Notes under the pieces: model-generated
Databases searched by the model: none
What the model was told of the DNA's origin: nothing
The model's input: only the letters and a program-made list of their open reading frames with translations
Position numbers and translations under genes: made by a program
Shown: piece by piece, positions 1 through 64,000 of the stretch
How the letters are laid out: every line of letters starts with the position of its first letter
Position numbering within the stretch: position 1 is the stretch's first letter
DNA from: Botryllus schlosseri
Lineage: Eukaryota
Reading direction: 5' to 3'
NCBI GenBank assembly: GCA_051294905.1
Contig: CM119371.1
Location: forward strand, 33,730,001-33,794,000
Length of the DNA: 64,000 bases

Positions 1-3
1 GAC

Positions 4-1255
4 CAGGGGTTCTCAACTTTCCTTGCGTAACGGGCCGCATTTTAACAGCAAAAAGCGCTGCGGGCCGCAGAACATTATTACCGTATATTTGTGGACTATA
101 CTATTATATTTAGGCTAATATAGCCTATTTACCAGTCGTGTATGGGCATTTTGTTTGTATGCATTCTACAGCATAATGGACAGCGTTCGTAAGCTTTCAG
201 TTGCTGTTTCTAGTGAGATTGTTGCGTAAATCCCTTCATGAAGCGTGCATTGCATTCGTTCCCAAGTCGGTATGTGCACCTTCAAACCCTTGCACCAGAG
301 AACTGAACTGTCTGTTTCAATGCGTGAGCGAGCAAGTATAAAACTACGGTAACTTTTTCTTTACAGAGGCCATTGTCACTTTAGGCTCTCAGTGATATGA
401 GAAGTCTCACGTGCGGGATAATTTCTGAGCAAACCAATCAACCATTCTCCTTTCCTTCCATGGCTGATGCCCTGCACCAATAGTTACAGCAGTCAGCTTT
501 GTTAAGTTGATGTTGTTTGCTAGTCCCATCTCCCCACGTTTGCCCAGCCAGCATTACGTCTACAAATATATCCACTCTGATAGAATACCCCAATACAATT
601 AGCGTTGCAATGTCCGTAGATTTTGTCCAATGCTAGGTTAAAGTAGTCTACGGGGCAACGTGTTTCAAAACATGCGACAAAAGATTAACTGACATTGCTG
701 TTACCATTCTTGTCACGGTTGAATCAGACAACTGCAGCTTGGAAATTTGTTAGGTGAAGTTGTCCTTGCTGCTAAACTCCGGAAACAGCGGAGATTCGCA
801 CAGTATAGTAACGTTTTGTTGGAGAAACACCTTTTCTAACAGATTTCATGGGTTTAGCGATATACCAAGCAATCTTGAATCATGCGTTTTTAACGTCGTC
901 GGCAATCTCAACAATGCCTCAAAATCCGGATTGCTCAGCCTGAGACCTAGCTAGCAACGCTTTTTTCTAAGATCAGGTGATATGTGTGACTCGAGATGGA
1001 CTGTCCGAAGACCTATTCAGAACAATAAGAATCTAAACTCGACCATATATCAAGAAACCAGAAAACATTGAAGAATGAGAATGAATCAAACGAAACAGGG
1101 ACGGAGCGATAAGAGAGCTTCAGTGGCTAAATTGATACCGTATGCAACAATACTGTGCCGGTAGTAATTGCGATCATATTGAAAGATCTCGCGGGCCACA
1201 GAAAAAGCGTCTGCGGGCCGCATGCGGCCCGCGGGCCGCGGGTTGAGAACCCCTG
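4..1255 (-). mobile_element. hAT (Charlie/SPIN-like) deletion derivative
   Basis: 14-bp TIR CAGGGGTTCTCAAC at 4 and its reverse complement ending 1255. Right flank ATGTAGAC; the visible left flank ends GAC. Minus-strand remnant 'LFPEFSSKDNF..QISKLQLSDSTVTRMV' (~690-800) resembles GTF2IRD2/SPIN transposases. Confidence 0.8.
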
Positions 1256-1263
1256 ATGTAGAC

Positions 1264-1360
1264 TATCCTGTATATAATTTTGAACAAATGCGTCTATTCC
1301 CCACCAGAAACCATTGAATTCCCCACCAGTGGGGAATTCCCCACCGTTTGGGAACCACTG
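1264..1360. mobile_element. End of a second hAT MITE (host of the 4-1255 element), inserted into the gag ORF
   Basis: Ends GTTTGGGAACCACTG at 1360 with subterminal TTCCCCACC repeats; flank GTCTATAG. The other end lies outside the window. Confidence 0.65.
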
Positions 1361-1672
1361 GTCTATAGCCTCACCAGGCAGTTGTTTGCAAGTCAGTAAT
1401 TCATGCCTAGCCGCAATGGTGTTCTTCTGCTTCACATAGAGCTCTTTCAAAGCACCAATGGCAAGGTCATAATCATCAATGTCCGCTATGTTGCGGAAGA
1501 CTTGAAATGATATCAGATTTGTTAGCAGCTTGAGTTTGTCCGGATGTAAGTCAGCGGCTGCTAACGCTTCCAAGTAGTCGTTGAACGTTTTAAGCCAATG
1601 TTTGAACTCATCAGCTGCAGTCTCCGAGCCTGGCTCGACGTCGAGGCGTTGAGGTTTCAGAACCTTGTCCAT
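1361..1672 (-). pseudogene. Gypsy-type LTR retrotransposon gag N-terminus, interrupted by hAT insertion
   Basis: MDKVLKPQRLDVEP...EFKHWLKTFNDYL...KLKLLTNLIS..V...Y..AI..LKELYVKQKNTIAARHELLTCKQLPGEAID, a retrotransposon-gag-like pattern. The rest of ORF 1127-1759 is MITE sequence. Confidence 0.7.
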
Positions 1673-1857
1673 TGAAGCCGTAAGAATAAGTTTAATAAAT
1701 TGTTCTGACCTAGAGATAGGCTTTATTAAACTTATTCTGCAACATACGACAAATGACATACACAGTATAGGAACAGTTCAAATACGATAACACAAGACCA
1801 ACACCTAGAACAACTGAGAACGGATTAGCTATACTGACAGCACTAGGCACTAGGAGC

Positions 1858-3614
1858 CACTGGCGTAGCAGCATGTGCTGCCGCCCCTGGCTCTCGCTTA
1901 AAATGCCGCCCCCCTCTGTAGACCGCAGCAAATTTCTACATAGATTCATGTTCAATCAATCTTTTCAAAAAATATATTGCAAATAATATGCCGCGTCTCA
2001 GCCTCGCCGTCTCAACGTTAATAACGCCAAAAATAATAAAGACAAGAAATAGCGAACGAATGTAATTCATTTTCGAGTCTTAATTAACACTTGTATAAAT
2101 TTAAGCCCAATCTGTCAATCTGACAATTATAACCAACTTATACAGTTCCTAGGACCGGTTTACCTTCACAGCTATCTCGGTCTGCTGTACCAAATCGTAA
2201 CTAGGGCTGGGCACAATGATTCGAGTACTCCAATCTGATGACTCAAGTCGAGTAGTAAAATACCATTTTTTTCGAGTACTGAAATTATACGCTCCTCGCC
2301 ATTGATGTTAATTTATCAACAATAATTATAGCTTCGATACTATTTTCCACTGTGGAAGCCTTGAAACATTGATTGGCCGTATCGCAGCATACAAAACATG
2401 TAGTGCAAAAGTTATTAAGTTTAGTGGAAATACCACATTTCAGAAGTCATGATCACCCCTCAACATTGTCACAAAATGCAACGAATTCAGTATGGTCGAA
2501 AAAATACCAAAGTATCTTTATTGTGATGCATAACAGGCATTATATTCTTTGTGGTGGGATAAAAGGTACATATTTTAACTATGACATATGGCATTCTGTT
2601 TTGACCTCATATAGAGGGATATTGGAATACTCGACTCGACTCGACTCGAAGCATATTATTATTAATAAGTGATTCAGAATCGAATCACTCAGGTACTCGA
2701 TTTTGCCAAACCCCAATCGTAACCCAAAGTATAGATCACTAACCTACGGATATAGGTGGGCAACTTAGTTGTCACACTTGAATACCCACTACCCAGACAC
2801 TACTGATGAGACAGTCAAAAGCAGCATAATTGGTCATGGTCATCCTATAGTTGGCCAGGCCCTCCGTGCGGTCAAATTTAACAATACTGATCGTAATCGA
2901 AAGCTATCGTTGCCCTGATTCCGGAAATACAATTTAAATCCTGGTTTGAAAATCGGCAATTTTCCGAATAATCGCACGATATAATTTCCATTATCACGGT
3001 CGATTGGTCATTGTGTTCCGATTGTTAGGAGTGGTTCCATTGTCATGTTAACATATTCCAAATCAGCGCGACACTAGCTTTCGATTGAGACCAGTCTGAC
3101 TAAGCTTCCGGGACGCCAGCTATATAGGACTACCAATTACGCTGCTTTTAGCCGGCTGTTTTGTGTACACTGTGCACTAGGGCTCTTCAAAAATGACTTT
3201 TTTTCTCCAATCGCACTGGCTACTTGATAAAATTGTTAGGTTGCTTAATTTAAGCCTACACACCAAATTTGGTACAATTCCAACCAGTAGCCGCATTGCT
3301 ACGGGAGAAGAAAGTTTTTATTCATTATATAAAAATAAATAACAAAAAATTTGAAAATTTTCTGTTCACCCCATGAAAGTGTTAGGTTGTCTATAGAAAC
3401 GATGTTCACCAAATTTTGTTAAATTCCAGACAGTGGAAGCAGAGTTATTGCCGTCGAAAAATTTGGATTTGAATAAAATAGTACTTACGGTGGGGACCAC
3501 TATAATACATAATTAAAGAATTGGTGTGCACTGTGCAGCCTCATTTTGCCGCCCCCTTGGAGCCTGCCGCCCCTGGCGCAGAGCCAGAACCGCCAGGTGG
3601 CTGCTACGCCACTG
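1858..3614. mobile_element. Non-autonomous hAT element (CAGTGGCGTAGCAGC family)
   Basis: TIRs CA(C/G)TGGCGTAGCAGC; perfect 8-bp TSD CTAGGAGC (1850-1857, 3615-3622). Confidence 0.85.
2202..2715. mobile_element. hAT-like MITE (TAGGGCTGGGCA termini) nested in 1858-3614
   Basis: 8-bp TSD ATCGTAAC on both sides; subterminal TCGAGTAC/ACTCG motifs. Confidence 0.75.
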
Positions 3615-4433
3615 CTAGGAGCGTGAGCGTAATCAACGTGAATCAATCAACTAATGATGGAAAGTACAGATAAGGAATAGTACATCCATTTAATAACTCA
3701 ACTGCATGGTTTGATATTAATGAGTGCAGGGCCAGTATCAAAACGTCACACGAATGGTTTAACGCTGCACGAACACCAGCGGCATGTAGTGAAGTCCGTT
3801 TTAGTGCGACGATTACGTCATCGATATTGCACAATTATGACGCCACAAGACTTCGCCACCTCGTAAAAAAAATAAAAGTCGTCGCCTACCTTCAAATACG
3901 CTTCTACAATATATAAATATTATAAATATAGATACTTCTACCTACACTTACAAAGAATGAATCTATCTAACATACCAGCCTATCGGGTTTTCCAAGTACA
4001 GCACTAAAAGTAATGAACTTACTCGTGCTCGTGTTGCCAATCTAAAATCGCACTCGTGTTAGTTAAGTCATGTAAGTTTCTCTTTCTATGATGTTTAGCA
4101 ATTGAAACCTTCAAAAATGCACGGGCCCGAGGTCGGGCTATCGCGCCATCAATGAAATAGAAAAATACTATATGGTCAGAGCAAAACTTTATCATTATCA
4201 TATTGAAATATATTGAGGAAAAGATTGATCAAATACCCACAGTAATTTGATTTTCGGTACGAATTTTATCAATGTTTTTACAACGTTCCTTGAGGCTTTC
4301 GCGGACCGCATGCGGCCCGCGGGCCGTTGTTTGCCCACCCCTGGTTTAACTTGAAAGTTCATAATAGTTCAATCACCTCAAAGCAGCTTTTTAGACTACG
4401 ACCAAAATCTGAGTTTTTGTGACATCTCGAGTC

Positions 4434-4627
4434 CAACGTTCCCTCTAATTTTTGACGAGTCTGCGCACACTCACCAAATCACTGCGCAGATCCTTCGACT
4501 ACAGTGCGTAACGACTAAAAAATAGGTCATCACTTCGGATTTTTTGTGCGCAATTTAGATTTTCTGTGCTCAGAGACCGTGTCAGTACTGCGCATTTGCG
4601 CACGTGCGTAGCTTAGAGGAAACATTG
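4434..4627. mobile_element. ~190-bp MITE (CAATGTTCCCTCTAA TIR), copy 1
   Basis: TIR pair; highly similar to 7936-8127. Confidence 0.75.
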
Positions 4628-6199
4628 ATCTCGACCCGAGCCTAACCCATTAAAAACAATTCATTTTTAATATTACAGTATTATTCTGGGATTTTACGGA
4701 CATATGACATACAGAACGTGCACACTACAATTCTACCCAACATAGTTCTACAAAACACGCGATTTCAAATTAGGTTGAATTCAATTCATTTATGCGTGTC
4801 GTATTTGTACCATACCTGCTAATCCTACTCAGTTTGCAAGAACGGGACTGCAGGCAAAAGTCTCAACACAAACACGTGGGATTTTCACCCTTTCGACAAA
4901 CTGGAGCCTCCGGGACCTTTGTGTCATCTCTCAAAAGCGATGTCTGTCAGCCAGCATTTTTCACTCGCGGAAAATACGCTGTATTTTGGATAGGAATGCA
5001 GAACAGTTTTAAAGACCATCCAAGGCCATCGATCCAAGCACTAGTAGACGTCGACAACTTAATTGTTTGGCAGTGAAATCGATGAAATCAAAACGAGGGA
5101 AAAGAGTTGCCTTTTTAGACACTTGATGGCTTTAGTTACAATAGCCAGTTTGTTGCAATTTTGAACAAAATATTGTTAAGTATCTTCATCTTCTTTTTGC
5201 ATAACAATTTTCGGTTAGTGTGTGCGAATGAAGTTTATTTTCTACAAAATGTGCGAATGGAGATCGGAAAGGTTGAAAAGCACGGCATTAGTGTATTATT
5301 TGGATATTACCTTGGTAAACGCCGCCGAGGTAATCGTGACAAAAGTGTGAAATAACTGTAATAATTCAGTTCTATAACTCATCAGACTGTACATTTTGTT
5401 CAGAGGTGTTCAACCTTTTTGCTATTCAAGGCCATATTTCGATCAGATATATGGCATACGACCGTATTTCGATTAGATATATGGCATACGGCTGCATTCC
5501 AACGGACATTTGTAACGGACCTCTGAAAGGCAAATATCAATGTTAAATTGGCTATCGGGGGACTTCTCATCGCAGACAGCCTATTGTGTTCTGAGGCAGC
5601 GTTGTTTTCTAGAGAAATAGGCTACCCTGAGCAGTGGCGTAGCAGCGGGCTCCAAGGGGCGGAAAATGAGGTTATACACAATTGCACACGCACAGTGCGC
5701 AGACTGCGCACACGCACAGTGCGCAGACTGCGCACGCGCAGTGTATACAGCCGTCTAAAAGCAGCGTGTAATGGGTAGTCCAATAGCCGGCGACCCGAGA
5801 GCTCAAATATAATCAACTCAATCGAAAGCTAGTGTAGCACCGATTTCGAAAACACAAATTAAAATGTGAACATGGCAATGGAACAACTCCGAAATAGCGC
5901 GGTCAAGACCGATTGTTCCTACAATCGGAGTGTCGCAAAATGATCAATTAACCATGATAGTGAAAATTGTATCGAGCGATTATTATTTTCGGACTTGAAC
6001 GGCTATTTTTTGGTGGTTCCGTTGTCCTGACCATCTTTTAAAATGTATTTCCGAAATCAGGGCGGCAACAATAGCATTTGATTAAGATTAGTATATTGTT
6101 TAATTGGAATTAGCCGCGGAAATTGACAAATTTAACAGGCCGATGCAGAGCAGTGAAACCCTGTTTGATCGTAATGCTACAGCGTTTGATGTTTCACAG

Positions 6200-6451
6200 T
6201 GGTTAGTTAAATCACACCTACTTGATTCGACACCATATCTATTCTTCTGTCTGAAACTGTGTCTGACCATTGGTGTTTCAATTGCGAGCTGTGAGAGGAA
6301 CTTCTCAAATCTTAAACTGATAAAGTCTTATTTACGTTATTTGCTATCAGCTCTGTTCTTTCTATAGAATGAGACTACGTTCAAAAACTTGATTTTGAGA
6401 ATATTTTCGCTGATTTCGCTTCGGTGAAAGCCCGAAAAGTTCAGTTTTGAG
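6200..6451 (+). pseudogene. hAT transposase C-terminal dimerization-domain remnant
   Basis: PYLFFCLKLCLTIGVSIASCERNFSNLKLIKSYLR, then frameshifted ..LDFENIFADFASVKARKVQF*. Confidence 0.8.
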
Positions 6452-6480
6452 ACGGCTATGTATTTTTTATTTGCCTAATA

Positions 6481-7358
6481 CAGGGAGCCAACCTTTTCGG
6501 CCAAAGGGCCACATGAGATTTGCGAATCATTGCGCTGTCCACTTGGATGTTAAATGTTGATGACCGTTCTTTAGTCGTCCGATAGGAGCCAACCAGATTA
6601 TACGTAGCCTAACGATGAAAACAAGACTTATATTACTATACGCATCATAATCAATAACAAATGTCATGAAAAGTCAGCGTGCATATAGTGCACTCATGAA
6701 CTATCCGCGCGAAGCGTTAACATTTTTCACAGTTAATGTATGAGATCGGCCAATACTAATTTCACTTGCATGTATTGCGAGTCGCCTCTGTTTGCCGCTG
6801 GGCTCATCTCATATGGACAGGATTATTCGGCGCTTATAGACATATAAATATCGGAGATTCCAGCGTAGATGCGTCTATCATGTTGTGCAAAGGTTTCATC
6901 AACAACCATATTTCTGCAAGTGCAGATGCGAAGTCGGATGTTAGACAACATGTTCTCTCATAATTGCGAGTATTGTCAGATTCAGTTCGGTAAATTTTCA
7001 GGACGGGGTCGCCCTACTATAAGCAAGAAATTGAGTGACAATAAATCGCGCTAAGTGCTACTAAAAATATCAAGTCAAATAAATCTACCACGAAGTATTC
7101 TATATTTTATGGTCATATATATGAAGATCTACGAAAAATGTGGCTGCATGGTCCCTGGCTACGCCAATGTGTCGGATTTGATGCTTAAGTCATCAACAAC
7201 CCAAATTTCGCGGCCATAAGCTAATCAAATTTTTGGTTGGCCTTGTAAATTCACAATAAATTTCATACTTTGTTGCGCCGATAGCAGACGATATTTATTA
7301 TTTGATATTACAGCTAATTTCGGGAATTATCTCGCGGTCGACGGGTTGGCCGACCCTG
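6481..7358. mobile_element. hAT MITE nested in 5632-7585
   Basis: CAGGG...CCCTG termini, perfect TSD GCCTAATA. Confidence 0.75.
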
Positions 7359-7935
7359 GCCTAATACATTCGTTTACCATTTCTTGTCTTTATTGTTTTG
7401 GCCTTATAAACGCAGAGACGGCGAGGCTCCTCTCAAGCAATATAGAACTTTTGAGACGCTGCATATTATTTGTAATTATTTTTGTTGAAAAGATTGCACT
7501 ATGTCGAAATTTGCTGCGGTGTACTTAGAGGGGGCGGCATTTTTAAGGAAAGCCATGGGCGGCAGCGCAAGCTGCTACGCCACTGCATGACCCTGAGCAC
7601 GAACGTTTTTAATGCCAGAATCAGAACGCCCGTCAGACTTTTCCGTATGCACCGAAATCGCCAGTATCAACGTTAATAAAAGCTATTGGGAATCGCTGTG
7701 CAGTGGCGTCAACCGTCAGATATACAGATAGAGCTGACGAAAAGTGTGTCTTCAGAAATTGAAGGCAACTAATTAATGATGAAGCATCTTCCGGTGGGCC
7801 TAGCATTGTTATTAATCATTTTTTGCATGTTGTTGTTGTTGTCCCATCAGGGTTGTTGGCACAGTGTTTGTGAGAGAACAACGGCCAGCAAAACTCACGA
7901 TCGTTGAATGATTGGTCGCTTTCACGGGTTACAAC

Positions 7936-8127
7936 CAATGTTCCCTCTAATTTTCGATAAGTCCGCGCACACTGACTAACTCACTGCGCAGACCCTTGAA
8001 CAACAGTGCGTAACGACATAAAAAGGTCATCACTTCGGATTTTTTGTGCGCAACTTAGATGTTCTGTGCGCAGAGACCGTGTCAGCACTGCGCATTTGCG
8101 CACGTGCGCAGCTTAGAGGGAACATTG
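7936..8127. mobile_element. ~190-bp MITE, copy 2
   Basis: TIR CAATGTTCCCTCTAA; perfect TSD GTTACAAC. Confidence 0.85.
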
Positions 8128-8523
8128 GTTACAACTGCGTTTCGCGAATAATCCGAAGATATGCAGTGATTTTTATTGGCACCGAATACTTGATTACTTG
8201 AGACTTGAAATTGACTCGTGAATTTTGCTCCGAGTCATGAGTCAATCCACATTTCTGATACGTGAGACGCACACGATTCCAAACAAGTATTTATTTATGG
8301 AGCACATTATTTTCCTCTGTGGTTTGCATACGCGCTGTGGGCTCAGATTGCATAAACACTACTATAATGAGATCGAAAATGTAAATCGTGAGAATCGCGC
8401 CAAGCACGAATTTTTTTAAGTTGAATTAAAACTCTCAGAAATTGCCGAGTTGGTTCGTGAATTCAAATTCATGGTTCAACGGCCACAGGTCAGCCACCGG
8501 GGCCCGGGGCTCGGGGCTTATAT

Positions 8524-8557
8524 TATAGATAACTAAGGTAAACCTTAGTTATCTATA
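8524..8557. mobile_element. 34-bp palindrome of two P-like TIR tips (probable excision footprint)
   Basis: TATAGATAACTAAGGT-AA-ACCTTAGTTATCTATA flanked by 7-bp direct repeat CTTATAT. First 13 nt are identical to the TIR at 26184. Confidence 0.7.
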
Positions 8558-11044
8558 CTTATATAGCTCAGGGGCCACCACTGATTTAGTGCATCGTCGC
8601 TGGGTGCGGCGGAGGTGTGTCTGCACCATGCGTCTCTATAAAATCGACGTAAAAGCGATCGCTCATCGCTGCATCTGCGTGTAGTGTAGTGCAGAGATGG
8701 CGTATTGGCGACGTTATTACCGATATCGGTAGCCTACTTAAGATTTTGGGACATTTGTCAGTCAGTACTATAGTCAGGCTTCTCTATTAGCTATGCGGCA
8801 TGCTTGGATTACGGTGCCTGCCTTGTGTTGTAGGATTCAAGCGATCACAATACTTTGCATCATGCAACGTGCATATTTATATTTTGCCTGATATAATTAA
8901 TGCTACTTTTTCATGTATCTGCTCCTTGACTATAGTGTTTCATTATCATTACTGTAACAGGGAATGTAAAAAAATTGAACTACATGGTTTGGTGAGCAGA
9001 AAACGGTCGGTTTTAAATATGCTATAACCTCGCTGTTTCTATATCAGTGTTGAGAAATGAAGTTTTCTACACTTTGCGCTAGTTACTAGATTCACTCCTA
9101 AAATTACTTGATAATCTGAGGTCTAGTGGGTACCGTTGCGGTAATTGGACATGGAATATGCTGATATGAGCTGTCTCGAAAAAATTGTTTATTTCCAAAC
9201 ATTTTTCAAGGCTCAGCCACCACAGAGAGCTACTACACTACAAAGAATTACACAAATTTAGTCTCCAAGTGAGTTTATTAAATTGACAGTGTTTCAACTT
9301 TTTAAGACTATATAGAATTGTCACGATTATTCGTTCTTCAAAATAAGACCAATAAACGCATCTTACAAGACACAGAGTGCCTATTAAGACAGTTTTCGAT
9401 GCATCAGTGCTTTTGGTCTGGTTTTTAAGACGAATTTTTCTAATCAAGAAATAGCATGGTCTGTGGTCTTGAAAATGAGACCGGAAAGTTGTCATGAGAC
9501 AAGAACATAACACATCACTAGCTTATTGAGACCATTTTTGATGCTTCTGTTTTTTGGTCTAAATTTTAGCCACCCACTACAAATGCTAGTATTGACTCAG
9601 ACAGCCGTATAGCCGTATAGGCTATATTGTTCTTAGTTTTAATTCGGGTCTATTGAGTGGTAAGTAGTATGTAGCCCACCTTGATAATGTTATGTAGTCT
9701 TGCGAACTCCTTACTACGTAATATCCCAACACTTTAAATTCAGGTCTCTCATGCTGTCCCATCACTCAGAACGTAACACTAAAAAGGATGCCCCCGAAAC
9801 ACTGCTAGTATTATTCTTAACGACTTTTCTCTCTGAAAAATCAAATTAAGACCAAATTTGTCTAATCTGTTTTTGAACTATTTGTTAGTACTATTTACTA
9901 CATGTGGTTTTGACTTACCATGCTGACTACTATCTGTAGGTAAATCACTTGAACCCTGAAGTAGGGATGGTGGGAACGTGAAGTAGGGATGGTGGGAACG
10001 TGAGGTTCACATTTGGTGCAAAAATATAGAGATTCGCCTTCGCTTTACAAACCTTGGTAGGTTCTACACTGCGAACCTTCAGATTCACAATGAATTTTGT
10101 CTTTAACATTAGTAGTTTCATATATTACTATCAAATAATTATTCTTCCTCAGCCCATGTATTCTTCCTCAGCCCATTTTTTGTGATTCCTCTTGGATTAT
10201 CCACCGATCAAGGATAATCCCCGAATTATCAGAAAAAAATTCAAATAACTCGGCTTCTACGGGTTGGAATTAGTCAGATTTGTTTTGCATGGTTTTTGAA
10301 GACAGCACAACAATTTCATGGGGTTGACCGAAAAATTCGAAAAAAAAAATTTGCGTTTTTGGGTAAACTCGAAATTTTCAAACTCTACAAAATCCGCGAT
10401 TGTTGGTTGGAATGAATTCAAATTTGGTGTGAGTCGTTTTTTAAGGAAACCTAACGATTTAATATCGGAGCCAGCAAGATTCGGGTAAAAAAGTTTTTTT
10501 TTGAACAGCCCTAGAGTCCATATTGCGCCGGCTGAGGTGGTGATGATGTGACTTATCATACAGATGCATTATAATATCTCCAGGTGTGTTGTAGTCCTAT
10601 GTAGCAGTTGGTCGCCTACTTGGTGTTTCAAATTAGATAGGCCCTGTTTTGTTGTATAGCAGCATAATTTATGGAGTACTAGGAGTTTTAATTGACTGAT
10701 GACAGCCGTCTTCCTTCCCGACTTATACACTGAAAAAGTTGGTCATATTAAATTTTTTTGTTGATGTCTTGAATCAACTTATTATAAAAAATTCTTGAAG
10801 ACCAATCAGTTTTTTCAAGTAGGCCTACTTCCTATATCATTACCCAGGACCAAATCGCAGAAAGCCAAGATCCAAATTGCCCAACAATAAGACTTATTGC
10901 GATTCTGATCCCTGAGCGGAATCTTGGTGCCTTTCCTGAATTAGATTCTATGCGAAGGATTTGAATTCGCAGTGTTAGGATACGGTATTACTGTGCTAAG
11001 GTGATTGCAAGATATCAATTACATAATGTTATAAAGGTATAAGG

Positions 11045-11422
11045 TAGGCTTACCATACGTCCTCTTTTAAGAGGATTTGTCCTCTTTTTTGACTTTTTTG
11101 AAAGTGTCCTCGGAGGACGGCCTTTTGTCCTCTTTTTTGAGATTTTGTCCTCTTTTTTGAAAATTTAGGTCAGATTTAGAGGAAATTGCGAGTGATATGC
11201 CGCAAATTAGCGCAGAAGTGAAGCTCCGGCGGGTATTTCGGAGGGAAAAGCGGTGATTTCAGCTCTGAGCGAAAAGAAGACCTTTTTTTTTTTTTTCTTT
11301 TAGTCAACCGATCATGAAGTGGGAAAAATTTACCGGTTTTTGAGAATTCTTCTCCAGTTTTGCATGTCTGAAATTTCTGAAAAAGTGTCCTCTTTTTTCA
11401 TTTCCGAAATATGGTAAGCCTA
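11045..11422. mobile_element. TAGGCTTACCATA MITE (hAT/Tip100-like), copy 1
   Basis: TIR TAGGCTTACCATA, GTCCTCTTTT subterminal repeats, TATAAGG on both flanks; near-identical to 23655-24091. Confidence 0.85.
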
Positions 11423-14407
11423 TATAAGGTCACTTATTACTCAAAGTTGTATCAGAACAATATATACCGTAGAAAAGTGGTTCTCTTTTTTTGTTCACGG
11501 AACCCTTTTGTTTCGTTGGGGCCCCCGCAGACCCCACCTTTTTGGTTCAATTTAAACTCAATTTTAGTCGTGTCCGTTATAGGCTAGTGATAAACTGCAA
11601 AAATTGCGCCTTTCTTGAAAATCTGATACTATGCGGAATTTGTGAAGAGTTTTGTTGTTTCAAAGTGAATTCACTTTCGAAATTTCAACATCAGCATGTC
11701 AAAAGTGGTCTTGGTAATATGCGATTTATATAATATGACTAGAAGCAAAAATAGAATTTAGTCGAATGTAATGTTATTGCTTAAAAACGCTTCCGACGAC
11801 ACATTTGGGTTTGACTGTGAAATGAGGCACCAAAATACTAAGTTGATCATATCATGTTCAGCTTATTCATTCCTATCATTCACCCCATCTTGAATGTTTT
11901 CTGGATTAGTGACTATTTCATTCATGGGAGAAAACGGATGCCATGCAGAAGTGTCAACCCATATAGACAGATTAGGAACATGGTTCAAGAAATCTGTAAA
12001 TGTTCACTAATTTTCTTAGACTGACAGCTTCAAATCCAGAAAGTCTTGCAAATTTGGCAAAGGTGCCGTGATTTAGGCCTTCCTTTCTATTACAAACTTT
12101 TATCTTTTCCACAAATTCCAAGTAAACATCTCTGAACATAAATATGTTTGTATCCATAGGCCTACCCTTTCACTATATGTAGGATGACATCAGTCATCAG
12201 TGCCGATGCCGACATGCGAAAGAGACTTGTTAAAGTTATCTGTCAGTCGTCACTCTCACTGCCATTATACAATTAGCGGGATTGTCTTTAAATGATAGTA
12301 GATAGCAGCCAAAGCCCGCGAGGCGGGCGGTGCGATAGTTCAGGCTAGCGACACGACACCGTGAGCACGAGGAGACCTTTTACAGATGTGATTGCTAATC
12401 ATTATACGATTAACGGTATAACGGCCAAAGCCTGCGAGGCCGGCGGCGAGTTAGTTTAGGCCAACGAACCGACATCTTGCGCACGATGCCTATTACAGAT
12501 GCGATTGCGCCTAGGCTAACGGTTATGTCATGCGCAACAGGTCTGTTGGAGATGCGACTGATTACGCAAGCGATTTATCTTGCGCACATGGCCTCTTGTA
12601 TATGTATAAATTGCATATGCGATTGTTCGGGCCTTTCGTTGACGCGATGAATTGGCGAGAATTGCCGCGTGCGAGTGTCTGTTAGTGACCTAATTTCGCT
12701 CGCGTACAAACGGCAAACCAACTCAGCAGAAGATCGCGTGCTTTTGCACACGACGCTCGTTAATTGGCAACACGCTTCCCACAAATTGGCAGTGCGCACA
12801 CTCAATAATACGAATTATACTACGCGCGATGGCTGAAAGTGATGCGCGATTGGAAACAAACACGAAGATAGGTGTGATTTCAAGTTTTTTATCGAGAGAG
12901 ATTTTTTCAAGGCTTGTTGTACCCATGTATAATACGCACCCCGCTATTTTAGGGCAAAGAATAGTGAAAGTTTTGCGCATTATACATGGAAAATTACGGT
13001 AATTGCTTACTGGCAATTCGAATGAGTTCACACAGTCATAGGCGCCGGGCTTATCTATATACTTTTTTTAGGCATGCGGCATACCTAGAATTCCGTTTGG
13101 CATGTATCGGCATAAACGTCAATTGTGCTATTTAGAACAAATCGCAATGTATTTCCGTTCACGACATTACCCGCTGTGGCTTATGTTAGCAAGGTAACCC
13201 GTTGCACACGGCCAATTAGCGAGAAGCGTGTTGCCAATTAGCAAGATTCGTCTGTACACCTGCACAATGTCACGCGGCGCGATTTCGCGCTGAGATGATC
13301 GCGAAATTAGGTCATTGATCAGTTTTCTACAGATAGACATGCTATTGCAGTTTCTGCTTAAGTTTGCTATTTTTACAACTCTTTGCACTGATTCTTATCG
13401 CATGGAGCTTGTATGCGGTTCCGTGTCTAGAAGTATTGATGTACGTTGTACATTCCTCCTCATCACATTGAATAAAGGTCCATTGTGATTTGTATTAGAA
13501 GCCTGTATAGCTGCTGGACAACAATCTCTTTTCGTTGATGCATGTATTACTATTTTGTACTGTTCAACATGTCACTAGAATGCAGTACCTACTATAGAAG
13601 TTTGAACGGCATTGAAATCACTTTGCAATCTGTCTTGAAACTCAGTTGAAGGTAGTCTATGAATAGCATTAGAACAATATGAACAATTGAAAGTATGAGC
13701 CCAGCGTTTGTTTAAACGCTGTATTCCCGTGCTATTTCGGTTGATCATTTAATATTTGGATGATGAGGAGCCGAGGAGGCAAGTGTGTTGTGCTGATGTG
13801 TAAACCTGAACCTTTGTGAAAGCACTTAAATTATTTGAATGTTCAATTTCTCTCGGGTGAAAACTATTTTTGTATACCTTTGTGATTAAGATCAGACCGC
13901 TGCTCACTGCGATCCCCCATATATATGAGGATGACATTGGTAATGTCTCTTTATTCCAGAGAACTTTATTTGATGATGATACACAAAGTGTCAAGATACC
14001 TGGAAGCAAACAAACAATCCGATTTTGAATGAAGAAAATACTCTGACCCAATGACGTCATTGATATTTTCTCTGAACAATAATTATAAAAACGTATTTGT
14101 ATATGATTCGGCAAAATATCTTGATGTCATAATTCACGCTAATATGTCATGGACACGTCTCTATCCTATAGTCCTAGACCAGCTCTTCGGACCAGTCACT
14201 TCTATCATTGATCCATGTTCACTTACAATATTGAATCATAGTGTGGGCAAAAGCCAGCAAAACATTTTCTTGGTGAATTCAAACTGGTTCAAATTGGTCA
14301 ATACGTTTTACAGCTTCCGGCATCTCCCTAAATACTCAGAATGTATGTACGGTACTAATGTATGTACTCTGTAGCTTGATGTTTTAAGCTAATTGTAGGA
14401 ATTAGAT

Positions 14408-15330
14408 CAGTGGTTCTCAACCTTTTTGGCTTCGCGGACCCCTTTTGACCGTCACGGACCCTCGCGGACCCCCTCCAAGTTAAAGTTCAATTTTAGCTCT
14501 ATTATGCTGCAACCTTCATCTGTCCTGTGCAAATATGAACTGTAGGCTTGTGATAAACAGTAAAATAATGGATTTTTCTTGTAAATAACATTGTACTATT
14601 TATGTAGAAAATGGTAGACTTTTAATATTTCATAGCAAATTTTGCTGCTGTATTTCTGGAAGTACATGGTCGTGTCTTGAATATCCGCGTCTTCGTTTTG
14701 ATATGAACGAGGAGTGCTGAAAACCATTGTCGCAAAGATAGATGGAGGCTAACGCAAGATTAACGCATAACACTTCCGACGATACTTTTGGTGTGATTGC
14801 AATATTTATGGCACCAAAATGAAGAAACATATATTTTATGAACATATCACGTCCAGCATCTAGCGTAGGGACGGGCAACATACGGACCTCGGGCCGGATT
14901 CGGCCCGCGGCGGCATTTTGATCGGCCCGCAGAGAGTTTCTACCGTCAAAGTGAAATCCTAATCTAAAAGTATAGACGGATTTTATGCGCCATAGAATGG
15001 ATCCAAGTTGTCCAACCTGAGAGAGACTGTCATGAAACGACTTGCTCTGTTCGGGTTTACATATAGATTTACGAGCAAACATTTTAGACCATGAACAATT
15101 GAACATTAATAAGACAAGGCTGCATACCAATACAACTCGTGATATAAATTTCAGAGTTGGAGCGTAATGCTTTGATAGCAACGAAACACTCCTTATTGTT
15201 CATCAAAAAATATCATTGTCCGATTTATGACGAGTGTCAGCCAAAAATATTCGGGTTCATTTCAATATTAATATACTATTCAATTGTATATATTGAAGTT
15301 CTGTACCTCCAAGAACCTGTTCAAATAGTA
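14408..15330. mobile_element. Truncated hAT element, same family as 44963-48224 (inverted)
   Basis: Starts CAGTGGTTCTCAACC; 14408-15190 mirrors 47480-48224 and 15210-15330 mirrors 45450-45570. Confidence 0.75.
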
Positions 15331-16443
15331 CCGTAATTTACTAAGTATAGTACGTCCCCGCCCCATGTATAATACGCACCCTTGAAATAGCATGTAATTT
15401 CTGTGAAAAAGCCTGTACCCGTGTATAGTACGCACCCTGCATTCGCAGTACATGAATAGCTGTGTTTTAACCCACCTCCCGCGGTCGGCCTCAGGACCGA
15501 ATTTTAATGCATTCAGAAAAAGATTCATAAAATGTGAACCGCGGGACTTGAACCGACACCCAATATATCGCTGTAATCAGGAAACAGGCGCCTAACCAAC
15601 TGAGCTACTCTGAAAGCGAGAGAGTAACAGGTGATGCCCCTATGCCTGGAAGTGTTCTCAACTTTTTGAAAATAAAAGAGAATTTGATTTTTGAATTTGC
15701 GACTACGTCATACACGGAGCTGCTCGGGATAGAATCATCGTCTGACTCATTCCACAGCAATATCAGGATTCCAAAACGACCTGAGTGAGGTTCTTACGAT
15801 AATACAGTCGATTGTAACGAGTGCTGATATACCGATGGCTACAGTTGGCTACACTGTGTTCGACGCCAGGCGTCTCGCATTCAGCGCACATACACGCGCC
15901 GCGTGTTGTTGTTTGAAAATGACATAGTATCGCGGACGTTGAAATTATTCATTTCACAACGCCGTTGTATGTAATCGCTTATCAATTCTTTGTACGAGAT
16001 AGTGTTATGTGTTGAAACGAACTTTGCCGTTGTAAAACAACTAGAACTGAATTGGTTGAATTGACGGGTAGTCATACCTGCGATATGAATACAGTGTCCC
16101 ACTGATATTTTAGTTGGCATTTCAAATCACTTTATCAAATATTATGCAAGCCATCGACGGTGGTGGTGTAGACAAACGCTTTGAGACAAGGCCTATCTAT
16201 TGAACAGATAATAGGCATCCACAACCACCTCAGCTATCGCAGAAGACATAGTGGTTTCTGTACCACACGCTCATCGCAGCAATCAGTTTCGAAGTGCTTT
16301 CGCGACATCAGACTCTACATATCTATACAATACATCTATACGCGAACTTGACAATCGACATTCAGCCATATTTTGGTAAAAGAATATAGTATTTTAGGCC
16401 AAAAAATCGGTAAAATTTTGTGCATTATACATGGAAAATTACA
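15331..16443. mobile_element. Tc1/mariner-pogo-like MITE (TA-CCGTA termini)
   Basis: TA|CCGTAATTT..ATGTATAATACGCACCC at left, degenerate GCATTATACATGGAAAATTAC at right; a related end occurs at ~12925-13002. Confidence 0.5.
15533..15614 (-). pseudogene. tRNA-derived sequence (tRNA pseudogene or SINE head)
   Basis: Minus strand A-box TAGCTCAGTTGG and B-box GGTTCAAGTCCC at tRNA-like spacing, followed by TTTT. Acceptor and anticodon stems are not canonical. Confidence 0.55.
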
Positions 16444-17578
16444 TTAGTAGCAGCCTTCTCAATATGAGCCAGAATCGCAATCGTGTGCTCCTCGCGAAAG
16501 AAATTTGTTTGTGGTGCATTTGGGCGATTTCAATATATTTCCACTATTTCCTTTACCGATAAAATCGACAATTCTGATGGGGGTCAAGAAATAACAGCAT
16601 GCAACAAAGTGACTAATAACAATTGGCTCACCCTAAGATGCATTATCATTTATAACTTGCCTTAAATTTTCGAAAGCACTTCCTCCATAAACCCTACCGG
16701 TGAATCTGATCACATGGACGGAGAAAGGATAAATATTTGATAGTAATATGTGATACTGCTTACTATTAATTCCGGAATTCATCCGTGAATCTGAAAAATT
16801 TCCGCGCTCCGTGCGACAATATGCAATCCCAGCAACAATTCATAACATTGCCACTCGCGATTTCAATGTGTAGAATAGAATGAAAAGTAGAATAGTCCGG
16901 AGTTCACTGGGAATGGATATGGACAGATTAACATAGGTATTTTTCGTTCAGTTAGTTCATTACGGCTATTTGTGCATTCTCATTTTCCAGTGATGGAGCT
17001 TTTGGGGTTGTGGCAAAAATATTTACTGATTGCATGACGTCACGGTTGCTGTATCACTATTTCTATCGTAATGTCGTTTTCTGTTTTATCGTCCCTAGTT
17101 TCAAGGCAATCATAGTTTGCTAAGCCACCCCCCCCCCCCCCCCCCCCCGAAGTCAGATGTAATGAAATCATACACTCTTATTCTTATGATTTTCGTTGTA
17201 CGTAGAAATTTGTGAGAGTCCGTTAATTTCATGCAGATTTGCACGGAATTGAGTAAAATGTCCTGATTTGCTTATATAAGTACATCATTGTGTTGACTTC
17301 GTGGAATCGCATTTTCACTTACTGTCAAATTATAATGCTGCAGCTACAAAACTGTGACTGAATTATTCAAGAATAACGTGACAGTGCAGCATTATTTGGA
17401 ATGCAGTCAGTTTCATTCTAGACATATATTTGTATGTTGTACGATATACCAATTAGCAAATTATGTTGTCTATAATCTATCGTTGCTCTTTGTTTGGATT
17501 AAATCCATATGGCGTACTGTCATTGAGCCACGCTGTGTGTGCTAAGCAGAGTTATCAATAGTTACACGAAAAAGGGAC

Positions 17579-18547
17579 ATGGAATCGAATGTACCAACTA
17601 TTGATCATGACATGAAGGACCTTTTCTACGATATTTTCAAGAAAGAAGGATCTCGAAACGATAACCCTTTTCTTCATACACATGAGCATGGTGGCGTCAA
17701 AAATTATAAATGTGATATATGTGGAAGAGCATATTCTCAAAAGCGTGGCCTCAATCAGCATATGGATATGCATGCCGGCATCAAAAATCATGAATGCGAT
17801 ATTTGTGGGAGGGCATTCACTTTGAAAATTGACTTCAAGCGTCATATGCATATGCACACTGGCACCAAAAATCATAAATGCGATTTTTGTGGGAAAGCAT
17901 TCAGTAGGAAGAGCGAGCTCAAGCCACATATGGATATACATGCCGGTATTAAAAATCATAAATGCGAATTATGTGGGAAGGAATTTAGTAGGAAAGGTTA
18001 CCTCAACATTCATATGAATCTTCATGCTGGCATCAAAAACCATAAATGTGATATTTGTGGAAAAGAGTTTGGTCGAAAATATGTCCTCGAGCGACATATC
18101 GAAAGACATCTTGGCGTCAAAAGCCATAAATGTGATATTTGCGGGGATGAATTTGTCTTGAAAAGTGTCCTCGAACGTCATATGCATATGCATGCTGGCA
18201 CTAAAAACTATAAATGTGATATTTGTGGAAAAGTATTCAGTCGAAAATCTCACCTCGAGCGCCATGTTTTAGATCTACATGCTGGCATCAAAAACCATGA
18301 ATGTTATATTTGTGGGAAACAATTTGTTCGAAATGTACACCTCAAGCTCCATATCGACATGCATGTTGGCATCAAAAACCATAAATGCGATATTTGTGGG
18401 AAAGAATTGAGACGCAAAAGTACCCTTAAGAATCATATGCAGATGCATGCTGGTGTCAAAAACTATAAATGTCATATTTGCGATAAAGAATTTAATTATT
18501 TGAGCCACATTGGTATTCATTATTCACACTTGTGTCTAAAACAATGA
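17579..18547 (+). CDS. Tandem C2H2 zinc-finger protein (~10 fingers); may be the last exon of a spliced gene
   Basis: 322-aa ORF with 28-aa period C-x2-C-x3-F-x5-L-x2-H-x3-H and H(A/T)G(I/V/T)KNH/YKC linkers. Confidence 0.9.
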   Translation: MESNVPTIDHDMKDLFYDIFKKEGSRNDNPFLHTHEHGGVKNYKCDICGRAYSQKRGLNQHMDMHAGIKNHECDICGRAFTLKIDFKRHMHMHTGTKNHKCDFCGKAFSRKSELKPHMDIHAGIKNHKCELCGKEFSRKGYLNIHMNLHAGIKNHKCDICGKEFGRKYVLERHIERHLGVKSHKCDICGDEFVLKSVLERHMHMHAGTKNYKCDICGKVFSRKSHLERHVLDLHAGIKNHECYICGKQFVRNVHLKLHIDMHVGIKNHKCDICGKELRRKSTLKNHMQMHAGVKNYKCHICDKEFNYLSHIGIHYSHLCLKQ

Positions 18548-19589
18548 ATGTGAATTTTGTGACAAAATTTGATCAAGTCAAATTTCGTTTCGGTATCATT
18601 AGTCCATGGAATCTTGATGTATTACTGAGGCACTGCGCTCTAAATATGATGTGGTCGGCAGCAGCCATTTCCTCTCAAACCACCATGTTCGATCTGCAGC
18701 TAAAAGATTTGCAAGAAAAGTACCATGCCAATACGTCTATCACTGTGATATCAAGATGTCGTGCTATCACTTCTTAACCCTTTGCAGACTTTATGGCCCA
18801 TACTGTACTGGCAGTCGACGGACAACGTTCAACCAGGTATATTAGTGTGCGAAGCTTGTTGCTGGTACAAGCCCATTTTCAGTTGTCGTTGGTACGTCAT
18901 CTAACTGTAACCAAACCACCTTGCTATTGAATCGAAAGACACATTTCCTTACTAATCTCGACTGACAACTATTTAAAATTCATACTCTGCCTTGACCGCG
19001 TTGAAACAGTGCAACAGTGAAGCAATGCGTGCCATGTTGAAAAGCTATTGACTGGTCGACTCGATATCACAGAGATTCCTTGTCTGGAATGGTACTTTTC
19101 GTAGATATCTATGAGGTGCAGTTTCATTACCGTGATTTTCTGAGGAAAATGACCGCCGCCAAAGTGTTTTTCACGCTGTCAACGTTTGTTTAAGACCACA
19201 TCATATTTAGAACGCTGTGCCCCTTTCTTATTCTTATGCAAGATTTTTGTGTCAATATTCATTATTTTCCGGTATCTTGAAGTTATGTAATTTTGGCCTC
19301 ACATTCTATGAGCCAACTTCGTGCCTGAATATTCCCTGACGTAACAGCAATTCCTTGCGTTATTATTGAATGCTCCTCAAGAGGTTATGTGTGTGTGGGA
19401 TTAGAGCGGGCAATGGACCGGAACAGGACTGGATATCCGGCCGTTTTTTTTCATTTTCTGTCGGAACCTGATTCGCATTAATTTTCCAAAGCGTTCGAAG
19501 CCAAATCGTACTTTTTGATATGGTCATAATCGCTATTGGGCCTATTGATGAACATGAATTTTGTAAATACCAAATGCGCCAATACAAAC

Positions 19590-20123
19590 CAGAGGTCGAC
19601 CGATTATCAAGGACGATATTTGAAACTTTCCCGATTATCGATATTTGATTATGAAGGCAGAGATTTTATGCCTGAAAAAATTCAAAAATATTGGAAATTC
19701 AATGCTCCGTGTTTTCAATCTCTAGAAATCGACGACGAAAAGGGCGATACGTAACAGATTTCGCCTTGAAGTACGAGTTCAACTGCATTAGCATGCAGAG
19801 AAACTATGTGTGTCCTGCATTACAATCTACCTTTACTGGGCTGATCTGCAATTCCTTATCACACGTTGCCTTTTGGGTTATCCCGAATTTCAATGAAAGT
19901 GCACAATTAATCAATAATTATTTTTGATTTGAGTTTTCTCGTTTGTTGTTCTGCTTTCAGTGGCATGTACTAGTGCCATCTTGCCTGATGTATAATTTTT
20001 TTGGCGAAATGGTCCTCTGCTCCTTCCATATAAATATCGGCCTGTGATATCGGTTATCGGCCTTGTGAGTGTGTCGATATTAATCGGTATCGGCCTGCAA
20101 AAATCAATATCGGTAGACCTCTA
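19590..20123. mobile_element. (T/C)AGAGGTCGACCGAT MITE, copy 1
   Basis: TIRs with CCGAT/ATCGG repeats; TSD ATACAAAC/ATGCAAAC; homologous to 30199-30735. Confidence 0.8.
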
Positions 20124-21034
20124 ATGCAAACCTGTGTTCAATACAAATATGTGAGTTTTTATTGCAATATTCAATAAAGGCTATAACCTGAACCCTTACT
20201 GGATAATTAACTGTTTTTGTAGTTTACCAGAAATGAATCCTCGTAGATGATTATTTTAGGACTGAATAACGGTAATCTCGAGAATCCGGCGTAGAAGCCG
20301 GACCAGATAATCTGCCGATCCGCCCCGCACTAGTGTGGAGAGACCCGGTTTTTGTAATGGCTCAATACCGGTTATTATATTTGACTGAATAAATGGCTAG
20401 TGTTGTTGCCACGTACACTTGCGGTAGAATTGTGTCGAGCTAGCTGGTTCCGTACTGACTATCTAGTTTTTGAATTTCCGACATGGTGGACACTCCATTT
20501 GACGGAGAATAACCTCCTATCCGTTAACCCATTCAAAATCTGACACGATTCGAGTAAGCGTTGAAGAATCCTTCACTGGAAAACGAAGTCTGTTATGTTT
20601 TTTTTCTGTTCTTTTTGAGGTCTTGTAAAATGCCACTGCTGCTATGGATATTTGTATCAATATCGTGTTCTGTACCATCAATTTAATAGTTGTGAAAATC
20701 GCATTTGTAGGAAATCTACCTTTGAAAGACTTCGCTTATATCATGTGCCCCAATGCGTTCCCAACTATGCCCGAGTTGAGCCAAATATGATCTGCAGCAC
20801 TCTGTAAATTTTAATATGACCAGGTTTACGTCATTGCAGCCTTCCGCATGTCATGGCGTAAAATATTGCTAGATTTTATACACGAGACAACAGTGCATTT
20901 GTTATATCAATTTCGTTGATGTCAATAAATGATTAGTTGAATAAACACAATTCACTGATTACCTACATGAAGGGTATTTCGTTCTTGATGTTGTGTGATT
21001 GCGGGCCAACTCACAGCATAGAGTCACTAAATAT

Positions 21035-21572
21035 CAGGGTTGTAACCGGGTAACATGGCTTTGAGTCATAAGTCAATCTAACTTTTGTAGTTTAAACTCG
21101 AGTCAAGTCGAGTCATTTTCAATTTACCGTCGAGTCAAGTCCCAAGTCAGCGAACAGAGGGTCGAGTCAGAGTCTTGGTATTATGACTCGAGTCCAAGTC
21201 ATTGTGTTGACTGCTCAGTTTCCAGTTGAAGTCACTTTTTATACCTTTGTTTGGTCACATCGAATGTTTCGCTTTTATAATATACTAATTTTCCTTACTT
21301 TCAGCAGTTCCTGGTCGCATTTTCAAGTACCCAGTACCAATAGACGAAATCCCAATAGTGTGGTTACTTTACCTTTCTTCGAAATTACAATGAAAATTCG
21401 GTCTTGGCCGTTTGAGTCTCGAATCATATGACTTGGTTCGAGTCATGCGTAATGACTCGCGTCCAAGTCGTGCCAATACACACATTGACTCGAGTCGAGT
21501 CATTTCCATATTTTGAGAAAATAACTCGAGTCATCAGAAAATCGAGACTCGAGTCGAGTCATTACAACTCTG
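21035..21572. mobile_element. CAGGGTTGTAA MITE with GACTCGAGTC repeats, copy 1
   Basis: TIRs; TSD CTAAATAT/CTGAACAT; homologous to 26388-26961. Confidence 0.8.
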
Positions 21573-23127
21573 CTGAACATTTACAAACGGAAAGTAGAAT
21601 ATTTCGAGCAAACTTATCTATCTAACGACGTAAACTCAATTTTTGAAACTTGCAAGGTGTATGTTCGTTTAGTGCTAAATTTCTAATAAAGCTTCCAGCC
21701 CGTTGCAGACAGTGGACCGAAGTTGAAATGCAATGAATTTCATATTATGATGTCATAATCACGTGTCAACGCGAACCCAAATTTCTGAGGTTCATTCACA
21801 GAACGCAAACGTGAACCTCACTTTGAAACCATCCCTTGCCTAACTGCAGAAGCATGGCGCTGCCGCATGCTTGCTGGTGGTCACTGTGGAAAGAAATCGA
21901 AGTATACTGCATGGTATACGCCATGTGCTGTTTACCAGCAGCCCAGATCAAGCCGATTGCCTGACAGTTAAGTATACGACTCAATGAAAAACGACAGTTG
22001 AGGATGCGACAACCTAACTTAGCTTCCACTGTCTGGAACCCTTTGAAAGCTATTACAGCGCATTTGCAAGAGATAGTGGTTGCCGGCGTGACAAAAATAT
22101 TATTCGTGTCGAACTCGACGGATTAAATTTATCCGATGCGGACCCCTGAATGACTTGAAGATGTTCAATTTGCCCTATTTTGGAATGAAGCAATTATATT
22201 ATAGTGATAAATGAGCAATCATCAGCAGACAATGCCGCACATAAATTTAGGTATTTTTTAAAAGGGGGTTTTGGTGTCCCTAAAACCTTTTAACAGGTCA
22301 CTGTCCTAACCTCACATAGACTTGTCTGAGGTACTACAAGAAATAACGATTCTGGCTGTTATGAAAATTTGCAAAAAAAGTTGCATCAATATTGACGAAT
22401 AAGATGCGAATTAAGTACAAAATTGAAAATTTATCAGAGAGTCATATCAAATCATCAAAAGGGCCATTTATGATTCGCGAATCATTAGTTCCCGACTCCT
22501 GAGCTACAGCAAATGGACCGCCTCATGTTGGGCGAAACCAATATAGCCTACATATATGTCGAATTTTCCCTTTTCCGTAGGCGCCTAAACGGACGGCAAC
22601 TGATATTCTTGTCCTGGCAATCCGAGCCCCACTTTACAAATGCCACCGGTAGAAAAAAATTATGCCCCTTGAAGAAATGCCAAGTTTGAGTCGTGTGCGT
22701 CGCACGGAAAAAGTTCTTCAGGTCTGGTAGCCTACTTGCTCCAGCGATTTCGAAATATATATTGATTATACTGCAAACGGAAGTTCACGAAATAGCAACA
22801 CCAAGCAAAGTAGATGATATCAACGTGCCCGCCCGCAGATGTGTAAGTAATAATTTCGAGCTCTGAAATTTCAAAGACACCAATTAAAAATTTGACAGTA
22901 TATGTTATTCCAATTTTATTGATCTACATACACCCAAGATGTGTTTTTCGAGCTTCGCACGACTGGGCAACACCAGTTCCTTGTAGTCAGTGACTATAAG
23001 TCACCGAATACTGGACACGCCAGAAAGGGGGTGCTGGGGGTCCAAGACCCCCATAAGTTAAGTTTAACACCTTATGAGGGTCCAAGACCAGCGTTTTGGG
23101 GGCTGACGAAGTACTGTTACGGCCCTG

Positions 23128-23300
23128 GTTGTAGGCATACTTCGGACAATCAAGAAGAAAATGTTCGACGGTTTCGCTGGCCAGGCACCGGCGCATCGCA
23201 AAGGCCATTTACATGACTTTGTATCCTGTGGGGGTGTCATTTCGGTCTGGAGTCACAAGTCTATATGCTAATTAGGATTGCAGATGCCCCGCTTAACTTT
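23128..23300 (-). pseudogene. Non-LTR retrotransposon ORF2 C-terminal zinc-knuckle remnant
   Basis: ..GLCD..CLASETVEHFLLDCPKYA resembles the C-x-C...ETVEH-x3-CP-x-Y tail of LINE ORF2 proteins. Confidence 0.55.
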
Positions 23301-23654
23301 AACTTGCGTGAGCGATACAGCAAGTAGGTTATATAGTATAGCACAGTGGTTCTCAACCGCCGGTCCGCGACGACTTTTCTACCGGTCCCCTGGGTATATT
23401 AGAATTTTATACCTTAATTTCAATATGCAATTTGCTGAACACTTGTCCATTGATAAAATAAATGAAATATTAAATTTTATACTGATTCAGAACTTCGTGA
23501 GGAACTTCAGGACCCACGCTTGATCTGACTTGAAGCTCTCGCTGTGTCATATATATGACGACACGCAAGCGACAAGTACGAGCTGACTCGCTAAACCGCG
23601 CAGTTTGCACGATCATTCGTTTTCAACTCATTCATTTTGTGCATGACCGTAAAT

Positions 23655-24091
23655 TAGGCTTACCATACGTCCTCTTTTAAGAGGATTTGTCCTCTTTTTT
23701 GACTTTTTTGAAAGTGTCCTCGGAGGACGCCCTTTTGTCCTCTTTTTTGAGATTTTGTCCTCTTTTTTGAAAATTTAGGTCAGATTTAGAGGAAATTGCG
23801 AGTGATATGCCGCAAATTAGCGCAGAAGTGAAGCTCCGGCGGTTATATCGGAGGGAAAAGCGGTGATTTGAGCTCTGAGCGAAAAGAAGACCTTTTTTTT
23901 TACTCATCCACCTAGCAATGTGTAGTGAAAAACGTGATTTTGAGCTCTGAGCGGAAGTGATGACCTTTTTTTTTTAGTCAACCGATCATGAAGTGGGAAA
24001 AATTTACCGGTTTTTGAGAATTTTTCTCCAGTTTTGCATGTCTGAATGAAAAAGTGTCCTCTTTTTTCATTTCCGAAATATGGTAAGCCTA
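23655..24091. mobile_element. TAGGCTTACCATA MITE, copy 2
   Basis: TIRs; perfect TSD CCGTAAAT. Confidence 0.9.
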
Positions 24092-26387
24092 CCGTAAATG
24101 CCGCACCCGAATCCCGCTAATTGAAGGGGGCCCAAAGTCATTGCATGAATGACCATAAAATAAAGCGTACTTTTAAAAAAAAGTTCATCCAACTTATTCA
24201 GTTTTTTGTCGCGCTTTGAGCGATTTAGTGTCACTAAATGCATTAATTTCTGGGTGCCCTTCCCCCACGAAATACGCATGATTTATAGTAATATACATCT
24301 CGACATCAGTCACTACCACGCAACGACGCACCAACACATGATGAAGTTATAGGCTGACACGGGACTCCAAAATGTGTGTCGAAAATTTAGCAGCGAGAGC
24401 ACCTTAGCCGAAAAGGACACGGCCCTGACCGAAAACGTCGATATATTTATACGTCAATTTGTCTATAGGTGCCTTAATGGCTGGCGCCGAATTCCACTGT
24501 CCATACAATCTGTACACCATATGACAAATGCTATCCCACAGTGAATAGTTCTTTTTCCATTGCAGATATATAAATTTGGAATCGTGTGCGGAGTCTGAGC
24601 TGGAAGGAGGCCCAAAATTATTTCGTGAATGAACATAATTTATTGAGTATTTTTTTCTCAAACTTAATCCAAATCTTTTTAACCTTTTAGCATCAGTAAA
24701 TGTCTTGATTATTGGGTGCCATTCACCCAAGAAATACGCATGATTTGAAGAAATAGGCATTTCGCCTACAGCTATGACCAAACCACGACGCACCAACACA
24801 TAACCAAAGTTTTGACCAACATGGCACTCCAAAAAGTCTACCAAAAATTCAGCAGCAAGAAAACCGTTGCCGAAAAAAAACTGCGCTTTGTTGACTGAAA
24901 ATTTCGATATATTTATATAGGTGCCGAAATGTTTGGCGCCGAATCTGTACCCCAAAGGACGAATGCCCTACCACCGAGAAAAAGTATTTGCCATTACAGA
25001 AACACCAATTTGAAATCGTGTACGTTTTTTTAGTTTAGTGCGTTTGGGCGATTTAAATATCTGTGAACTATTTAACAGACAGTAGGTCACGAAGCAATGA
25101 CATGCGACGAAGCAATTATTCTAACAGGCCAGCCCGAATTATTTATTACGTGCCCTAAATTGTGCAAGACGACAACTTACATAGCTCTACCAAAAATCTG
25201 ATAATTCTGAGAGGATATAAAATTTATAACAATATATATGCAATTACCAATATTATTGACCGATTCAGTCGTGAATTATAAAAAATATTCGCGCTTCGCG
25301 CGGCTAGGTTGCATATGATAAGCTCTCTGCCTACACTGAGTAGAATGAACGTTCGCACAAGTATTGGTTAAAACGACCATTCAACTGTGGGGGAACAAGA
25401 CCAACGTTTTCAGGCGGGTGGGCTGACGGAGTGTTTTTCGGCTCTGATTTTGTGGATGACTGACCAGGTAGGCCTATAGCTGTTGTCAGGTGTTTTCGTG
25501 CGGTGCGGTAGGTCTCGCACTCAGAACCCATTCGTGTTGCAGCTGTGGAATGTAGGCCTACCACTACCCTATCTCTCTGATTTTGCCATAATTACTGGAA
25601 ATATTGTAATGTTGACTAAAAAAAAAGGTCCTCACTCTCCCGAATTATCCTGTATTTACCTATGGTTCGGCAGTGTTGAACGAAAAGTCATTTTTAAGAT
25701 TTGACTCCCGCATACTCCGTCGTTCATCTTTTAGGTCAACATTGAACGTCTTTCGTGGTCTTCCTGGGCATTTCCGGCTTAAAATGAGTATAAATTGTCA
25801 CAAAGGAGGACATTTGGGCCAAGGGAGTACATTTTTCCAAAAATGACGACAAATCGGACTTATGGTAGCTTAACCCCTACTCGAAGGCACCGCAGCGGCC
25901 GCCAGGATAGAAATTGAGGATGGGCGAAATGTATTAAATAATGGCATGACGTCACCAATATACATTGTGACTTAGTGAATTTCATCACACTGCCCAAGAG
26001 GGCATTAGTCTGTAATCTGCGCTCTTGTAATTAGCTGCCTTGAAATGTCTAATTAATACCCTCATACCGTCCATACCGACATTCTAATCTATATAAGATA
26101 TGTATTACCCACTCTATGAATGATTATTACGCACGTTGACATTTCCGTGTGATATTTGCTGCTTCTTTTCTACTCAGTCATACTATAGATAACTAACCTA
26201 CGGATAGATGGGCAACACGTGATTCACGGTCGAGAGACCGGATGCTCGTCAGATTTGTTGTCGCTTCATAGCATGAAGCGGCAGGTTGTTGGCCAGATTG
26301 ACTGTTAAAAATGCAAGTATGTTTGGTGCAGATAGGATATAGGGCAATCAGAACAGGTTATTGATACAGTACATAACCACTGGCGCG

Positions 26388-26961
26388 CAGGGTTGTAACC
26401 AAGTCACAAGGCTCCGAGTCACAAGTCAATCTGATTTTTATAGTTTTGACTCGAGTCAAGTCGAGTCATTTCAATTCACCACCGAGCCATGTCCGAGTCC
26501 AAGTCAGCGAGCAGAGGGTCGAGTCCGAGTCATGGAATTATGACTCGAGTCCGAGTCCAAGTCATTGTATAGACTGCTCAGTTTCCAGTTAAAGTCTTGG
26601 TAAACCCACTTTTATTAACTCTGTTTTGTGATATCGAATGTTTTGCATTTATAATATACCAATTTTCCTCACTTTTAGTAGTTTCTGGTCCCATATTCAA
26701 GTGCCAGTACCAACAGACGTAATCCCAATAGTGTGTTGGCTTCGGAATTACAATGAAATGTCGGTCTTGGCCGTCTGAGTGTCGAGTCAATGACTTGGTT
26801 CGAGTCATGCGCAATGACTCGAGTCCAAGTCGAGTCAATACACATATTCACTCGAGTCGAGTCGAGTCATTTCCGTATTTTGAAAAAATGACTCGAGTCA
26901 AGTCGAGTCATCAGAAAATCGTGACTCGAGTCGAGTCATGACTCGAGTCATTACAACCCTG
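26388..26961. mobile_element. CAGGGTTGTAA MITE, copy 2, inserted in the left P-like TIR
   Basis: Perfect TSD CTGGCGCG; the site is empty in the right TIR. Confidence 0.9.
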
Positions 26962-27529
26962 CTGGCGCGGCTATCATTGCATTAATATCAGGAGGATATT
27001 TCATGAGCAAAAGAAGTCATGATATTCACTCTATTATTAATTGGTTTCAATATTGACTTCGGCTCAGTCAGTGACTCGGCTCAGGCCTTCCATCGTGGGT
27101 TTGGCCATCATTCGTTTTGGCTCACCACGACTTTCAGCATATTTCTAAAAAATACATGATAACCCGAAAATACCTTGAATAATAACTATGAGGAACTGAC
27201 CTTCCAACTCAATAATCGATCCGCAAATTCACTCAGCCATGCAATTCTTTCATCGTCCAGGCTGCATATCGGATAACTAATGCGGCATGTGACGATATTG
27301 AACCATCTGTTTTAGGTCATAAAATCAAGCCCCTTGTTATATAAGTGAAAATTAGTTACTCATACCTTTCCATCATCAGAACAAAATCAGATGTACCGGT
27401 TGCTCCCATCCCTTTCAAACAATTTCCAACTTTGTGACTCAATACACCCGTAGCCAAACTGACATTCATCTGGCATGAAAAATGGTCACATCTCAGCCCA
27501 GTGAATGATTGCAAGCGCATCATCTAGAC

Positions 27530-27842
27530 CAGTGCTTCTCAACCTTTTTCAGTTCGCGTCCCATTTTCCATCCAAATTTCATTGCGTGGCCCACCAGACA
27601 CCCTTTCGCGGCAAAACGTTCAAACCACTACAGACAATAAAGCGAATAGCTGCGGGACTCATGCACTTTCGGACCAAAAACACATTTTTTCCGTAAGGCT
27701 TTAGTGAGTTTAGTCCGAAATTGCATGAGCCCCGCAGGTCCGTCAATTACAGAGAACAGATCTAAAAATTGGAATCTATCATCGTTTCTTAAAATGTCTT
27801 CGCGGCCCAAGTTGGCCGCAGCCCACCGGTTGAAAAGCACTG
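27530..27842. mobile_element. hAT MITE
   Basis: CAGTGCTTCTCAACC TIR; perfect TSD ATCTAGAC; another hAT end (CAGGGGTGTCAAAC) starts right after the TSD at 27851. Confidence 0.85.
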
Positions 27843-28080
27843 ATCTAGACCAGGGGTGTCAAACATATTTTTTGCCTACTTTAGATCGTGGATTTAAATT
27901 AACATGGGCCAATGTCAATCCGGACTAGTAAAGTGCCAGGCTGCGCGATTCCACGTCAAACAGTTTTGGGATATCCGTCCATTATATATCTTGCCCTCTA
28001 CCATTCATGTTCATGTATCGAGATCCCTCTGTTTTCGATGAATAGAGAGAGTTCCGTGTGGTCTGTTAGGATATAAGAAT

Positions 28081-28329
28081 ATCGTCGCAGTGGAATCAAA
28101 GTGACTTATGCCCATTTTACACATTTTGAGAAAATTGAATTTGCGTGCAGTTCTCAGCATCTTTCAGCCATATATTGGCCCTGATTAACTTTGAATTAAT
28201 GAAACTCACATAACCATGGCCAAGCAATGGCCGAAAAAGTTTCAAAAACTTGAATTTTTTCAAGTTTTAAAAATGGACCTTCAAAATTTGAAAACTGGAC
28301 ATAAGTCACTTTGATTCCACTGCGACGAT
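28081..28329. mobile_element. ~250-bp MITE, superfamily unassigned
   Basis: 30-bp perfect TIR ATCGTCGCAGTGGAATCAAAGTGACTTATG. Confidence 0.75.
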
Positions 28330-29829
28330 CATATCGGGTACGGTAATGCTCACCGTACTACAATAATATGATCTAAAATTATCAGGTAAAGCTACCTTGA
28401 GGAGATGCTGAGGATCGGAGCACCATGATCAGTAAATATCCAAGCCTCTAAAAATAATCCTGAACTGCCTACTGCGAATAGGGCTTAGCATTAGTTGAAG
28501 ACTTATTTACGGAATAACTGTTACCTTGAACATTTTTAGGAAGGTCATTAATAGCATCTCGAAGTGCTTTGAGTGAAGAGTGAACTTGTCTGCGAGGTGA
28601 TAGATGCCTGCGGTTTGTGGGAGGTTTCCTGACTGAAGACTTTGCACTATGGGATTTTTGTGGCAAATTCAAGGTTGGCAAGGCTCCGCAACGAAGAGAT
28701 CGTTTTCCACCAGCAGATATGATTATGGCGTCCTTTTCAAAATGGTGATCACAGATGGCTGCACTGGAATATGAAACAGTATTACTCTCGCATTATTTTC
28801 ACAATAATTCAAGCAGAATAATAAATATCCAGAAATGATCGGACTGAACGAGATATTGTAGTATTGACATACTGGAAACTGAAAATAAAAACAACTTGCA
28901 GCAGTGGAAGCGAAATATAGAATATGGTAACATAGAGGATAACATGTAGGCTACTTCCAATTATAAAGGTAGAGATAGTAATTATTATGAGACACAGCTG
29001 ATACTTACAAGAAACAAGTCGAACTTACGTTTCTTTATGCAGTAGATGTTGGAAATTATCACCTTTGGACGGATCCCGCCAATGCAATATGAATCGGGTT
29101 AAAGCACGTCTGTGCCTCCGCTCTTCATCAGACCTTGCCAAATCTGGCCTATATATTGTGAAGACGGAGCGTTTTTCCTTAGATTTCCGCTGCCAGTGAC
29201 ATCCTGGTATTGCGCAGGTGTTTGCCATACTAAGCGTTCAAGACTCAATAATTAACAAAATGCTCATTATACCAATCTGAAATTAGTCAAGTTCTCCAGG
29301 TCAAATCCAAAATACCTGAATAGTGCATTAAGTCACAAATTGAAGGGTGGTGCAAAATCTATCGAAATACTGGTATGGTTGCTGCATCACAGCACAGCAC
29401 AGTGCGCAGAAGCTTGTTGACTGACAGCTGACTACGAAGTGAAATTAATCCGGTTGTCGGCCTGGAGGGCACTCATTTGAGTACAGGCACCCTGAAAAAA
29501 TCTTCTTTTACTACTCGATTCAGATTCGAGAATCATTGTGCCTAGCCCTATGCACACATGATATCCTCAGTCAGTAATTCGAAATATAAATATTCCATAT
29601 TAATTATGCCTGGATTATGAAAACATATTCTCTTTATTTAGCAATACATACTAAAAACCTATCTCTTATTATTAGGGCGTTTTTTTACCACATAATGTTA
29701 AAATTGTAGCCAACTTCTTATCTTCATTTCTGCAACAGGGGTTAAACCCGCTCAGAGGGTGAACGTGAACTATTGAACGCTGTATATCAGGGGTCACCAA
29801 CCTTTTTGCAACCAAGGGCTACTTTTGGG

Positions 29830-32141
29830 CAGGGCATGGTATGGTATGGTATGGAAGTATGGTATGGTATGGATCGATATTTTGGTATGGAATATGGAAC
29901 AATGCAAGTATGGTAGGGAATGGAAGATTTTAATCTATGGTATGGAAAGACATTTCCATACTTCCATACTTTGGTGTTTTATACATCTTATCGTGATTTG
30001 TGCAAGCTTCATGAAGCGTACGTTGATCGCTGTTCACGGAATACGATCGCTTTTGTTATGTGTGAACGTGAACTATTGAACGCTGTGTAGATACAAATAC
30101 ACGCTTGTTCAACGGTTTAGGAGCACTTGGAATGACATGATTTTGTGATGTAATAATGACAACAGTAATGTTGATCCGATATTCTATTGAGTCTGGACTA
30201 GAGGTCGACCGATTATCGACAAGGCCGATTATCGAGGCAGATATTTAGAGCTTACCCGATTATCGATATCGGCATATGAGTGCCGATGTCTCGGCAGATA
30301 TTTTATATTTAAAAATATTTCAAAAATATTGGAAATTCAATGCTCCGTGTTCTGAATCTCAAGAAATCGACGACGCAAAGGGCGATATATGACAGATTTA
30401 CCCTTGCACGACGAGTTTAAGTAGGTGAGCATGCAGAGAACTTACCTTTTCGGGACTGATCTGCAATTCTGTATCATGTTTGACTTTTTGGGTTATCCCA
30501 AATTTCAACGAATGTGCACAATTAAGAAAAATTATTTTCAATTTCAGTTTTCTAGTTTGTTGTTCAGCATTCTGTGGCATGAACAAGTGCCATCTTGCCT
30601 AACATATAATATTTTTGGTGAAATTGTTCTCTGCTCCTTCCATATTAATATCGGCCTATGATATCGGTTATCGGCCTTGTGAGTGTGTCGAGATATCGGT
30701 ATCGGCCTGTAAAAATCGATATCGGTCGACCTCTAGTCTAGACACGACGCCTCCGAGCATAGGCTATCACGTGACGCAATAATTGGTAATGTAGGCAACT
30801 CCAGCTACCTCATTCCTTGAGTGACGACAGCTTACAAGCAATCATGATACAACGTACTAATTGCTCAATGTGATTGATAATTACATTTCTTCTGAAACAT
30901 TATCCTCACATTTATACTATTTACATACCGAGATATCCTATTGGTCATATTTCAAAATCTCTCGCATTAGGAATATAGATCAGGGAGTGGGGTAGACATA
31001 GTTTGAAATTCTCGCCACGCTAACCCCAACCAAATACTGTACTAATAATCACGCAGATCGCTGCAGTATTGACCGCCTGTAGCTGGGATATTTTATGGGT
31101 GCGCCCATATTATGAATTATTTTGCGAGTATTTACTTCAAACTTGCACGTGTCTTATGCCAATGTACTGGAAATGCGATGGTATTCTTATGGAGCAGGGG
31201 CGGGCAACTTCTCCAGTCGGTGGGCCGGATATAGGAAAATTAAGTACTTGGCGGCCGGATTGCTGAATGGATACATTATTCGCGCACATATACAAAGAAT
31301 AAATCGTATTTAATGAATGTATTTTATCGACATCCGCAATGTGGCTTTAAACCATTTCTCGTCGACAATGACAATACAATGTGGATTTGAGAACAGTATT
31401 GTCATACAGGCGCCGCCATGTCTGCTTTTCTCTGATCAACTAACTCACGGTGCAATTCTTAATTTTGATTTCAAAGCGATTGATGAGCCCGGTATCCAAA
31501 ATTTACCATTCATTAGGGTTGAGTACATCGTAAGTGCCGATAATGCAAGTCTTCTCGCTGCGATGAACTTACGCGTAAGCTCCTCTCTAGCACGTTGCGA
31601 AAAGTGCGCGCACCTATATAATAACATACAATATCTAAAATTTGACGTTTAGGCAAGTAGTGGGGAGTCTCGGCAAACTGGGGCCTCGGGCCACATTATC
31701 ATGTAAGACGGGAAACTGTCCACGGGCCGGAGAAAATCTCGTCGCGGGCCGTATGTTACCAATCCATTTTATGGACGGTCCTAGATAACAATCTGCTGAC
31801 TATATCATTTTACTCATGGAAGCTGTAGAGTAGACGTACACGGCACCTCACCACCGTGAACTAAAGCTCACCAAAACAGACTCTGTAAAACTAGTGCAAG
31901 GAATTAGATTCGCCTCATGGCTAGTTTAGGCAATAATGACATCCGAAATATCAATAATATAGGTGCTAGTGAAGGAACTATACTTATGATATTAAAGTAT
32001 TTGAAAGTATGGAATAAGTATCAAGTATGGTATGGAACAATGTTGGTATGGTATGGAAAATTGCAAGTATGGCATGGAGAGAGTACGGCAAGTATGGAGT
32101 ATGGAAAATTCTCGTTCCATACCATACCATACCATGCCCTG
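29830..32141 (+). mobile_element. Full copy of the CAGGGCATGGTATGG family (hAT-like, GTATG-rich ends)
   Basis: TIR CAGGGCATGGTATGGTATGGTATGGAA; perfect TSD CTTTTGGG. Confidence 0.9.
30199..30735. mobile_element. TAGAGGTCGACCGAT MITE, copy 2
   Basis: TIRs; TSD GTCTGGAC/GTCTAGAC; site empty in the paralogous copy (~33525). Confidence 0.9.
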
Positions 32142-33559
32142 CTTTTGGGTACTGATTGATGCGACGGCTACCATTTACTCCCGCTGTTTACCCGTATCAG
32201 ACGGAATTTCCGCTTTGATATTCATAGAATTGGGCATGGGCAGGTATCGCGTAGCAGTAACACTTCTACGAGATTCATTTGATTCAAAACATCTCATTTC
32301 AACCAGCTAGCCACGAAGACTTTTTAAGAAATCACGAATTACTTCGCACCGTGTTTATATAAATTATTATATAACAACTGTAAGCTCAGATTTTAAAATA
32401 AATCACGCCACACGTTAGACTGGACATCGTGTTATTTGTTTCTATACCGGTCAGTGGGAGGTATGGCATTGCATGCTATCAACCAGTGCGCTGTACTCTG
32501 GTATGCAACTTGCACTGCAACTCTGAGTGAGTGTTGCAAAGGCTGATACACAACGATAAGTTGAACCAAACACGCTAGCAACCTTCATAGCTGCTGCACA
32601 AGTGCGCATTCACCACTGTACTTTTCCGTGTCAACAAGGCACCAAAAGTTTGCTGCAGCCTTGTGGGCTTTGAGGTGGAGGTGATCTCGCAATGATACAA
32701 TTTCAATCTCTGACTGTTCAGCATCCAAGCATGACAGATTTCATTATACCTGACAGCAGCATCGATTACACAAAGTTAGAAACATGGTACTATAAACTTC
32801 GTTCAGTGTAAGAGAGACAAGCTGTGTCAAAAGATGCAATACGTAATGTTCATACTGCATCTGCTAGTACGTCAGCGCTATCTGCTACCGGATAGTAATG
32901 TTGTTTACTACTTTGGCCTTGTCCGGGACGTCGAGCTACCATAACTGAGCCCCCATAATTTCAAGAAGACCGTGGATGGCATGCCGTCATATCGCCTGTA
33001 TGGGCAGTACGCCGTATTCTACGTCTTCGATCTCTTGTTATTCTATTACATGTTATTGAATAGTAACCTATATTCATATTCATACTATTCAATTGTATAT
33101 TGAAGTTCTGTACCTCCAAGAAGCTCTTCAAATATTACATGTTGGTATATTATTAATTTTAATTGGGGATATTTGATATCATCATTTCAAGTGTTTATAT
33201 ATATATGTATTGTCATTTCTAAGTCACATGTTATACTTTGATTTAAACAAGAATAGGTAAATCACTCAATTTATATATTTAAAAGGTCACTAGTGATAAT
33301 CTGACGAATATTGGCAAATGCTGCTATTCGATCTATTTTTGGAACAGGCTCGCGGGCCACTCATCTGGTCTTCGCGGGCTACCTGGTGCCCGCGGGCACC
33401 AGGTTGGTGACCCCTGCTGTATATGATCAAATACACGCTTGTGCAACGGTTTTTGGAGCACTTGAAATTGCATGATTTTCTGATGTCATAATGACAACAG
33501 TAATGTTGGTCCCATATTCTATTCAGTCTAGACATGACGTCTCCGAGCATAGTCTATCA

Positions 33560-34709
33560 CAGGGGTGGGCAAACTTTTGAGTTCGCGGGCCGCATTCAAC
33601 ATCTGGATCTATTTGCGGGCCGCACTATATAAAATTGGGATTATAAACCAAAACGCAGTATTGGTATTTGATTATATAGTGATGACATGGAGATAATATA
33701 TATGCTTAATAAAACAAACCAAACATTGTTCGACACGCGTCAGAAACAGTGACGAGATTTCATAGGCTGGTCGACCTATTAATAACCAATTTGTCAAAAC
33801 TATAGAGATGAAAGTCGGTTGTCCCGATTCTTAGAACAGGATTGAAATTTAAATCTGTGAGCAGCGATCTGCTCATAGATTTACCAATTTCACAAATGGT
33901 CCAGTTCCAGGACACACAATGCTGACAGCACCATAACCATGTTAGTTTCAAGCAAGCTTCCACTATGTGTAGATAAAATATAAATACCCAATTCCACGCA
34001 TCAGAGAACGAATCTACCTAAGACACGCGCGAATCGTTTTTTATAAGTCTATCACTGAAATGACTAAAACTAAAGTGGCCAATCTGAAATCACACTCATG
34101 ATCCGAATCATGTCAATCTCGTTTAGAATATCTGTGATGTTTAGCAGTTGAAACCTTTCAAACTGCGTGGGCCTTGAGATCGGGCTCTCACGCCAGAAAT
34201 TAAACATAAAAAATATTATAGGAAGTATTTACCTTAGAACAGTGATTCTCAAACTTCTTAAGATACGCCCCCCCCCCCTTATGATGGTCAAATATTTTGC
34301 GTCCCCCGTATCGTCATATCACTAAACGCAACCAGGATGCTAGCCAATCTAACGGGTAGTTTGATGGCATGGAAGGCTACGACTGTGGATGAGAGATTTT
34401 TAAATATGAAATTCAGACTTAAATACAGAGCATATAATTATGAATGACATATGTAAATCGCGCGAACCGCGAAAACTTTTTTCAGTTGAGCTCAACTTCG
34501 CGCCCCCCTCCAGATGCTTTCACGCCTCCAGTTTGAGAACCACTGCCTTAAATCATGGTGAAATATACTACGAAAAATCCCTGCATTAATTCGATTTTTA
34601 GTACGCGTTTTATCAATATTTTTACTAAGTTTCTTTACACGCTCGCGGGCCGCACAAAATGGTGTTGCGGGCCGCATGCGGCCCGCGGGCCGTAGTTTGC
34701 CCACCCCTG
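33560..34709. mobile_element. hAT element with a smaller hAT MITE (34240-34545) inside
   Basis: TIR CAGGGGTGGGCAAAC; perfect TSD GTCTATCA; inner MITE TSD CCTTAGAA/CCTTAAAT; related to ~4020-4343. Confidence 0.85.
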
Positions 34710-34745
34710 GTCTATCATGTGTCTATCATGCGGTAATGTTGGCTA

Positions 34746-37700
34746 CACTGTTAGAAAAATTAGTAAATTTACACCTATTAATTAGTAAACCAAATACGAA
34801 TTGCTGTAGTAACATAATTTACTATCGTTTTTAGTAAACCCGTCAATTATTACTATGATACGGATTATTGGTACTGTGTATCGATGCTCCTGAATTACTA
34901 AATATTGAACATTTTCAGACCATGAGATTTGCGAACCACGAAATTTGCGTATTTACTATTTAGTCTTCAAAAATAAAGCGTAAAAGGAGATCTGAGGTAT
35001 ACATAGGCCAAGCCTCACCTGTGATGATACCGTAATTCATCATCAACGACTCAGAATTTATAATAATTGTTATTATTCGAATGCTATTGTCACACCGAAT
35101 TTGAAAACCCAATTAATATCGTCAGAGCATCAGAACTCAGAATCGCGCCAAATCACCCAGGAATGAAATTCTGCATAGTTACGTAACAATCCAAGAATTT
35201 GTGTTCACCAGGTCGTGACAAATTACTGATTCACGTGCTAGGATGTAGGTGTTGCGGTCGCATGTCAGGCGAAATATCGGATTTAGGAGGAAGCTGTGTT
35301 GGTGTCTAAGATAAAGAAATGGCAGTAGATTTGAAATGCCGGGTGGTCATCTGCAGTATGGAACTTTCTTCAACATCAGATATCTTTTGTCACCTGAAAA
35401 GCCATATTGGAAGCGGATTATTCGTCAAGTGTCCTTATCTGCACTGTTCCAAGAGGTATGACGTGTATCGTCATTTTCCAGTCATGTTAGCCGATATCAT
35501 ACCGTTTCGGATCAGACCAATGTGATTCAGCCAACTAACCATAATTCTGCTAGTACAAGCCCGAGCTCAATCGCCCAGGATCTGTTGCCTGCTGCCGATG
35601 TAACGAGCGACAACGCTCAGGAAGAGGAATTTAGGAATGATAACCCGAGCATCATGTTTGCAATGAGGATGGAGTACAAAAACCTCATTCCTTCAACTAC
35701 AGTGCAAGAGATCATGGCTGAGCTGCGTAAGCTATTAGCTTCCCATTGTAACGAGATTGTAAAACAGGTTAAAGCCTCAATCATGGAGCAAGAAAATACT
35801 GAACTTACCAGTACATCTCATACTGAGCGCTGACCAGAAATGTCTTATCGAAGAAAGCAGAAAGGCAGTTCCAGACAGAGAGGAAGTGAGAATGCTAATG
35901 TAAACTACATACCGACTCCATTCCAAAGAAAGGCAATCAATCAACCTGCTGCAGTATCAACAATCCGAGAAATGTGGCCCTTTCTCTTTGAAGTTGAGTT
36001 CATGTTCCAACATTATGGTATTCTCACTGGGACAGGAAATTCCAAGCAATTCCTTATTCGCAAGATGGACAATAACTGGCCTCGCATTCAAAAGTAAGCA
36101 AGATTTTTTTGTAATCTCATAAATAGGCTACACACTATAGGGCTGTTCAAAATATGAAATTCCTTCAGATTTCACTGGCAACTTGATAAAATTGTTGGGT
36201 TGGTTAAAAAAATGCTTCACACCATTTTTGGCTCAATTCTAACCGGTAGAAGCGTGATTCTTGTAGCCTAGTAGAAAGTTTTGAAATTATCATTAAAAAA
36301 TGGAAATTTCAAAATTTTTCTGTTTTCCCTCATAAAATTCTTAGGCTGTCAGTAGAGATGATGCATACTAAATTTGGCTCAATTCCAACCACTAGAAGCG
36401 AAGTTACTGCAGTAGAAAAATTTTTAATTCCATGATTTTATAACAAATAATTGAAGAGTTGGTCACCGTAAATACTTTTTTTTCTACTGCAATAACTTCG
36501 CTTCTATACACACTGTACTAGCATATTTCAAAGACAATTATATCAACGAGATACCGGTTATCTTTGCTCTCTTTTTAAATAAATGCTAATTGTACTCTTC
36601 ACAGGACATTAAAAAATATGACGGCGCAGAAAGTACAGAAAACACTGTCAAGACTTTCAACTATATGGGAGATAACGAAATCAGAATCATATGCTTCCTC
36701 TCTTGGCATCCTCGAGCTGATCTGTGCGTTCTTTGACGAACCAGCCTCTCAATTGTTCAAAAGAATGGTTAGTATTATATTAGCCCCAAAACCTATTTCT
36801 TGAATGTTTCCAATGTAGTTCTGTTCTATTGTTGGTAATAACTTTGTTTAATAATTTTGTTGTTGCCTGTCCTCTGGTAAAAGATTTTCACTACTCAAAA
36901 ATGATATTGGAATCATTGCTCACACATGCATATCTGTTTTCAGGAATTGCTCAAGATTTAATGGCAGATGCGCCGAACCACCCATTCTTGATTACAATCG
37001 GTAAGTATGTACATAAAGTATGGGTCACGTTCACACTGATGACTAACTGACTGTTACTGAATTTATTGCAAGTATAAAGTCATCGTGCGAATCTCATGGA
37101 CTTAGGTCGGGCATAATGATTTGAGCCTCAAATTGAATCAAGTATTAAATCATTTCATGTTGAAACCGCTTTGTAGTGTAAAAATGATTGCCCACCCCTG
37201 CTATTGTCAGTAAGTGACATGCACAGAATAGCGGCATAAGTCTCGATTATGAAAAATGTGTCCGGTTTTGTATTGCACAAGTCGGTTTGATATGAATGTA
37301 AAAATCGTCTGATTTTTGGTTTCTCTGGAAATTTGTTACCTCCGTGAGTGTGCTTGGTGAGCGTGGTGTAGAGATAGGGAGTGCGAGCAAGTTGGTACCA
37401 CTGATAAGACAGTCACAGGTACTCACTATCTTGTCAATAGTTATGCCGTAGTTGTGAAAATGAAATACTTCCCATAACTACTTTACAAAATCTGAACGCT
37501 TGAAAGTCAGTAGTTCTGCCCATCACTGTTTCGTACAAGTGGAAGTAGTCAAATGCCACAACCACTAGAATATAAGTAGCTCAAGTAGGCAACATTGGCA
37601 AACCTACTTGAGTATGCCAAAATAATAGATATAGATATACTTGATTACTGACCAGCGCCTCTGGTTGTCGGCACAGTCTCTATTTCATAACCTAGCCAAT

Positions 37701-39092
37701 GGCGTTAAATGTGCTGCATACTAACAATGCATTTTTGTGTTAGTCATGGATCCTGAGAAGATAATTAACCTTATATTGATGCCTTGCTCTTCTGAAGTGC
37801 CTACTAGCACTACACTCGAGTGGTTGGATTTTTACGCTTCTTCTACTCGTAATTGAGTATAAATTTATGACAGTAGCCCTATATCTAGTTGAGTAGCAGC
37901 TCTGACTGCTTTACAACTTTTGTTTATTTTCAGGCTCATCGAACTACAATGTGAAGGAGTTTGTGGTAACTGCCGAAAGATCAATGATATTCACCACGGA
38001 CTCCTTCTACGTTGCTTTGGCGTATCTGTTCGTCACATTCTATGTTTTCAACCTGGAACACCCGAGCGAACTGACAGCCACGTTGGAGTTTATGTAAAGG
38101 TAAGCTGAGTGAGAGTGAGACTATCAAATGTCAACCCATAATGGCAATGACTGATTATGTTTCTTCGCTCGGCTCAGCTGCTTTCGTTCACTGCTGGGCA
38201 GTGCAAAGGCACCTTTATTGGTGATCTCACAGCTGGCAACTGGGGCGCAAAATATTAATGAATCCGGTCCTAATGAAAAGCTAGTGTAACGGTGATTTCT
38301 TAAATAGAAATTAAAATGCGGTATGGGCACTAGAAATGCCTTAAAATCGCCCTGAAAAATCTGACATCTGCAATATTTTAAACAATCAGAGCTCTGCAAC
38401 ACATTGACAATAACAATTAACTATTGTGGTGCTCTGCTTGCTTATAACAATCACAATTTAACACGAAAATGTTAACATATGGGGTACTGGTAGCCCATAG
38501 TGAATAGGCTGGAGAACTTTGTTAATACAGCAATATAGTTTTGTCTGAAGCAAATTCGCTCTTGTTGATGGCCAGCCCCCAGTTATGTTATAAGATATAT
38601 TTCATATATTACAGAGTCTTCGCCGAGATTTCCGAAGTGTTCAAGAAAGAGAAAGACACTTAGAGTTCATCCAAAGGTGATGAAACTCACCAACCTCCTG
38701 CGGGAAACGGAATAAAACATGAAAATAAATGCTTTCATGCTGCAGCATTTGATTCAATTATTTCCATGGAGTTGTGCGTATTACCAGGGCGCGAAGTGTT
38801 AGAAAACCGCCATGCATATAGCATTAAGTCTATCCATACATTGATTGACACTAGATAGGGCTGTGAATTCAGTGCTAGCTTTACTAGTAATTTACTAGAA
38901 AGAGTAAAAATATTACTAATCTTTAGCATCAAGGTTACAAGAGTGAGTAGAAATGCTGCTTATCCTGAGTCCAGAAAATTTACTAAAGTTATAGTAAAAA
39001 AGTTACTAATTTTTAGTATGTAACGTTACCAGGGTAAGTAAAACTGCTGCCTCGCAATTAGGAGTAAATTTACTAAAATTTTTCTAACAGTG
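34746..39092 (+). mobile_element. Animal CACTA/EnSpm-type deletion derivative
   Basis: CACTGTTAGAAAAA termini, 2-bp TA TSD, AGTAAA/TTTACT subterminal repeats. Remnants of a C2H2-led ORF (35319-35815) and of a spliced SAMD3-like second ORF (TPFQRKAINQ..WPFLF..HYGILTG; YLFVTFYVFNLEHPSELTATLEFM). Confidence 0.8.
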
Positions 39093-40020
39093 TACTCCAA
39101 CTACCTCATTCCTTGAGTGACGAGAGCATACAAGCAATCATGATGCAACATACTTAATGCTCGATGTGATTGATAATTACATTTCTTCTGAAACATTATC
39201 CGCACATTTATACTATTCACATACCGAGATATCTTATTGGTTATATTTCAAACGCTCTCGCATTAGGCTGATAGATCAGGGAGTGGAGTAGATCTAGTTT
39301 GAAATTATCGCCACACTAACCCCAACCTAATACTGTACTAATAATCACGCAGATCGCTGCAGTATTGATCGCCTGCAGCTGGGATATTTTATGGGTGCTC
39401 CTGCTCCTATATTATAAAGTATTTTGCGAGTATTTACTTCAAACATGCACATGCGTCATGCCTATGTACCGGAAATGCGATGATATTCTTATGGAGCGGG
39501 GGCCGGATATAGGAAAATTAAGTACTTCGCGGGCTGGATTGCTGAATGGATAAATTATTCGCCCATGTATACAAAGAATAAATCGTATTTATCAGTGGCG
39601 GCTCGTGACAATATCGGGTGGTGGGGCAAGGGCTGCGAGCGACTTTTATCAAGATGACGTCACAATGGCGTTTTCCAACGTAAAAAAGTAACTTTATGAT
39701 GGTCACATGAATTTCCCGACAACAGTGATTTTAACGTAGGTGCCGCGAGAGGTTTGCCGGTGAGCCGTGACTTGAAGTGTGGTAACAAATGTTTTATTCA
39801 TTTATTTTTAATCAAAGGATTATTTTACAAAATGAACGTGAACTAAGAATCGCCCTATGCCACGAATCAAGTATCAGGTCATCCTTAGTAGCATGCGTTA
39901 TGATTTCATGGTAGAGTTAGAGATTACGCAAATCGATTGACCCTAATTTTTCTAAGCCCGTCCGAAAGTGTTTCGTACACGATCCTGGTGTGTTACGACC
40001 ACTGAGCTGGTGGTTACGAC

Positions 40021-40296
40021 CAGAGATGGGCGGATTCCAAAATTTCGGGATCCGAATCTATCCGGATCCGGCTTGCAATTGGAAATTCAGAGTCCAAAGA
40101 AATCCGGCTGGTGAATGTCCAGTTCGGAATCCGAAAAAATCCTGCCAGAACAATGCTAATTAATCATATCACAGCAAAAATAATCCGGCTAAAATCCGAC
40201 CGTCACCCCAAATTCAAAATCCGGATCCAGTCCGGCCAGGTAAAAAAAACATTGAAATCCTGCTCCGGCTCCAGAACCGGACTGTGGCCATCTCTG
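40021..40296. mobile_element. CAGAGATGG MITE with ATCCGG repeats
   Basis: Perfect TSD GTTACGAC. Confidence 0.85.
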
Positions 40297-40709
40297 GTTA
40301 CGACCAGGTGATAATAGGCAACCAAAGCGGAGGCACCCGGCGTACGATTGGATCAATAGACTGGACGTGGACAACTTCTAGACCTCTCATTTTCGCTCTA
40401 AAGGCAACTGCGTAAACTACGTACGCAGCAAAGATTCAATACGATTCATGTTCGCGCTTGACTTGACCTGACTAATTCCAATGACTAACTCGAGAGATTG
40501 CGTAAGCCTAACTGGAAAGGTCAACGAGTTCGGACACATACGCAATTGTTATCTCATAGATTGGGCCTGTCATATTGAATCCAGAACATCAATTTGAATG
40601 GTCTTTGAAGAACTAAGGACAGCAGCCTCGGAACTTCGGTCTCGGAACAACATAGGACATTTTGGCCTTGAAACTGGAGACTGTGACACAACACATACGG
40701 CTTACTGTC

Positions 40710-42563
40710 TATACGGCCGTAAACCAAACTTTACGCTGATTGGTCGAGAGACAATGGCCATGGATACGACGCAGCAACGGAGGACGCTGCATTTACTTCA
40801 ACATATAGTCGGCACTACGATGTATTCCTATAGCCGTGCAGACTGTATAAAAACGACAAGATTACAGTTAAATGTTTATTTCTTCATCAATAATGAAATT
40901 AGGAAAGGAAATAAAATATTTAATAACATATACTGAAATATAATGCCGAAAAACTACTGTGTTTATGAATGCAGTGCCACCAATGGCAATGAACTGGGGA
41001 AGAACAGATCTTTCCATTCATTTTCTTCCAACGCAAAGGACAGAAAGGCTTGGGAAGGCAGAGTATAAGAAGGCAGGACTATTTGTGGCATACATTTGGG
41101 CCTGAATTTGTTGCCAATAAGAGTGATTTACTTGTAATTATCTAGCAGCAGTCAAATAAAAACTACTTTCCTGTGATTTCTGCCCAAGTTCAAATTTCAT
41201 GAACTCATTGCATGTGCTGTTACGATACCTCAAGCACACCAGTGCAGATGAGGTCTGCTCAGCTAGAATCACTCTATCATGTGAAGCACCCAGATATCCA
41301 TATGGAAAAAGAACATGACCAATCTTTGCTACATTCACATGCGTGATGCTTAGTAGTCTTGAATGGCGCTTTCTTCGTGCAATAACCCCCACAATATTGA
41401 ATACCAGTTGATACTGTACTGTCATTGAAGTGATTTGAAAAGAGATGTTGCATATGGAGTACATGCTGTCTTGTTCCCCTCAAAGCAGTCCAAAATCCTA
41501 CCAAAATTGCTACTTGTGAGTCGAAGAGCCCAATGTATTTACCCCATTCTGCACATCCTCTCTGTTCTGATGTTCTGTGGGCTTAGGTAGCTAATCTGCA
41601 TATGACTGACTTCGTTGGCCTCTCACCCTAAGATTCAGGTGATGGATTTGAAGATTCCATTTCAAGGCTACACGATGGCGATTCTAGATCAGGATCACCA
41701 GATGACAATGTAAGATTTGCATGTGCAGCATCCACAACATTGCAGGAAGACAGTTGACACGGCATGGAGTTCAGGGTCCGCCTCTTTGCAATGCGCATAA
41801 TCTTCTGCTTCACCACGGAGATTGCGACTGGGAATCGCACCTCTCTTTAGACGTGACTGTATTGGTATATCTATAATGCACTAGCAGCAAAATCTTCCTT
41901 GCAAAATTGGTAGGAGCAAATTATTATTATTATTATTATTGTACACAACTGTGGTGCTTTTAGCCTGTTTAAGGCTTTGTGCTCCACGACATGACAGTAT
42001 TCGAACTGATCAATGCATTTATTCTTGTCTTTGACATTCTTTCCACTCTCTCATGCATCGGCTCGCGATTCATCGGCTCTTTAGCTGCCGACTTGTAGCT
42101 CGCCTCACTGTGATTTCTGGGCTTTTTAAGTCAGTGCAACTGCAGTGAGGTCGACGATGAGGAGTAAATGAAGCTTGTGGAAGTAGGCTTGAAATCCTGC
42201 CTTCTTACTCTGCATTCCCAAGCCTTCCTGACCTTTGCGTTGGAAGGAAATGAATGGAAAAATCTGTTCTTCCCCAGTTCATTGCCATTGGTGGCACTGC
42301 ATTCATAATCACAGTAGTATTTCGGCATTATATTTCAGTATATGTTATTAAATATTTTATTTCCTTTCCTATAATTTCATTATTGATGAAGAAATAAACA
42401 TTTAACTGTAATCTTGTCGTTTTTATACAGTCTACACGGCTATAGGAATACATCGTAGTGCCGACTACATGTTGAAGTAAATGCAGCGTCCTCCGTTGCT
42501 GCGTCGTATCCATGGCCATTGTCTCTCGACCAATCAGCGTAAAGTTTGGTTTACGGCCGTATA
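40710..42563 (-). mobile_element. THAP-containing foldback element (~370-bp TIRs), copy A
   Basis: 40710-41080 is inverted at ~42197-42563. ORF 42328 MPKYYCDYEC...FFHSFPSNAKVRKAWECRVRRQDFKPTSTSFI is a THAP N-terminus. No TSD longer than TA is visible. Confidence 0.8.
41922..42159 (-). mobile_element. Retroposed 3' fragment with (AAT)n tail interrupting the THAP ORF
   Basis: Flanked by ATTT(A/G)CTCCT duplication; same insertion in copy B (55586-56270); removal restores FICS..F.KEDF. Confidence 0.65.
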
Positions 42564-44962
42564 AGTCTGCTGCGAAATCGCCGTTGGAAAATATATTAAT
42601 CAATAAATACATGAATAAAAGCCGTAAACTTAGTATACTGTTACAAGAAATCATCGAGAAGTAGCATACGCAATCTCATAACCCATTCCGGTATGGTACA
42701 CTGTCAAAATCAATACAAACAGACGAACACCGAACTTTGACTAAAATAGATCGAGGAATAGGCTGATCGAATGATCAGCTGTTTGCCGACATCGAAAATG
42801 AAATAGCTATCGCATTTGACAGAAGATTGTAAGCAAATGGTTAGAAGGCCACAATTTCACAGTGAAATGGACATTGGCGAACATAAAATTATGTGAATAT
42901 TTGAATGCAAACCGAGAATCTTGGTTAGCTGTTTCATGCGATCATCGAGATATACCATTGGAAATATCATCACCGATCTCGTTATGGGAACGCAGACTAT
43001 AGATTAGCACAGACCGACACCGGCTTTTGCGTGAGATCCGCAATGACGTAGGTAGGCTAAGTATCAGATCAGCGCGCATCTCTACCATACTCGACCTCGA
43101 AAACGAAATAACTGCCTCAATCATTGAGTGTCAACTTTAAGACTTGGCACCGCGTTCGATACTAAAATCAAGACATACCGTGCAAAAGCTCATGACAGAT
43201 CTAGGTATGGAACATCGTTAAAATCAATAGAGACCAATAACGGCTTTTGCGTAAATTTGTTAGCGATAAATGAAGAGTCAGCTCTTACTCGACTTTGGAA
43301 ACGAAATTACCACCCACATAGTTCAGTGACAAACTTAAAACTTGTTACAGCGGTCGATACTAACACTTACCGTGCCAAATGTCATGACCGATCTCGGTAT
43401 AGAACATCGTCAAAATCAATGGAGACCAATACTGGCTTTTGAGTAAAATCTGTTTGCTGTACTATGTACAATTGTACATGATAGATCAGCACACACTGAA
43501 CTTCGGAAACGGAATTACTACCCTTATCTTTAAGTAGCAAGCCTGAAACTTGGAGCAGTGTTAAATACTACCTTCACGACATATCATACCAAGTTTCAAG
43601 AATTATCATGGTGCGAAACACAGTCAAAATCGACCTATACCAGCAAAGGTCGACTCAACGCATATTACGGTAACCGAGTTCAGATATAGATACGATTGTT
43701 ACATCACACCTTAGGGGCGACAGGCATATTTGCCCCGGTTGCTCGGCCATTTTACGAATAGGAGAGAGTAAATCACCGTTTCTTTATTGTGCGCGGCTTT
43801 GAGAGAATAGATAGTGAAAGCTTGTTATGAGCGCTACCGGGGCAAGCCCCGGCTAGGCATTCTCAAAGCGAAAACACAGAAGAGAATTCGATTTTCGCAG
43901 AGACTTCGCTATGTATGGGCCTTTGCAAGCGAAAGCACAAGAAGAACGCGGGTTTCGCTGTGATCTCGGTATGTATTGATTGCTGTGCGTCTATAAATGG
44001 TTAAATTGTTATTGAACAGAATTTTAGGTGGGGCAATGCCCCAGTTGCCCTATAGGACGAGCCGCCACTGGTATTTATTGTATGTATTTTATCGACAGCA
44101 ATGTCACTTCAAAGCCATTACTCGCCGATATTGAAAATACTATGTCGATTTGAAAACAGCATTGCCATACAGTCGCCGCCATGTCTGCTTCTCTCTGCTC
44201 AACTAACTCACAGCGCAATCCATAATTAAGATGTCAAAATGTTTGATAAGCCCCCTTACCCAAAATTTACCAAGATATCAATTCATTAGGGTTGAGTACA
44301 CCGTAAATGCCGATAATGCAAGCCTTCTCGCTTCGAAGAACTTACCCGTAAGCTCCGCTCTCGCACGCTGCGCAGTGCTCAGATCTATATAATAACATGC
44401 AGTCACTAAAATTTGACGTTTAGGCAAGTAGTGGGGAATCTCAGCAGACTGGGGCCGCGGGCCACATTATCATGTAAAACGGGAAACTGTGAGCGGGCCG
44501 GACAAAATCTCGTCGCGGGCCGTATGTTGCCAGTCCCTTTTGTGGACGGTCCTCGATGACAACCTGCTGACTATCTCATTTTGCTCGCGGAAGCTGTAGA
44601 GTAGAGAGATACACGGCACCTCACCACTGTGAACTAAACCTCACCAAAACAGATTCTGTGAAACTATTACCAGGAGTTAGATTCGCATCATGGCTAGTTT
44701 AAGCAATAACGACATCCGAAATATGAATAATATAGGTGCTAGAAAAGGTACTATACTTATGATATTGAAGTATTTGAAAGTATGGAATACGTATCAAGTA
44801 TGGTATGGAACAATGTTGGTATGGTATGGAAAATTGCAAGTATGGTATGGAGAGAGTAAGGCAAGTATGGAGTATGGAAAATTCTCGTTCCATACCATAT
44901 ACCATACCATGCCCTGAATGTGAGACGCCGTATAGCTACTTGGCGTCTGAATTTGTCTAGCG

Positions 44963-47900
44963 CAGCGCTTCTCAACCGGGGGTCCGCGAAGCAATTTCAG
45001 GGGGTCCGCGAGTCCTATAAATTTTTAGTATTGTTGATATTCTAATTTTTATTTTATTTTTTTGATTTAAGAAAGCATGAGGCAGTTTCGTACCACAACT
45101 GCTTAAACCTCATGACTCATATCATCATCATAATCGTCTGACATGAACTATCGTAGTGCGGAAATTCATTTTCATTGCCCATTTTCCATTATCCTGCTGA
45201 TACAAACATATTGCTGTTTGAGACGTTTTGTAGGGGTTTGTGGAAAAAAATAAAAATATGGAGATTGTAACGTCAATCAGGGTGACTTCGTAATGTCTGC
45301 AAAACCTTCTCGATTTGAAGTTGTCAGTCTCATCAAATTAGTGTACAGTCGTTTGAAATAAAAATTTCCGAAGTATATCCTTAATTTGTCCCAATGCAGG
45401 TATTGAAACCTCGCCACGAAATCCATTTTATCATGTGATATACATAACCACTATTTGAACAGCTTTTTAGAGGTACAGAACTTCAATATACAATTGAATA
45501 GTATATTCATATTGAAATGAACCCGAATATTTTCGGCTGACATCCGTCATAAATCGGACAATGATATACCTGCTCTTTCAGACCCAGCCCCCTCTATAGA
45601 GTGGGTGATTGTCTCTGCTCTTTCAGACCCAGCCCCCTCTATAGAGTGGGTGATTGTCTTCCGGCAATACCCGCGCCCATTCTATAGAGGGGCGACATGA
45701 AGTTCACGATTCGGACGGCCGTCGATTTCGGCTTAAGGTGCAAATGATCCTTTAACATTTTCTTGTAATAATGTTATCGTAATTTTCGATAATATAACTG
45801 TCACGGGGCATATTAAATGAATGCAACATAGCAAAGTCGCCGATAATAGTTGTCAATCAAGCTGAAATATATGATTGTGAACTCAAAATCAATAGTCAGA
45901 TTTCATTGATGAATAAACAATGTAGTATGGTCGCATTGCGTAATCTCGTACTAAAGAATACCGTATCGCTGTGTGTGAGTACCGACAAGACAGGAGCTTC
46001 AGGCAACATTCTAGCTAACGGTCTGCCGACCCTGTTGTGTCCCCGTGTGCTACAGAATACCGTTTTTCTTGAGTACCAGCAAGCTATGAGCTCCCGTTAT
46101 ATTCAAGTGAATGGTCCTGATGATCTTGCCCACAACCGTGTCGAACAAAACCACTTACTACAACCTACAGAAGTCAGAAGTGAACTGCTGCCGGAAGAAT
46201 TCACCAGACATGTGTGCGAACAAATGAATGTTTATGCGAAAAACAAACATACCAACAAAACATAGCAAGTGCGTTGACGATTATAATCAGGGAATGAACG
46301 GAGTTAATCGCACAGATAAAAACAATGCCTTACTACAGCTTTGAGCGTAGCTGTAAAAAATGGTGGAGGAAACTTTCTTTCACTTCTTCAGTCTAGCAAC
46401 CACTAATGCCTATATTTTGTATTTGGAATATGTTAGCCGATACGGATACATCATGGTCAAGTTGAGAGCCAAGCATATTGCACAGCCACCTCCAGCAGGT
46501 GCCAAAAGACTGCACCTGCCATATCTGTTACTACAGAGAGCGTACCAAACAGTTATGTGAAGGAGCATATTTCTCTTGATCGGGCGGCTTCTGAATCTTG
46601 ATGTCAATTCGTAATATTTGCCATCAATGTCACAGATGCAGAGGGTCTTCTTTTTTTCGTTCTCCTTTTATTGACTTCACCATGCTTGAAAATAAACATC
46701 ATTATGAGTACCGTACCATTGCCTATATACTCTGAGTAATTCATCACAATTTGACTGATATCAAAATTATAGGACATAGCTCATCTAGATACTAATAGTT
46801 AGATTACCTATCTAGTTGCTAAAAGCTAGATAATATTCAGGGGCTGGAGAACCCTGCTTGATGTTTGATGATATTCATGTTCTTGTGGTTAAGAAAGTAC
46901 CATGCTTTCCTGCTAGAACATTGGTATTCTAAACAAAATCCAAATGCAAATACACATTACACACTTTCCCTGATGCACTCCAGCGCGTTTCCTGCGCCTA
47001 TGTTACTTCTCAGGTACAAAACGAATGAGACTCGATTGACATCTGCCGTTATTTTTTCCAATACAATTACATGATTACAAGCAGTACCAAACATTTTATT
47101 TCAATAGATTTAATCTATAACCATACAAATAAATTAGCCAAAAGTACGTACTTACCGCAACTTATCCGGGGAATATTCACTCACCGCAATTCGACCTACA
47201 CAACATATCAACACAGCGGCACATCTACTTTTCCAAATTATTCCAAAATCATACAGCGTGAAGCGTCTTGATACACCCTAAACAGTGATGTGTCACATGC
47301 GTCGAATAACCAAAAACTCGCAAGTCTGTGAATCTTAGAATATGCGCAATCAAATGCAATTTTCCGGGAATTCGGGGTGTTCAGAGACAATGGCCTGGGA
47401 TTCAAAGAGAGCTCGGCTATCAGATTTGGCGCATTCTTATTGCGGATGCCCTATCGACAAGGCGGGTTTTTTGAAGAACAAGGAGTGTTTCGTTGCTATC
47501 AAAGCATTACGCTTCAACCCTGAAATTCATATCACAAGTTATATTGGTACGCAGCCTTGTCTTGTTAATGTTCAATTTTTCATGGTCGAAAATGTTTTCT
47601 CGTTTATATATATGTAAACCAGAACAGAAAAAGTAGTTCCATGAAAGTCTTTCTCAGGTGGGAAAACTTGGATCCATTCTTTGGCACATAAAATTTGTCT
47701 ATACTTTTAGATTAGGATTTAACTTCGACGGTAGAAACTTTCTGCGGGCCGATCAAAATACCGTCGCGGGCCGCGCTAGATGCTGGACGTGGTATGTTCA
47801 TAAAATAGATGTTTCTTCATTTTGGTGCCATAAATGTTGCGATCAAACCGAAAGTATCGTCGGAAGCGTTATGCGTTAGCATCCATCTATCTTTCCGGAA

Positions 47901-48224
47901 ATGGTTTTCGGCACTCCTCGTTCATATCAAACGAAGACGCGGATTTTCAAGACACGACCGCGTACTTCAAGAAATACAGCAGCAAAATTAGCGTTGAAAT
48001 AATCGAAGTCTACCAATTTCTACATAAATAGTAGCCTATGATGATATTTTCAAGAAAAGTCATTATTTTTCTGTTTATCACAAGCCTACAGTTCATATTT
48101 GCACAAGACAGATATGAAGGTTGCACCATAATAGAGCTAAAATTGAACTAAAACTTGAGGGGGTCCGCGAGAGTCCGTGACGGTCAAAAGGGGTCCGCGA
48201 AGCCAAAAAGGTTGAGAACCACTA
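44963..48224. mobile_element. hAT element carrying a ~1.9-kb insertion
   Basis: CAG(C/T)G(C/G)TTCTCAACC-type TIRs, GGGGTCCGCGA repeats, perfect TSD GTCTAGCG. Confidence 0.85.
46180..46430 (+). pseudogene. piggyBac transposase remnant
   Basis: ELLPEEFTRHVCEQMNVYA joined by deletion to DYNQGMNGVNRTD..YYSFERSCKKWWRKL/FFHFFSLATTNAYILY. Confidence 0.75.
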
Positions 48225-48385
48225 GTCTAGCGTATAGGAAACTATTTGAGGGTAGTAACGCTCACGAAGGATTGCTAAAGGGTCGAAGTTGGGAGCTTTA
48301 ACGCCGACAAACAAAAGATGTCTGCTACACTATGGTAGACGTCTTTCGATGCTTATGATTACCGAGTTTCCTTGCACTTGCAGCA

Positions 48386-51300
48386 ATGACAGCGATTGCT
48401 CTAGCTGAGGATTTGACACACCTCATTAGAATCATAACAGTTCAAGAACTTAATTGTGGTGGCGAAATCAGAACGTTCAAAACGTCAGAAAAGCTAGATG
48501 AGCATATCGAGGCGGTACACTGGGCTCATCGTGTACGTCACACTGTCGACAACGAAGTGCAAGGTGTGTAAAGATTTTACCCAAGTATAGCTATGTTGCA
48601 TTCCTCAGTGAAGAATCTCTACCTGATTGTGATTTAGGGGTAATTGACTGAGTGTTAAAAAGCTTGATATTATCATGGCTTGCGATTACTTGAAAACTGG
48701 AATTCATTTAAAATAAATTGATATTTAGAGGTACTACCCATCAAATATTAGTTAGCAAGACATGTCAGCGGAGTCATGAGTCAGAATAATTGAGTAATTT
48801 AACAGTAATTGAGTAATTTAACCTGGTACTTTCCAATTTTCGTGTGGACATAATTAAACTAGTTCATGTTACACATGATCGATTTGATTGGGGGAAATTT
48901 TTCCTTCAGAGTTTCTTCTATTCTAACATTATACACTATAATCCACTCTCAACTAATTGGCTATGCTGTTTTATGACCGTTACTGTAACGTTACGAAGCC
49001 TGATTGGGTGTGAAGACAAAGACTGTATATCAATTTTTGGGACCCTCAAGGACAAAAATTCCGGGGTCCAATGTGATCATTTAGATGCTGTAGAAAATGC
49101 ACGTCCATGTGCAAACATTGATTTAGATGAAAAGGTTTTGAACACCCTTGTTGAAATGAAGCTAATATCAAGCGTAACTAGTGAAAAATGCAGCAATGAA
49201 AGAATGAGGAGTGTGCAATGTAATGCTCCACTCGTGGTGCATGCAAATTTTTAAGCATTCAATATTTCGAAGAAATACAAGTATTATTCTATCTTCACTG
49301 GCCAGAATACATACTATAGTCCTAGTGAAAGAGTGCGGGTGACAGTTGACGTTGACAGAGGCTCATGGTCATGTCTTTGCTCATGGAAAACTGGAACATG
49401 CTTGCACATCACACTGGCGAAATGGTATGTGTTCCAGACTGAACCAGAGCTCATATCATGTATGTCGAGGTAATCTTCATTGCATGACTTTCAAACATTC
49501 CATAATTAGGTTCTTAATATTTGATTTACAGTACTCAACCTCCTACTGATGACATGCAATTGAATATGAAGTATTTTCTCGAGCATAAACTGATTCCAGA
49601 AAAGATACCTAATGAATATTTGAAGGAAGGAATAATTTCAGAATTGACGCCAGAAGAAACTGTTTGCGCAAGGTGTGCTGGAGTCCTTGAAGTGAGCGGA
49701 ATGCGAAAAGCTCAGATTTAGATGTGGAAAGGTAATTAATTTTATTTTACATTTCTGTATTTCTATATGCTATTCAATTGTATATTGAAGCTCTGTAGCT
49801 CCATGAAGCTCTTTAAACATTGCTTTAATTAAGGTGCAATATAGCTTAAGTTAAACTAATGAGGTTATTTCATTCTGTTCTCAATCCGATCAATTTTAGG
49901 AGTCTGTATCAAGGAAAAGTCTTGCAATTCGTGTGGCTGGCAGGCTCGATTCCAGAATTATAAGTCTGGTGTGCATAATTTTGACGGTCATATATTACTG
50001 ACGCTGCGACTATGTATGCACTTGAAGAATAGAATAGCACTAGCTAAAAACATTGGGTATTTCAGGCATTTTCTTTGCAATATGGATCCGGTAAATTTCA
50101 TATTTCTGTCGAGAGTTTCCATGCATCTTCAAAATATGAAGATCAATGTAAGATATATGAAAAAGACCAAGAGACATTTCTCCAAGAGACATTTTTCCAA
50201 GTCTGTTGTCCTCGCAGATGATGGCCGTGCAACACTGGCTATGAAAGGTAGAGCTGCAAATTTCATCTGTGACTTTGTTTTATCATGAAGTCTAATTTTG
50301 ATTTTTCAGTATATTTAATATGGAGTTGTTACTCACAGATGATGGACCAGTTGGAAAACCGCCCGGCAATGTTGCTACTAGCTCTTTTTGCGACCGGTCT
50401 GCCAATTCTGCAATGGTGTCATGAACTGATAAAAAAGACACTATTCCTCCCACTGTCACCGACCATGTACAAGCATCAAGTGGTAGTAATGTTCCCACTC
50501 GTCTCATTATTGCTACTGTGACTGTTCCGTCGCATGTTGGTTCTGTTACCAATTCCATATATGTTGATTCATGCTATGACAAATTGTCTCAGCCGAAAAC
50601 GGAATCTTGCTCCATCGTTGCAAGAGATGCATTTGAAAATTCCGTGGACGAAAATGCCACAAAATGCAAAGATGTCCAGACACTTCCATTCAAATTCACA
50701 GATATGTTTCATTATATTTCATGTTGGTGATTGTTATTGTACTGATGACAATACTCTTTCAGAAATAAATTCACTTTTTACGTCGGCACATAAAGCAAAT
50801 AGGATTGAAGCTGTCGTGAATCGGCTACCTTTATTCACACATGACCTGCTGCTTTTGAATGGATGTAGCTGGCTAGATGATAAGGTCATTTGCTCTGCTG
50901 TCATTTTTATGAAGACTAATTAATCTTGTTCATCTCCTAAATTTCAGTTGATGGATTGTATTATTTTTGCCCTCAATGAAAAAGTAAGTCATTGCCAAGT
51001 TTTTTGTTTGCTGAAAACTATTTAAAGCTTGTAATTTCAGTCGAAGGTCATACGATGGTTGTTGTTTCCTGTCTGCTAGCTACTGATTGGTTTGTTGGTG
51101 GGAAATTTGCCTCTGGCAAGAAGAAAACAGTATGTGTCATAGTAACAAGACATTTCAATATTCTCTAATATAGTGATTCACTCTAGAAAGAAGCAGCTAC
51201 AAAATCTTTTGTAGCGCCACTTAATGTTCGTTGTGGCAGAACTGGTGCGGGCAGGGGCAACCATTGGATTCTTTTGGTAAGCATGTTCCATACCTGACAG

Positions 51301-52135
51301 ATTCTACCTTGTATTCTACATTGTAAGTTTGTGAAACTCATTGCTTCTCACCCCTTTCACCCATGTTCTGTCTCGTCAATATATTCTGTATTAGTGTAAT
51401 GTGTGTATATACTCTTTCAGATATCTGACGCTGAATCAAATATGGTTCTACTATACGATCCAATGGGCCACGAGGCTCGCTATGGGAATGTCCTGCAACA
51501 GTTCGAGTAAGTCGATGAGGTCGTATTCAAGAGACATATTTCATTTCTGTATTAATCCAGCGAATTTATACGAACGTACTCAAGAAGAGAATCAGTTGCG
51601 AGATATACAGGATTAATAAGGACCGGTGTTCAAAATGACGGATTTAATTGTGGAGTCCTTGCGTTTAAGGTTTGTGATGCGTTCATGTATTAAGATTTGA
51701 GAAAATAGATTTTCAAACTTTCATTTAATAGGTCGCCCAACTCTACTTGACCACTGGATCATCAATCCCATATGGCAACCTTGATTTTGATCATTCTCGA
51801 CGAGCTCACGAAAGCTACCGCCAGCAGTTTGATCAATTCTTGCTCGATGCGACGGGTATGTTGGTCCATGTCAAGATGAAAACCCTATTAAATACGTTGC
51901 ATGTTTTTCCTGCAGATGAGAAAGAATTGACAGATTATTGCATTAAATGCATTAGTCAAGACCACCCAAAAAAGACATGAAATGGGTATGCAATTACGAG
52001 ACTACATTTGTCAGGTATATTGATTCAAACTCGTATCCAGGTTGCGTGTGACGGCTGTGGTCGATGGACACACGAGGACTGTTGCCCGGGACAGCAGATA
52101 CCTGATCCCGATGATGATTTTTATTGCCTGCTCAT
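48386..52135 (+). pseudogene. Multi-exon Zisupton-type protein remnant: SWIM-like, CxC, Ulp1/C48 protease, PHD finger
   Basis: RVRVTVDVDRGSWSCLCSWKTGTCLHITLAKWYVFQ; LTPEETVCARC; KSCNSCGWQARFQNYKSGVHNFDGHILL (HMGXB3/Zisupton-like). WLDDK, GNHWILL, LYDPMG, QNDGFNCGV (H-D-C triad). YCIKC..W/VACDGCGRWTHEDC..FYC. GT-AG introns; several stops and frameshifts. Confidence 0.85.
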
Positions 52136-52382
52136 TTCATTGTGACTTTTACTATGGTTCCACTGCCATTTCTTGATGACTTTTAACTGTGCCAATGCTT
52201 TTTCTCAGTCATTTTTACTGTGGTTCCACTGCTCATTTCTTAATGACTTTTACCGCGGTTTCATTGCCTTCTGCTGTGGTTCCGTTGGCTATTTCATATT
52301 GTGGTATTGCAGTTTCATTACATACTGTATCTGCAGACTTAAGTCTGAAATTCATTGCGAGTGTACAAATATGGGGTGGTGA

Positions 52383-52787
52383 CAGGGTTGTAACTAAGTC
52401 ACTAGGTTTAAAGAAGTCAAGTTGAGTCGTTTTCAATTCACCGGCGAGTCAAGTCCGAGCAATCCCTAACGAGTCAAGTCCGAGAGCAATGGGTCGAGTC
52501 CAAGTCGTGGTGTTTACTGTTCCCCATCGAGTTCAGCTTCAGATCACTTATGTGGAACTCGCGGGGGCGATATCGAAGGCCTCGGATAATTTTCATGTTT
52601 ATTTTTCCCATTCTAAACATGGTTATTGTAACAGATAAAAGGCAGGTTTGGGCATATTTTTCATTTATCAGTCCTGATATACCATTCTTGAATAAGTCAT
52701 ACAATGAGTAAATCCATTTTCAAGAAAATGACTCGAGTCGTCAAAAAAATTGTGAGTCGAGTCATGACTCGATTCATTGCAACCCTG
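52383..52787. mobile_element. CAGGGTTGTAA MITE, copy 3 (diverged)
   Basis: TIRs; TSD GGTGGTGA/GGCGGTGA. Confidence 0.75.
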
Positions 52788-52945
52788 GGCGGTGATACAA
52801 TAATTTGATACAGCTAAACATGCAATAGATAATTTGGGATTCTGCCACCGCTTATTATGACAAAAATTTAACAGTATGCAATCTTAGATATCATATAGTC
52901 GCGCCATGAAAGGATTTAGCCTCTGCTCAGTTTATACCGAGACAC

Positions 52946-53175
52946 CAGACGCCAAACGCCGTATAGCTACTCGGCGTCTCAACATGACAGACGCTAAACG
53001 CCGTATAGCTACTCGGCGTCTCACCATATCAGACGCCATACGCCGTATAGCTACTCGGCGTCTCACCATATCAGACGCCAAACGCCGTATAGCTACTCGG
53101 CGTCTGGACATAACAGACGCCAAACGCCGTATAGCTACTCGGCGTCTGAACATAACAGACGCCAAACGCCGTACA
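52946..53175. repeat. 42-bp tandem array (5+ units), Zisupton subterminal repeats
   Basis: Unit CAGACGCCAAACGCCGTATAGCTACTCGGCGTCT + 8 variable nt; one related unit at ~44922-44950. Confidence 0.9.
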
Positions 53176-54017
53176 GACATTTGGCGGCCGCTCGGCGTTT
53201 GGCGTCTGGCGTTTGGCCTCTGAGCGGGTTTAACCCCTGCTCCATTTCTGGTAGGAACTAGCTGTCCTAACGAAGTAGTTTAGAATGAAAAAACGTTTTT
53301 GGCTCAGAAATAGGCAACTTTTTAACGCTACGATTTTGACAAAATTTTGACAAATTTTGACATGTCAAAAAATGGCCGCTCTAATGATTATACAAACCAA
53401 AATAGTTCAAGGAAACCTCAGCCGAAGTCAATATTGGAACCAATTAATAATAGAGTGAATATCATGACTTCTTTTGCTCATGAAATGTCCTCCTGATATT
53501 AACGCATTGATAGCCGCGCCAGTGGCTATGTACTGTATCACTAAATAACCTGTTCTGATTGCCCTATATCCTATCTGCACCAAACATACCTGCGATTTTA
53601 ACAGTCAATCTGGCCGACAACCTGCCGCTTCATGCTATGAAGCGACAACAAATCTGACGAGCATCCGGTCTCACGACCGTGAAGCACGTGTTGCCCATCT
53701 ATCCTTAGGTTAGTTATCTATAGTCATTAGTCATACTCAGCGAAACGGGATGGAACACTGTAACGAGAGCTTTAAGAAATTTTGGATCGCACAGCATATG
53801 ATGCGATGTTGTCTGTCCTCCGAGCAAGTGCTACCAAATGACGGGGTCATGAAAAGTGTTAAGCGTCGAAACCTTCTGATCTATCACGTTAGAGACAGCA
53901 TTACCGGTTTTGTAGCATTGTAGCAGTGAGAAGTCACTTTGGACGAGCGGGAATTAGGTTCATGGTATTATAGCATCCTTAAGAGCACCGTTCATGCCTA
54001 TCGTTCCTACTCGTGGG

Positions 54018-55149
54018 CAGTGTTGCCAACTCCGGATGGAAGAAAATCGCTAAAACTGGTGTCAAAAATCGCTAGATGGCGCTAAATATTGAGAAAAAAG
54101 CGCTAAAAAATAGCGCTAAATCTGCTGTAACTGCTAAAGGTGTTAAATTGAACAATATATGAATATAATATCACTACATTCTTCTCAGCCATATTTTACT
54201 CGTCTGGGGCCAAAGTCACTTATCATATTTCTAGTTCATAATATAAGACGTAAGTCATCTGTAAGCGGAACAAAACGTGAAGTGCATTTCGATAAATCAG
54301 ATCGCTTTGCGCAATGGTCGCTATACGTGACCACTGACCAGGTTTGCAGGCATAACCCCACACTATATAAGCGTGCCTTGCTCGATGCGTCCGTGAATAT
54401 GTGATGCGATGTACCGTGGAAATGCGCTTGACTTCTAAACTGTGTTGCAGTACTTGGACACGACATGCGACTTGACCCGACACAACACGACACGACTTCA
54501 ACATGGTTTTACAGCCACTATAAGTATAGAGACCTTGAGAAAATAATCCGATGACCAACCCGGGGTATGAAATTTTAGAAATCTGGTCTTAAACGAAAGC
54601 TAGTGTCACACTGGTTTCGACAATACGAATTAAACTCTTGTCAAGACAATGGAACGACCTCAAAACAGCCCCCAAAGTCTGAAAATCGGCCTAGATCAGA
54701 ACGATCGCTTGGCGAAATTGGTCATTGGTACGCTCATTTTGTGTTGCGTCGGTGCCATTGTTGGAGCAATGCTGGTTTTCAAACTTTGAGGGCTGTTTCG
54801 GGGTGCATGGTCCTGACGAGATTTTATTTTGTATTTTCGAAATCACTGCGACACTACCTTTCGATCAAGGCCAATTATATTAAATTTCAGGGCTCAGGTC
54901 GCCAGATGTAGCACTGCCACTATCATCGGAGTCCGCACTCTGGTGGCTGGTTTAACCCCTGTTGCAATGCAGTCGTCGGCCAGAACTGGTCTTTATTAGT
55001 TATTTTCGGTAAAAAGTGCTAAATAATCGCTAAATACATTTTCAAAAATCGCTAGATTTATCGCTAAGCGCTAGATCGATATTTTTTGGCGCTGAACCGG
55101 ATGAAAAATCGCTAGATCTAGCGCGAAAATCGCTAAATTGGCAACACTG
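54018..55149. mobile_element. hAT/Tip100-like non-autonomous element
   Basis: TIR CAGTGTTGCCAA, subterminal TCGCTA(A/G)A repeats, TSD CTCGTGGG/CTCGTAGG. Confidence 0.85.
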
Positions 55150-55185
55150 CTCGTAGGTTATATGTGGCCAGGGCATCTCATGATA

Positions 55186-57477
55186 TATACGGCCGTAAAC
55201 CAAACTTTACGCTGATTGGTCGAGAGACAGTGGCCATGGATACGGCGCAGCAACGGAGGACGCTGCATTTACCAAAGCCTAGTTGGCACTACGATGTATT
55301 TCTATAGCCGTGTAGACTGCATAAAAACGACAAGATTACAGTTAAATGTTTATTTCTTCATCAATAATAAAATTAGGAAAGGATATTAAATATTTTGTTA
55401 CGTATACTAAAATATAATGCGGAAATACTGCTGTGTTTATAAATGCAGTGCCACCAATGGCAATGAACTGGGGAAGAATAGGTTTTTCCATTCATTTCCT
55501 TCCAACGCAAAGGTCAGGAAGGCTTAGGAATGCACAGCAAGAAGGCAGGATTTCAAGCCTACTTCCACAAGCTTCATTTGCTCCTAATCGCCGACCTCAC
55601 TGCGGTTGCAGTGACTTAAAAAGCCCAGAAATCACAGTGAGCCGAGCTACAAGTCGGCAGCTAAAGACCCGATAAATCGCGAGCCGATGGATGAGAGAGT
55701 GGAAAGAATGTCAAAGACAAGAATAAATGCATTGATCAGTTCAAATACTGTCATGTCGTGGAGCACAAAGCCTTAAACAGGCTAAAAGCACCACTGTTGT
55801 GTACAATAATAATAATAATAATAATAACAATAGGCTTACCATATTTTGAAAATGTAAAAAGAGGACACTTTTTCAGAAATCTGCTAGATGCAAAACCGGA
55901 GTAGAATTCTCAAAAACCGGTGAATTTTTCCCACTTTGTGATCGGTTGACTAAAAAAAAAAAAGGTCATCACTTCCGCTCAGAGCTCAAAATACCGTTTT
56001 TTTCTCCACATTGCCAGGTGGATGACTAAAAAAAAAAAAAGTCATCTTTTCGCTCAGAGCTGAATTCGCCGTTTTTCACTCCGAAGTATCCGCCGCAGCG
56101 TCACTTCTGTGCTAATTTGCGGCATATCACTCGCAATTTGCTCTAAATCTGACCTAAATTTTCAAAAAAGAGGACAAAAGGGCGTCCTCCGAGGACACTT
56201 TCAAAAAAGTCAAAAAAGAGGACAAATCCTCTTAAAAGAGGACGTATGGTAAGCCTAAATAATAATAATAATTTGCTCCTACAACTTTTGCAAGGAAGAT
56301 TTTGCTGCTAGTGCATTACACCAATACAGTCAGGTGTAAAGAGAGGTGCGATTCCCAGTCGCAATCTCCGTGATGAAGCAGAAGATATTGGCATTGCAAA
56401 GAGACGGACCCTGAACTCCATGCCGTGTCAACTGTCTTCCTCCAATGTTGTGGATGCTGCACATGCAAATCTTACATTGTCATCTGGTGATCCTGATCTA
56501 GAATCGCCATCTTGTAGCCTTGAAATGTAATCTTCAAATCCATCACCTGAATCTTAGGGTTAGAAGCCAACGAAGTCAGTCATATGCAGATTAGCTACCT
56601 ATAAGCCCACAGGACATCAGAACAGAGAGGATGTGCAGAATGGGGTAAATACATAGGGCTCTTCGACTCACAAGTAGCAATTTTGGTAGGGTTTTGGACT
56701 GCTTTGAGGGGAACAAGACAGCAGATACTCCATATGCAACATCTCTTTTCAAATCACTTCAATGACAGTACAGTATGAACAGGTAATCAATATTGTGTGG
56801 GTTATTGCACGAAGAAAGGGCCATTCAAGACTACTAAGCATCACTCATGTGAATGTAGCAAAGATTGGTCATGTTCTTTTTCCATATGGATATCTGGGTG
56901 CTTCACATGATAGAGTGATTCTAGCTGAGCAGACCTCATCTGCACTGGTGTGCTTGAGGTATCGTAATAGCACATGCAATGAGTTCATGAAATTTGAACT
57001 TGGGCAGAAATGACAGAAAAGGAGTTTTTATTTGATTGCTGCTAGATAATTACAAGTAATTCACTCTTATTGGCATCAAATTCAGGCCCAAATGTATGTC
57101 ACAAATAGTCCTGCCTTCTTATACTCTGCCTTCCCAAGCCTTTCTGTCCTTTGCGTTGAAAGAAAATGAATGGAAAGATCTGTTTTCCCCCAGTTCATTG
57201 CCATTGGTGGCACTGCATTCACAAACACAGTAGTATTTCGGCATTATATTTCAGTATATGTTATTAAATATTTTATTTCCTTTCCTAATTTTATTATTGA
57301 TGAAGAAATAAACATTTAACTGTAATCTTGTCGGTTTTATACAGTCTACACGGCTTTAGCAATGCATCGTAGTGCCGACTATAGGTTGAGGTAAATGCAG
57401 CGTCCTCCGTTGCTGCGCCGTATCCATAGCCATTGTCTCTCGACCAATCAGCGTAAAGTTTGGTTTACGGCCGTATA
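55186..57477 (+). mobile_element. THAP-containing foldback element, copy B (inverted relative to copy A)
   Basis: Same TATACGGCCGTAAACCAAAC TIRs and interior as 40710-42563, plus an extra MITE. Confidence 0.8.
55831..56257. mobile_element. TAGGCTTACCATA MITE, copy 3, inserted in the (AAT)n tail
   Basis: TIRs; TSD AATAACAA/AATAATAA; absent in copy A. Confidence 0.85.
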
Positions 57478-57947
57478 GTATGGAATGAAGTTTCGGCTTG
57501 GAATACGGAAATGTGTAAGTAGGCTATATGGCATGGATCAGAAGAAAAATTGTCATGCATACAAAGGCGTACCTAACTACTTCTGACGATACCAAGATAA
57601 ATATGACTCCGGAATTTGTTTGTTTTTATCTCTTTATGGTGTTCGCAAGCCACCAGCGATATCTAGAACTTGGATTTCGGCGCTTCTTCGATATACGCCC
57701 CAGATCGAAATAGTGTTCCCCATGACACCAGAAAATGTTTTGCATGAACACGATAAAATTTTATAAACGTCAAAATAATTTTATTTGCCTTTGCAAAACG
57801 GATATTAGGGTTGGTTGTGAGTTAGGGTCAAATTTGGGTTTAGGGTATCCCAAGATTACGGTTGCGGGAGGGGGTATTAGGGTTGGAGAAGAGGGGCATA
57901 TTAGGGTTGGGGATGGGGATATTAGAGTTGAAGGTGGGTTAGGGACT

Positions 57948-59170
57948 CAGAGGTGGTCAAAGTAGTCAAGAAAGCTACTCAAGTAGAAGTAGAAGTAGCG
58001 ACGAAAAAAATCTACTCAAGTACGAGTAGAAGTACTTCTTCCATAAGCAGCCTAAAACTACTTGAAGTAGAAGTAGAATTGACTGACTTTAAATCTACTC
58101 AAGTAAGTAAGTAGTTGTGAAAACGATCGTAATTCGTTTGCATGGATTGTCAATAGCTGCGAATTGAGCTATGCGAAAGGTGCAGAGCTTGATTCATATT
58201 GATGCATACCATGCAGGAGGTATCCAATTTACTAATACTAATGCGCTGTTTACTCGAACAGCACGTTTTAGAAAATATCTTGGTATGGCGCCCTCCCCCA
58301 TATTGTAAGGTCCGTAGTTTAGACGAAGAGCAATACGGAGAAGTTGTATGGACGGTGTAAACACTTTGCGCGATTAGTAAACGGTAATAAAAAATATTTG
58401 TTGGATCGTAAAAATGCCATATTATGTAGCTTTATTTCCGGAAATTAAAGGCTTTACTACACTTGCTTTTATACTTCAACATGTATTTTATCCAGACAAA
58501 AGAACTGATACTAATTAGAACTCAAATTATGATACTGGTAATTGAAAGTGAAATATAACTACTACTTCTAAAAGCGGAAACTATATTTCATGTCTTAATT
58601 CCAGAAAGATTCGAAGGTGGTATGCTGAAACAGGTCTAAAACTAAAAAAAGTCAGAGCCCACTTTTCCAGATTAGGACACGCCATGGACTGCTACACTAC
58701 GATATGATAACTAGATGCTAGATTGCGAAACATCAGCTTCAAACGTTATGATGAGCCATATATGTTGTGATGAAATATTTCACATGGGCGACATTGCAGT
58801 GTGGACGGAACCACGCAACCCGCTACCTAGATAATATTCACCGATACTTTCGTGAAATCATACTGGTTACTCCATATCCACTGTGAACAAAGTGCGACAA
58901 TAATTCTGGGCTTTACTCAACTTTTATGAAAATTAAATGTTGATACTCCGTGAAAACAGCCCCGAAATTCCCCAGGCTATCTTCCTGATTGGAGGATTAA
59001 ACTACTTCTACTTGACAAACTGAAAATAGCGAAAAGTAAGTAAGTAGATCACAAAATATTGCGAAGTAGAAGTAGAGAAAATCAGATCTACTTGAGTAAG
59101 TACCAGAAGTAGAGGAAAACTGCTTGAGTACTTCGAAAAAGTAGAAGTACTTCGTTACTGACCACCTCTG
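57948..59170. mobile_element. hAT-like element with AAGTAG repeats
   Basis: TIR CAGAGGTGGTCA; GTTAGGG near both flanks (TSD imperfect). Confidence 0.7.
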
Positions 59171-59659
59171 GTTAGGGTCAAAGTTGAGGTTCGCTTATCC
59201 AAAGATTAGGGTTGGGGGATATTAGGATGGGGGAAGGGGGATATTAGGGTTGGAGGAGGGGGGATATTAGGGTTGGGGAAGGGAGGATATTAGGGTTGGG
59301 GAAGAGGATGAGATTAGGGTTAGGGTAGGGGGATATTGGAGTTGGAGGTGGGTTAGGGTATCCCATGATTAGGTTTGGGGTGAAGGACACGATATCTAAC
59401 CCCAATATATACCCAACCCGAATATCCCACCCTCTCCCGACCATAATATCCCCAACCCGGATCTTAGGTTACCCTAACCCCAACTTTGACCCTAACCAAC
59501 CACCAATCACCCTAATATCCCCCCTCCTCCAACCCTAATATCCGCCTTCCCCAACCCTAAAGTCAAAATAATATTTTGACGTAGATAAAATTTTATCGTG
59601 TTCATGGGAAACACTTCCCGGAGTCATGGGAAACACTGTTTTGATATGGGGCGTATATC

Positions 59660-60235
59660 TATAGATTACTAACCTACGGATAGATACGCAGGTCACGTCG
59701 TTACGCTACGGCAAGCAGTTACACTTACTGCTGAGCAATCTAAAAGCAGCATAATTGGTGGTGTTATAACTTGCGACCCGAGGGGTGAAATTTAATGAAA
59801 CTGGTCTTAATCGAGAGCTACTGTCGCACTGCTTCTGAGAATACAAATTAGAATCTTGTCAGGGATATGGAACCACCTTCATAACAGCCCTCAAAATCTG
59901 AAAATCAGCATTGTTCCAACAATGGCACCACCGCAAAACGATGAACATAACAATGGCAATTTCGTCCAGCGACTGTTCAAAACAATGCCGATTTTCAGAC
60001 TTTGAGGGATGTTTTGACGTGGTTCCACTTCCCTGACAAGATTTTAATTTGTATTCTCAGAAGCAGTGCGACAGTAGCTCTCGATTAAGACCAGTTTCAT
60101 TAAATTTCACCCCTCGGGTCGCAAGTTATAACACTACCAATTATGCTGCTTTTAGATTGCTCAGCAGTAAGTGTAACTGCTTGCCGGAGCGTAACGACGG
60201 GACCTGCGTATCTATCCGTAGGTTAGTAATCTATA
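59660..60235. mobile_element. P-like foldback MITE
   Basis: TATAGATTACTAACCTACGGATAGAT termini, ~250-bp imperfect IR arms, perfect 7-bp TSD GTATATC; the empty site is visible in the opposite host TIR (~57690). Confidence 0.9.
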
Positions 60236-61667
60236 GTATATCGAAGAAGCGCCCAGATTTCTAGATCAGCGCTCTTCAGCCGGGAGTATCGTATTCCCCA
60301 TACCATAATTTTTAAAGGGTGTTTACCACTCCGATTGGGTGTACTGATGTGTACCGCTATCAGATCCGCATAACAACTGACCGATGACAAGCGATCACAA
60401 TAAACAGGAAAGTTAATGCTTTAGAACAGGTTAACCGGATGTGTAATATCGCACAATGTTCATATCAATTTTATGCAGCTTGCAAATTAAGTTCTTATTG
60501 TGATGTCATAAGCAAATGTTTCTCCTCATCATTTAACCGCTGGTATAATGGACTTTTTGGTTCCTTTTGGAGTAGACCAGGGTACGATATCTGTCTATAA
60601 TGATCTTCGAGGAAACCGCCTCGATAGCTCAGACACATTGAATTGGTACTTCCTGCGATAAGCTTGTAAACAGTGCAGTTCACATAATTGCAGGGGCGCA
60701 ACCAGGGGGTATCGGGGCCGAGTTTGAGAACCACTGTCTTAGGTGGTGGTCCGGTATCCTACAGCCCTGATTAGTATTTATCATTTCCTATACGTTGCAG
60801 CCTTGCTCGTCCTTATTTCGATTACGCCGAAGTTGGCCAACCTTCGGACGTACAGCCGCATGCAACCGTAAAGCCAAAATTATGCGGTCGTCTACACATA
60901 ATTAAATTACCGCCCCTTAGTTGCGGCATCGTTATTCCAGACGGCATTATTGCGCCAGAGTACCAATCACCGACACAATGCAACATTCGCGGCCGATTTT
61001 TTTTATCTAATCATTTTTTAGCCAAGGCCATGTGCAGAATGAAATTGATATTTTCGTGATCAGTACTGATTCGATTGATACCCGTTTCATCAACTTTCAC
61101 GCTCGGCAAGCCAGTCTGAATTTTGCCGTAAATTACCTTTGGTCAAATGGAGAGGATGACGTACTTCGAACACAGTGAGTCGTTCGATATGGTTTTGTCC
61201 ACTTCAATTGAAGGCCACTATGACTTCAGTCTCGACCACGCAACGTAACTTCATTGAATCTGGTTTTCCGTGATTTAGCAATGGGTACCACTGGTATTGG
61301 TTAGTGAAGCTAGTGAGTATGGGCGTGAGCAGCTGAGCATGCATACTTGCATGGGCGTGGGGAATTGACATATTGTCCGGTATCGCAACATAATGAATGA
61401 TTGTAGTGATGTAAAATCGTGTTATGAGATATAGTCTATGTTTCTGCAACAATATACCTTTGTTTTGTGTAATTTTATCGCTGGCATCTGTTTACTACTG
61501 CTAGCAGTGCGACAGCACTTTAGTTTTACATGTCTTGAGTCTATTTCGCTTTTATTGTAATTCTCAAAGATAAATCACGTTTTTACTTCACGTTATGTCT
61601 ACAGTACATCGCTGAGATATGATACAAAGCAATTGTGAATGGAATTGATGCATCAGAGCTGCTTGGA

Positions 61668-62260
61668 TCAGTGGTTGCCAACCTTTCTGTTGTCACGGAC
61701 CGCTTTAGACAGATTATTGACTCTGCGGATATAGGAAAATTAAGTTCTTGGCGGGCCGGATTGCTGAACCGATACATTATTCACCCTTTTATCCACATTT
61801 ACAAGGAATGAATCGTATTTAATGAATGTATTTTTAGGACAGCAATGTCATTTCAAAGCCCTTTCTCGCCGATAATGACGAAAACGATGTGGATTTGAGA
61901 ACAGCATTGCCATCCAGCCGCCGCCATGTATTGATCTCTACGATCAATTAACACGCGGTGCAATCCATAATTAAGACTTCCAGCCGTTCGATAAGCCCGG
62001 TACCCCAAATTTACTAATACTTCAATTCATTAAGGTAGCGTACATGGTAAATGCCGGTAATGCAAGCCTTCTCGCTACGACAAACTTACGCGTAAGCTCT
62101 ACTCTCTCACGCTGCGCACACACGTATATAATAACATACTGTCACTAAAATCTGACGTTTAAGCAAGTAGTGGGGAATCTCGGCAGACTGGGGCGGCAGG
62201 CTACATTATCATGTAAGGCGGAAGACTGTCCGCGAGCCGCCCAGAATCCCGTCGCGGGCT
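61668..62260 (+). repeat. Third copy of the hAT-like segment found at 31196-31765 and 39500-44535
   Basis: Shared GGATATAGGAAAATTAAGT...AATGCAAGCCTTCTCGC...CGTCGCGGGC blocks. Confidence 0.65.
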
Positions 62261-64000
62261 GGATCAACTGGGAGAGTATGAAAATATAAAAGCATAGTGG
62301 AGGAATGTTGCTATGGTTCAGTTCACCTGGATCAATACAGCTCAAGAATGCGTTTCAATGAAAAGATAGGAAGGTGTCGAAACTTCTTGGAGTAGTCTGT
62401 GAAATCGGACACTCCCCTGGGCCTAGGTCACGTTAAGAGGAGGCATGCACACTGAATGAAAAGTAAAAGAAGATAATATAAACGTATATAGAAATTTCGC
62501 GTTCCATGCATGCCATGCTCTGGCTGTGAGTGACACCAAGTCATTCAACAATTGTGTGGCCTGGTTTTACTCCGCCTCCATTGTTATGACAAAAACAAAT
62601 TGCACACGAAAAAAGTTTTGCTTCGAGATCCCGTTGTTATCTCAGAGGTAGTATCTTGTTCTGTGGGCTGCACATGCTCACTGCTCTCCATAGCGAACCC
62701 CTGGTATGGTTAAATTGAAAGGATATGCTATTTACGCTTAGATTACTCATCGACAATTGGCGTAGGCGTATGTTTAATCATATAGATGTGTAGGTAGGTT
62801 GTGTATTGCAACATATCTATTTGTCTCAACTTACTGAGGTTTCGTATTATATCGTGTAGCCTATGTGGTACAGGGTTCGGGAACGTATGTCTCGCGAGCC
62901 ATATATGGTTCTTTTGCGGATATGATATGGCTCTGTGATAAGTTGTCAATTTAGCAATTTTTAATCAACATTGCTGCAACTGATTTGTAATTTTTCATAA
63001 CGGCTCGAAATATTATTCCGGTGGTAGCTGAGTCTATATACCTATCTGAGGTCAAGATAGTGGGGTATTCATTTAGGGGCTCGGACCCCCTTTTTAAATT
63101 ATAAAATATATGTCAAATTTTACCTGGCGATAACTGTTCATTTATTATTCAATATAATAGTGCTTATATTTGCCGGCAACCCATATAGCCTACCTCGCAA
63201 ATTCGCTGTACCATACATTGCACGTCTTGGGATCTTGAATTGCACGATACGTTGATTGATCAGAGAGAAAATCGACAGCATCGAGAAGCCTGTGCTTGTG
63301 TATATCAGAATTGAGTAGTACAGTTAAGCAAATGTTATCAGTTTACAATAGTCTCCATCGCTGAAATTATTATCCTCGTTTGGAGGGACTGATTAAACCG
63401 TGCGTAACTGCTGGTAGAACAATTCAGGTACGGCTATCCTCGTGCCTGACTGCCCGGTGCAGCAATTCCTTGGAAAGCTGCTTGCTTTGCAAATAGCGTG
63501 TTACAGATGATTAGGCAGTAAATTGTTAACACATTTACTGTTGTGTGCGATTGCTGGTTTTGCAGCAAAATGTACATGTTATTATAAGTATAGTTACTAA
63601 GGCGGGGCGAGATCGAGTAGGCCTACCCGCGTGATTCGATTTTGAATTTTTGAATCGAATATTAAGCTTCGAATCGAGTTGAGTATTACTCATTATGATG
63701 TTATAGCAGCATTAATGACGTGGAGAGTTCAACCATAGTGTCCTATATGGTGTCGACACAGGCAAATCTCACGCCTCAGTGAAATTGATTCACGTCACAA
63801 TTTCCATTTGGCTACAGGCAATTTGACGGTCATTTTTGACCGGCTTGCCGAGCATTCAATTGGGTAAAACGGGTATCAATCGAAAGATGACACTGCATTG
63901 ATTGCGAAAATATAAATTTTATTCCGCTCGTGGCCCTGGAACTCCCACAATCAGTCTCGAATTTTTCATTGTTATGGAGATTGGCATTGGGACGTAACAA

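Follow-up and report, generated by a model that had tools for sequence, protein, structure and literature searches.

The feature under study lies at 8517..8564 of the window (the whole 64-kb stretch of DNA that was analysed) and consists of 34 nt at 8524-8557, TATAGATAACTAAGGTAAACCTTAGTTATCTATA, with the heptamer CTTATAT on either side. The left TSD copy occupies 8517..8523 and the right copy, its sequence repeat, 8558..8564 (both plus strand), and the coordinates, the TSD and the 34 nt between its copies are correct as given in the preliminary description. Between the two copies, a left 16-nt arm (8524..8539, plus strand), whose first 13 nt are the TATAG-family terminus, and a right 16-nt arm (8542..8557, minus strand), which is its exact reverse complement, enclose an unpaired AA at 8540..8541, a putative end-joining junction at which other genomic copies differ by −1, −2, −3, or +5 nt. 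The “34-bp palindrome” first described is thus a real hairpin, but not a perfect one, since its 16-nt perfect arms surround two unpaired letters. The same holds for its division into “exactly 17+17” nt of TIR: because the central AA is unpaired, with an A at position 17 on the left and a T on the right, 17+17 fits as one parse of several, and 16+2+16, 18+16 and 16+18 fit too. The arms are separated by 2 nt, and the hairpin contains neither interior nor subterminal transposase-binding sequence. It is the only one in the window with arms of at least 16 nt and a loop of at most 4 nt, comparable hairpins were absent from all 30 trinucleotide-block shuffles of the window, and among the 17 window hairpins with arms of at least 10 nt it alone is bounded by a flush direct repeat. 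Its fold has a z-score of −7.1, with none of 200 shuffles equally good. The hairpin at 8524-8557 is not a product of chance.

The surrounding region, 8150-9050, was compared with four of 14 listed public runs (X1, X4, X7, and X8), which represent at most three samples. X1 and X4 are one sample, in agreement with the window and perhaps its source, and hence not independent of it; X7 is another sample with the same species label, while X8 carries another label and has a depth of 3.5. One contig each in X7 and X8 omits exactly 41 nt (joint 8516->8558) and constitutes an empty allele with a single CTTATAT, in which seven letters at the joint fit both sides and at least 255 letters lie on the shorter side. 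Since this 41-nt-shorter allele keeps a single CTTATAT, the 34 nt together with one copy of the TSD form an insertion polymorphism, and 8524-8557 is a recent insertion. Over about 770 nt, 14 letters of the X7 haplotype and 15 of the X8 haplotype depart from the window; because nearly all listed differences are common to both, the two empty alleles count as one observation. Over 8234-9046, X7 and X8 show an almost identical haplotype under different organism labels. No full-element allele at 8517..8564 was found among the listed contig ends of the four runs, nor a paralogous empty site for it within the 64-kb window. Close by, 8202-8262 is part of an extremely abundant repeat, with a contig depth about 24,000 times that of the single-copy flank in X1.

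The 34-mer has further copies in these genomes. Contig depth at position 8540 was 3161, 1027, 3412, and 16.1 in X1, X4, X7, and X8, vs. 98, 16, 86, and 3.5 in the flank, and the depth stemming from other loci amounts to 30, 63, 40, and 4.6 times the flank, respectively. In X7 and X8 all of the depth at this position stems from elsewhere, because their own locus is empty there. We read these values as presence of the 34-mer at several to tens of loci, contig depth not being a copy number. The X1 and X4 contigs of the locus itself break inside the hairpin (one end at 8550, starts at 8524 and 8528), and, given how word-graph assemblies behave, exact copies would therefore exist elsewhere.

Among the listed differences, junction variants of 30, 32, 33, and 39 nt were found, all of them altered at 8536-8541, and no substitution in the 8524-8557 arms was listed for any of the four runs. 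The 33-nt form accounts for 7, 7, 19, and 74% of the other-locus depth (X1, X4, X7, and X8, respectively), the 39-nt form for 9, 1, 4, and 25%, the 30-nt form for 6, 3, 3, and 0%, and the 32-nt form for 4% in X7 only; together they make up 21, 12, 31, and 100%. This leaves up to 79, 88, 69, and 0% of the other-locus depth with no listed variant, values that are upper bounds for the exact 34-mer because some indels and contig-end differences are unlisted. With 69–88% of the depth unexplained in this way in three of the four runs, the exact asymmetric 34-mer may therefore dominate. As to the variants themselves, the 33-mer is what two 17-nt tails overlapping by a single A:T pair would give, and the 39-mer, which has perfect 18-nt arms, is consistent with an insertion of 5-6 nt templated by the neighbouring arm. 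The length prediction made at the outset was borne out, in that remnants elsewhere measure 30-39 nt and vary at the junction and not in the arms, a range whose tightness is partly built in because the visible forms are only those that align to the 34-mer.

Five TATAG ends occur in the window, at 2730, 26184, 53722, 59660, and 60235, and the 34-mer matches them at 13-15 of 17 positions. At positions 14-15, however, it reads GG where all five window ends read CC, so the window TATAG elements are its relatives and not its parent; a parent with GG at 14-15 was found at none of these five ends. The “same terminus type” that had been ascribed to the hairpin and to the MITE at 59660 accordingly extends over the first 13 nt and stops at the GG vs. 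CC difference. That MITE (59660..60235, 576 bp, 218-nt arms) belongs to a related family and is flanked by GTATATC, a 7-bp TSD as originally described. A lone TATAG-family end lies at 2730..2764 (plus strand), its partner end not being found in the window, and old sequences related to the inner part of the 59660 MITE, 64-77% identical and with decayed ends, lie at 2797-3159, 5747-6108, 38190-38417, and 54558-54919. Beyond the window, the 16-nt arm had 104 matches in a metagenome scan, but no match was accompanied by a partner end or aligned to the window in BLAST, and five scans of the genome and viral collections for the hairpin or for TATAG-family ends all gave none. A single metagenome match (L018) that by eye had seemed a TATAG-family end was rejected as plant-like LINE DNA.

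The remaining pair of ends bounds an element with TIRs of about 310 bp (26184..53722, minus strand), which looks like an internally deleted P-type relic, again a relative and not the parent, and which measures 4021 bp without a nested insert of 23.5 kb. It is flanked by GTCATAC on the left and by the same 7-mer on the right, there behind a 7-nt tandem duplication. This duplication, at 53723-53736, spans the right end of the relic and shifts the TSD by 7 nt. The 7-bp TSD is exact at two of the three paired elements and exact at the third after the duplication. On the minus strand of the relic, 28472..28792 encodes the second half of a THAP domain (Pfam PF05485, E 0.0011, 20.1 bits vs. a cut-off of 23.9), whose first half was read by eye in the ORF at 29028-29237, which had no database match; in the Atlas the THAP piece obtained a score of 0.91, with 29 of 30 matches in THAP clusters. 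Downstream of it, 27359..27523 (minus strand) resembles a piece of the P-transposase GTP-binding insertion domain (Pfam PF21788, E 0.041, 14.7 bits, cut-off 24.8) and is interrupted by a nested MITE. Both matches lie below the Pfam cut-off and come from 23 queries, only one of which matched PF21788. The order of THAP followed by GTP-binding domain is that of the P transposase layout (PMC7776569).

Other searches added little to these two pieces. Of a DDE catalytic core, in this internally deleted and interrupted element, inspection by eye showed a DxxH-like motif near 28420, which has no Pfam match; PDB and protein-database searches with the relic pieces returned chance matches or nothing, and the Atlas gave no confirmation of the GTP-binding-domain-like piece. 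Pfam returned no P-domain match for 14 further relic pieces and nothing useful in whole-frame scans of 26184-53722, and the viral loci searched for support of the P relic yielded none. With the THAP and GTP-binding-domain relics, both below the Pfam cut-off, the earlier view of the TATAG family as P-like is upheld to this extent: on two sub-threshold Pfam matches and one Atlas result, the window family looks P-type. Elsewhere in the window, an open frame at 17546-18547, in which some ten C2H2 zinc fingers are encoded, is probably a host-gene exon, and another at 1127-1777 (minus strand), without Pfam match, presumably resembles, judging by eye, a Gypsy gag N-terminus.

Within the P superfamily, 7-bp TSDs are made by Galileo and 1360 (PMC3698922, PMC4168063), which likewise have a GTANTAC-like target and a THAP-bearing transposase (PMC4168063, PMC3698922). 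The three TSDs of the present family, CTTATAT, GTCATAC, and GTATATC, agree with GTANTAC, the consensus of Galileo targets, at 12 of 18 positions (P = 0.0002 vs. random window 7-mers), in a comparison of n = 3 TSDs that was chosen after the fact. Long TIRs, as found in the related window elements, are a further point of likeness to Galileo and 1360, although the host differs. The termini of Galileo and 1360 differ from TATAG.

We regard it as moderately probable that the 34-mer and its length variants elsewhere are end-joined donor-site excision footprints of a P subfamily with 7-bp TSDs and tails of 16-18 nt. A P-superfamily element, autonomous or non-autonomous, of a TATAG subfamily with GG at 14-15 would have inserted at CTTATAT with a 7-bp duplication. 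A transposase would later have excised it by a staggered P-type cut, leaving 16-18 nt of each TIR as single-stranded tails, and end joining of both tails would have produced the 34-nt hairpin with both TSD copies retained. Repeated at many loci, such events would account for remnants of 30-39 nt that have the same arms and differ at the junction. In this scheme the parent, its excision, the length of the tails and the route of repair are inferred from the remnants. Among the traits of a footprint, the locus has kept both TSD copies, as against a single CTTATAT in the pre-insertion allele, and the copies elsewhere have lengths near 30-35 nt with junction heterogeneity (30, 32, 33, 34, and 39 nt).

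The long staggered cut has been described for the fly P transposase, an enzyme that binds internal sites and cleaves 17 bp inward from either end (PMC7776569); the donor site is left with 3' tails of 17 nt (PMC2895639). Fly P footprints likewise keep both TSD copies and a remnant made of terminal-repeat letters only (PMC2895639, PMC7776569), and likewise cluster at 30-39 nt, their junctions showing short overlaps and templated insertions (PMC2895639). In Table 1 of that study, on Rad51-mutant flies, 28 of 66 P junctions were 30-39 nt long, with modes at 30 nt (14 junctions) and 32 nt (5 junctions), and none of the 66 was a blunt 17+17 joint or 34 nt long (PMC2895639). A length of exactly 34 is therefore not itself a P signature: the apparent mode here is 34 nt, free of microhomology under the 17+17 parse, whereas the flies had 0 of 66 such joints (PMC2895639). 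By this comparison the junction spread, with its constant arms, short overlaps and a templated-looking insertion, is P-like, and a dominant exact 34-mer would not be. The fly element also differs in its 8-bp TSD and its terminus CATGA, vs. 7 bp and TATAG here, and fly P footprints were induced, while those described here are a natural multi-copy polymorphism in a non-insect animal. Furthermore, the difference at position 17 presupposes that the parent ends were asymmetric, that a base was added recurrently, or that the copies share a common origin.

A natural parallel is the footprint of BuT5, a P-associated MITE (PMC3698922), which in Drosophila mojavensis likewise is a genomic remnant composed of both ends of an element mobilised by P and read as an excision footprint (PMC3355041). 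The BuT5 remnant differs in being 27 bp long (12+15) and single copy, in lying at an inversion breakpoint between 9-bp TSDs, and in having a known parent (PMC3355041).

Unlikely, yet with a chance that deserves attention, is a microhomology-free 17+17 joint as the main product at tens of loci that never held a full element, in which case the 34-mer would be either a self-moving 34-bp unit or a scar of aborted integration. Taken separately, the former would make the 34-mer a tiny mobile unit, or micro-MITE, spread from one master with 7-bp TSDs, its other lengths being later slips at the hairpin tip; we consider this improbable. Like MITEs, the 34-mer is multi-copy, TIR-bounded, TSD-flanked, non-coding, and polymorphic with empty alleles, the TSDs being known for the 8517..8564 copy alone; a full allele was not seen among the listed contig ends of the four runs, and neither the window nor the collection scans yielded a parent. 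The preliminary description had named an invariant multi-copy micro-MITE as the case that would speak against a footprint, and this is approached in three of the four runs, where the exact 34-mer, with the same asymmetric centre, is apparently the commonest form (up to 69-88% of the depth carrying no listed difference), but not in X8, where that share is 0%. The variation, moreover, sits at the junction and leaves the arms without a listed substitution, unlike ordinary decay from one master, and centre-focused variation, together with a length of 34 bp without interior or subterminal sequence, sets the 34-mer apart from MITEs, whose usual size is far larger. A stretch of 34 bp would be too short for bringing two ends together. 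For the fly P transposase, which depends on internal binding sites and cleaves 17 bp from either end (PMC7776569), such a unit would be a poor substrate, with no space for those sites and with the two cuts presumably meeting at its centre.

About as improbable is a near-precise microhomology deletion, or a gap repair, between the left and right copies of a 5-nt repeat contained in symmetric parent ends that continued as 8524-8546. Each time, whether or not a transposase had cut, symmetric ends would thereby yield a 34-mer with an asymmetric centre, which could then dominate, and the 32-, 33-, and 39-nt forms can be parsed as 1-2-nt microhomology joints, the 39-mer having arms of 18 nt. The “nearly precise excision” of Tn10 is a precedent for such a deletion. 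Long-microhomology joints also make up 20 of the 66 in the fly table (PMC2895639). Against this, the scheme presumes a hypothetical parent sequence, 18-nt arms would also arise if 5 nt were simply duplicated within an existing 34-mer, and the window family ends show no more than a weak CC..GG pair at that place. If this deletion were the true origin, the number 17 would be uninformative about the cut.

Quite unlikely, in our estimate, is an aborted integration in which, after strand transfer at a new target, the element body was lost at the borders between single- and double-stranded DNA and the 5' tails were filled in and blunt-joined, giving TSD+17+17+TSD at a site where an element had never become fixed. 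Such a course would account for an exact 17+17 joint without microhomology as the main product and for the presence of empty or scar alleles only, as seen here, and P ends do bring 17-nt single-stranded extensions into integration (PMC7776569). It would nevertheless require a further pair of cuts and an element whose ends are unlike at position 17; we found no precedent for it in the literature covered, and a passage of PMC7776569 describes target-site repair as uninvestigated.

The nested element within the P-type relic bears on one further reading. It spans 29733-53242 (23.5 kb) and has a 23-bp TIR and an 8-bp TSD, CATTTCTG, the latter being of Zisupton size (PMC11343200). At 48.8-50.2 kb it contains an internally deleted Zisupton-type transposase with SWIM and CxC4 parts, whose sequence passes from CxC4 straight into the C-terminal tail; a protein-database search with the CxC4 piece gave no confirmation. 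Ulp1-like and PHD-like exons, recognised by eye, follow this transposase, and another end of the nested-element type lies near 54961. At 35180-35830 the nested element also holds C2H2-like and helical pieces without relevant Pfam match, which by eye we liken to the N-terminal part of EnSpm-like transposases of animals. That a KDZ/Zisupton or Kyakuja transposase moved the TATAG family, making P geometry inapplicable, is extremely improbable: the SWIM + CxC4 relic does lie between the TATAG ends 26184 and 53722, and fungal Kyakuja elements make 7-bp TSDs (PMC12730594), but the relic sits inside an element with its own TIR and TSD, and the outer TATAG element carries the THAP and GTP-binding-domain-like pieces. 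The assignment of the TATAG family to KDZ/Zisupton was rejected once the nested element's own ends had been found at 29733-53242.

With the excision footprint as our preferred reading, 8524-8557 is a real, young, multi-copy remnant. In the mainly open-access literature that was searched, we found no work on multi-copy P footprints occurring naturally in organisms other than insects, and none in which the cut geometry was read from natural P footprints of non-insects or with 7-bp TSDs. Passages of PMC3952818, PMC9297572, and PMC10983969 were uninformative as to minimal size, the ends of Zisupton elements in animals, and the lengths of footprints. If a parent were found and its tails were 17 nt long, the P cut geometry would have been retained in a distant animal lineage, and the scars would form a natural catalogue of germline repair outcomes. 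Retention of the geometry would be expected; the remnants would be surprising only if a full element had never occupied their sites. Should the 34-mer instead be a self-moving 34-bp unit or the product of aborted integration, it would reveal a new way for transposases to place short hairpins in genomes.

Follow-up and report, generated by a model that had tools for sequence, protein, structure and literature searches.

A six-level transposon nest within a Galileo/P-like element of Botryllus schlosseri

The window analysed here is a stretch of 64,000 nucleotides from Botryllus schlosseri (assembly GCA_051294905.1, contig CM119371.1), and all coordinates are positions within it. The region 26184–53722 is a genuine nested stack of transposons: inside a Galileo/P-like element lie a Zisupton-like element and about 20 more inserts. 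The nest spans 27.5 kb and reaches a maximum depth of six, and this is borne out on both of the paths drawn in an earlier sequence-only reading; the coordinates and target duplications (TSDs) named in that reading are present in the sequence. There are 12 pairs of eight-base TSDs in the nest, nine matching at 8/8 positions, two at 7/8 and one at 6/8. For two random 8-mers of the window, the probability of an 8/8 match is 2.9e-5, and that of at least 7/8 is 5.5e-4. No intact transposase gene is left in the nest. Smaller nests lie outside it, for example at 55190–57473 and ~57655–60260.

Level 1 is a non-autonomous Galileo/P-like element on the minus strand (26184–53722), with arms of ~310 bp, that has grown from ~3.1 kb of its own sequence to 27.5 kb through internal insertions. 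The outer arms (26184–27067, with a 574-bp MITE inside, and 53417–53722) are 94.9% alike, with 16 mismatches over 311 aligned bases, and still match as had been claimed. A THAP remnant is located on the minus strand at 28472–28792 (PF05485, E = 1.1e-3), its partial domain scoring 20.1 bits, below the curated cutoff of 23.9. The element is internally deleted, and three frames of 27067–27529 gave no Pfam match to a P-type catalytic transposase domain; nor was a relevant PDB match or a longer homologue found for the outer element. The left target duplication comprises 7 bp (26177–26183). The right one (53723–53736) is displaced because of a perfect 7-base tandem duplication at the outer end (53721–53727 = 53728–53734), and the 7 bases immediately past that end match the left TSD at only 5/7 positions. 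Two other copies of the outer-element family (59660–60235 and 8524–8557) have 7-bp TSDs matching at 7/7, and the empty site of the former is supplied by the other arm of its host (57676–57705). A TATA duplication for this family was ruled out, since that host arm is the empty site of 59660 only with a 7-bp TSD.

Level 1 also carries smaller inserts. A hAT-type MITE (26388–26961, TSD 8/8) lies inside the left arm, and arm contigs that lack it are present in runs X1 and X17. A second hAT-type MITE occupies 27530–27842 (TSD 8/8); directly past its right TSD, at 27851, begins a hAT-type left end that is an orphan, a search having found no right end to match it. A small inverted-repeat element (28081–28329) has putative ends, with an inverted match of 49 bases.

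The outer element resembles Galileo (P superfamily, Drosophila) in its THAP domain, long TIRs and 7-bp TSD, as these are given in passages of PMC4168063 and PMC2775673. Two of the three TSDs of the outer-element family match five of the six fixed positions of the Galileo consensus GTANTAC in those passages, while the TSD at 8517–8523 is unlike it. A further likeness, from the same part of PMC2775673, is that defective Galileo copies carry nested hAT-type and LINE-like secondary inserts. The element differs from Galileo in that no P-transposase catalytic domain was found here and no inversion is evident, both arms and the TSD being in place. The termini of the two presumably differ as well.

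Level 2 is a Zisupton/KDZ-like element on the plus strand (29733–53242; TSD 8/8, TIR 24/26) with ~4.7 kb of its own sequence. Its coding remnants (48.8–52.2 kb) gave profile matches at E = 2.8e-5 both to PHD and, below cutoff, to CxC4 (PF18717). SWIM-like and Ulp1-like motifs were seen in them by eye only; both domains occur in Zisupton. The remnants gave no match to the KDZ core or Peptidase_C48, and no longer homologue was found. A 42-bp subterminal tandem array is located at 52946–53173. The likeness to Zisupton (KDZ group) lies in the TIRs, the 8-bp TSD and the KDZ-associated CxC4 domain, as far as these are covered in the relevant part of PMC12730594; the differences are that no KDZ catalytic domain was found here and that the left subterminal region is largely deleted. 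A literature search on Zisupton and related terms found no paper. The left end of this element is interrupted at level 3 by a hAT-type element (44963–48224, TSD 8/8), whose host rejoins against a copy at 14408–15329. Inside the insert lies a piggyBac transposase match (~45567–47465; DDE_Tnp_1_7, E = 8.9e-5, 22.4 bits, equal to the cutoff). Neither a TTAA TSD nor TIRs were found at 45567/47465, and this stretch is filed as a piggyBac-derived fragment only; a protein atlas search with 45798–46262 gave no usable match. A hAT-type MITE (52383–52787, TSD 7/8) is a further level 3 insert of the Zisupton-like element.

Level 3 of path 1 is copy B of the CAGGGCATGG family (29759–44916), which is split by four inserts and has lost its left TSD together with ~232 bases at its left end. 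Within it, at level 4, is a non-autonomous hAT-type element (29788–33416; ~1.3 kb of its own sequence, TSD 8/8, TIR 16/16), which contains at level 5 the complete copy A of the same CAGGGCATGG family (29830–32141; TSD 8/8, TIR 27/27). Copy A is in turn interrupted at level 6 by a TAGAGG MITE (30199–30735; TSD 7/8, TIR 15/15) that is missing from the same site in copy B and has a relative at 19590–20123. Elements of both the CAGGGCATGG and the TAGAGG family appear to be hAT-type. An older hAT-type MITE with a decayed right end and approximate boundaries (31195–31770) is a constituent of the CAGGGCATGG family as such, common to copies A and B, and matches a free copy near 61670–62270 at 19% divergence.

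Copy B has further level 4 inserts. One is a hAT-type element (33560–34709; TSD 8/8, TIR 16/16) with a MITE inside it (34240–34545, TSD 6/8). Another is an internally deleted EnSpm/CACTA-like element on the plus strand (34746–39092), with CAC..GTG ends, a TA duplication and further small inserts near 36138–36506; its junction rejoins in the alignment of A and B. No Pfam match to an EnSpm-type transposase was found in this element. Its homologue P0005 (E = 1.2e-6) offers a weak lead in an atlas match at rank 16, with Plavaka in 14% of members. TSDs of 2 bp also occur in EnSpm/CACTA elements. The part of PMC12730594 on these superfamilies gives CAC..GTG termini and a 3-bp TSD for EnSpm/CACTA, and an 8-bp TSD as the rule for hAT. 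The hAT-type layers of the nest have short TIRs and 8-bp TSDs, features that are not exclusive to hAT, and a profile search found no match to hAT transposase among the coding remnants in the window.

Path 2 passes at level 4 through a hAT-type element (39593–44070; ~2.3 kb of its own sequence, TSD 8/8, TIR 14/14) that carries a MITE (40021–40296, TSD 8/8). At level 5 is a THAP foldback on the minus strand (40714–42559), with arms of ~365 bp that are 2.5% apart, TATA on both sides and a THAP match at E = 2.4e-4. Among the joints listed (15 of 1488), three of four runs have host contigs without the MITE, and three of four have host contigs that skip 40710–42559 and keep one TATA; in all, host forms without three of the inserts occur in public contigs among these joints. 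A sister copy of the foldback outside the nest (55190–57473) is also flanked by TATA/TATA. The foldback is not P-like because its duplication is TATA; a 7-bp TSD was ruled out, as the empty host keeps one TATA and both copies in the window are TATA/TATA. ISL2EU (PHIS superfamily) is likewise THAP-bearing with a short AT-rich duplication, but in the portion of PMC4482050 that describes it the target is A|AT|T and the element starts with GG, whereas both copies of the foldback target TATA and begin with letters other than GG; ISL2EU was rejected on these two features. The foldback matches no THAP-bearing group compared (P superfamily, ISL2EU). A literature search for a transposon with a TATA TSD found no paper, and supplements may hold such a family.

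The innermost layer of path 2, at level 6, is a retroposed fragment of ~240 bp on the minus strand (41922–42159) with an (AAT)n tail, which splits the THAP frame. It lies inside the foldback as had been described. Its 11-base TSD matches at 9/11 positions in the nest and 11/11 in the sister copy at 55190–57473; insertion at the nest locus is ruled out by its presence in that sister copy, and the fragment is a passenger rather than a local event.

In silico removal of the inserts restores their hosts. With four taken out, copy B rejoins at four sites and can be aligned to copy A over 1,503 bases, with 157 mismatches (10.4%); the two parts of the left outer arm likewise come together when aligned to the right one. 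The claim of at least five DNA-transposon superfamilies holds only when the EnSpm-like and piggyBac pieces, which the sequence-only reading had not named, are counted. An Rfam search gave 0 matches, and PDB sequence searches with the remnants gave irrelevant matches only. Pfam matches to Phytoreo_S7, Colipase-like, DUF3456 and opioid domains were discarded as chance, and homologues P0002 and P0003 as matches driven by repeats. Among the contigs listed, those of three of four runs (X1, X17 and X5) cover the left outer junction and extend past the start of the element by 19, 22 and 5 letters, below the bridging criterion of 31 letters. They give only a weak hint that the outer insertion is shared, and X1 may be the source of the assembly. 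Exact-pattern scans of JGI metagenome contigs with the left flank and arm start of the outer element gave 0 matches.

The order of insertion can be read from TSDs, as had been claimed, for five of the six levels of path 1. Level 3 is the exception: it is ordered by containment only, because copy B lacks its left end and TSD. The proposed chronology of activity stands for individual events and fails for families, because one family occupies levels 3 and 5. Divergence between copies A and B is 10.4%, against 5.1% between the outer arms. At least one layer, the retroposed fragment, is a passenger, and the MITE common to A and B was likewise not inserted separately here.

Serial insertion into dead, tolerant DNA is a well-known phenomenon, and the nest is probably an ordinary example of it in a transposon-rich region, with no function of its own. 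We regard it as an ordinary pile rather than a special trap because the flanking DNA is about equally crowded with elements. There are 12 hAT-type end motifs inside the nest versus 15 outside (4.4 versus 4.1 per 10 kb, p = 1.0), and 13 subterminal motifs inside versus 11 outside (p = 0.31). Intact hAT-type elements with TIRs and TSDs number nine inside versus five outside (n = 14; p = 0.09, one-sided), a non-significant excess from a count that gives 0–4 false calls per shuffle. When random sequential insertion was simulated from three assumed starting lengths, the maximum depth came to at least six in 6.5%, 17% and 39% of the runs, under a crude null that ignores time and uses outside lengths estimated by eye. 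Galileo copies with secondary inserts nested in them, cycles at the level of families and nests that have moved are on record (PMC2775673, PMC1794594).

A defective Galileo/P-like element holds the Zisupton-like element, and this in turn holds hAT-type, EnSpm-like, piggyBac and foldback pieces down to level six, nearly every one bearing a target duplication of its own. On the serial-insertion account the elements were probably mobilised in trans, by transposases from other loci. Every landing would enlarge the dispensable DNA that tolerates the next, so that the pile became about nine times as long over a period in which the outer arms drifted by only 5%. Some hAT-type landings may be steered by a local target preference for 8-base sites centred on TA, which every duplication makes anew (TA is found at positions 4–5 in 6 of 11 hAT-type TSDs), and a few layers would come in already inside carriers. 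The nest itself would be without function.

A bolder picture, which we hold to be doubtful, is of a reusable landing pad for unrelated superfamilies upstream of the P-like THAP gene (the staircase at 29733–30199), where landings would have recurred no more than a few hundred bases from a single point, and of a pile that may now give rise to small RNAs directed at the families in it; as a separate matter, the THAP foldback with its TATA target may represent a DNA-transposon lineage not yet classified. Considered on its own, a landing hotspot, in which the region at ~29.2–30.2 kb upstream of the THAP gene or CAGGGCATGG motifs attract insertions beside the previous left end, is unlikely. Five successive left ends of path 1 do fall within 470 bases (29733, 29759, 29788, 29830 and 30199), at relative positions in their hosts of 0.006, 0.15, 0.03 and 0.21, and a stretch of 160 bases takes in four of the five inserts into copies A and B (p = 0.017, tested post hoc); hotspots within target transposons are reported in human (PMC2836564). 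However, the pattern was noticed post hoc in few events, the tendency of 16 inserts toward host ends is non-significant (KS p = 0.056), and the closeness of the left ends is partly due to the deletion of the left end of copy B.

Still less likely is a piRNA-cluster-like trap, in which the nest is transcribed, small RNAs silence its families and selection keeps the insertions. Such a trap is proposed for Drosophila nests in a passage of PMC1794594. Here many families are gathered together, some very numerous in the genome by contig depth, and the weak excess of intact elements inside the nest points the same way. Against this, the flanks are equally rich in hAT-type ends, and the six orientable coding remnants are divided between three plus and three minus with no strand bias; this is unlike a single-strand cluster, in which inserts share one orientation, but could occur in a dual-strand cluster.

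A very improbable alternative is that a large share of the nest was assembled at other loci and arrived in composite elements, in which case containment would not date local events. PMC1794594 discusses the transposition of whole nests. The retroposed fragment is common to the sister copy at 55190–57473 (4.6% apart), the MITE of copies A and B is shared, and the three innermost MITEs whose TSDs are imperfect, at 30199, 34240 and 52383, lie inside hosts with perfect ones. Yet several inserts disrupt the ends of their hosts: 26388 lies in an arm, copy A sits 42 bases into its host, and both copy B and 44963 interrupt the left end of the Zisupton-like element. Such damage would be expected to hamper later transposition, and most TSDs are perfect, consistent with a young age. 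An assembly artefact, or two independent outer insertions, would allow for the 5/7 match past the right end and for public contigs that show neither an empty allele of the outer element nor a span of the nest, but merits almost no credence: a misjoin would not give 12 matched TSD pairs in proper nested order, the repeats inside the nest are 5–13% diverged, the arms share a similarity breakpoint and together bracket the THAP remnant and the TSD-flanked Zisupton-like element, and the perfect 7-base duplication accounts for the displaced right TSD.

Successive insertion into older elements likewise underlies the nested clusters of Drosophila high-density regions (PMC1794594) and human (PMC1914374), whose relevant passages describe an order read from interruption, family-level cycles, and nests able to move or duplicate. 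LTR elements are the commonest members of D. melanogaster nests in the part of PMC1794594 concerned, whereas almost every layer here is a class II (DNA) element. The depth of six exceeds the secondary and tertiary nesting in a figure legend of PMC1794594 and the five-level human example in PMC1914374, a comparison with those described examples only. A literature search on nested MITEs in ascidians found only unrelated papers, and supplements may hold deeper nests. The nest is a clean case for teaching and for benchmarking annotation that takes nesting into account, and shows that single nests mislead as chronologies through passengers and family cycles. Its importance would rise with proof of small RNAs or of a fixed landing site, or should the foldback turn out to be a new lineage. 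While the outer arms diverged by 5%, DNA transposons of six superfamily-level kinds arrived, a sign of very lively class II activity in the recent past of this genome.

The nest at 26184–53722 is six levels deep on both of its paths, as judged by containment. Twelve of its elements carry 8-bp target-site duplications (TSDs), nine perfect, two matched at 7/8 and one at 6/8; a random pair would match fully with a probability of 2.9e-5, and at 7/8 or better with 5.5e-4. Copies A (29830–32141, level 5) and B (29759–44916, level 3) are members of one hAT-type-looking repeat family. With four inserts cut from host copy B (29788–33416, 33560–34709, 34746–39092 and 39593–44070), leaving one TSD each, B runs colinear with A for 1503 bases, 157 of them mismatched. 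The six-deep nest is therefore real, on the matched TSDs and the rejoining of B against A. Copy B starts at about base 233 of its family, joined to the 26-bp left terminal inverted repeat (TIR) of the Zisupton-like element (29733–53242), and part of the Zisupton subterminal repeat survives next to its right end. Its left end and TSD have been lost by deletion, so that level 3 rests on containment; the order that the sequence-only reading took from TSDs holds for the layers that bear them and not for this one. That reading had also missed several MITEs, an EnSpm-like element (34746–39092) that has CAC..GTG ends and duplicates TA, and a piggyBac transposase fragment within the hAT-type element 44963–48224. 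The left edge of this piggyBac-derived insert bears a perfect 45-bp tandem duplication (45570–45659).

The stretch 26–54 kb was examined in full, and element ends and TSDs were tabulated. The outer element, which is Galileo/P-like, spans the whole nest. Its arms differ at 16 of 311 aligned bases once a 574-bp MITE is cut from the left arm. The left-flank 7-mer is found again at 53730–53736, and this right TSD is displaced by 7 bases through a perfect tandem duplication that overlaps the end of the element. Two further family members in the window, 59660–60235 and 8524–8557, have exact 7-bp TSDs; the empty site of the former is given by the other arm of its host and fits only with a 7-bp TSD. 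The latter is a 34-bp palindrome of two fused termini, either a minimal element or the trace of an excision. The closest single model is Galileo, whose described copies have 7-bp TSDs and long TIRs and harbour nested secondary inserts (PMC4168063 and PMC2775673). At 27843–27851 a second hAT-type left end begins immediately behind the right-hand TSD of the MITE 27530–27842, suggesting that the duplicated target site was re-used.

The THAP-bearing foldback of the second path (40714–42559) is not P-like. It has TATA on each side, as does its sister copy outside the nest (55190–57473), and in three of four public runs contigs of the host family omit 40710–42559 and retain a single TATA. This is incompatible with a P-type TSD; the junction is consistent with a 4-bp TSD, a 2-bp AT TSD or a blunt insertion. 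The sister copy, with arms 9.7% apart, matches neither P nor ISL2EU in target or termini. At its ends it is similar to IS3EU, whose termini are TAYGG..CCRTA according to PMC12730594, but it has no 6-bp TSD. The TATA-targeting foldback matches no THAP-bearing group compared here and is a candidate for an unclassified lineage of DNA transposons. The retroposed fragment that interrupts its THAP frame (41922–42159; about 240 bp, (AAT)n tail, 11-base TSD) is genuine. It is also present in the sister copy (4.6% divergence overall), and thus arrived with its carrier and was not a local event. In the sister, a 427-bp MITE (55831–56257) is inserted into the (AAT)n tail. An older MITE common to copies A and B forms a second passenger layer.

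The nest holds 201 stop-free pieces of at least 50 residues. Pfam was run on 126 of these (the other 75 belong largely to arms, MITEs, copy B and tandem repeats) and on five read-through pieces. Six of the 131 matched, four with transposon-related or PHD domains and two by chance: THAP in the outer element (E 1.1e-3) and foldback (2.4e-4) and CxC4 of KDZ transposases (2.8e-5) fall below the curated cutoffs, PHD (2.8e-5) being the sole one of the six that does not. Eighteen additional pieces gave three matches, DDE_Tnp_1_7 (piggyBac; 46042–46500, E 8.9e-5, at the cutoff), a zinc-finger gene and one by chance; 11 more yielded two, one for THAP in the sister foldback and the other by chance. Motifs near 49370 and at 50870–51660 look SWIM-like and Ulp1-like, respectively, when compared by eye with the consensus. 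The EnSpm-like frame matched four proteins at E ≤0.001, two of them true homologues (P0004 and P0005); P0005 is a weak lead towards Plavaka. In the nest pieces searched with Pfam and for homologues, no catalytic core was found for the P-like, Zisupton-like or EnSpm-like elements, nor, among those scanned, coding evidence for any hAT-type layer. These labels consequently rest on ends and TSD length.

Interruption-based ordering is standard practice (PMC1914374). Provided that the outer arms started out identical, inserts made in place are younger than the 5.1% now separating them. The 10.4% difference between copies A and B means that their sources had already diverged; as their family sits both outside and inside one hAT-type element, at levels 3 and 5, the nest orders events and not families, and the relative chronology originally proposed stands only for individual events. 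PMC1794594 describes such family-level cycles in Drosophila, as well as nests that move ready-made.

Misassembly is very unlikely, as a misjoin would not give twelve TSD pairs that match and are properly nested; the internal repeats are also diverged from one another. Contigs from three of four public runs pass from the left flank 19, 22 and 5 letters into the outer element, too short a distance to count as bridging the junction. No empty allele of this element turned up in exact-pattern scans of JGI metagenome contigs for its left flank and arm start. A segment of about 55 bp recurs in four different elements (33082–33138, 45452–45504, 49750–49830 and 15273–15331), coincides with a strong contig break in each of the four runs, and may be a captured piece or one end of an element not yet recognised.

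A piRNA-cluster-like trap, suggested earlier as a possibility, is unlikely. The six orientable remnants divide equally, plus (Zisupton-like, EnSpm-like, piggyBac) and minus (P-like, foldback THAP, retroposed fragment). Within the window, hAT-type end motifs number 12 in the nest versus 15 outside (4.4 versus 4.1 per 10 kb), a subterminal motif 13 versus 11 (p = 0.31) and a third motif two versus four. Over 20,000 runs of random sequential insertion of 57 elements (36 outside lengths being by-eye estimates), the share reaching a depth of at least six was 6.5% when the starting length was 17.1 kb, 17% at 10 kb and 39% at 5 kb. Against an ordinary pile are counted an excess of intact TIR+TSD elements inside (nine versus five in an unbiased scan, p = 0.09, with 0–4 false calls per shuffle), a lean of inserts towards host ends (p = 0.056, n = 16) and the clustering of four of five A/B inserts within 160 bases (p = 0.017, post hoc). 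Hotspots within target elements are reported in human (PMC2836564). The staircase of left ends (29733–30199) is a candidate lead.

Throughout the window short dispersed repeats are abundant, GC is 37–44% and CpG depletion is slight. Only one long frame is intact, a C2H2 zinc-finger array (17546–18544) of 333 codons, which lies 7.6 kb from the nest and has an 84-bp period and 10 matched double-finger stretches. A minus-strand frame of 216 codons (1127–1777), by eye like a retrotransposon gag start and without a Pfam match, is broken by a hAT-type fragment. A second nest (57655–60260) is a long-armed element with telomere-like, TTAGGG-containing internal repeats that contains an insert near 57950–59170 and the P-like foldback MITE 59660–60235; a probable third (1862–7585) has a pair of hAT-type ends around several MITE and P-like fragments.

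The original observation thus stands, and its interpretation in part. The best explanation of the six-deep nest, and a fairly probable one, is serial insertion into dispensable DNA of a repeat-rich region. The nest is well preserved, consists mostly of DNA transposons, and is one more case of a known kind of structure.

Follow-up and report, generated by a model that had tools for sequence, protein, structure and literature searches.

The 64-kb window (the whole stretch of DNA analysed here) contains a transposon at positions 29733..53242 that is heavily interrupted by other transposons. Its terminal repeats, tips and target-site duplications (TSDs), the relics of its gene and the insertions nested within it are collected in Table 1. 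The nested insertions make up 18,428 of its 23,510 bp (~78%), and the element's own DNA amounts to ~5 kb. X2 is itself host to other insertions (29788..33416, 33560..34709, 34746..39092, 40021..40296 and 40712..42561), and X1 carries an additional insert at ~30202-30732. A 23.5-kb giant element carrying cargo was considered and ruled out, the interior consisting of nested repeats.

Table 1. Features of the element and its surroundings (window positions)
Feature	Position	Strand	Detail
Left TSD CATTTCTG	29725..29732	+	
Left terminal tip CAA	29733..29735	+	pairs with right-end GAG, middle base matching
Left perfect IR core, 23 bp	29736..29758	+	inner side ends at deletion junction
X2, non-autonomous hAT-type element	29759..44916	+	colinear with X1 at ~86%, without X1's first 232 bp
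hAT-type MITE inside X2	29788..33416	.	exact 8-bp TSD CTGTATAT
X1, complete hAT-type element	29830..32141	.	27-bp perfect IR, TSD CTTTTGGG
hAT-type MITE	33560..34709	.	TSD GTCTATCA
CACTG-ended (CMC/EnSpm-type) element	34746..39092	.	2-bp TSD TA, decayed coding pieces; class from termini only
Small MITE	40021..40296	.	TSD GTTACGAC
Element with ~370-bp long IRs	40712..42561	.	related copy near 55186-57478
Remnant of Zisupton left subterminal region	44917..44962	+	one right-end repeat unit at 44923-44948
Nested hAT-type element	44963..48224	.	TSD GTCTAGCG (44955-62 / 48225-32)
Transposase exon, SWIM-type CxC...CxH region	49003..49470	+	in-frame TAA at 49252-49254
CxC4 cysteine cluster, two pieces around intron-like gap	49530..50045	+	PF18717 E=2.8e-5 (24.4 bits, under the 26.9 cut-off; query is a fragment)
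Deletion junction	50045..50064	+	P0012 residue ~298, then residue 660
Post-core helical exon	50064..50186	+	
Ulp1-like protease relics	50795..51672	+	in order WLDDKVI, NHW, YDP, QNDGFNCG
PHD-like Cys/His pattern, in pieces	51936..52127	+	recognised by eye only
Small nested MITE	52383..52787	.	approximate limits; a related stretch lies at 26388-26961
Right subterminal array, 5.4 x 42 bp	52946..53173	+	inverted pair of AGACGCC half-sites per unit
Right perfect IR core, 23 bp	53217..53239	-	
Right terminal tip, CTC on + strand	53240..53242	-	GAG read inward
Right TSD CATTTCTG	53243..53250	+	exact match to left
Isolated CAA-type end of related family	54949..54964	-	inside hAT-type MITE (~54018-55149)

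Boundaries of the element

A reading made earlier from sequence only had proposed an 8-bp TSD, a perfect 23-bp inverted repeat (IR) starting 3 nt inside the TSD-defined ends, and asymmetric tips, CAA versus CTC. The duplication and the repeat were both recovered as proposed. The mismatch between the tips is also real, but the tips are not wholly unmatched: aligned in register, CAA and GAG differ at positions 1 and 3 only and have the middle A in common, and the terminal repeat with its tips is a 26-bp IR with 2 mismatches (24/26 bp; inner 23 perfect). The inner left end of the element is deleted, with the junction directly inside the left IR core, and because of this deletion 23 bp is a minimum length for the terminal inverted repeat (TIR). 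Allowing up to 3 mismatches, the core matches at just two places in the window, where 100 shuffles led to an expectation of 0. In 200,000 trials, two random window positions had an exact 8-mer outside them at equal offsets of 0-5 in 0.012% of cases; with offsets of 0-10 in any combination the figure was 0.22%. No duplication of any length from 2 to 12 directly adjoins CAGGGG at the element ends. The best reading of the boundary is that the tips belong to the element and lie inside an 8-bp TSD. TSDs of 6 or 2 bp were rejected, the offsets of 4 and 6 being by-products of the CATTTCTG 8-mer, and so was a piggyBac reading of the internal TTAA, which leaves the outer inverted bases unexplained.

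Many hAT-type MITEs of the window also start with CAGGGG and have 8-bp TSDs, and the repeat could accordingly be an ordinary hAT-type end with CATTTCTG a coincidence. However, the nested hAT-type elements have adjoining TSDs and the element's CAGGGG has none; its ends do not show the hAT arrangement of an 8-bp TSD directly adjoining a TIR that starts with CAG or TAG. The duplication has a chance level of 0.22% at most, and the gene enclosed by the element is of CxC4/KDZ type, so that a hAT-type end is very improbable here.

The isolated end to the right of the element equals the left end over 16 bp, CAA included; neither a partner end nor a TSD was found for it within the 64-kb window. It had been put forward as support for CAA being part of the element, and the match does lend such support, although less than was proposed, since this end lies inside a hAT-type MITE and shares the flanking TG. 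Indeed, TG stands directly outside the tip at all three ends (left, right and isolated), and because of this the isolated end is unable to separate a CAA tip with an 8-bp TSD from a TGCAA tip with the 4-bp TSD TTTC. With the shorter duplication, the true ends would lie 2 nt further out (TG-CAA… / …CTC-CA) and the termini would be TG…CA; a target that happened to read CA-TTTC-TG would make the TSD look 8 bp long. This boundary fits the single copy too, with an exact 4-bp duplication in place and TG at these positions in 3 of 3 ends, but it calls either for a chance match of four further flank bases (~1/256) or for a strong preference in the flanks. A symmetric target preference accounts for TG equally well, the mismatched triplet persists, shifted to positions 3-5, and the KDZ elements described in the available parts of the literature give 8-bp TSDs (7-bp in Kyakuja). 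The 4-bp boundary is less likely than the 8-bp one and, in our judgement, improbable.

One contig, from run X10, begins to match exactly at 53243 and shares no letters before it, as expected of an unoccupied target, with a short side of just 25 letters and a likeness of 85, in a class of joints that often arise from repeats. As a point against the proposed boundary, none of the 24 loose ends listed, out of 2112, falls at 53242; contigs on 48150-55150 came from 4 of 15 runs, and MITE ends dominated.

The gene and its affiliation

The gene is multi-exon and survives as colinear pieces with intron-like gaps between them. Its SWIM-type exon gave no match to a Pfam SWIM model and has 235 relatives at E<=0.001; of the relatives in the 8 clusters looked up, those with a name are proteins of Ciona intestinalis and of cyprinids. 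CxC4 (PF18717) is present in 15 of 15 aligned relatives, and Ulp1 (PF02902) in 2 of the 17 scanned (P0037 and P0085). The closest relatives of the gene are Ciona proteins, namely C. intestinalis XP_026690518.1 (P0012) and the XP_026694423.1 cluster of the HMGXB3-like CxC4 clade, which have the same domain order and are 30-44% identical to the surviving gene pieces.

The Ciona proteins keep a D, D, DxxH, E core, which is missing from the element. At the deletion junction the coding sequence jumps over P0012 residues ~298-660 (P0037 residues 501-884), removing D356, D559, DRFH617-620 and E650, so that ~360 residues are deleted and the catalytic core is absent from this copy together with all four predicted motifs. 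Locus L004, one of those found by the protein-based search described below, has ~1.95 kb at the corresponding place. As a separate observation and a weak hint, contigs of two runs end at 50030, adjoining the junction. Downstream of it, the Ulp1 relics carry motifs of catalytic type in the correct order, and tblastx gives short matches between them and loci L004, L007 and L010; a Pfam search of the Ulp1 and PHD fragments gave no match, which counts against the affiliation proposed here.

The motifs suggest a DDE fold for the transposase. The P0012 core is nearest to HMGXB3 clusters in the Atlas (0.97), and its structural likeness to KDZ-bearing clusters is TM 0.53-0.57, below the Atlas naming bar. 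The AlphaFold model of P0012 has a mean pLDDT of 66.8, with core segments <50; a structure search with it found nothing at Z>=8, just coiled coils and a SAP domain at Z 4.9, and the proteins found by a sequence search of the PDB were for the most part zinc-finger proteins, with no transposase among them. Also against the affiliation, the Pfam KDZ model PF18758 matched 0 of 15 relatives at E<=1.

Affiliation with Zisupton/KDZ is nevertheless supported by the CxC4 match, the SWIM-region exon and the Ulp1/PHD motifs. The sequence-only reading had called the element Zisupton-like without this coding evidence, which backs the label, and the subterminal repeats that it reported are borne out by the right array and the one related unit on the left. 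It had also described a full-boundary element: both ends are real, but the interior is not intact, given the nested insertions and the deletions of the inner left end and the catalytic core. We consider the element to derive, by internal deletion, from a Zisupton/KDZ cut-and-paste DNA transposon of CxC4 (HMGXB3-like) type and to be non-autonomous because the catalytic core is deleted, with a probability of about 0.8 for the whole explanation jointly (identity, tips with an 8-bp TSD boundary, deletions, nesting and inferred mechanism). It is a dead, enzyme-less relic that grew from ~5 kb to 23.5 kb through insertions of other transposons. Being heavily nested, doubly deleted and non-autonomous, it makes a poor reference, contrary to the suggestion that a well-delimited copy would help to define the superfamily. 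As an object it is ordinary.

The platyfish Zisupton (Bohne et al. 2012) reportedly has a SWIM region, a SUMO-protease tail and subterminal repeats. Zisupton DNA transposons are described as having TIRs, a multi-exon gene and 8-bp TSDs (PMC12730594, PMC9297572), all of which the platyfish element shares with the present one; unlike it, the present copy has no catalytic core, and nested foreign DNA accounts for ~78% of it. TSDs of 8 bp are likewise described for the fungal KDZ elements Dileera (Zisupton-1_PGr) and KDZ1 of Cryptococcus, although KDZ1 differs from the present element in its CxC1 domain and in a TIR of 236 bp (PMC12730594, PMC11343200). Kyakuja, another fungal KDZ element described there, differs in its 7-bp TSDs. 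It moves by CA..TG ends in place of any TIR, which sets a precedent within the KDZ group for imperfect end symmetry.

Asymmetric tips

In the mechanism that we infer, a DDE-type transposase, supplied by the intact ancestor of the element or in trans, would have bound at the inner IR and at the subterminal AGACGCC half-sites and made its cuts at the outer margin of each tip. Integration would have followed at a target resembling CAnnnnTG, with a stagger of 8 nt. Since the outermost bases would then serve for cleavage and not for binding, mirror symmetry of the tips would not be required. We know of no biochemistry on the Zisupton transposase family.

Two Zisupton families of Pristionchus pacificus, OG0001158 and OG0000357, have ends that start GAG/CAC and GAG/CAT, mismatched like the element's at positions 1 and 3 with the middle A matched (PMC9297572). 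The available part of that paper carries no remark on the tips, and no statement on mismatched Zisupton tips was found in the literature searched; the tardigrade, Cryptococcus and pantera supplements held no usable end pairs. The shared pattern hints at a conserved end asymmetry. The families were analysed via PF18758, their inner TIR sequences are unrelated to the element's, and two points in the published account count against our explanation: the authors detected no TSD, whereas the element has one of 8 bp, and the end with GAG carries an upstream label in Pristionchus but lies downstream of the gene in the element (PMC9297572). Random bases would make one end pair fit GAG/CA(A/C/T) with a probability of ~0.0015, for a pattern derived from these same pairs. 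Tentatively, and at somewhat less than even odds, animal Zisupton elements may have conserved non-mirror tips, GAG versus CA(A/C/T), across lineages as distant from each other as a probably tunicate CxC4-type family and the nematode families; three end pairs enter this reading, the element's and two from a published figure.

The mismatch could instead be no family trait but private decay of an old copy, in which two substitutions struck a 26-bp TIR that was formerly perfect. An in-frame stop, the deletions and the large number of nested insertions do show the copy to be old, and it differs from another sample's deep contigs at 22/725 and 9/342 letters. Yet neither the neighbouring 23 bp nor the 8-bp TSD holds a mismatch, the isolated end independently has CAA, and in the two nematode families, as depicted, the mismatches again fall at positions 1 and 3 and one of the ends reads GAG; private decay is therefore unlikely.

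If conserved, the tips would indicate a difference in function between the two ends, in the form of ordered cleavage or of a donor and a recipient end, and the GAG/CAH asymmetry would offer a direct test of how this transposase family tells its two ends apart. They would also be a simple rule for locating Zisupton boundaries in annotation: with the perfect repeat used alone, the ends are easily set too far inward and the TSD is hidden. This end rule, rather than the element itself, is the useful part of the finding.

No second copy with both ends came to light, which counts against our explanation. Exact TIR scans gave 0 matches with a 20-mer in metagenome_contigs and with a 23-mer in genome_contigs, as did a gapped TIR-plus-subterminal pattern in viral_contigs. 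A protein-based search found 13 metagenome loci, 0 viral loci and 1 genome_contigs locus; a TIR pair with an 8-bp TSD was absent from all 14, and none of those scanned for it (all but L014) had the element's terminal motif at an element end. Contig depth, which is not a copy number, hints at many copies of the element.

End geometry and the terminal tips

The 8-mer CATTTCTG occurs on both sides of the Zisupton-like copy and, just inside it, a perfect 23-bp inverted repeat (Table); neither repeat arm has a further match with up to 3 mismatches in the whole window, and none is expected by chance. When the boundary was placed at offsets of 0-6 from the inverted repeat, no duplication of any length appeared at 0-2, the maximum of 8 bp was reached at 3, and only smaller by-products (6, 4 and 2 bp) followed. 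Among random position pairs, such a duplication turns up in 0.012% when the offsets must be equal and in 0.22% when any offsets up to 10 are allowed. These are genuine boundaries. The sequence-only reading, which had proposed an 8-bp target-site duplication (TSD) with the inverted repeat starting 3 nt inside it, was probably correct on both points. It had also described the 3-nt tips as asymmetric. In register, however, CAA (left) and GAG (right, read inward) mismatch at positions 1 and 3 only and share the middle one, which extends the terminal repeat to 26 bp, two of them mismatched. The remaining asymmetry is probably genuine.

An isolated end at 54949-54964, previously cited in favor of the CAA tip, is indeed identical to the left end over 16 bp, but it lies within a hAT-type MITE, no partner for it was found in the window, and it shares with both element ends a TG outside the tip as well. 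This common TG could mean that the true termini are TG…CA with a 4-bp TSD, which we consider unlikely; 8 bp is the longest duplication found. If the TSD is 8 bp, the TG would instead reflect a symmetric target preference, CAnnnnTG. To the observed end geometry, duplication, deletions and nesting, knowledge of the family would add cut-and-paste movement by a putative DDE-type transposase with a DxxH motif, which would bind the inner repeat and AGACGCC half-sites and insert with an 8-nt stagger.

PMC12730594 gives TSDs of 8 bp for Zisupton and Dileera, and of 7 bp for Kyakuja, which has CA..TG ends without a TIR; PMC11343200 gives an 8-bp TSD and a 236-bp TIR for Cryptococcus KDZ1. The most relevant comparison for the CAA/GAG tips is with two Pristionchus families, whose end alignments begin GAG versus CAC and GAG versus CAT (PMC9297572 supplement). 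Since their core regions (8099 and 8870 nt) are multi-copy, these starts are plausibly true termini, although how the alignments were cut is unstated; the authors found no TSD and labelled the GAG end upstream (PMC9297572). The mismatched tip pattern was not found in the literature searched, and may stand in the original Zisupton description or in Repbase/Dfam. Based on three end pairs, conservation of the asymmetry across animal Zisuptons is conceivable, at somewhat below even odds.

Nested insertions and deletions

Self-comparison and TSD scanning revealed that the greater part of the span is foreign DNA. The earlier description of a full-boundary element thus holds for the two ends and not for the interior: 5,082 of the element's 23,510 bp are its own, a ~400-bp MITE still counted in. 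X2 holds yet other insertions, and most elements that it hosts have exact TSDs. The coding pieces of its CACTG-ended guest gave no convincing Pfam match; this guest is probably a CMC/EnSpm derivative. The subterminal repeats noted earlier are present: the right array comprises 5.4 × 42 bp, and because one unit of its repeat recurs at 44917-44962, that segment is the displaced left subterminal region. X2 would have landed there, with a subsequent deletion taking its left end and the Zisupton sequence directly inside the TIR; 23 bp is therefore a minimum repeat length.

Features of the element and of the surrounding window
Feature	Position	Remarks
Zisupton-like copy, with TSDs	29725-53250	
TSD	29725-29732; 53243-53250	
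Inverted repeat	29736-29758; 53217-53239	
X2, non-autonomous hAT-type element	29759-44916	colinear with X1 element, ~86% identity, first 232 bp absent
MITE	29788-33416	inside X2; host of X1 element
X1 element, complete copy	29830-32141	
MITE	33560-34709	inside X2
CACTG-ended element	34746-39092	inside X2; TA duplication; decayed coding pieces 35310-38700
hAT-type element	44963-48224	separate from X2
Related elements	40709-42563; 55186-57478	each with inverted repeats of ~370 bp; 95% similarity across 1.2 kb, opposite orientation
Near-perfect palindromic element	59659-60236	arms 218 bp, 97%; core motif again at 54558-54919 and elsewhere
Degenerate tandem units	57855-57938; 59214-59560	21-23 bp, with TTAGGG, both strands
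Open frame, 333 aa	17546-18547	Pfam gives ~10 C2H2 zinc fingers in tandem; resembles a zinc-finger exon of the host

Copy number and gene relics

Summed contig depth in sequencing run X1 was ~20 in the sole apparently unique bin, 109-1978 in MITE-free gene bins and 3860 at position 53186; contig depth is not copy number, so these values are only a hint of a multi-copy family. The window differs by ~3% from deep contigs of another sample. In one contig of run X10 the match starts exactly at 53243 with no shared letters across the joint, as would a target without the element, but its short side is 25 letters (likeness 85) and such joints often come from repeats.

Coding relics lie on the + strand at ~48.4-52.1 kb, and one piece has a Pfam CxC4 match (E=2.8e-5, slightly below the cut-off). 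Exon 49003-49470, read through its one stop, has 235 relatives at E<=0.001; eight relative clusters were looked up, and the ones with names are proteins of Ciona intestinalis and of cyprinid fish. CxC4 is carried by 15 of 15 aligned relatives and the KDZ model PF18758 by none of the 15; Ulp1 occurs in 2 and a SAP domain in 3 of the 17 scanned. The core of the Ciona protein XP_026690518.1 has HMGXB3 clusters as its nearest in the Atlas and is structurally near KDZ-bearing clusters.

With relatives mapped back, the Ciona protein jumps at 50045-50064 from residue ~298 to 660, and a second relative (P0037) from 501 to 884; a related locus, L004, holds ~1.95 kb at the matching spot. The missing part includes D356, D559, DRFH (617-620) and E650, conserved in 11/15, 8/11, 7-8/10 and 9/10 rows with residues, respectively. 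Ulp1-type motifs and then a PHD-like pattern follow the jump in order, and neither fragment matched Pfam. The Zisupton copy is non-autonomous, a broken copy of a kind already known.

Two loci of the same transposase clade have intronless frames: L001 (414-5006, 1530 aa), with Ulp1-, PHD- and HExxH (SprT-like) motifs seen by eye at the frame's end, and L014 (1001-5806, 1602 aa), whose contig is assigned to a bacterial MAG, probably through host contamination. A further relative, P0137 (1602 aa), has a SWIM-region piece among ~20 C2H2 fingers, a possible capture or domestication.

Follow-up and report, generated by a model that had tools for sequence, protein, structure and literature searches.

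In fish, the Zisupton protein carries a Ulp1 domain together with a SAP domain. The founding papers on the Zisupton (KDZ) DNA transposons are those of Bohne et al. in 2012 and of Iyer et al. in 2014. Passages on Zisupton in four papers describe terminal inverted repeats, an 8-bp duplication and a multi-exon gene for a protein of about 1300 residues, with CxC4 and a SWIM-type motif (PMC12730594, PMC9297572, PMC11343200, PMC12062965). The pairing of Ulp1 with a PHD finger on transposases is already known from Ginger1 and Mutator. As presented in the relevant section of Bao et al. 2010 (PMC2836005), Ginger1-9_HM consists of a transposase, Ulp1 and then a PHD finger, and is aligned with Mutator transposases; OTU or UCH domains occupy the same place in other transposases, and a role of Ulp1 in transposition/repair is proposed in that section, which does not mention chromatin or silencing. 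A PHD finger also appears in a passage on Rehavkus (PMC6446971). Proteases of SUMO or ubiquitin type are found on many cut-and-paste transposons, and the papers considered here go no further than proposing a role for them.

The element described here resembles Ginger1-9_HM and Mutator in having a C-terminal Ulp1 and then a PHD finger after the transposase, in some cases with GT-AG introns, but its transposase core, ends and duplication are unrelated to theirs. It fits Zisupton in having inverted ends flanked by an 8-bp duplication, a gene of many exons, CxC4 and a SWIM-type motif; it differs from Zisupton as described in its C-terminal PHD finger and in showing no match to Pfam KDZ, CxC5, CxC7 or F-box. 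We conclude that it is almost certainly a Zisupton/KDZ DNA transposon. A literature search yielded no Zisupton with a PHD finger among papers other than Bohne 2012, Iyer 2014 and their supplements, which may show PHD fusions. What appears to be new here is an exchange of the protease-PHD cassette between Zisupton lineages.

The window, a stretch of 64,000 nucleotides from Botryllus schlosseri, holds one copy of this element, with its gene on the forward strand. The ends lie at 29733 and 53242, each flanked by the duplication CATTTCTG (29725..29732 on the left, 53243..53250 on the right). About 18 kb of other DNA splits the left terminal region into the first 26 nt of the terminal repeat (29733..29758, + strand), with the same letters as in the intact copy L023, and an inner piece (44917..44962, + strand), identical to L023 at 46/46 positions and with nested insertions on either side. 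Within this DNA, 44963-48224 has an 8-bp duplication of its own. The right terminal region (52946..53242) is made up of 42-bp subterminal repeats and the terminal inverted repeat.

Searching the animal's own genome produced at least 91 matches; 40 loci were fetched which, with the window, made up 41 stretches. A perfect 8-bp target-site duplication was found in 24/24 copies with both ends, the window included, the remaining 17/41 stretches being left out of this count because only one end matched (fetch edge or altered end). The duplications begin with a pyrimidine in 22/24 cases and end with a purine in 20/24. Terminal inverted repeats are present in the family, the left one being interrupted in the window. 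A rolling-circle or retroelement origin, at which the shared 3' ends had hinted, was ruled out by the inverted ends, the 8-bp duplications and the introns.

Two of the copies, L022 and L023 (8.1-8.2 kb), are intact: each has 21 exons encoding 1280 residues with no stop, and all 20 introns are GT-AG. These intact copies are young (about 99% identical); L024 and L025 are damaged. The earlier note had read 50820..52135 as a transposon-encoded C48-PHD fusion of Zisupton type and had called for reconstruction of an intact consensus; this reading is supported. Single exons of L023 were matched by Pfam C2H2 (E 1e-5), CxC4 (about 3e-5), SAP (4.5e-5) and PHD (1e-4); the CxC4 match (E 3.2e-5, 24.2 bits) lies below the cut-off of 26.9, which unspliced relatives exceed. 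In a scan that covered single exons and long relatives, Pfam KDZ (PF18758) had no match. An alignment of 15 core rows has two Asp, DRxH and EQ invariant. Exon 2 shows a CxC..CxH motif, which we take to be SWIM-type by name, with no Pfam SWIM match, and the leads that the ESM Atlas gave for this exon were all C2H2 and all under 0.9. Neither exon 2 nor the read-through had a match in word-based protein searches; this is weak evidence, and a profile search did find relatives. Of the Pfam families proposed in the earlier note, PHD was matched, as was C48 by way of the Clavelina protein P0168 described below, and KDZ and CxC5 were unmatched; CxC4 and SAP were weakly matched.

Comparison with these copies showed how much of the gene is left in the window (all exons on the + strand). 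Exon 1 (48386..48563), with the start codon and a C2H2-like finger, is followed by the 3' part of exon 2 (48991..49469), which contains the CxC..CxH motif and one in-frame stop, its 5' part being deleted; the joint of these two exons is supported by an X4 contig. Exon 3 (49532..49731) is 12 nt short and contains a stop, and exon 4 (49900..50030), with CxC4, ends at a deletion of about 1.54 kb that has removed exons 5-10, namely the DDE-type core and SAP. Exon 11 (50066..50247), recognized by comparison with the intact copies, is the end of the transposase core; exon 12 (50339..50701) is a low-complexity linker with a donor that is now AT.

The tail follows in nine exons bounded by AG and GT, from 50763 to 52145, as seen in a three-frame view and a splice-site listing. 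The C48 domain starts in exon 13 (50763..50884), with a WLxD motif (Trp at 50870), and continues through exon 14 (50948..50983), which is supported by RNA joints in the sister copy, and exon 15 (51041..51129), which is frameshifted (89 nt vs 87). Exon 16 (51187..51276) carries the catalytic His (CAT, 51262), exon 17 (51421..51506) the catalytic Asp (GAT, 51457) and exon 18 (51561..51669) the oxyanion Gln (CAA, 51631) and the catalytic Cys (TGT, 51649); the domain ends in exon 19 (51732..51855). The first half of the PHD finger is in exon 20 (51916..51985), frameshifted at 70 nt vs 71, and the second half in exon 21 (52041..52145), where the eighth zinc ligand, the last Cys, is replaced at the start of a 35-bp minisatellite behind the gene (52128..52267) that is common to the family. 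It had been proposed from the letters of the window that short GT-AG-bounded exons, hidden from the open reading frames, place the His near 51262, the Asp near 51457 and the Gln/Cys near 51649, with the triad exons in frame and a PHD-like Cys/His pattern behind them. The four codons lie exactly there, exons 16-19 join in a single frame, and the Pfam PHD profile matches 51981-52142 (24.5 bits against a cut-off of 24, E 2.8e-5).

The window copy is a dead, shortened element, with deletions, stops, two frameshifts, a lost donor and a lost PHD Cys. Frameshifts and the loss of most of the central transposase had been noticed earlier, and the damage is worse than was claimed then. The first frameshift comes ahead of the exon with the His, and the copy therefore yields no protease; with exons 5-10 deleted, stops and frameshifts it is not autonomous, and it would have moved only with help from an intact copy. 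Its divergence from L023 is 6.0% across exons and 6.4% across introns, near-equal values that fit neutral decay. Another copy, L021, is 96% identical to the window copy and shares with it the loss of exons 5-10, of the 5' part of exon 2 and of the last PHD Cys.

The proposed splice junctions were checked against RNA from four runs. On L023, the tail introns were joined as GT-AG joints in 9/9 cases overall: contigs of X5 showed 9/9 and contigs of X3 7/9, while X22 and X24, pooled as raw RNA reads, showed 7/9, several of these raw-read joints being backed by only 1-3 reads. A contig of 731 nt has 1 difference from L023 (in four listed pieces) and 28 from the window (in two pieces), indicating that the transcripts come from intact-type copies and not from the window copy. 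A tenth RNA joint on L023 skips exon 20.

The Pfam Peptidase_C48 profile found no match on single exons or on the read-through with introns retained. A C48 profile of our own, built from 16 Pfam-positive C48 domains, gave 52.9 bits for the spliced L023 domain and 32.8 bits for exons 16-19 of the window, compared to maxima of 3.5 and 2.6, respectively, in 1000 shuffles each. A profile search and a cluster look-up also led to two automatic records of Clavelina lepadiformis, P0168 (CAK8678785.1) and P0169 (XP_076799422.1), which have the domain order of the window family and belong to its C48 and PHD clade, the core being 44% identical; they differ from it in a short loop before the His, and P0169 is missing part of the core. 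P0168 aligns along the entire tail (29%, E 1e-37) and passes Pfam Peptidase_C48 with 41.6 bits (cut-off 20.7). The His exon also matched designed Kelch proteins (roughly 7 bits per repeat), which was rejected as chance, and a fold predicted for the L083 tail from its sequence alone (pLDDT 31) was left unused.

Related families in the genome (L086, L087, L090, L093 and L102) have the same intron positions in the tail and keep the His, Asp, Gln and Cys, which are present in 7/7 spliced rows; families of the tail clade are only 50-60% identical and retain all four catalytic residues, as does Clavelina. Ratios of dN/dS were 0.17-0.34 in 6/6 comparisons between diverged elements (two of them close to saturation in dS), and three comparisons of close copies gave 0.22-0.59. 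Between families, selection on the tail is thus purifying. These ratios largely refute the idea that the tail is host-gene debris, passively carried and without function. The neutral decay of the window copy and the short non-autonomous copies, which retain only part of the tail, would agree with that idea; the conserved intron positions and residues, the in-frame fusion in the intact copies and the orthologue in another species contradict it, and we regard it as extremely improbable. The intact copies very probably encode an active protease.

To which of the known proteases the domain is closest was less clear-cut. It shares with SENP1, SENP2 and Ulp1, and with SENP8/NEDP1, the fold, the WLxD motif and the His-Asp-Gln-Cys order, but differs from all of these in an identity of about 20% (20% to the host SENP1-like protein, 19% to host SENP8) and in its fusion to a transposase and a PHD finger. 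The P0168 model (pLDDT 63.6 overall, from an alignment that included host SENP rows) matched SENP2 with Z 19.6, SENP1 with 19.2 and NEDP1 with 19.1 (rmsd 2.7, 185-191 residues aligned), which is a tie. The clade profile gave host SENP1-like 31 bits vs 25 for host SENP8, and 40 vs 28 with the Clavelina rows added. The tree gave the C48 domain no definite place, beyond a clade of its own apart from the MULE C48s of the genome. A PDB profile search whose alignment included rows of host SENP proteins would argue in a circle and was kept out of the evidence on specificity. With the fold tied between SUMO and NEDD8 proteases and the sequence leaning to SENP1, membership of C48 (the Ulp1/SENP fold) is firm and SUMO specificity only likely; SUMO is the substrate that we would name with moderate confidence.

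An alternative is that the protease is a deneddylase or a deubiquitinase. The tie of NEDP1 with SENP1/2 in the fold search would allow this, as would the long loop before the His, in which the window family and host SENP8 are alike, and the OTU and UCH domains that hold the same place on other transposases, both in the section of Bao et al. (PMC2836005) cited above and in the present analysis. The long loop had at first suggested NEDD8, an assignment that was given up when the Clavelina orthologue proved to have no such loop. The loop Asn of the window family is a His in other families, and, together with the lean of the sequence profiles to SENP1, these observations leave the alternative improbable, although deserving of attention. 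A review that deals with the C48 domains of plant transposons regards SUMO as an unlikely substrate for them (PMC6117577).

In the PHD finger, the Cys4-His-Cys3 set is complete in L022, L023, L086, L087 and L090. A Trp two residues before the His was present in 17/17 PHD fingers matched by our pattern, which left L063, L064 and L099, among others, unmatched. In the window clade, a Tyr precedes the first Cys and a Trp stands three before the third Cys, so that the conserved Trp, at what we presume to be the place of the methyl-K4-reader Trp within the motif, and the aromatic cage residues of H3K4-methyl readers are present at the level of the sequence. The third PHD finger of KDM5, PHF2, Spp1 and the ALFIN-like proteins are H3K4me3 readers; they share with the tail Cys4-His-Cys3 and the conserved Trp and were its best PDB sequence matches, though weak ones (E 1e-4 to 1). 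The best for P0168 was the KDM5B finger 2ma5 (E 1.4e-4), and those of the window family were PHF23 and PHF2 (E 0.007-0.02). Such a Trp marks methyl-K4-reading PHD fingers, and H3K4me2/3 marks active chromatin, according to passages of two papers (PMC5415848, PMC12713335). By this signature, the probable target is active chromatin carrying H3K4 methylation, and not silenced chromatin. CpG in the flanks of 24 insertions, compared to the window, showed no shift (1.03 vs 0.96, p 0.30) and, in what is a weak test, lends no support to targeting.

It might also be that only the PHD finger counts, selecting targets or activating the transposase as in RAG2, with C48 serving mainly as a binding scaffold. 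In favour of this, five relatives (P0005-P0008 and P0010) keep the cage-Trp PHD finger although their C-terminal C48-like domain has lost the catalytic Cys. The retention of the four catalytic residues across families that are 50-60% identical, and in Clavelina, speaks against it, and we find this proposal quite unlikely. A scan of 16 long relatives, some probably incomplete, matched C48 in 2 and PHD in none; with the Cys-less relatives, this indicates that other lineages can do without the tail.

Taken together, these results are best explained, with moderate confidence, by the 3' end of a spliced Zisupton/KDZ transposase, dead in the window copy; in intact copies, its PHD finger likely docks the transposase on H3K4-methylated chromatin and its C48 domain likely removes SUMO from proteins there. 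The zinc fingers, CxC4 and SAP would bind the element ends, and the D-D-E core would cut and paste the element. The PHD finger may read H3K4me2/3 and so hold the transposase on H3K4-methylated nucleosomes, and the protease may take SUMO off the transposase itself, or off nearby repair or silencing proteins, at the site of excision or insertion. Local action of this kind during transposition is, tentatively, the main role that we would assign to the protease. The fusion of the domains to a transposase was counted for a role in transposition.

Another scenario, inferred in the earlier note, is that the tail removes SUMO from silencing factors located on copies of the element itself and thereby maintains the transcription of these copies. 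The abstract-level account of one study holds that piRNA-guided transposon silencing in the fly requires SUMOylation (10.1101/2021.07.27.453956). The family is transcribed and spliced; silencing guided by nascent RNA begins where loci are active, and such loci could be marked by an H3K4-methyl reader; and C48 with PHD recurs on several unrelated transposases in the genome. Against this stand the PHD cage, which points to an active mark and not to silent chromatin, and a search of literature titles, which found no transposon protease acting in this way. Moreover, a module of SUMO protease and histone reader in plants is described in the summary of another study as promoting silencing (10.1101/2023.01.13.523841), so that the direction of the effect is unreadable from the domains. 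We consider the anti-silencing role unlikely, though not to be neglected. Local action during transposition and this role are both open to assay: the family has young, intact and spliced copies in which the catalytic set is complete and a reader domain is present, so that the substrate, the histone mark and any influence on transposition or silencing are measurable.

In the genome, C48 with PHD was also found on L083 and L084 (intronless Zisupton elements), on L099 and L064 (MULE-type) and on L095 and L096 (an unassigned family), and outside it in the Holothuria protein P0009. Among the Zisupton elements, an intron-rich protease-PHD cassette appears, on sequence comparison, to have moved between two lineages. 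The core of family D (L086 and L087) is a single exon that is 56% identical to the intronless L083 and 31% to the window family; its protease is 51% identical to that of the window family and 18% to that of L083, and has the intron positions of the window family. In AU tests, grouping D with the window family was rejected for the core (p 0.0002) and grouping D with L083 was rejected for the protease (p 4e-5); the groups were named after the trees had been seen, and the window family core is a long branch. The apparent tail exchange suggests selection for the protease-PHD module as a unit. A wider reading, in which this protease-reader cassette is traded between transposon lineages as a module for its ability to disarm silencing that depends on SUMO, at transcribed copies bearing H3K4 methylation, is doubtful as a whole: there is support for the exchange and none for the anti-silencing part. 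With two intact copies of expressed type, this reading is open to a direct test. As to the direction of the exchange, Clavelina is of the window family type in both core and tail (core 44% vs 25-29%), and family D therefore most simply took its tail from the lineage of the window family.

Three other loci of the B. schlosseri genome, one of them L086 (positions 2661-8035) and the others L087 and L090, point to an apparent exchange of the tail between their family and that of the window. In these copies the transposase core lies in a single exon, and the intron-rich tail, encoding the C48 protease and the PHD finger, is of the type found in the window's family. Comparison of the two families revealed no end sequence common to both.

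C48 domains were also seen in other combinations. An intronless Zisupton family (L083, 3656-7720; L084, 5114-7570) encodes a protein whose C-terminal end comprises C48, PHD and a SprT-like metalloprotease motif; the same ending was found in the relative proteins P0003, P0009 (from Holothuria) and P0011. At L098 (2454-4823) the C48 domain adjoins a ubiquitin hydrolase (UCH) in the same frame, and in P0111 of Branchiostoma lanceolatum C48 and UCH likewise adjoin in one frame, together with CxC4. The C48 domain of P0111 is the top outside match to the C48 clade of the window's family. Two further loci, L095 (2934-6326) and L096 (2588-6085), have inverted arms of about 1 kb that are full of repeats; each carries a single frame of 1130-1170 residues, with C48 and then PHD at its end, and the Pfam scan of these frames returned no transposase match. 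In five relative proteins (P0005-P0008 and P0010) PHD is present and the C-terminal C48-like domain lacks the catalytic Cys; P0007 has an additional C48-like region close to its N-terminus. Two host sequences each occupy one open frame: the SENP8/NEDP1 orthologue at L103, 915-1844 (PDB match, E 6.5e-43), and a SENP1-like domain at L061, 550-2043.

A non-autonomous subfamily (L041-L060), mostly of about 3.3 kb, has the same ends as the window's family and keeps only the end of the protease-PHD tail. RNA reads resembling this subfamily were the most abundant, and in these reads exon 20 was often skipped. Nested inside one copy, in opposite orientation, is a C48 relic of the same clade as the window's family (L054, 3585-4215, minus strand). 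Its introns lie at the positions typical of the clade, its loop is short, and PHD is absent.

In the window's own copy the left terminal repeat is interrupted by nested DNA totalling about 18 kb, which forms two blocks (29759-44916 and 44963-48224). The second is flanked by an 8-bp duplication, GTCTAGCG; the stretch at ~46300-46430 is, judging by a motif, a putative piggyBac transposase remnant. At ~52380-52790 there is a short element with many repeats resembling GACTCGAG, and similar elements were found in intron 6 of both an intact (L022) and a damaged (L024) copy, and in an intron of the related-family locus L102.
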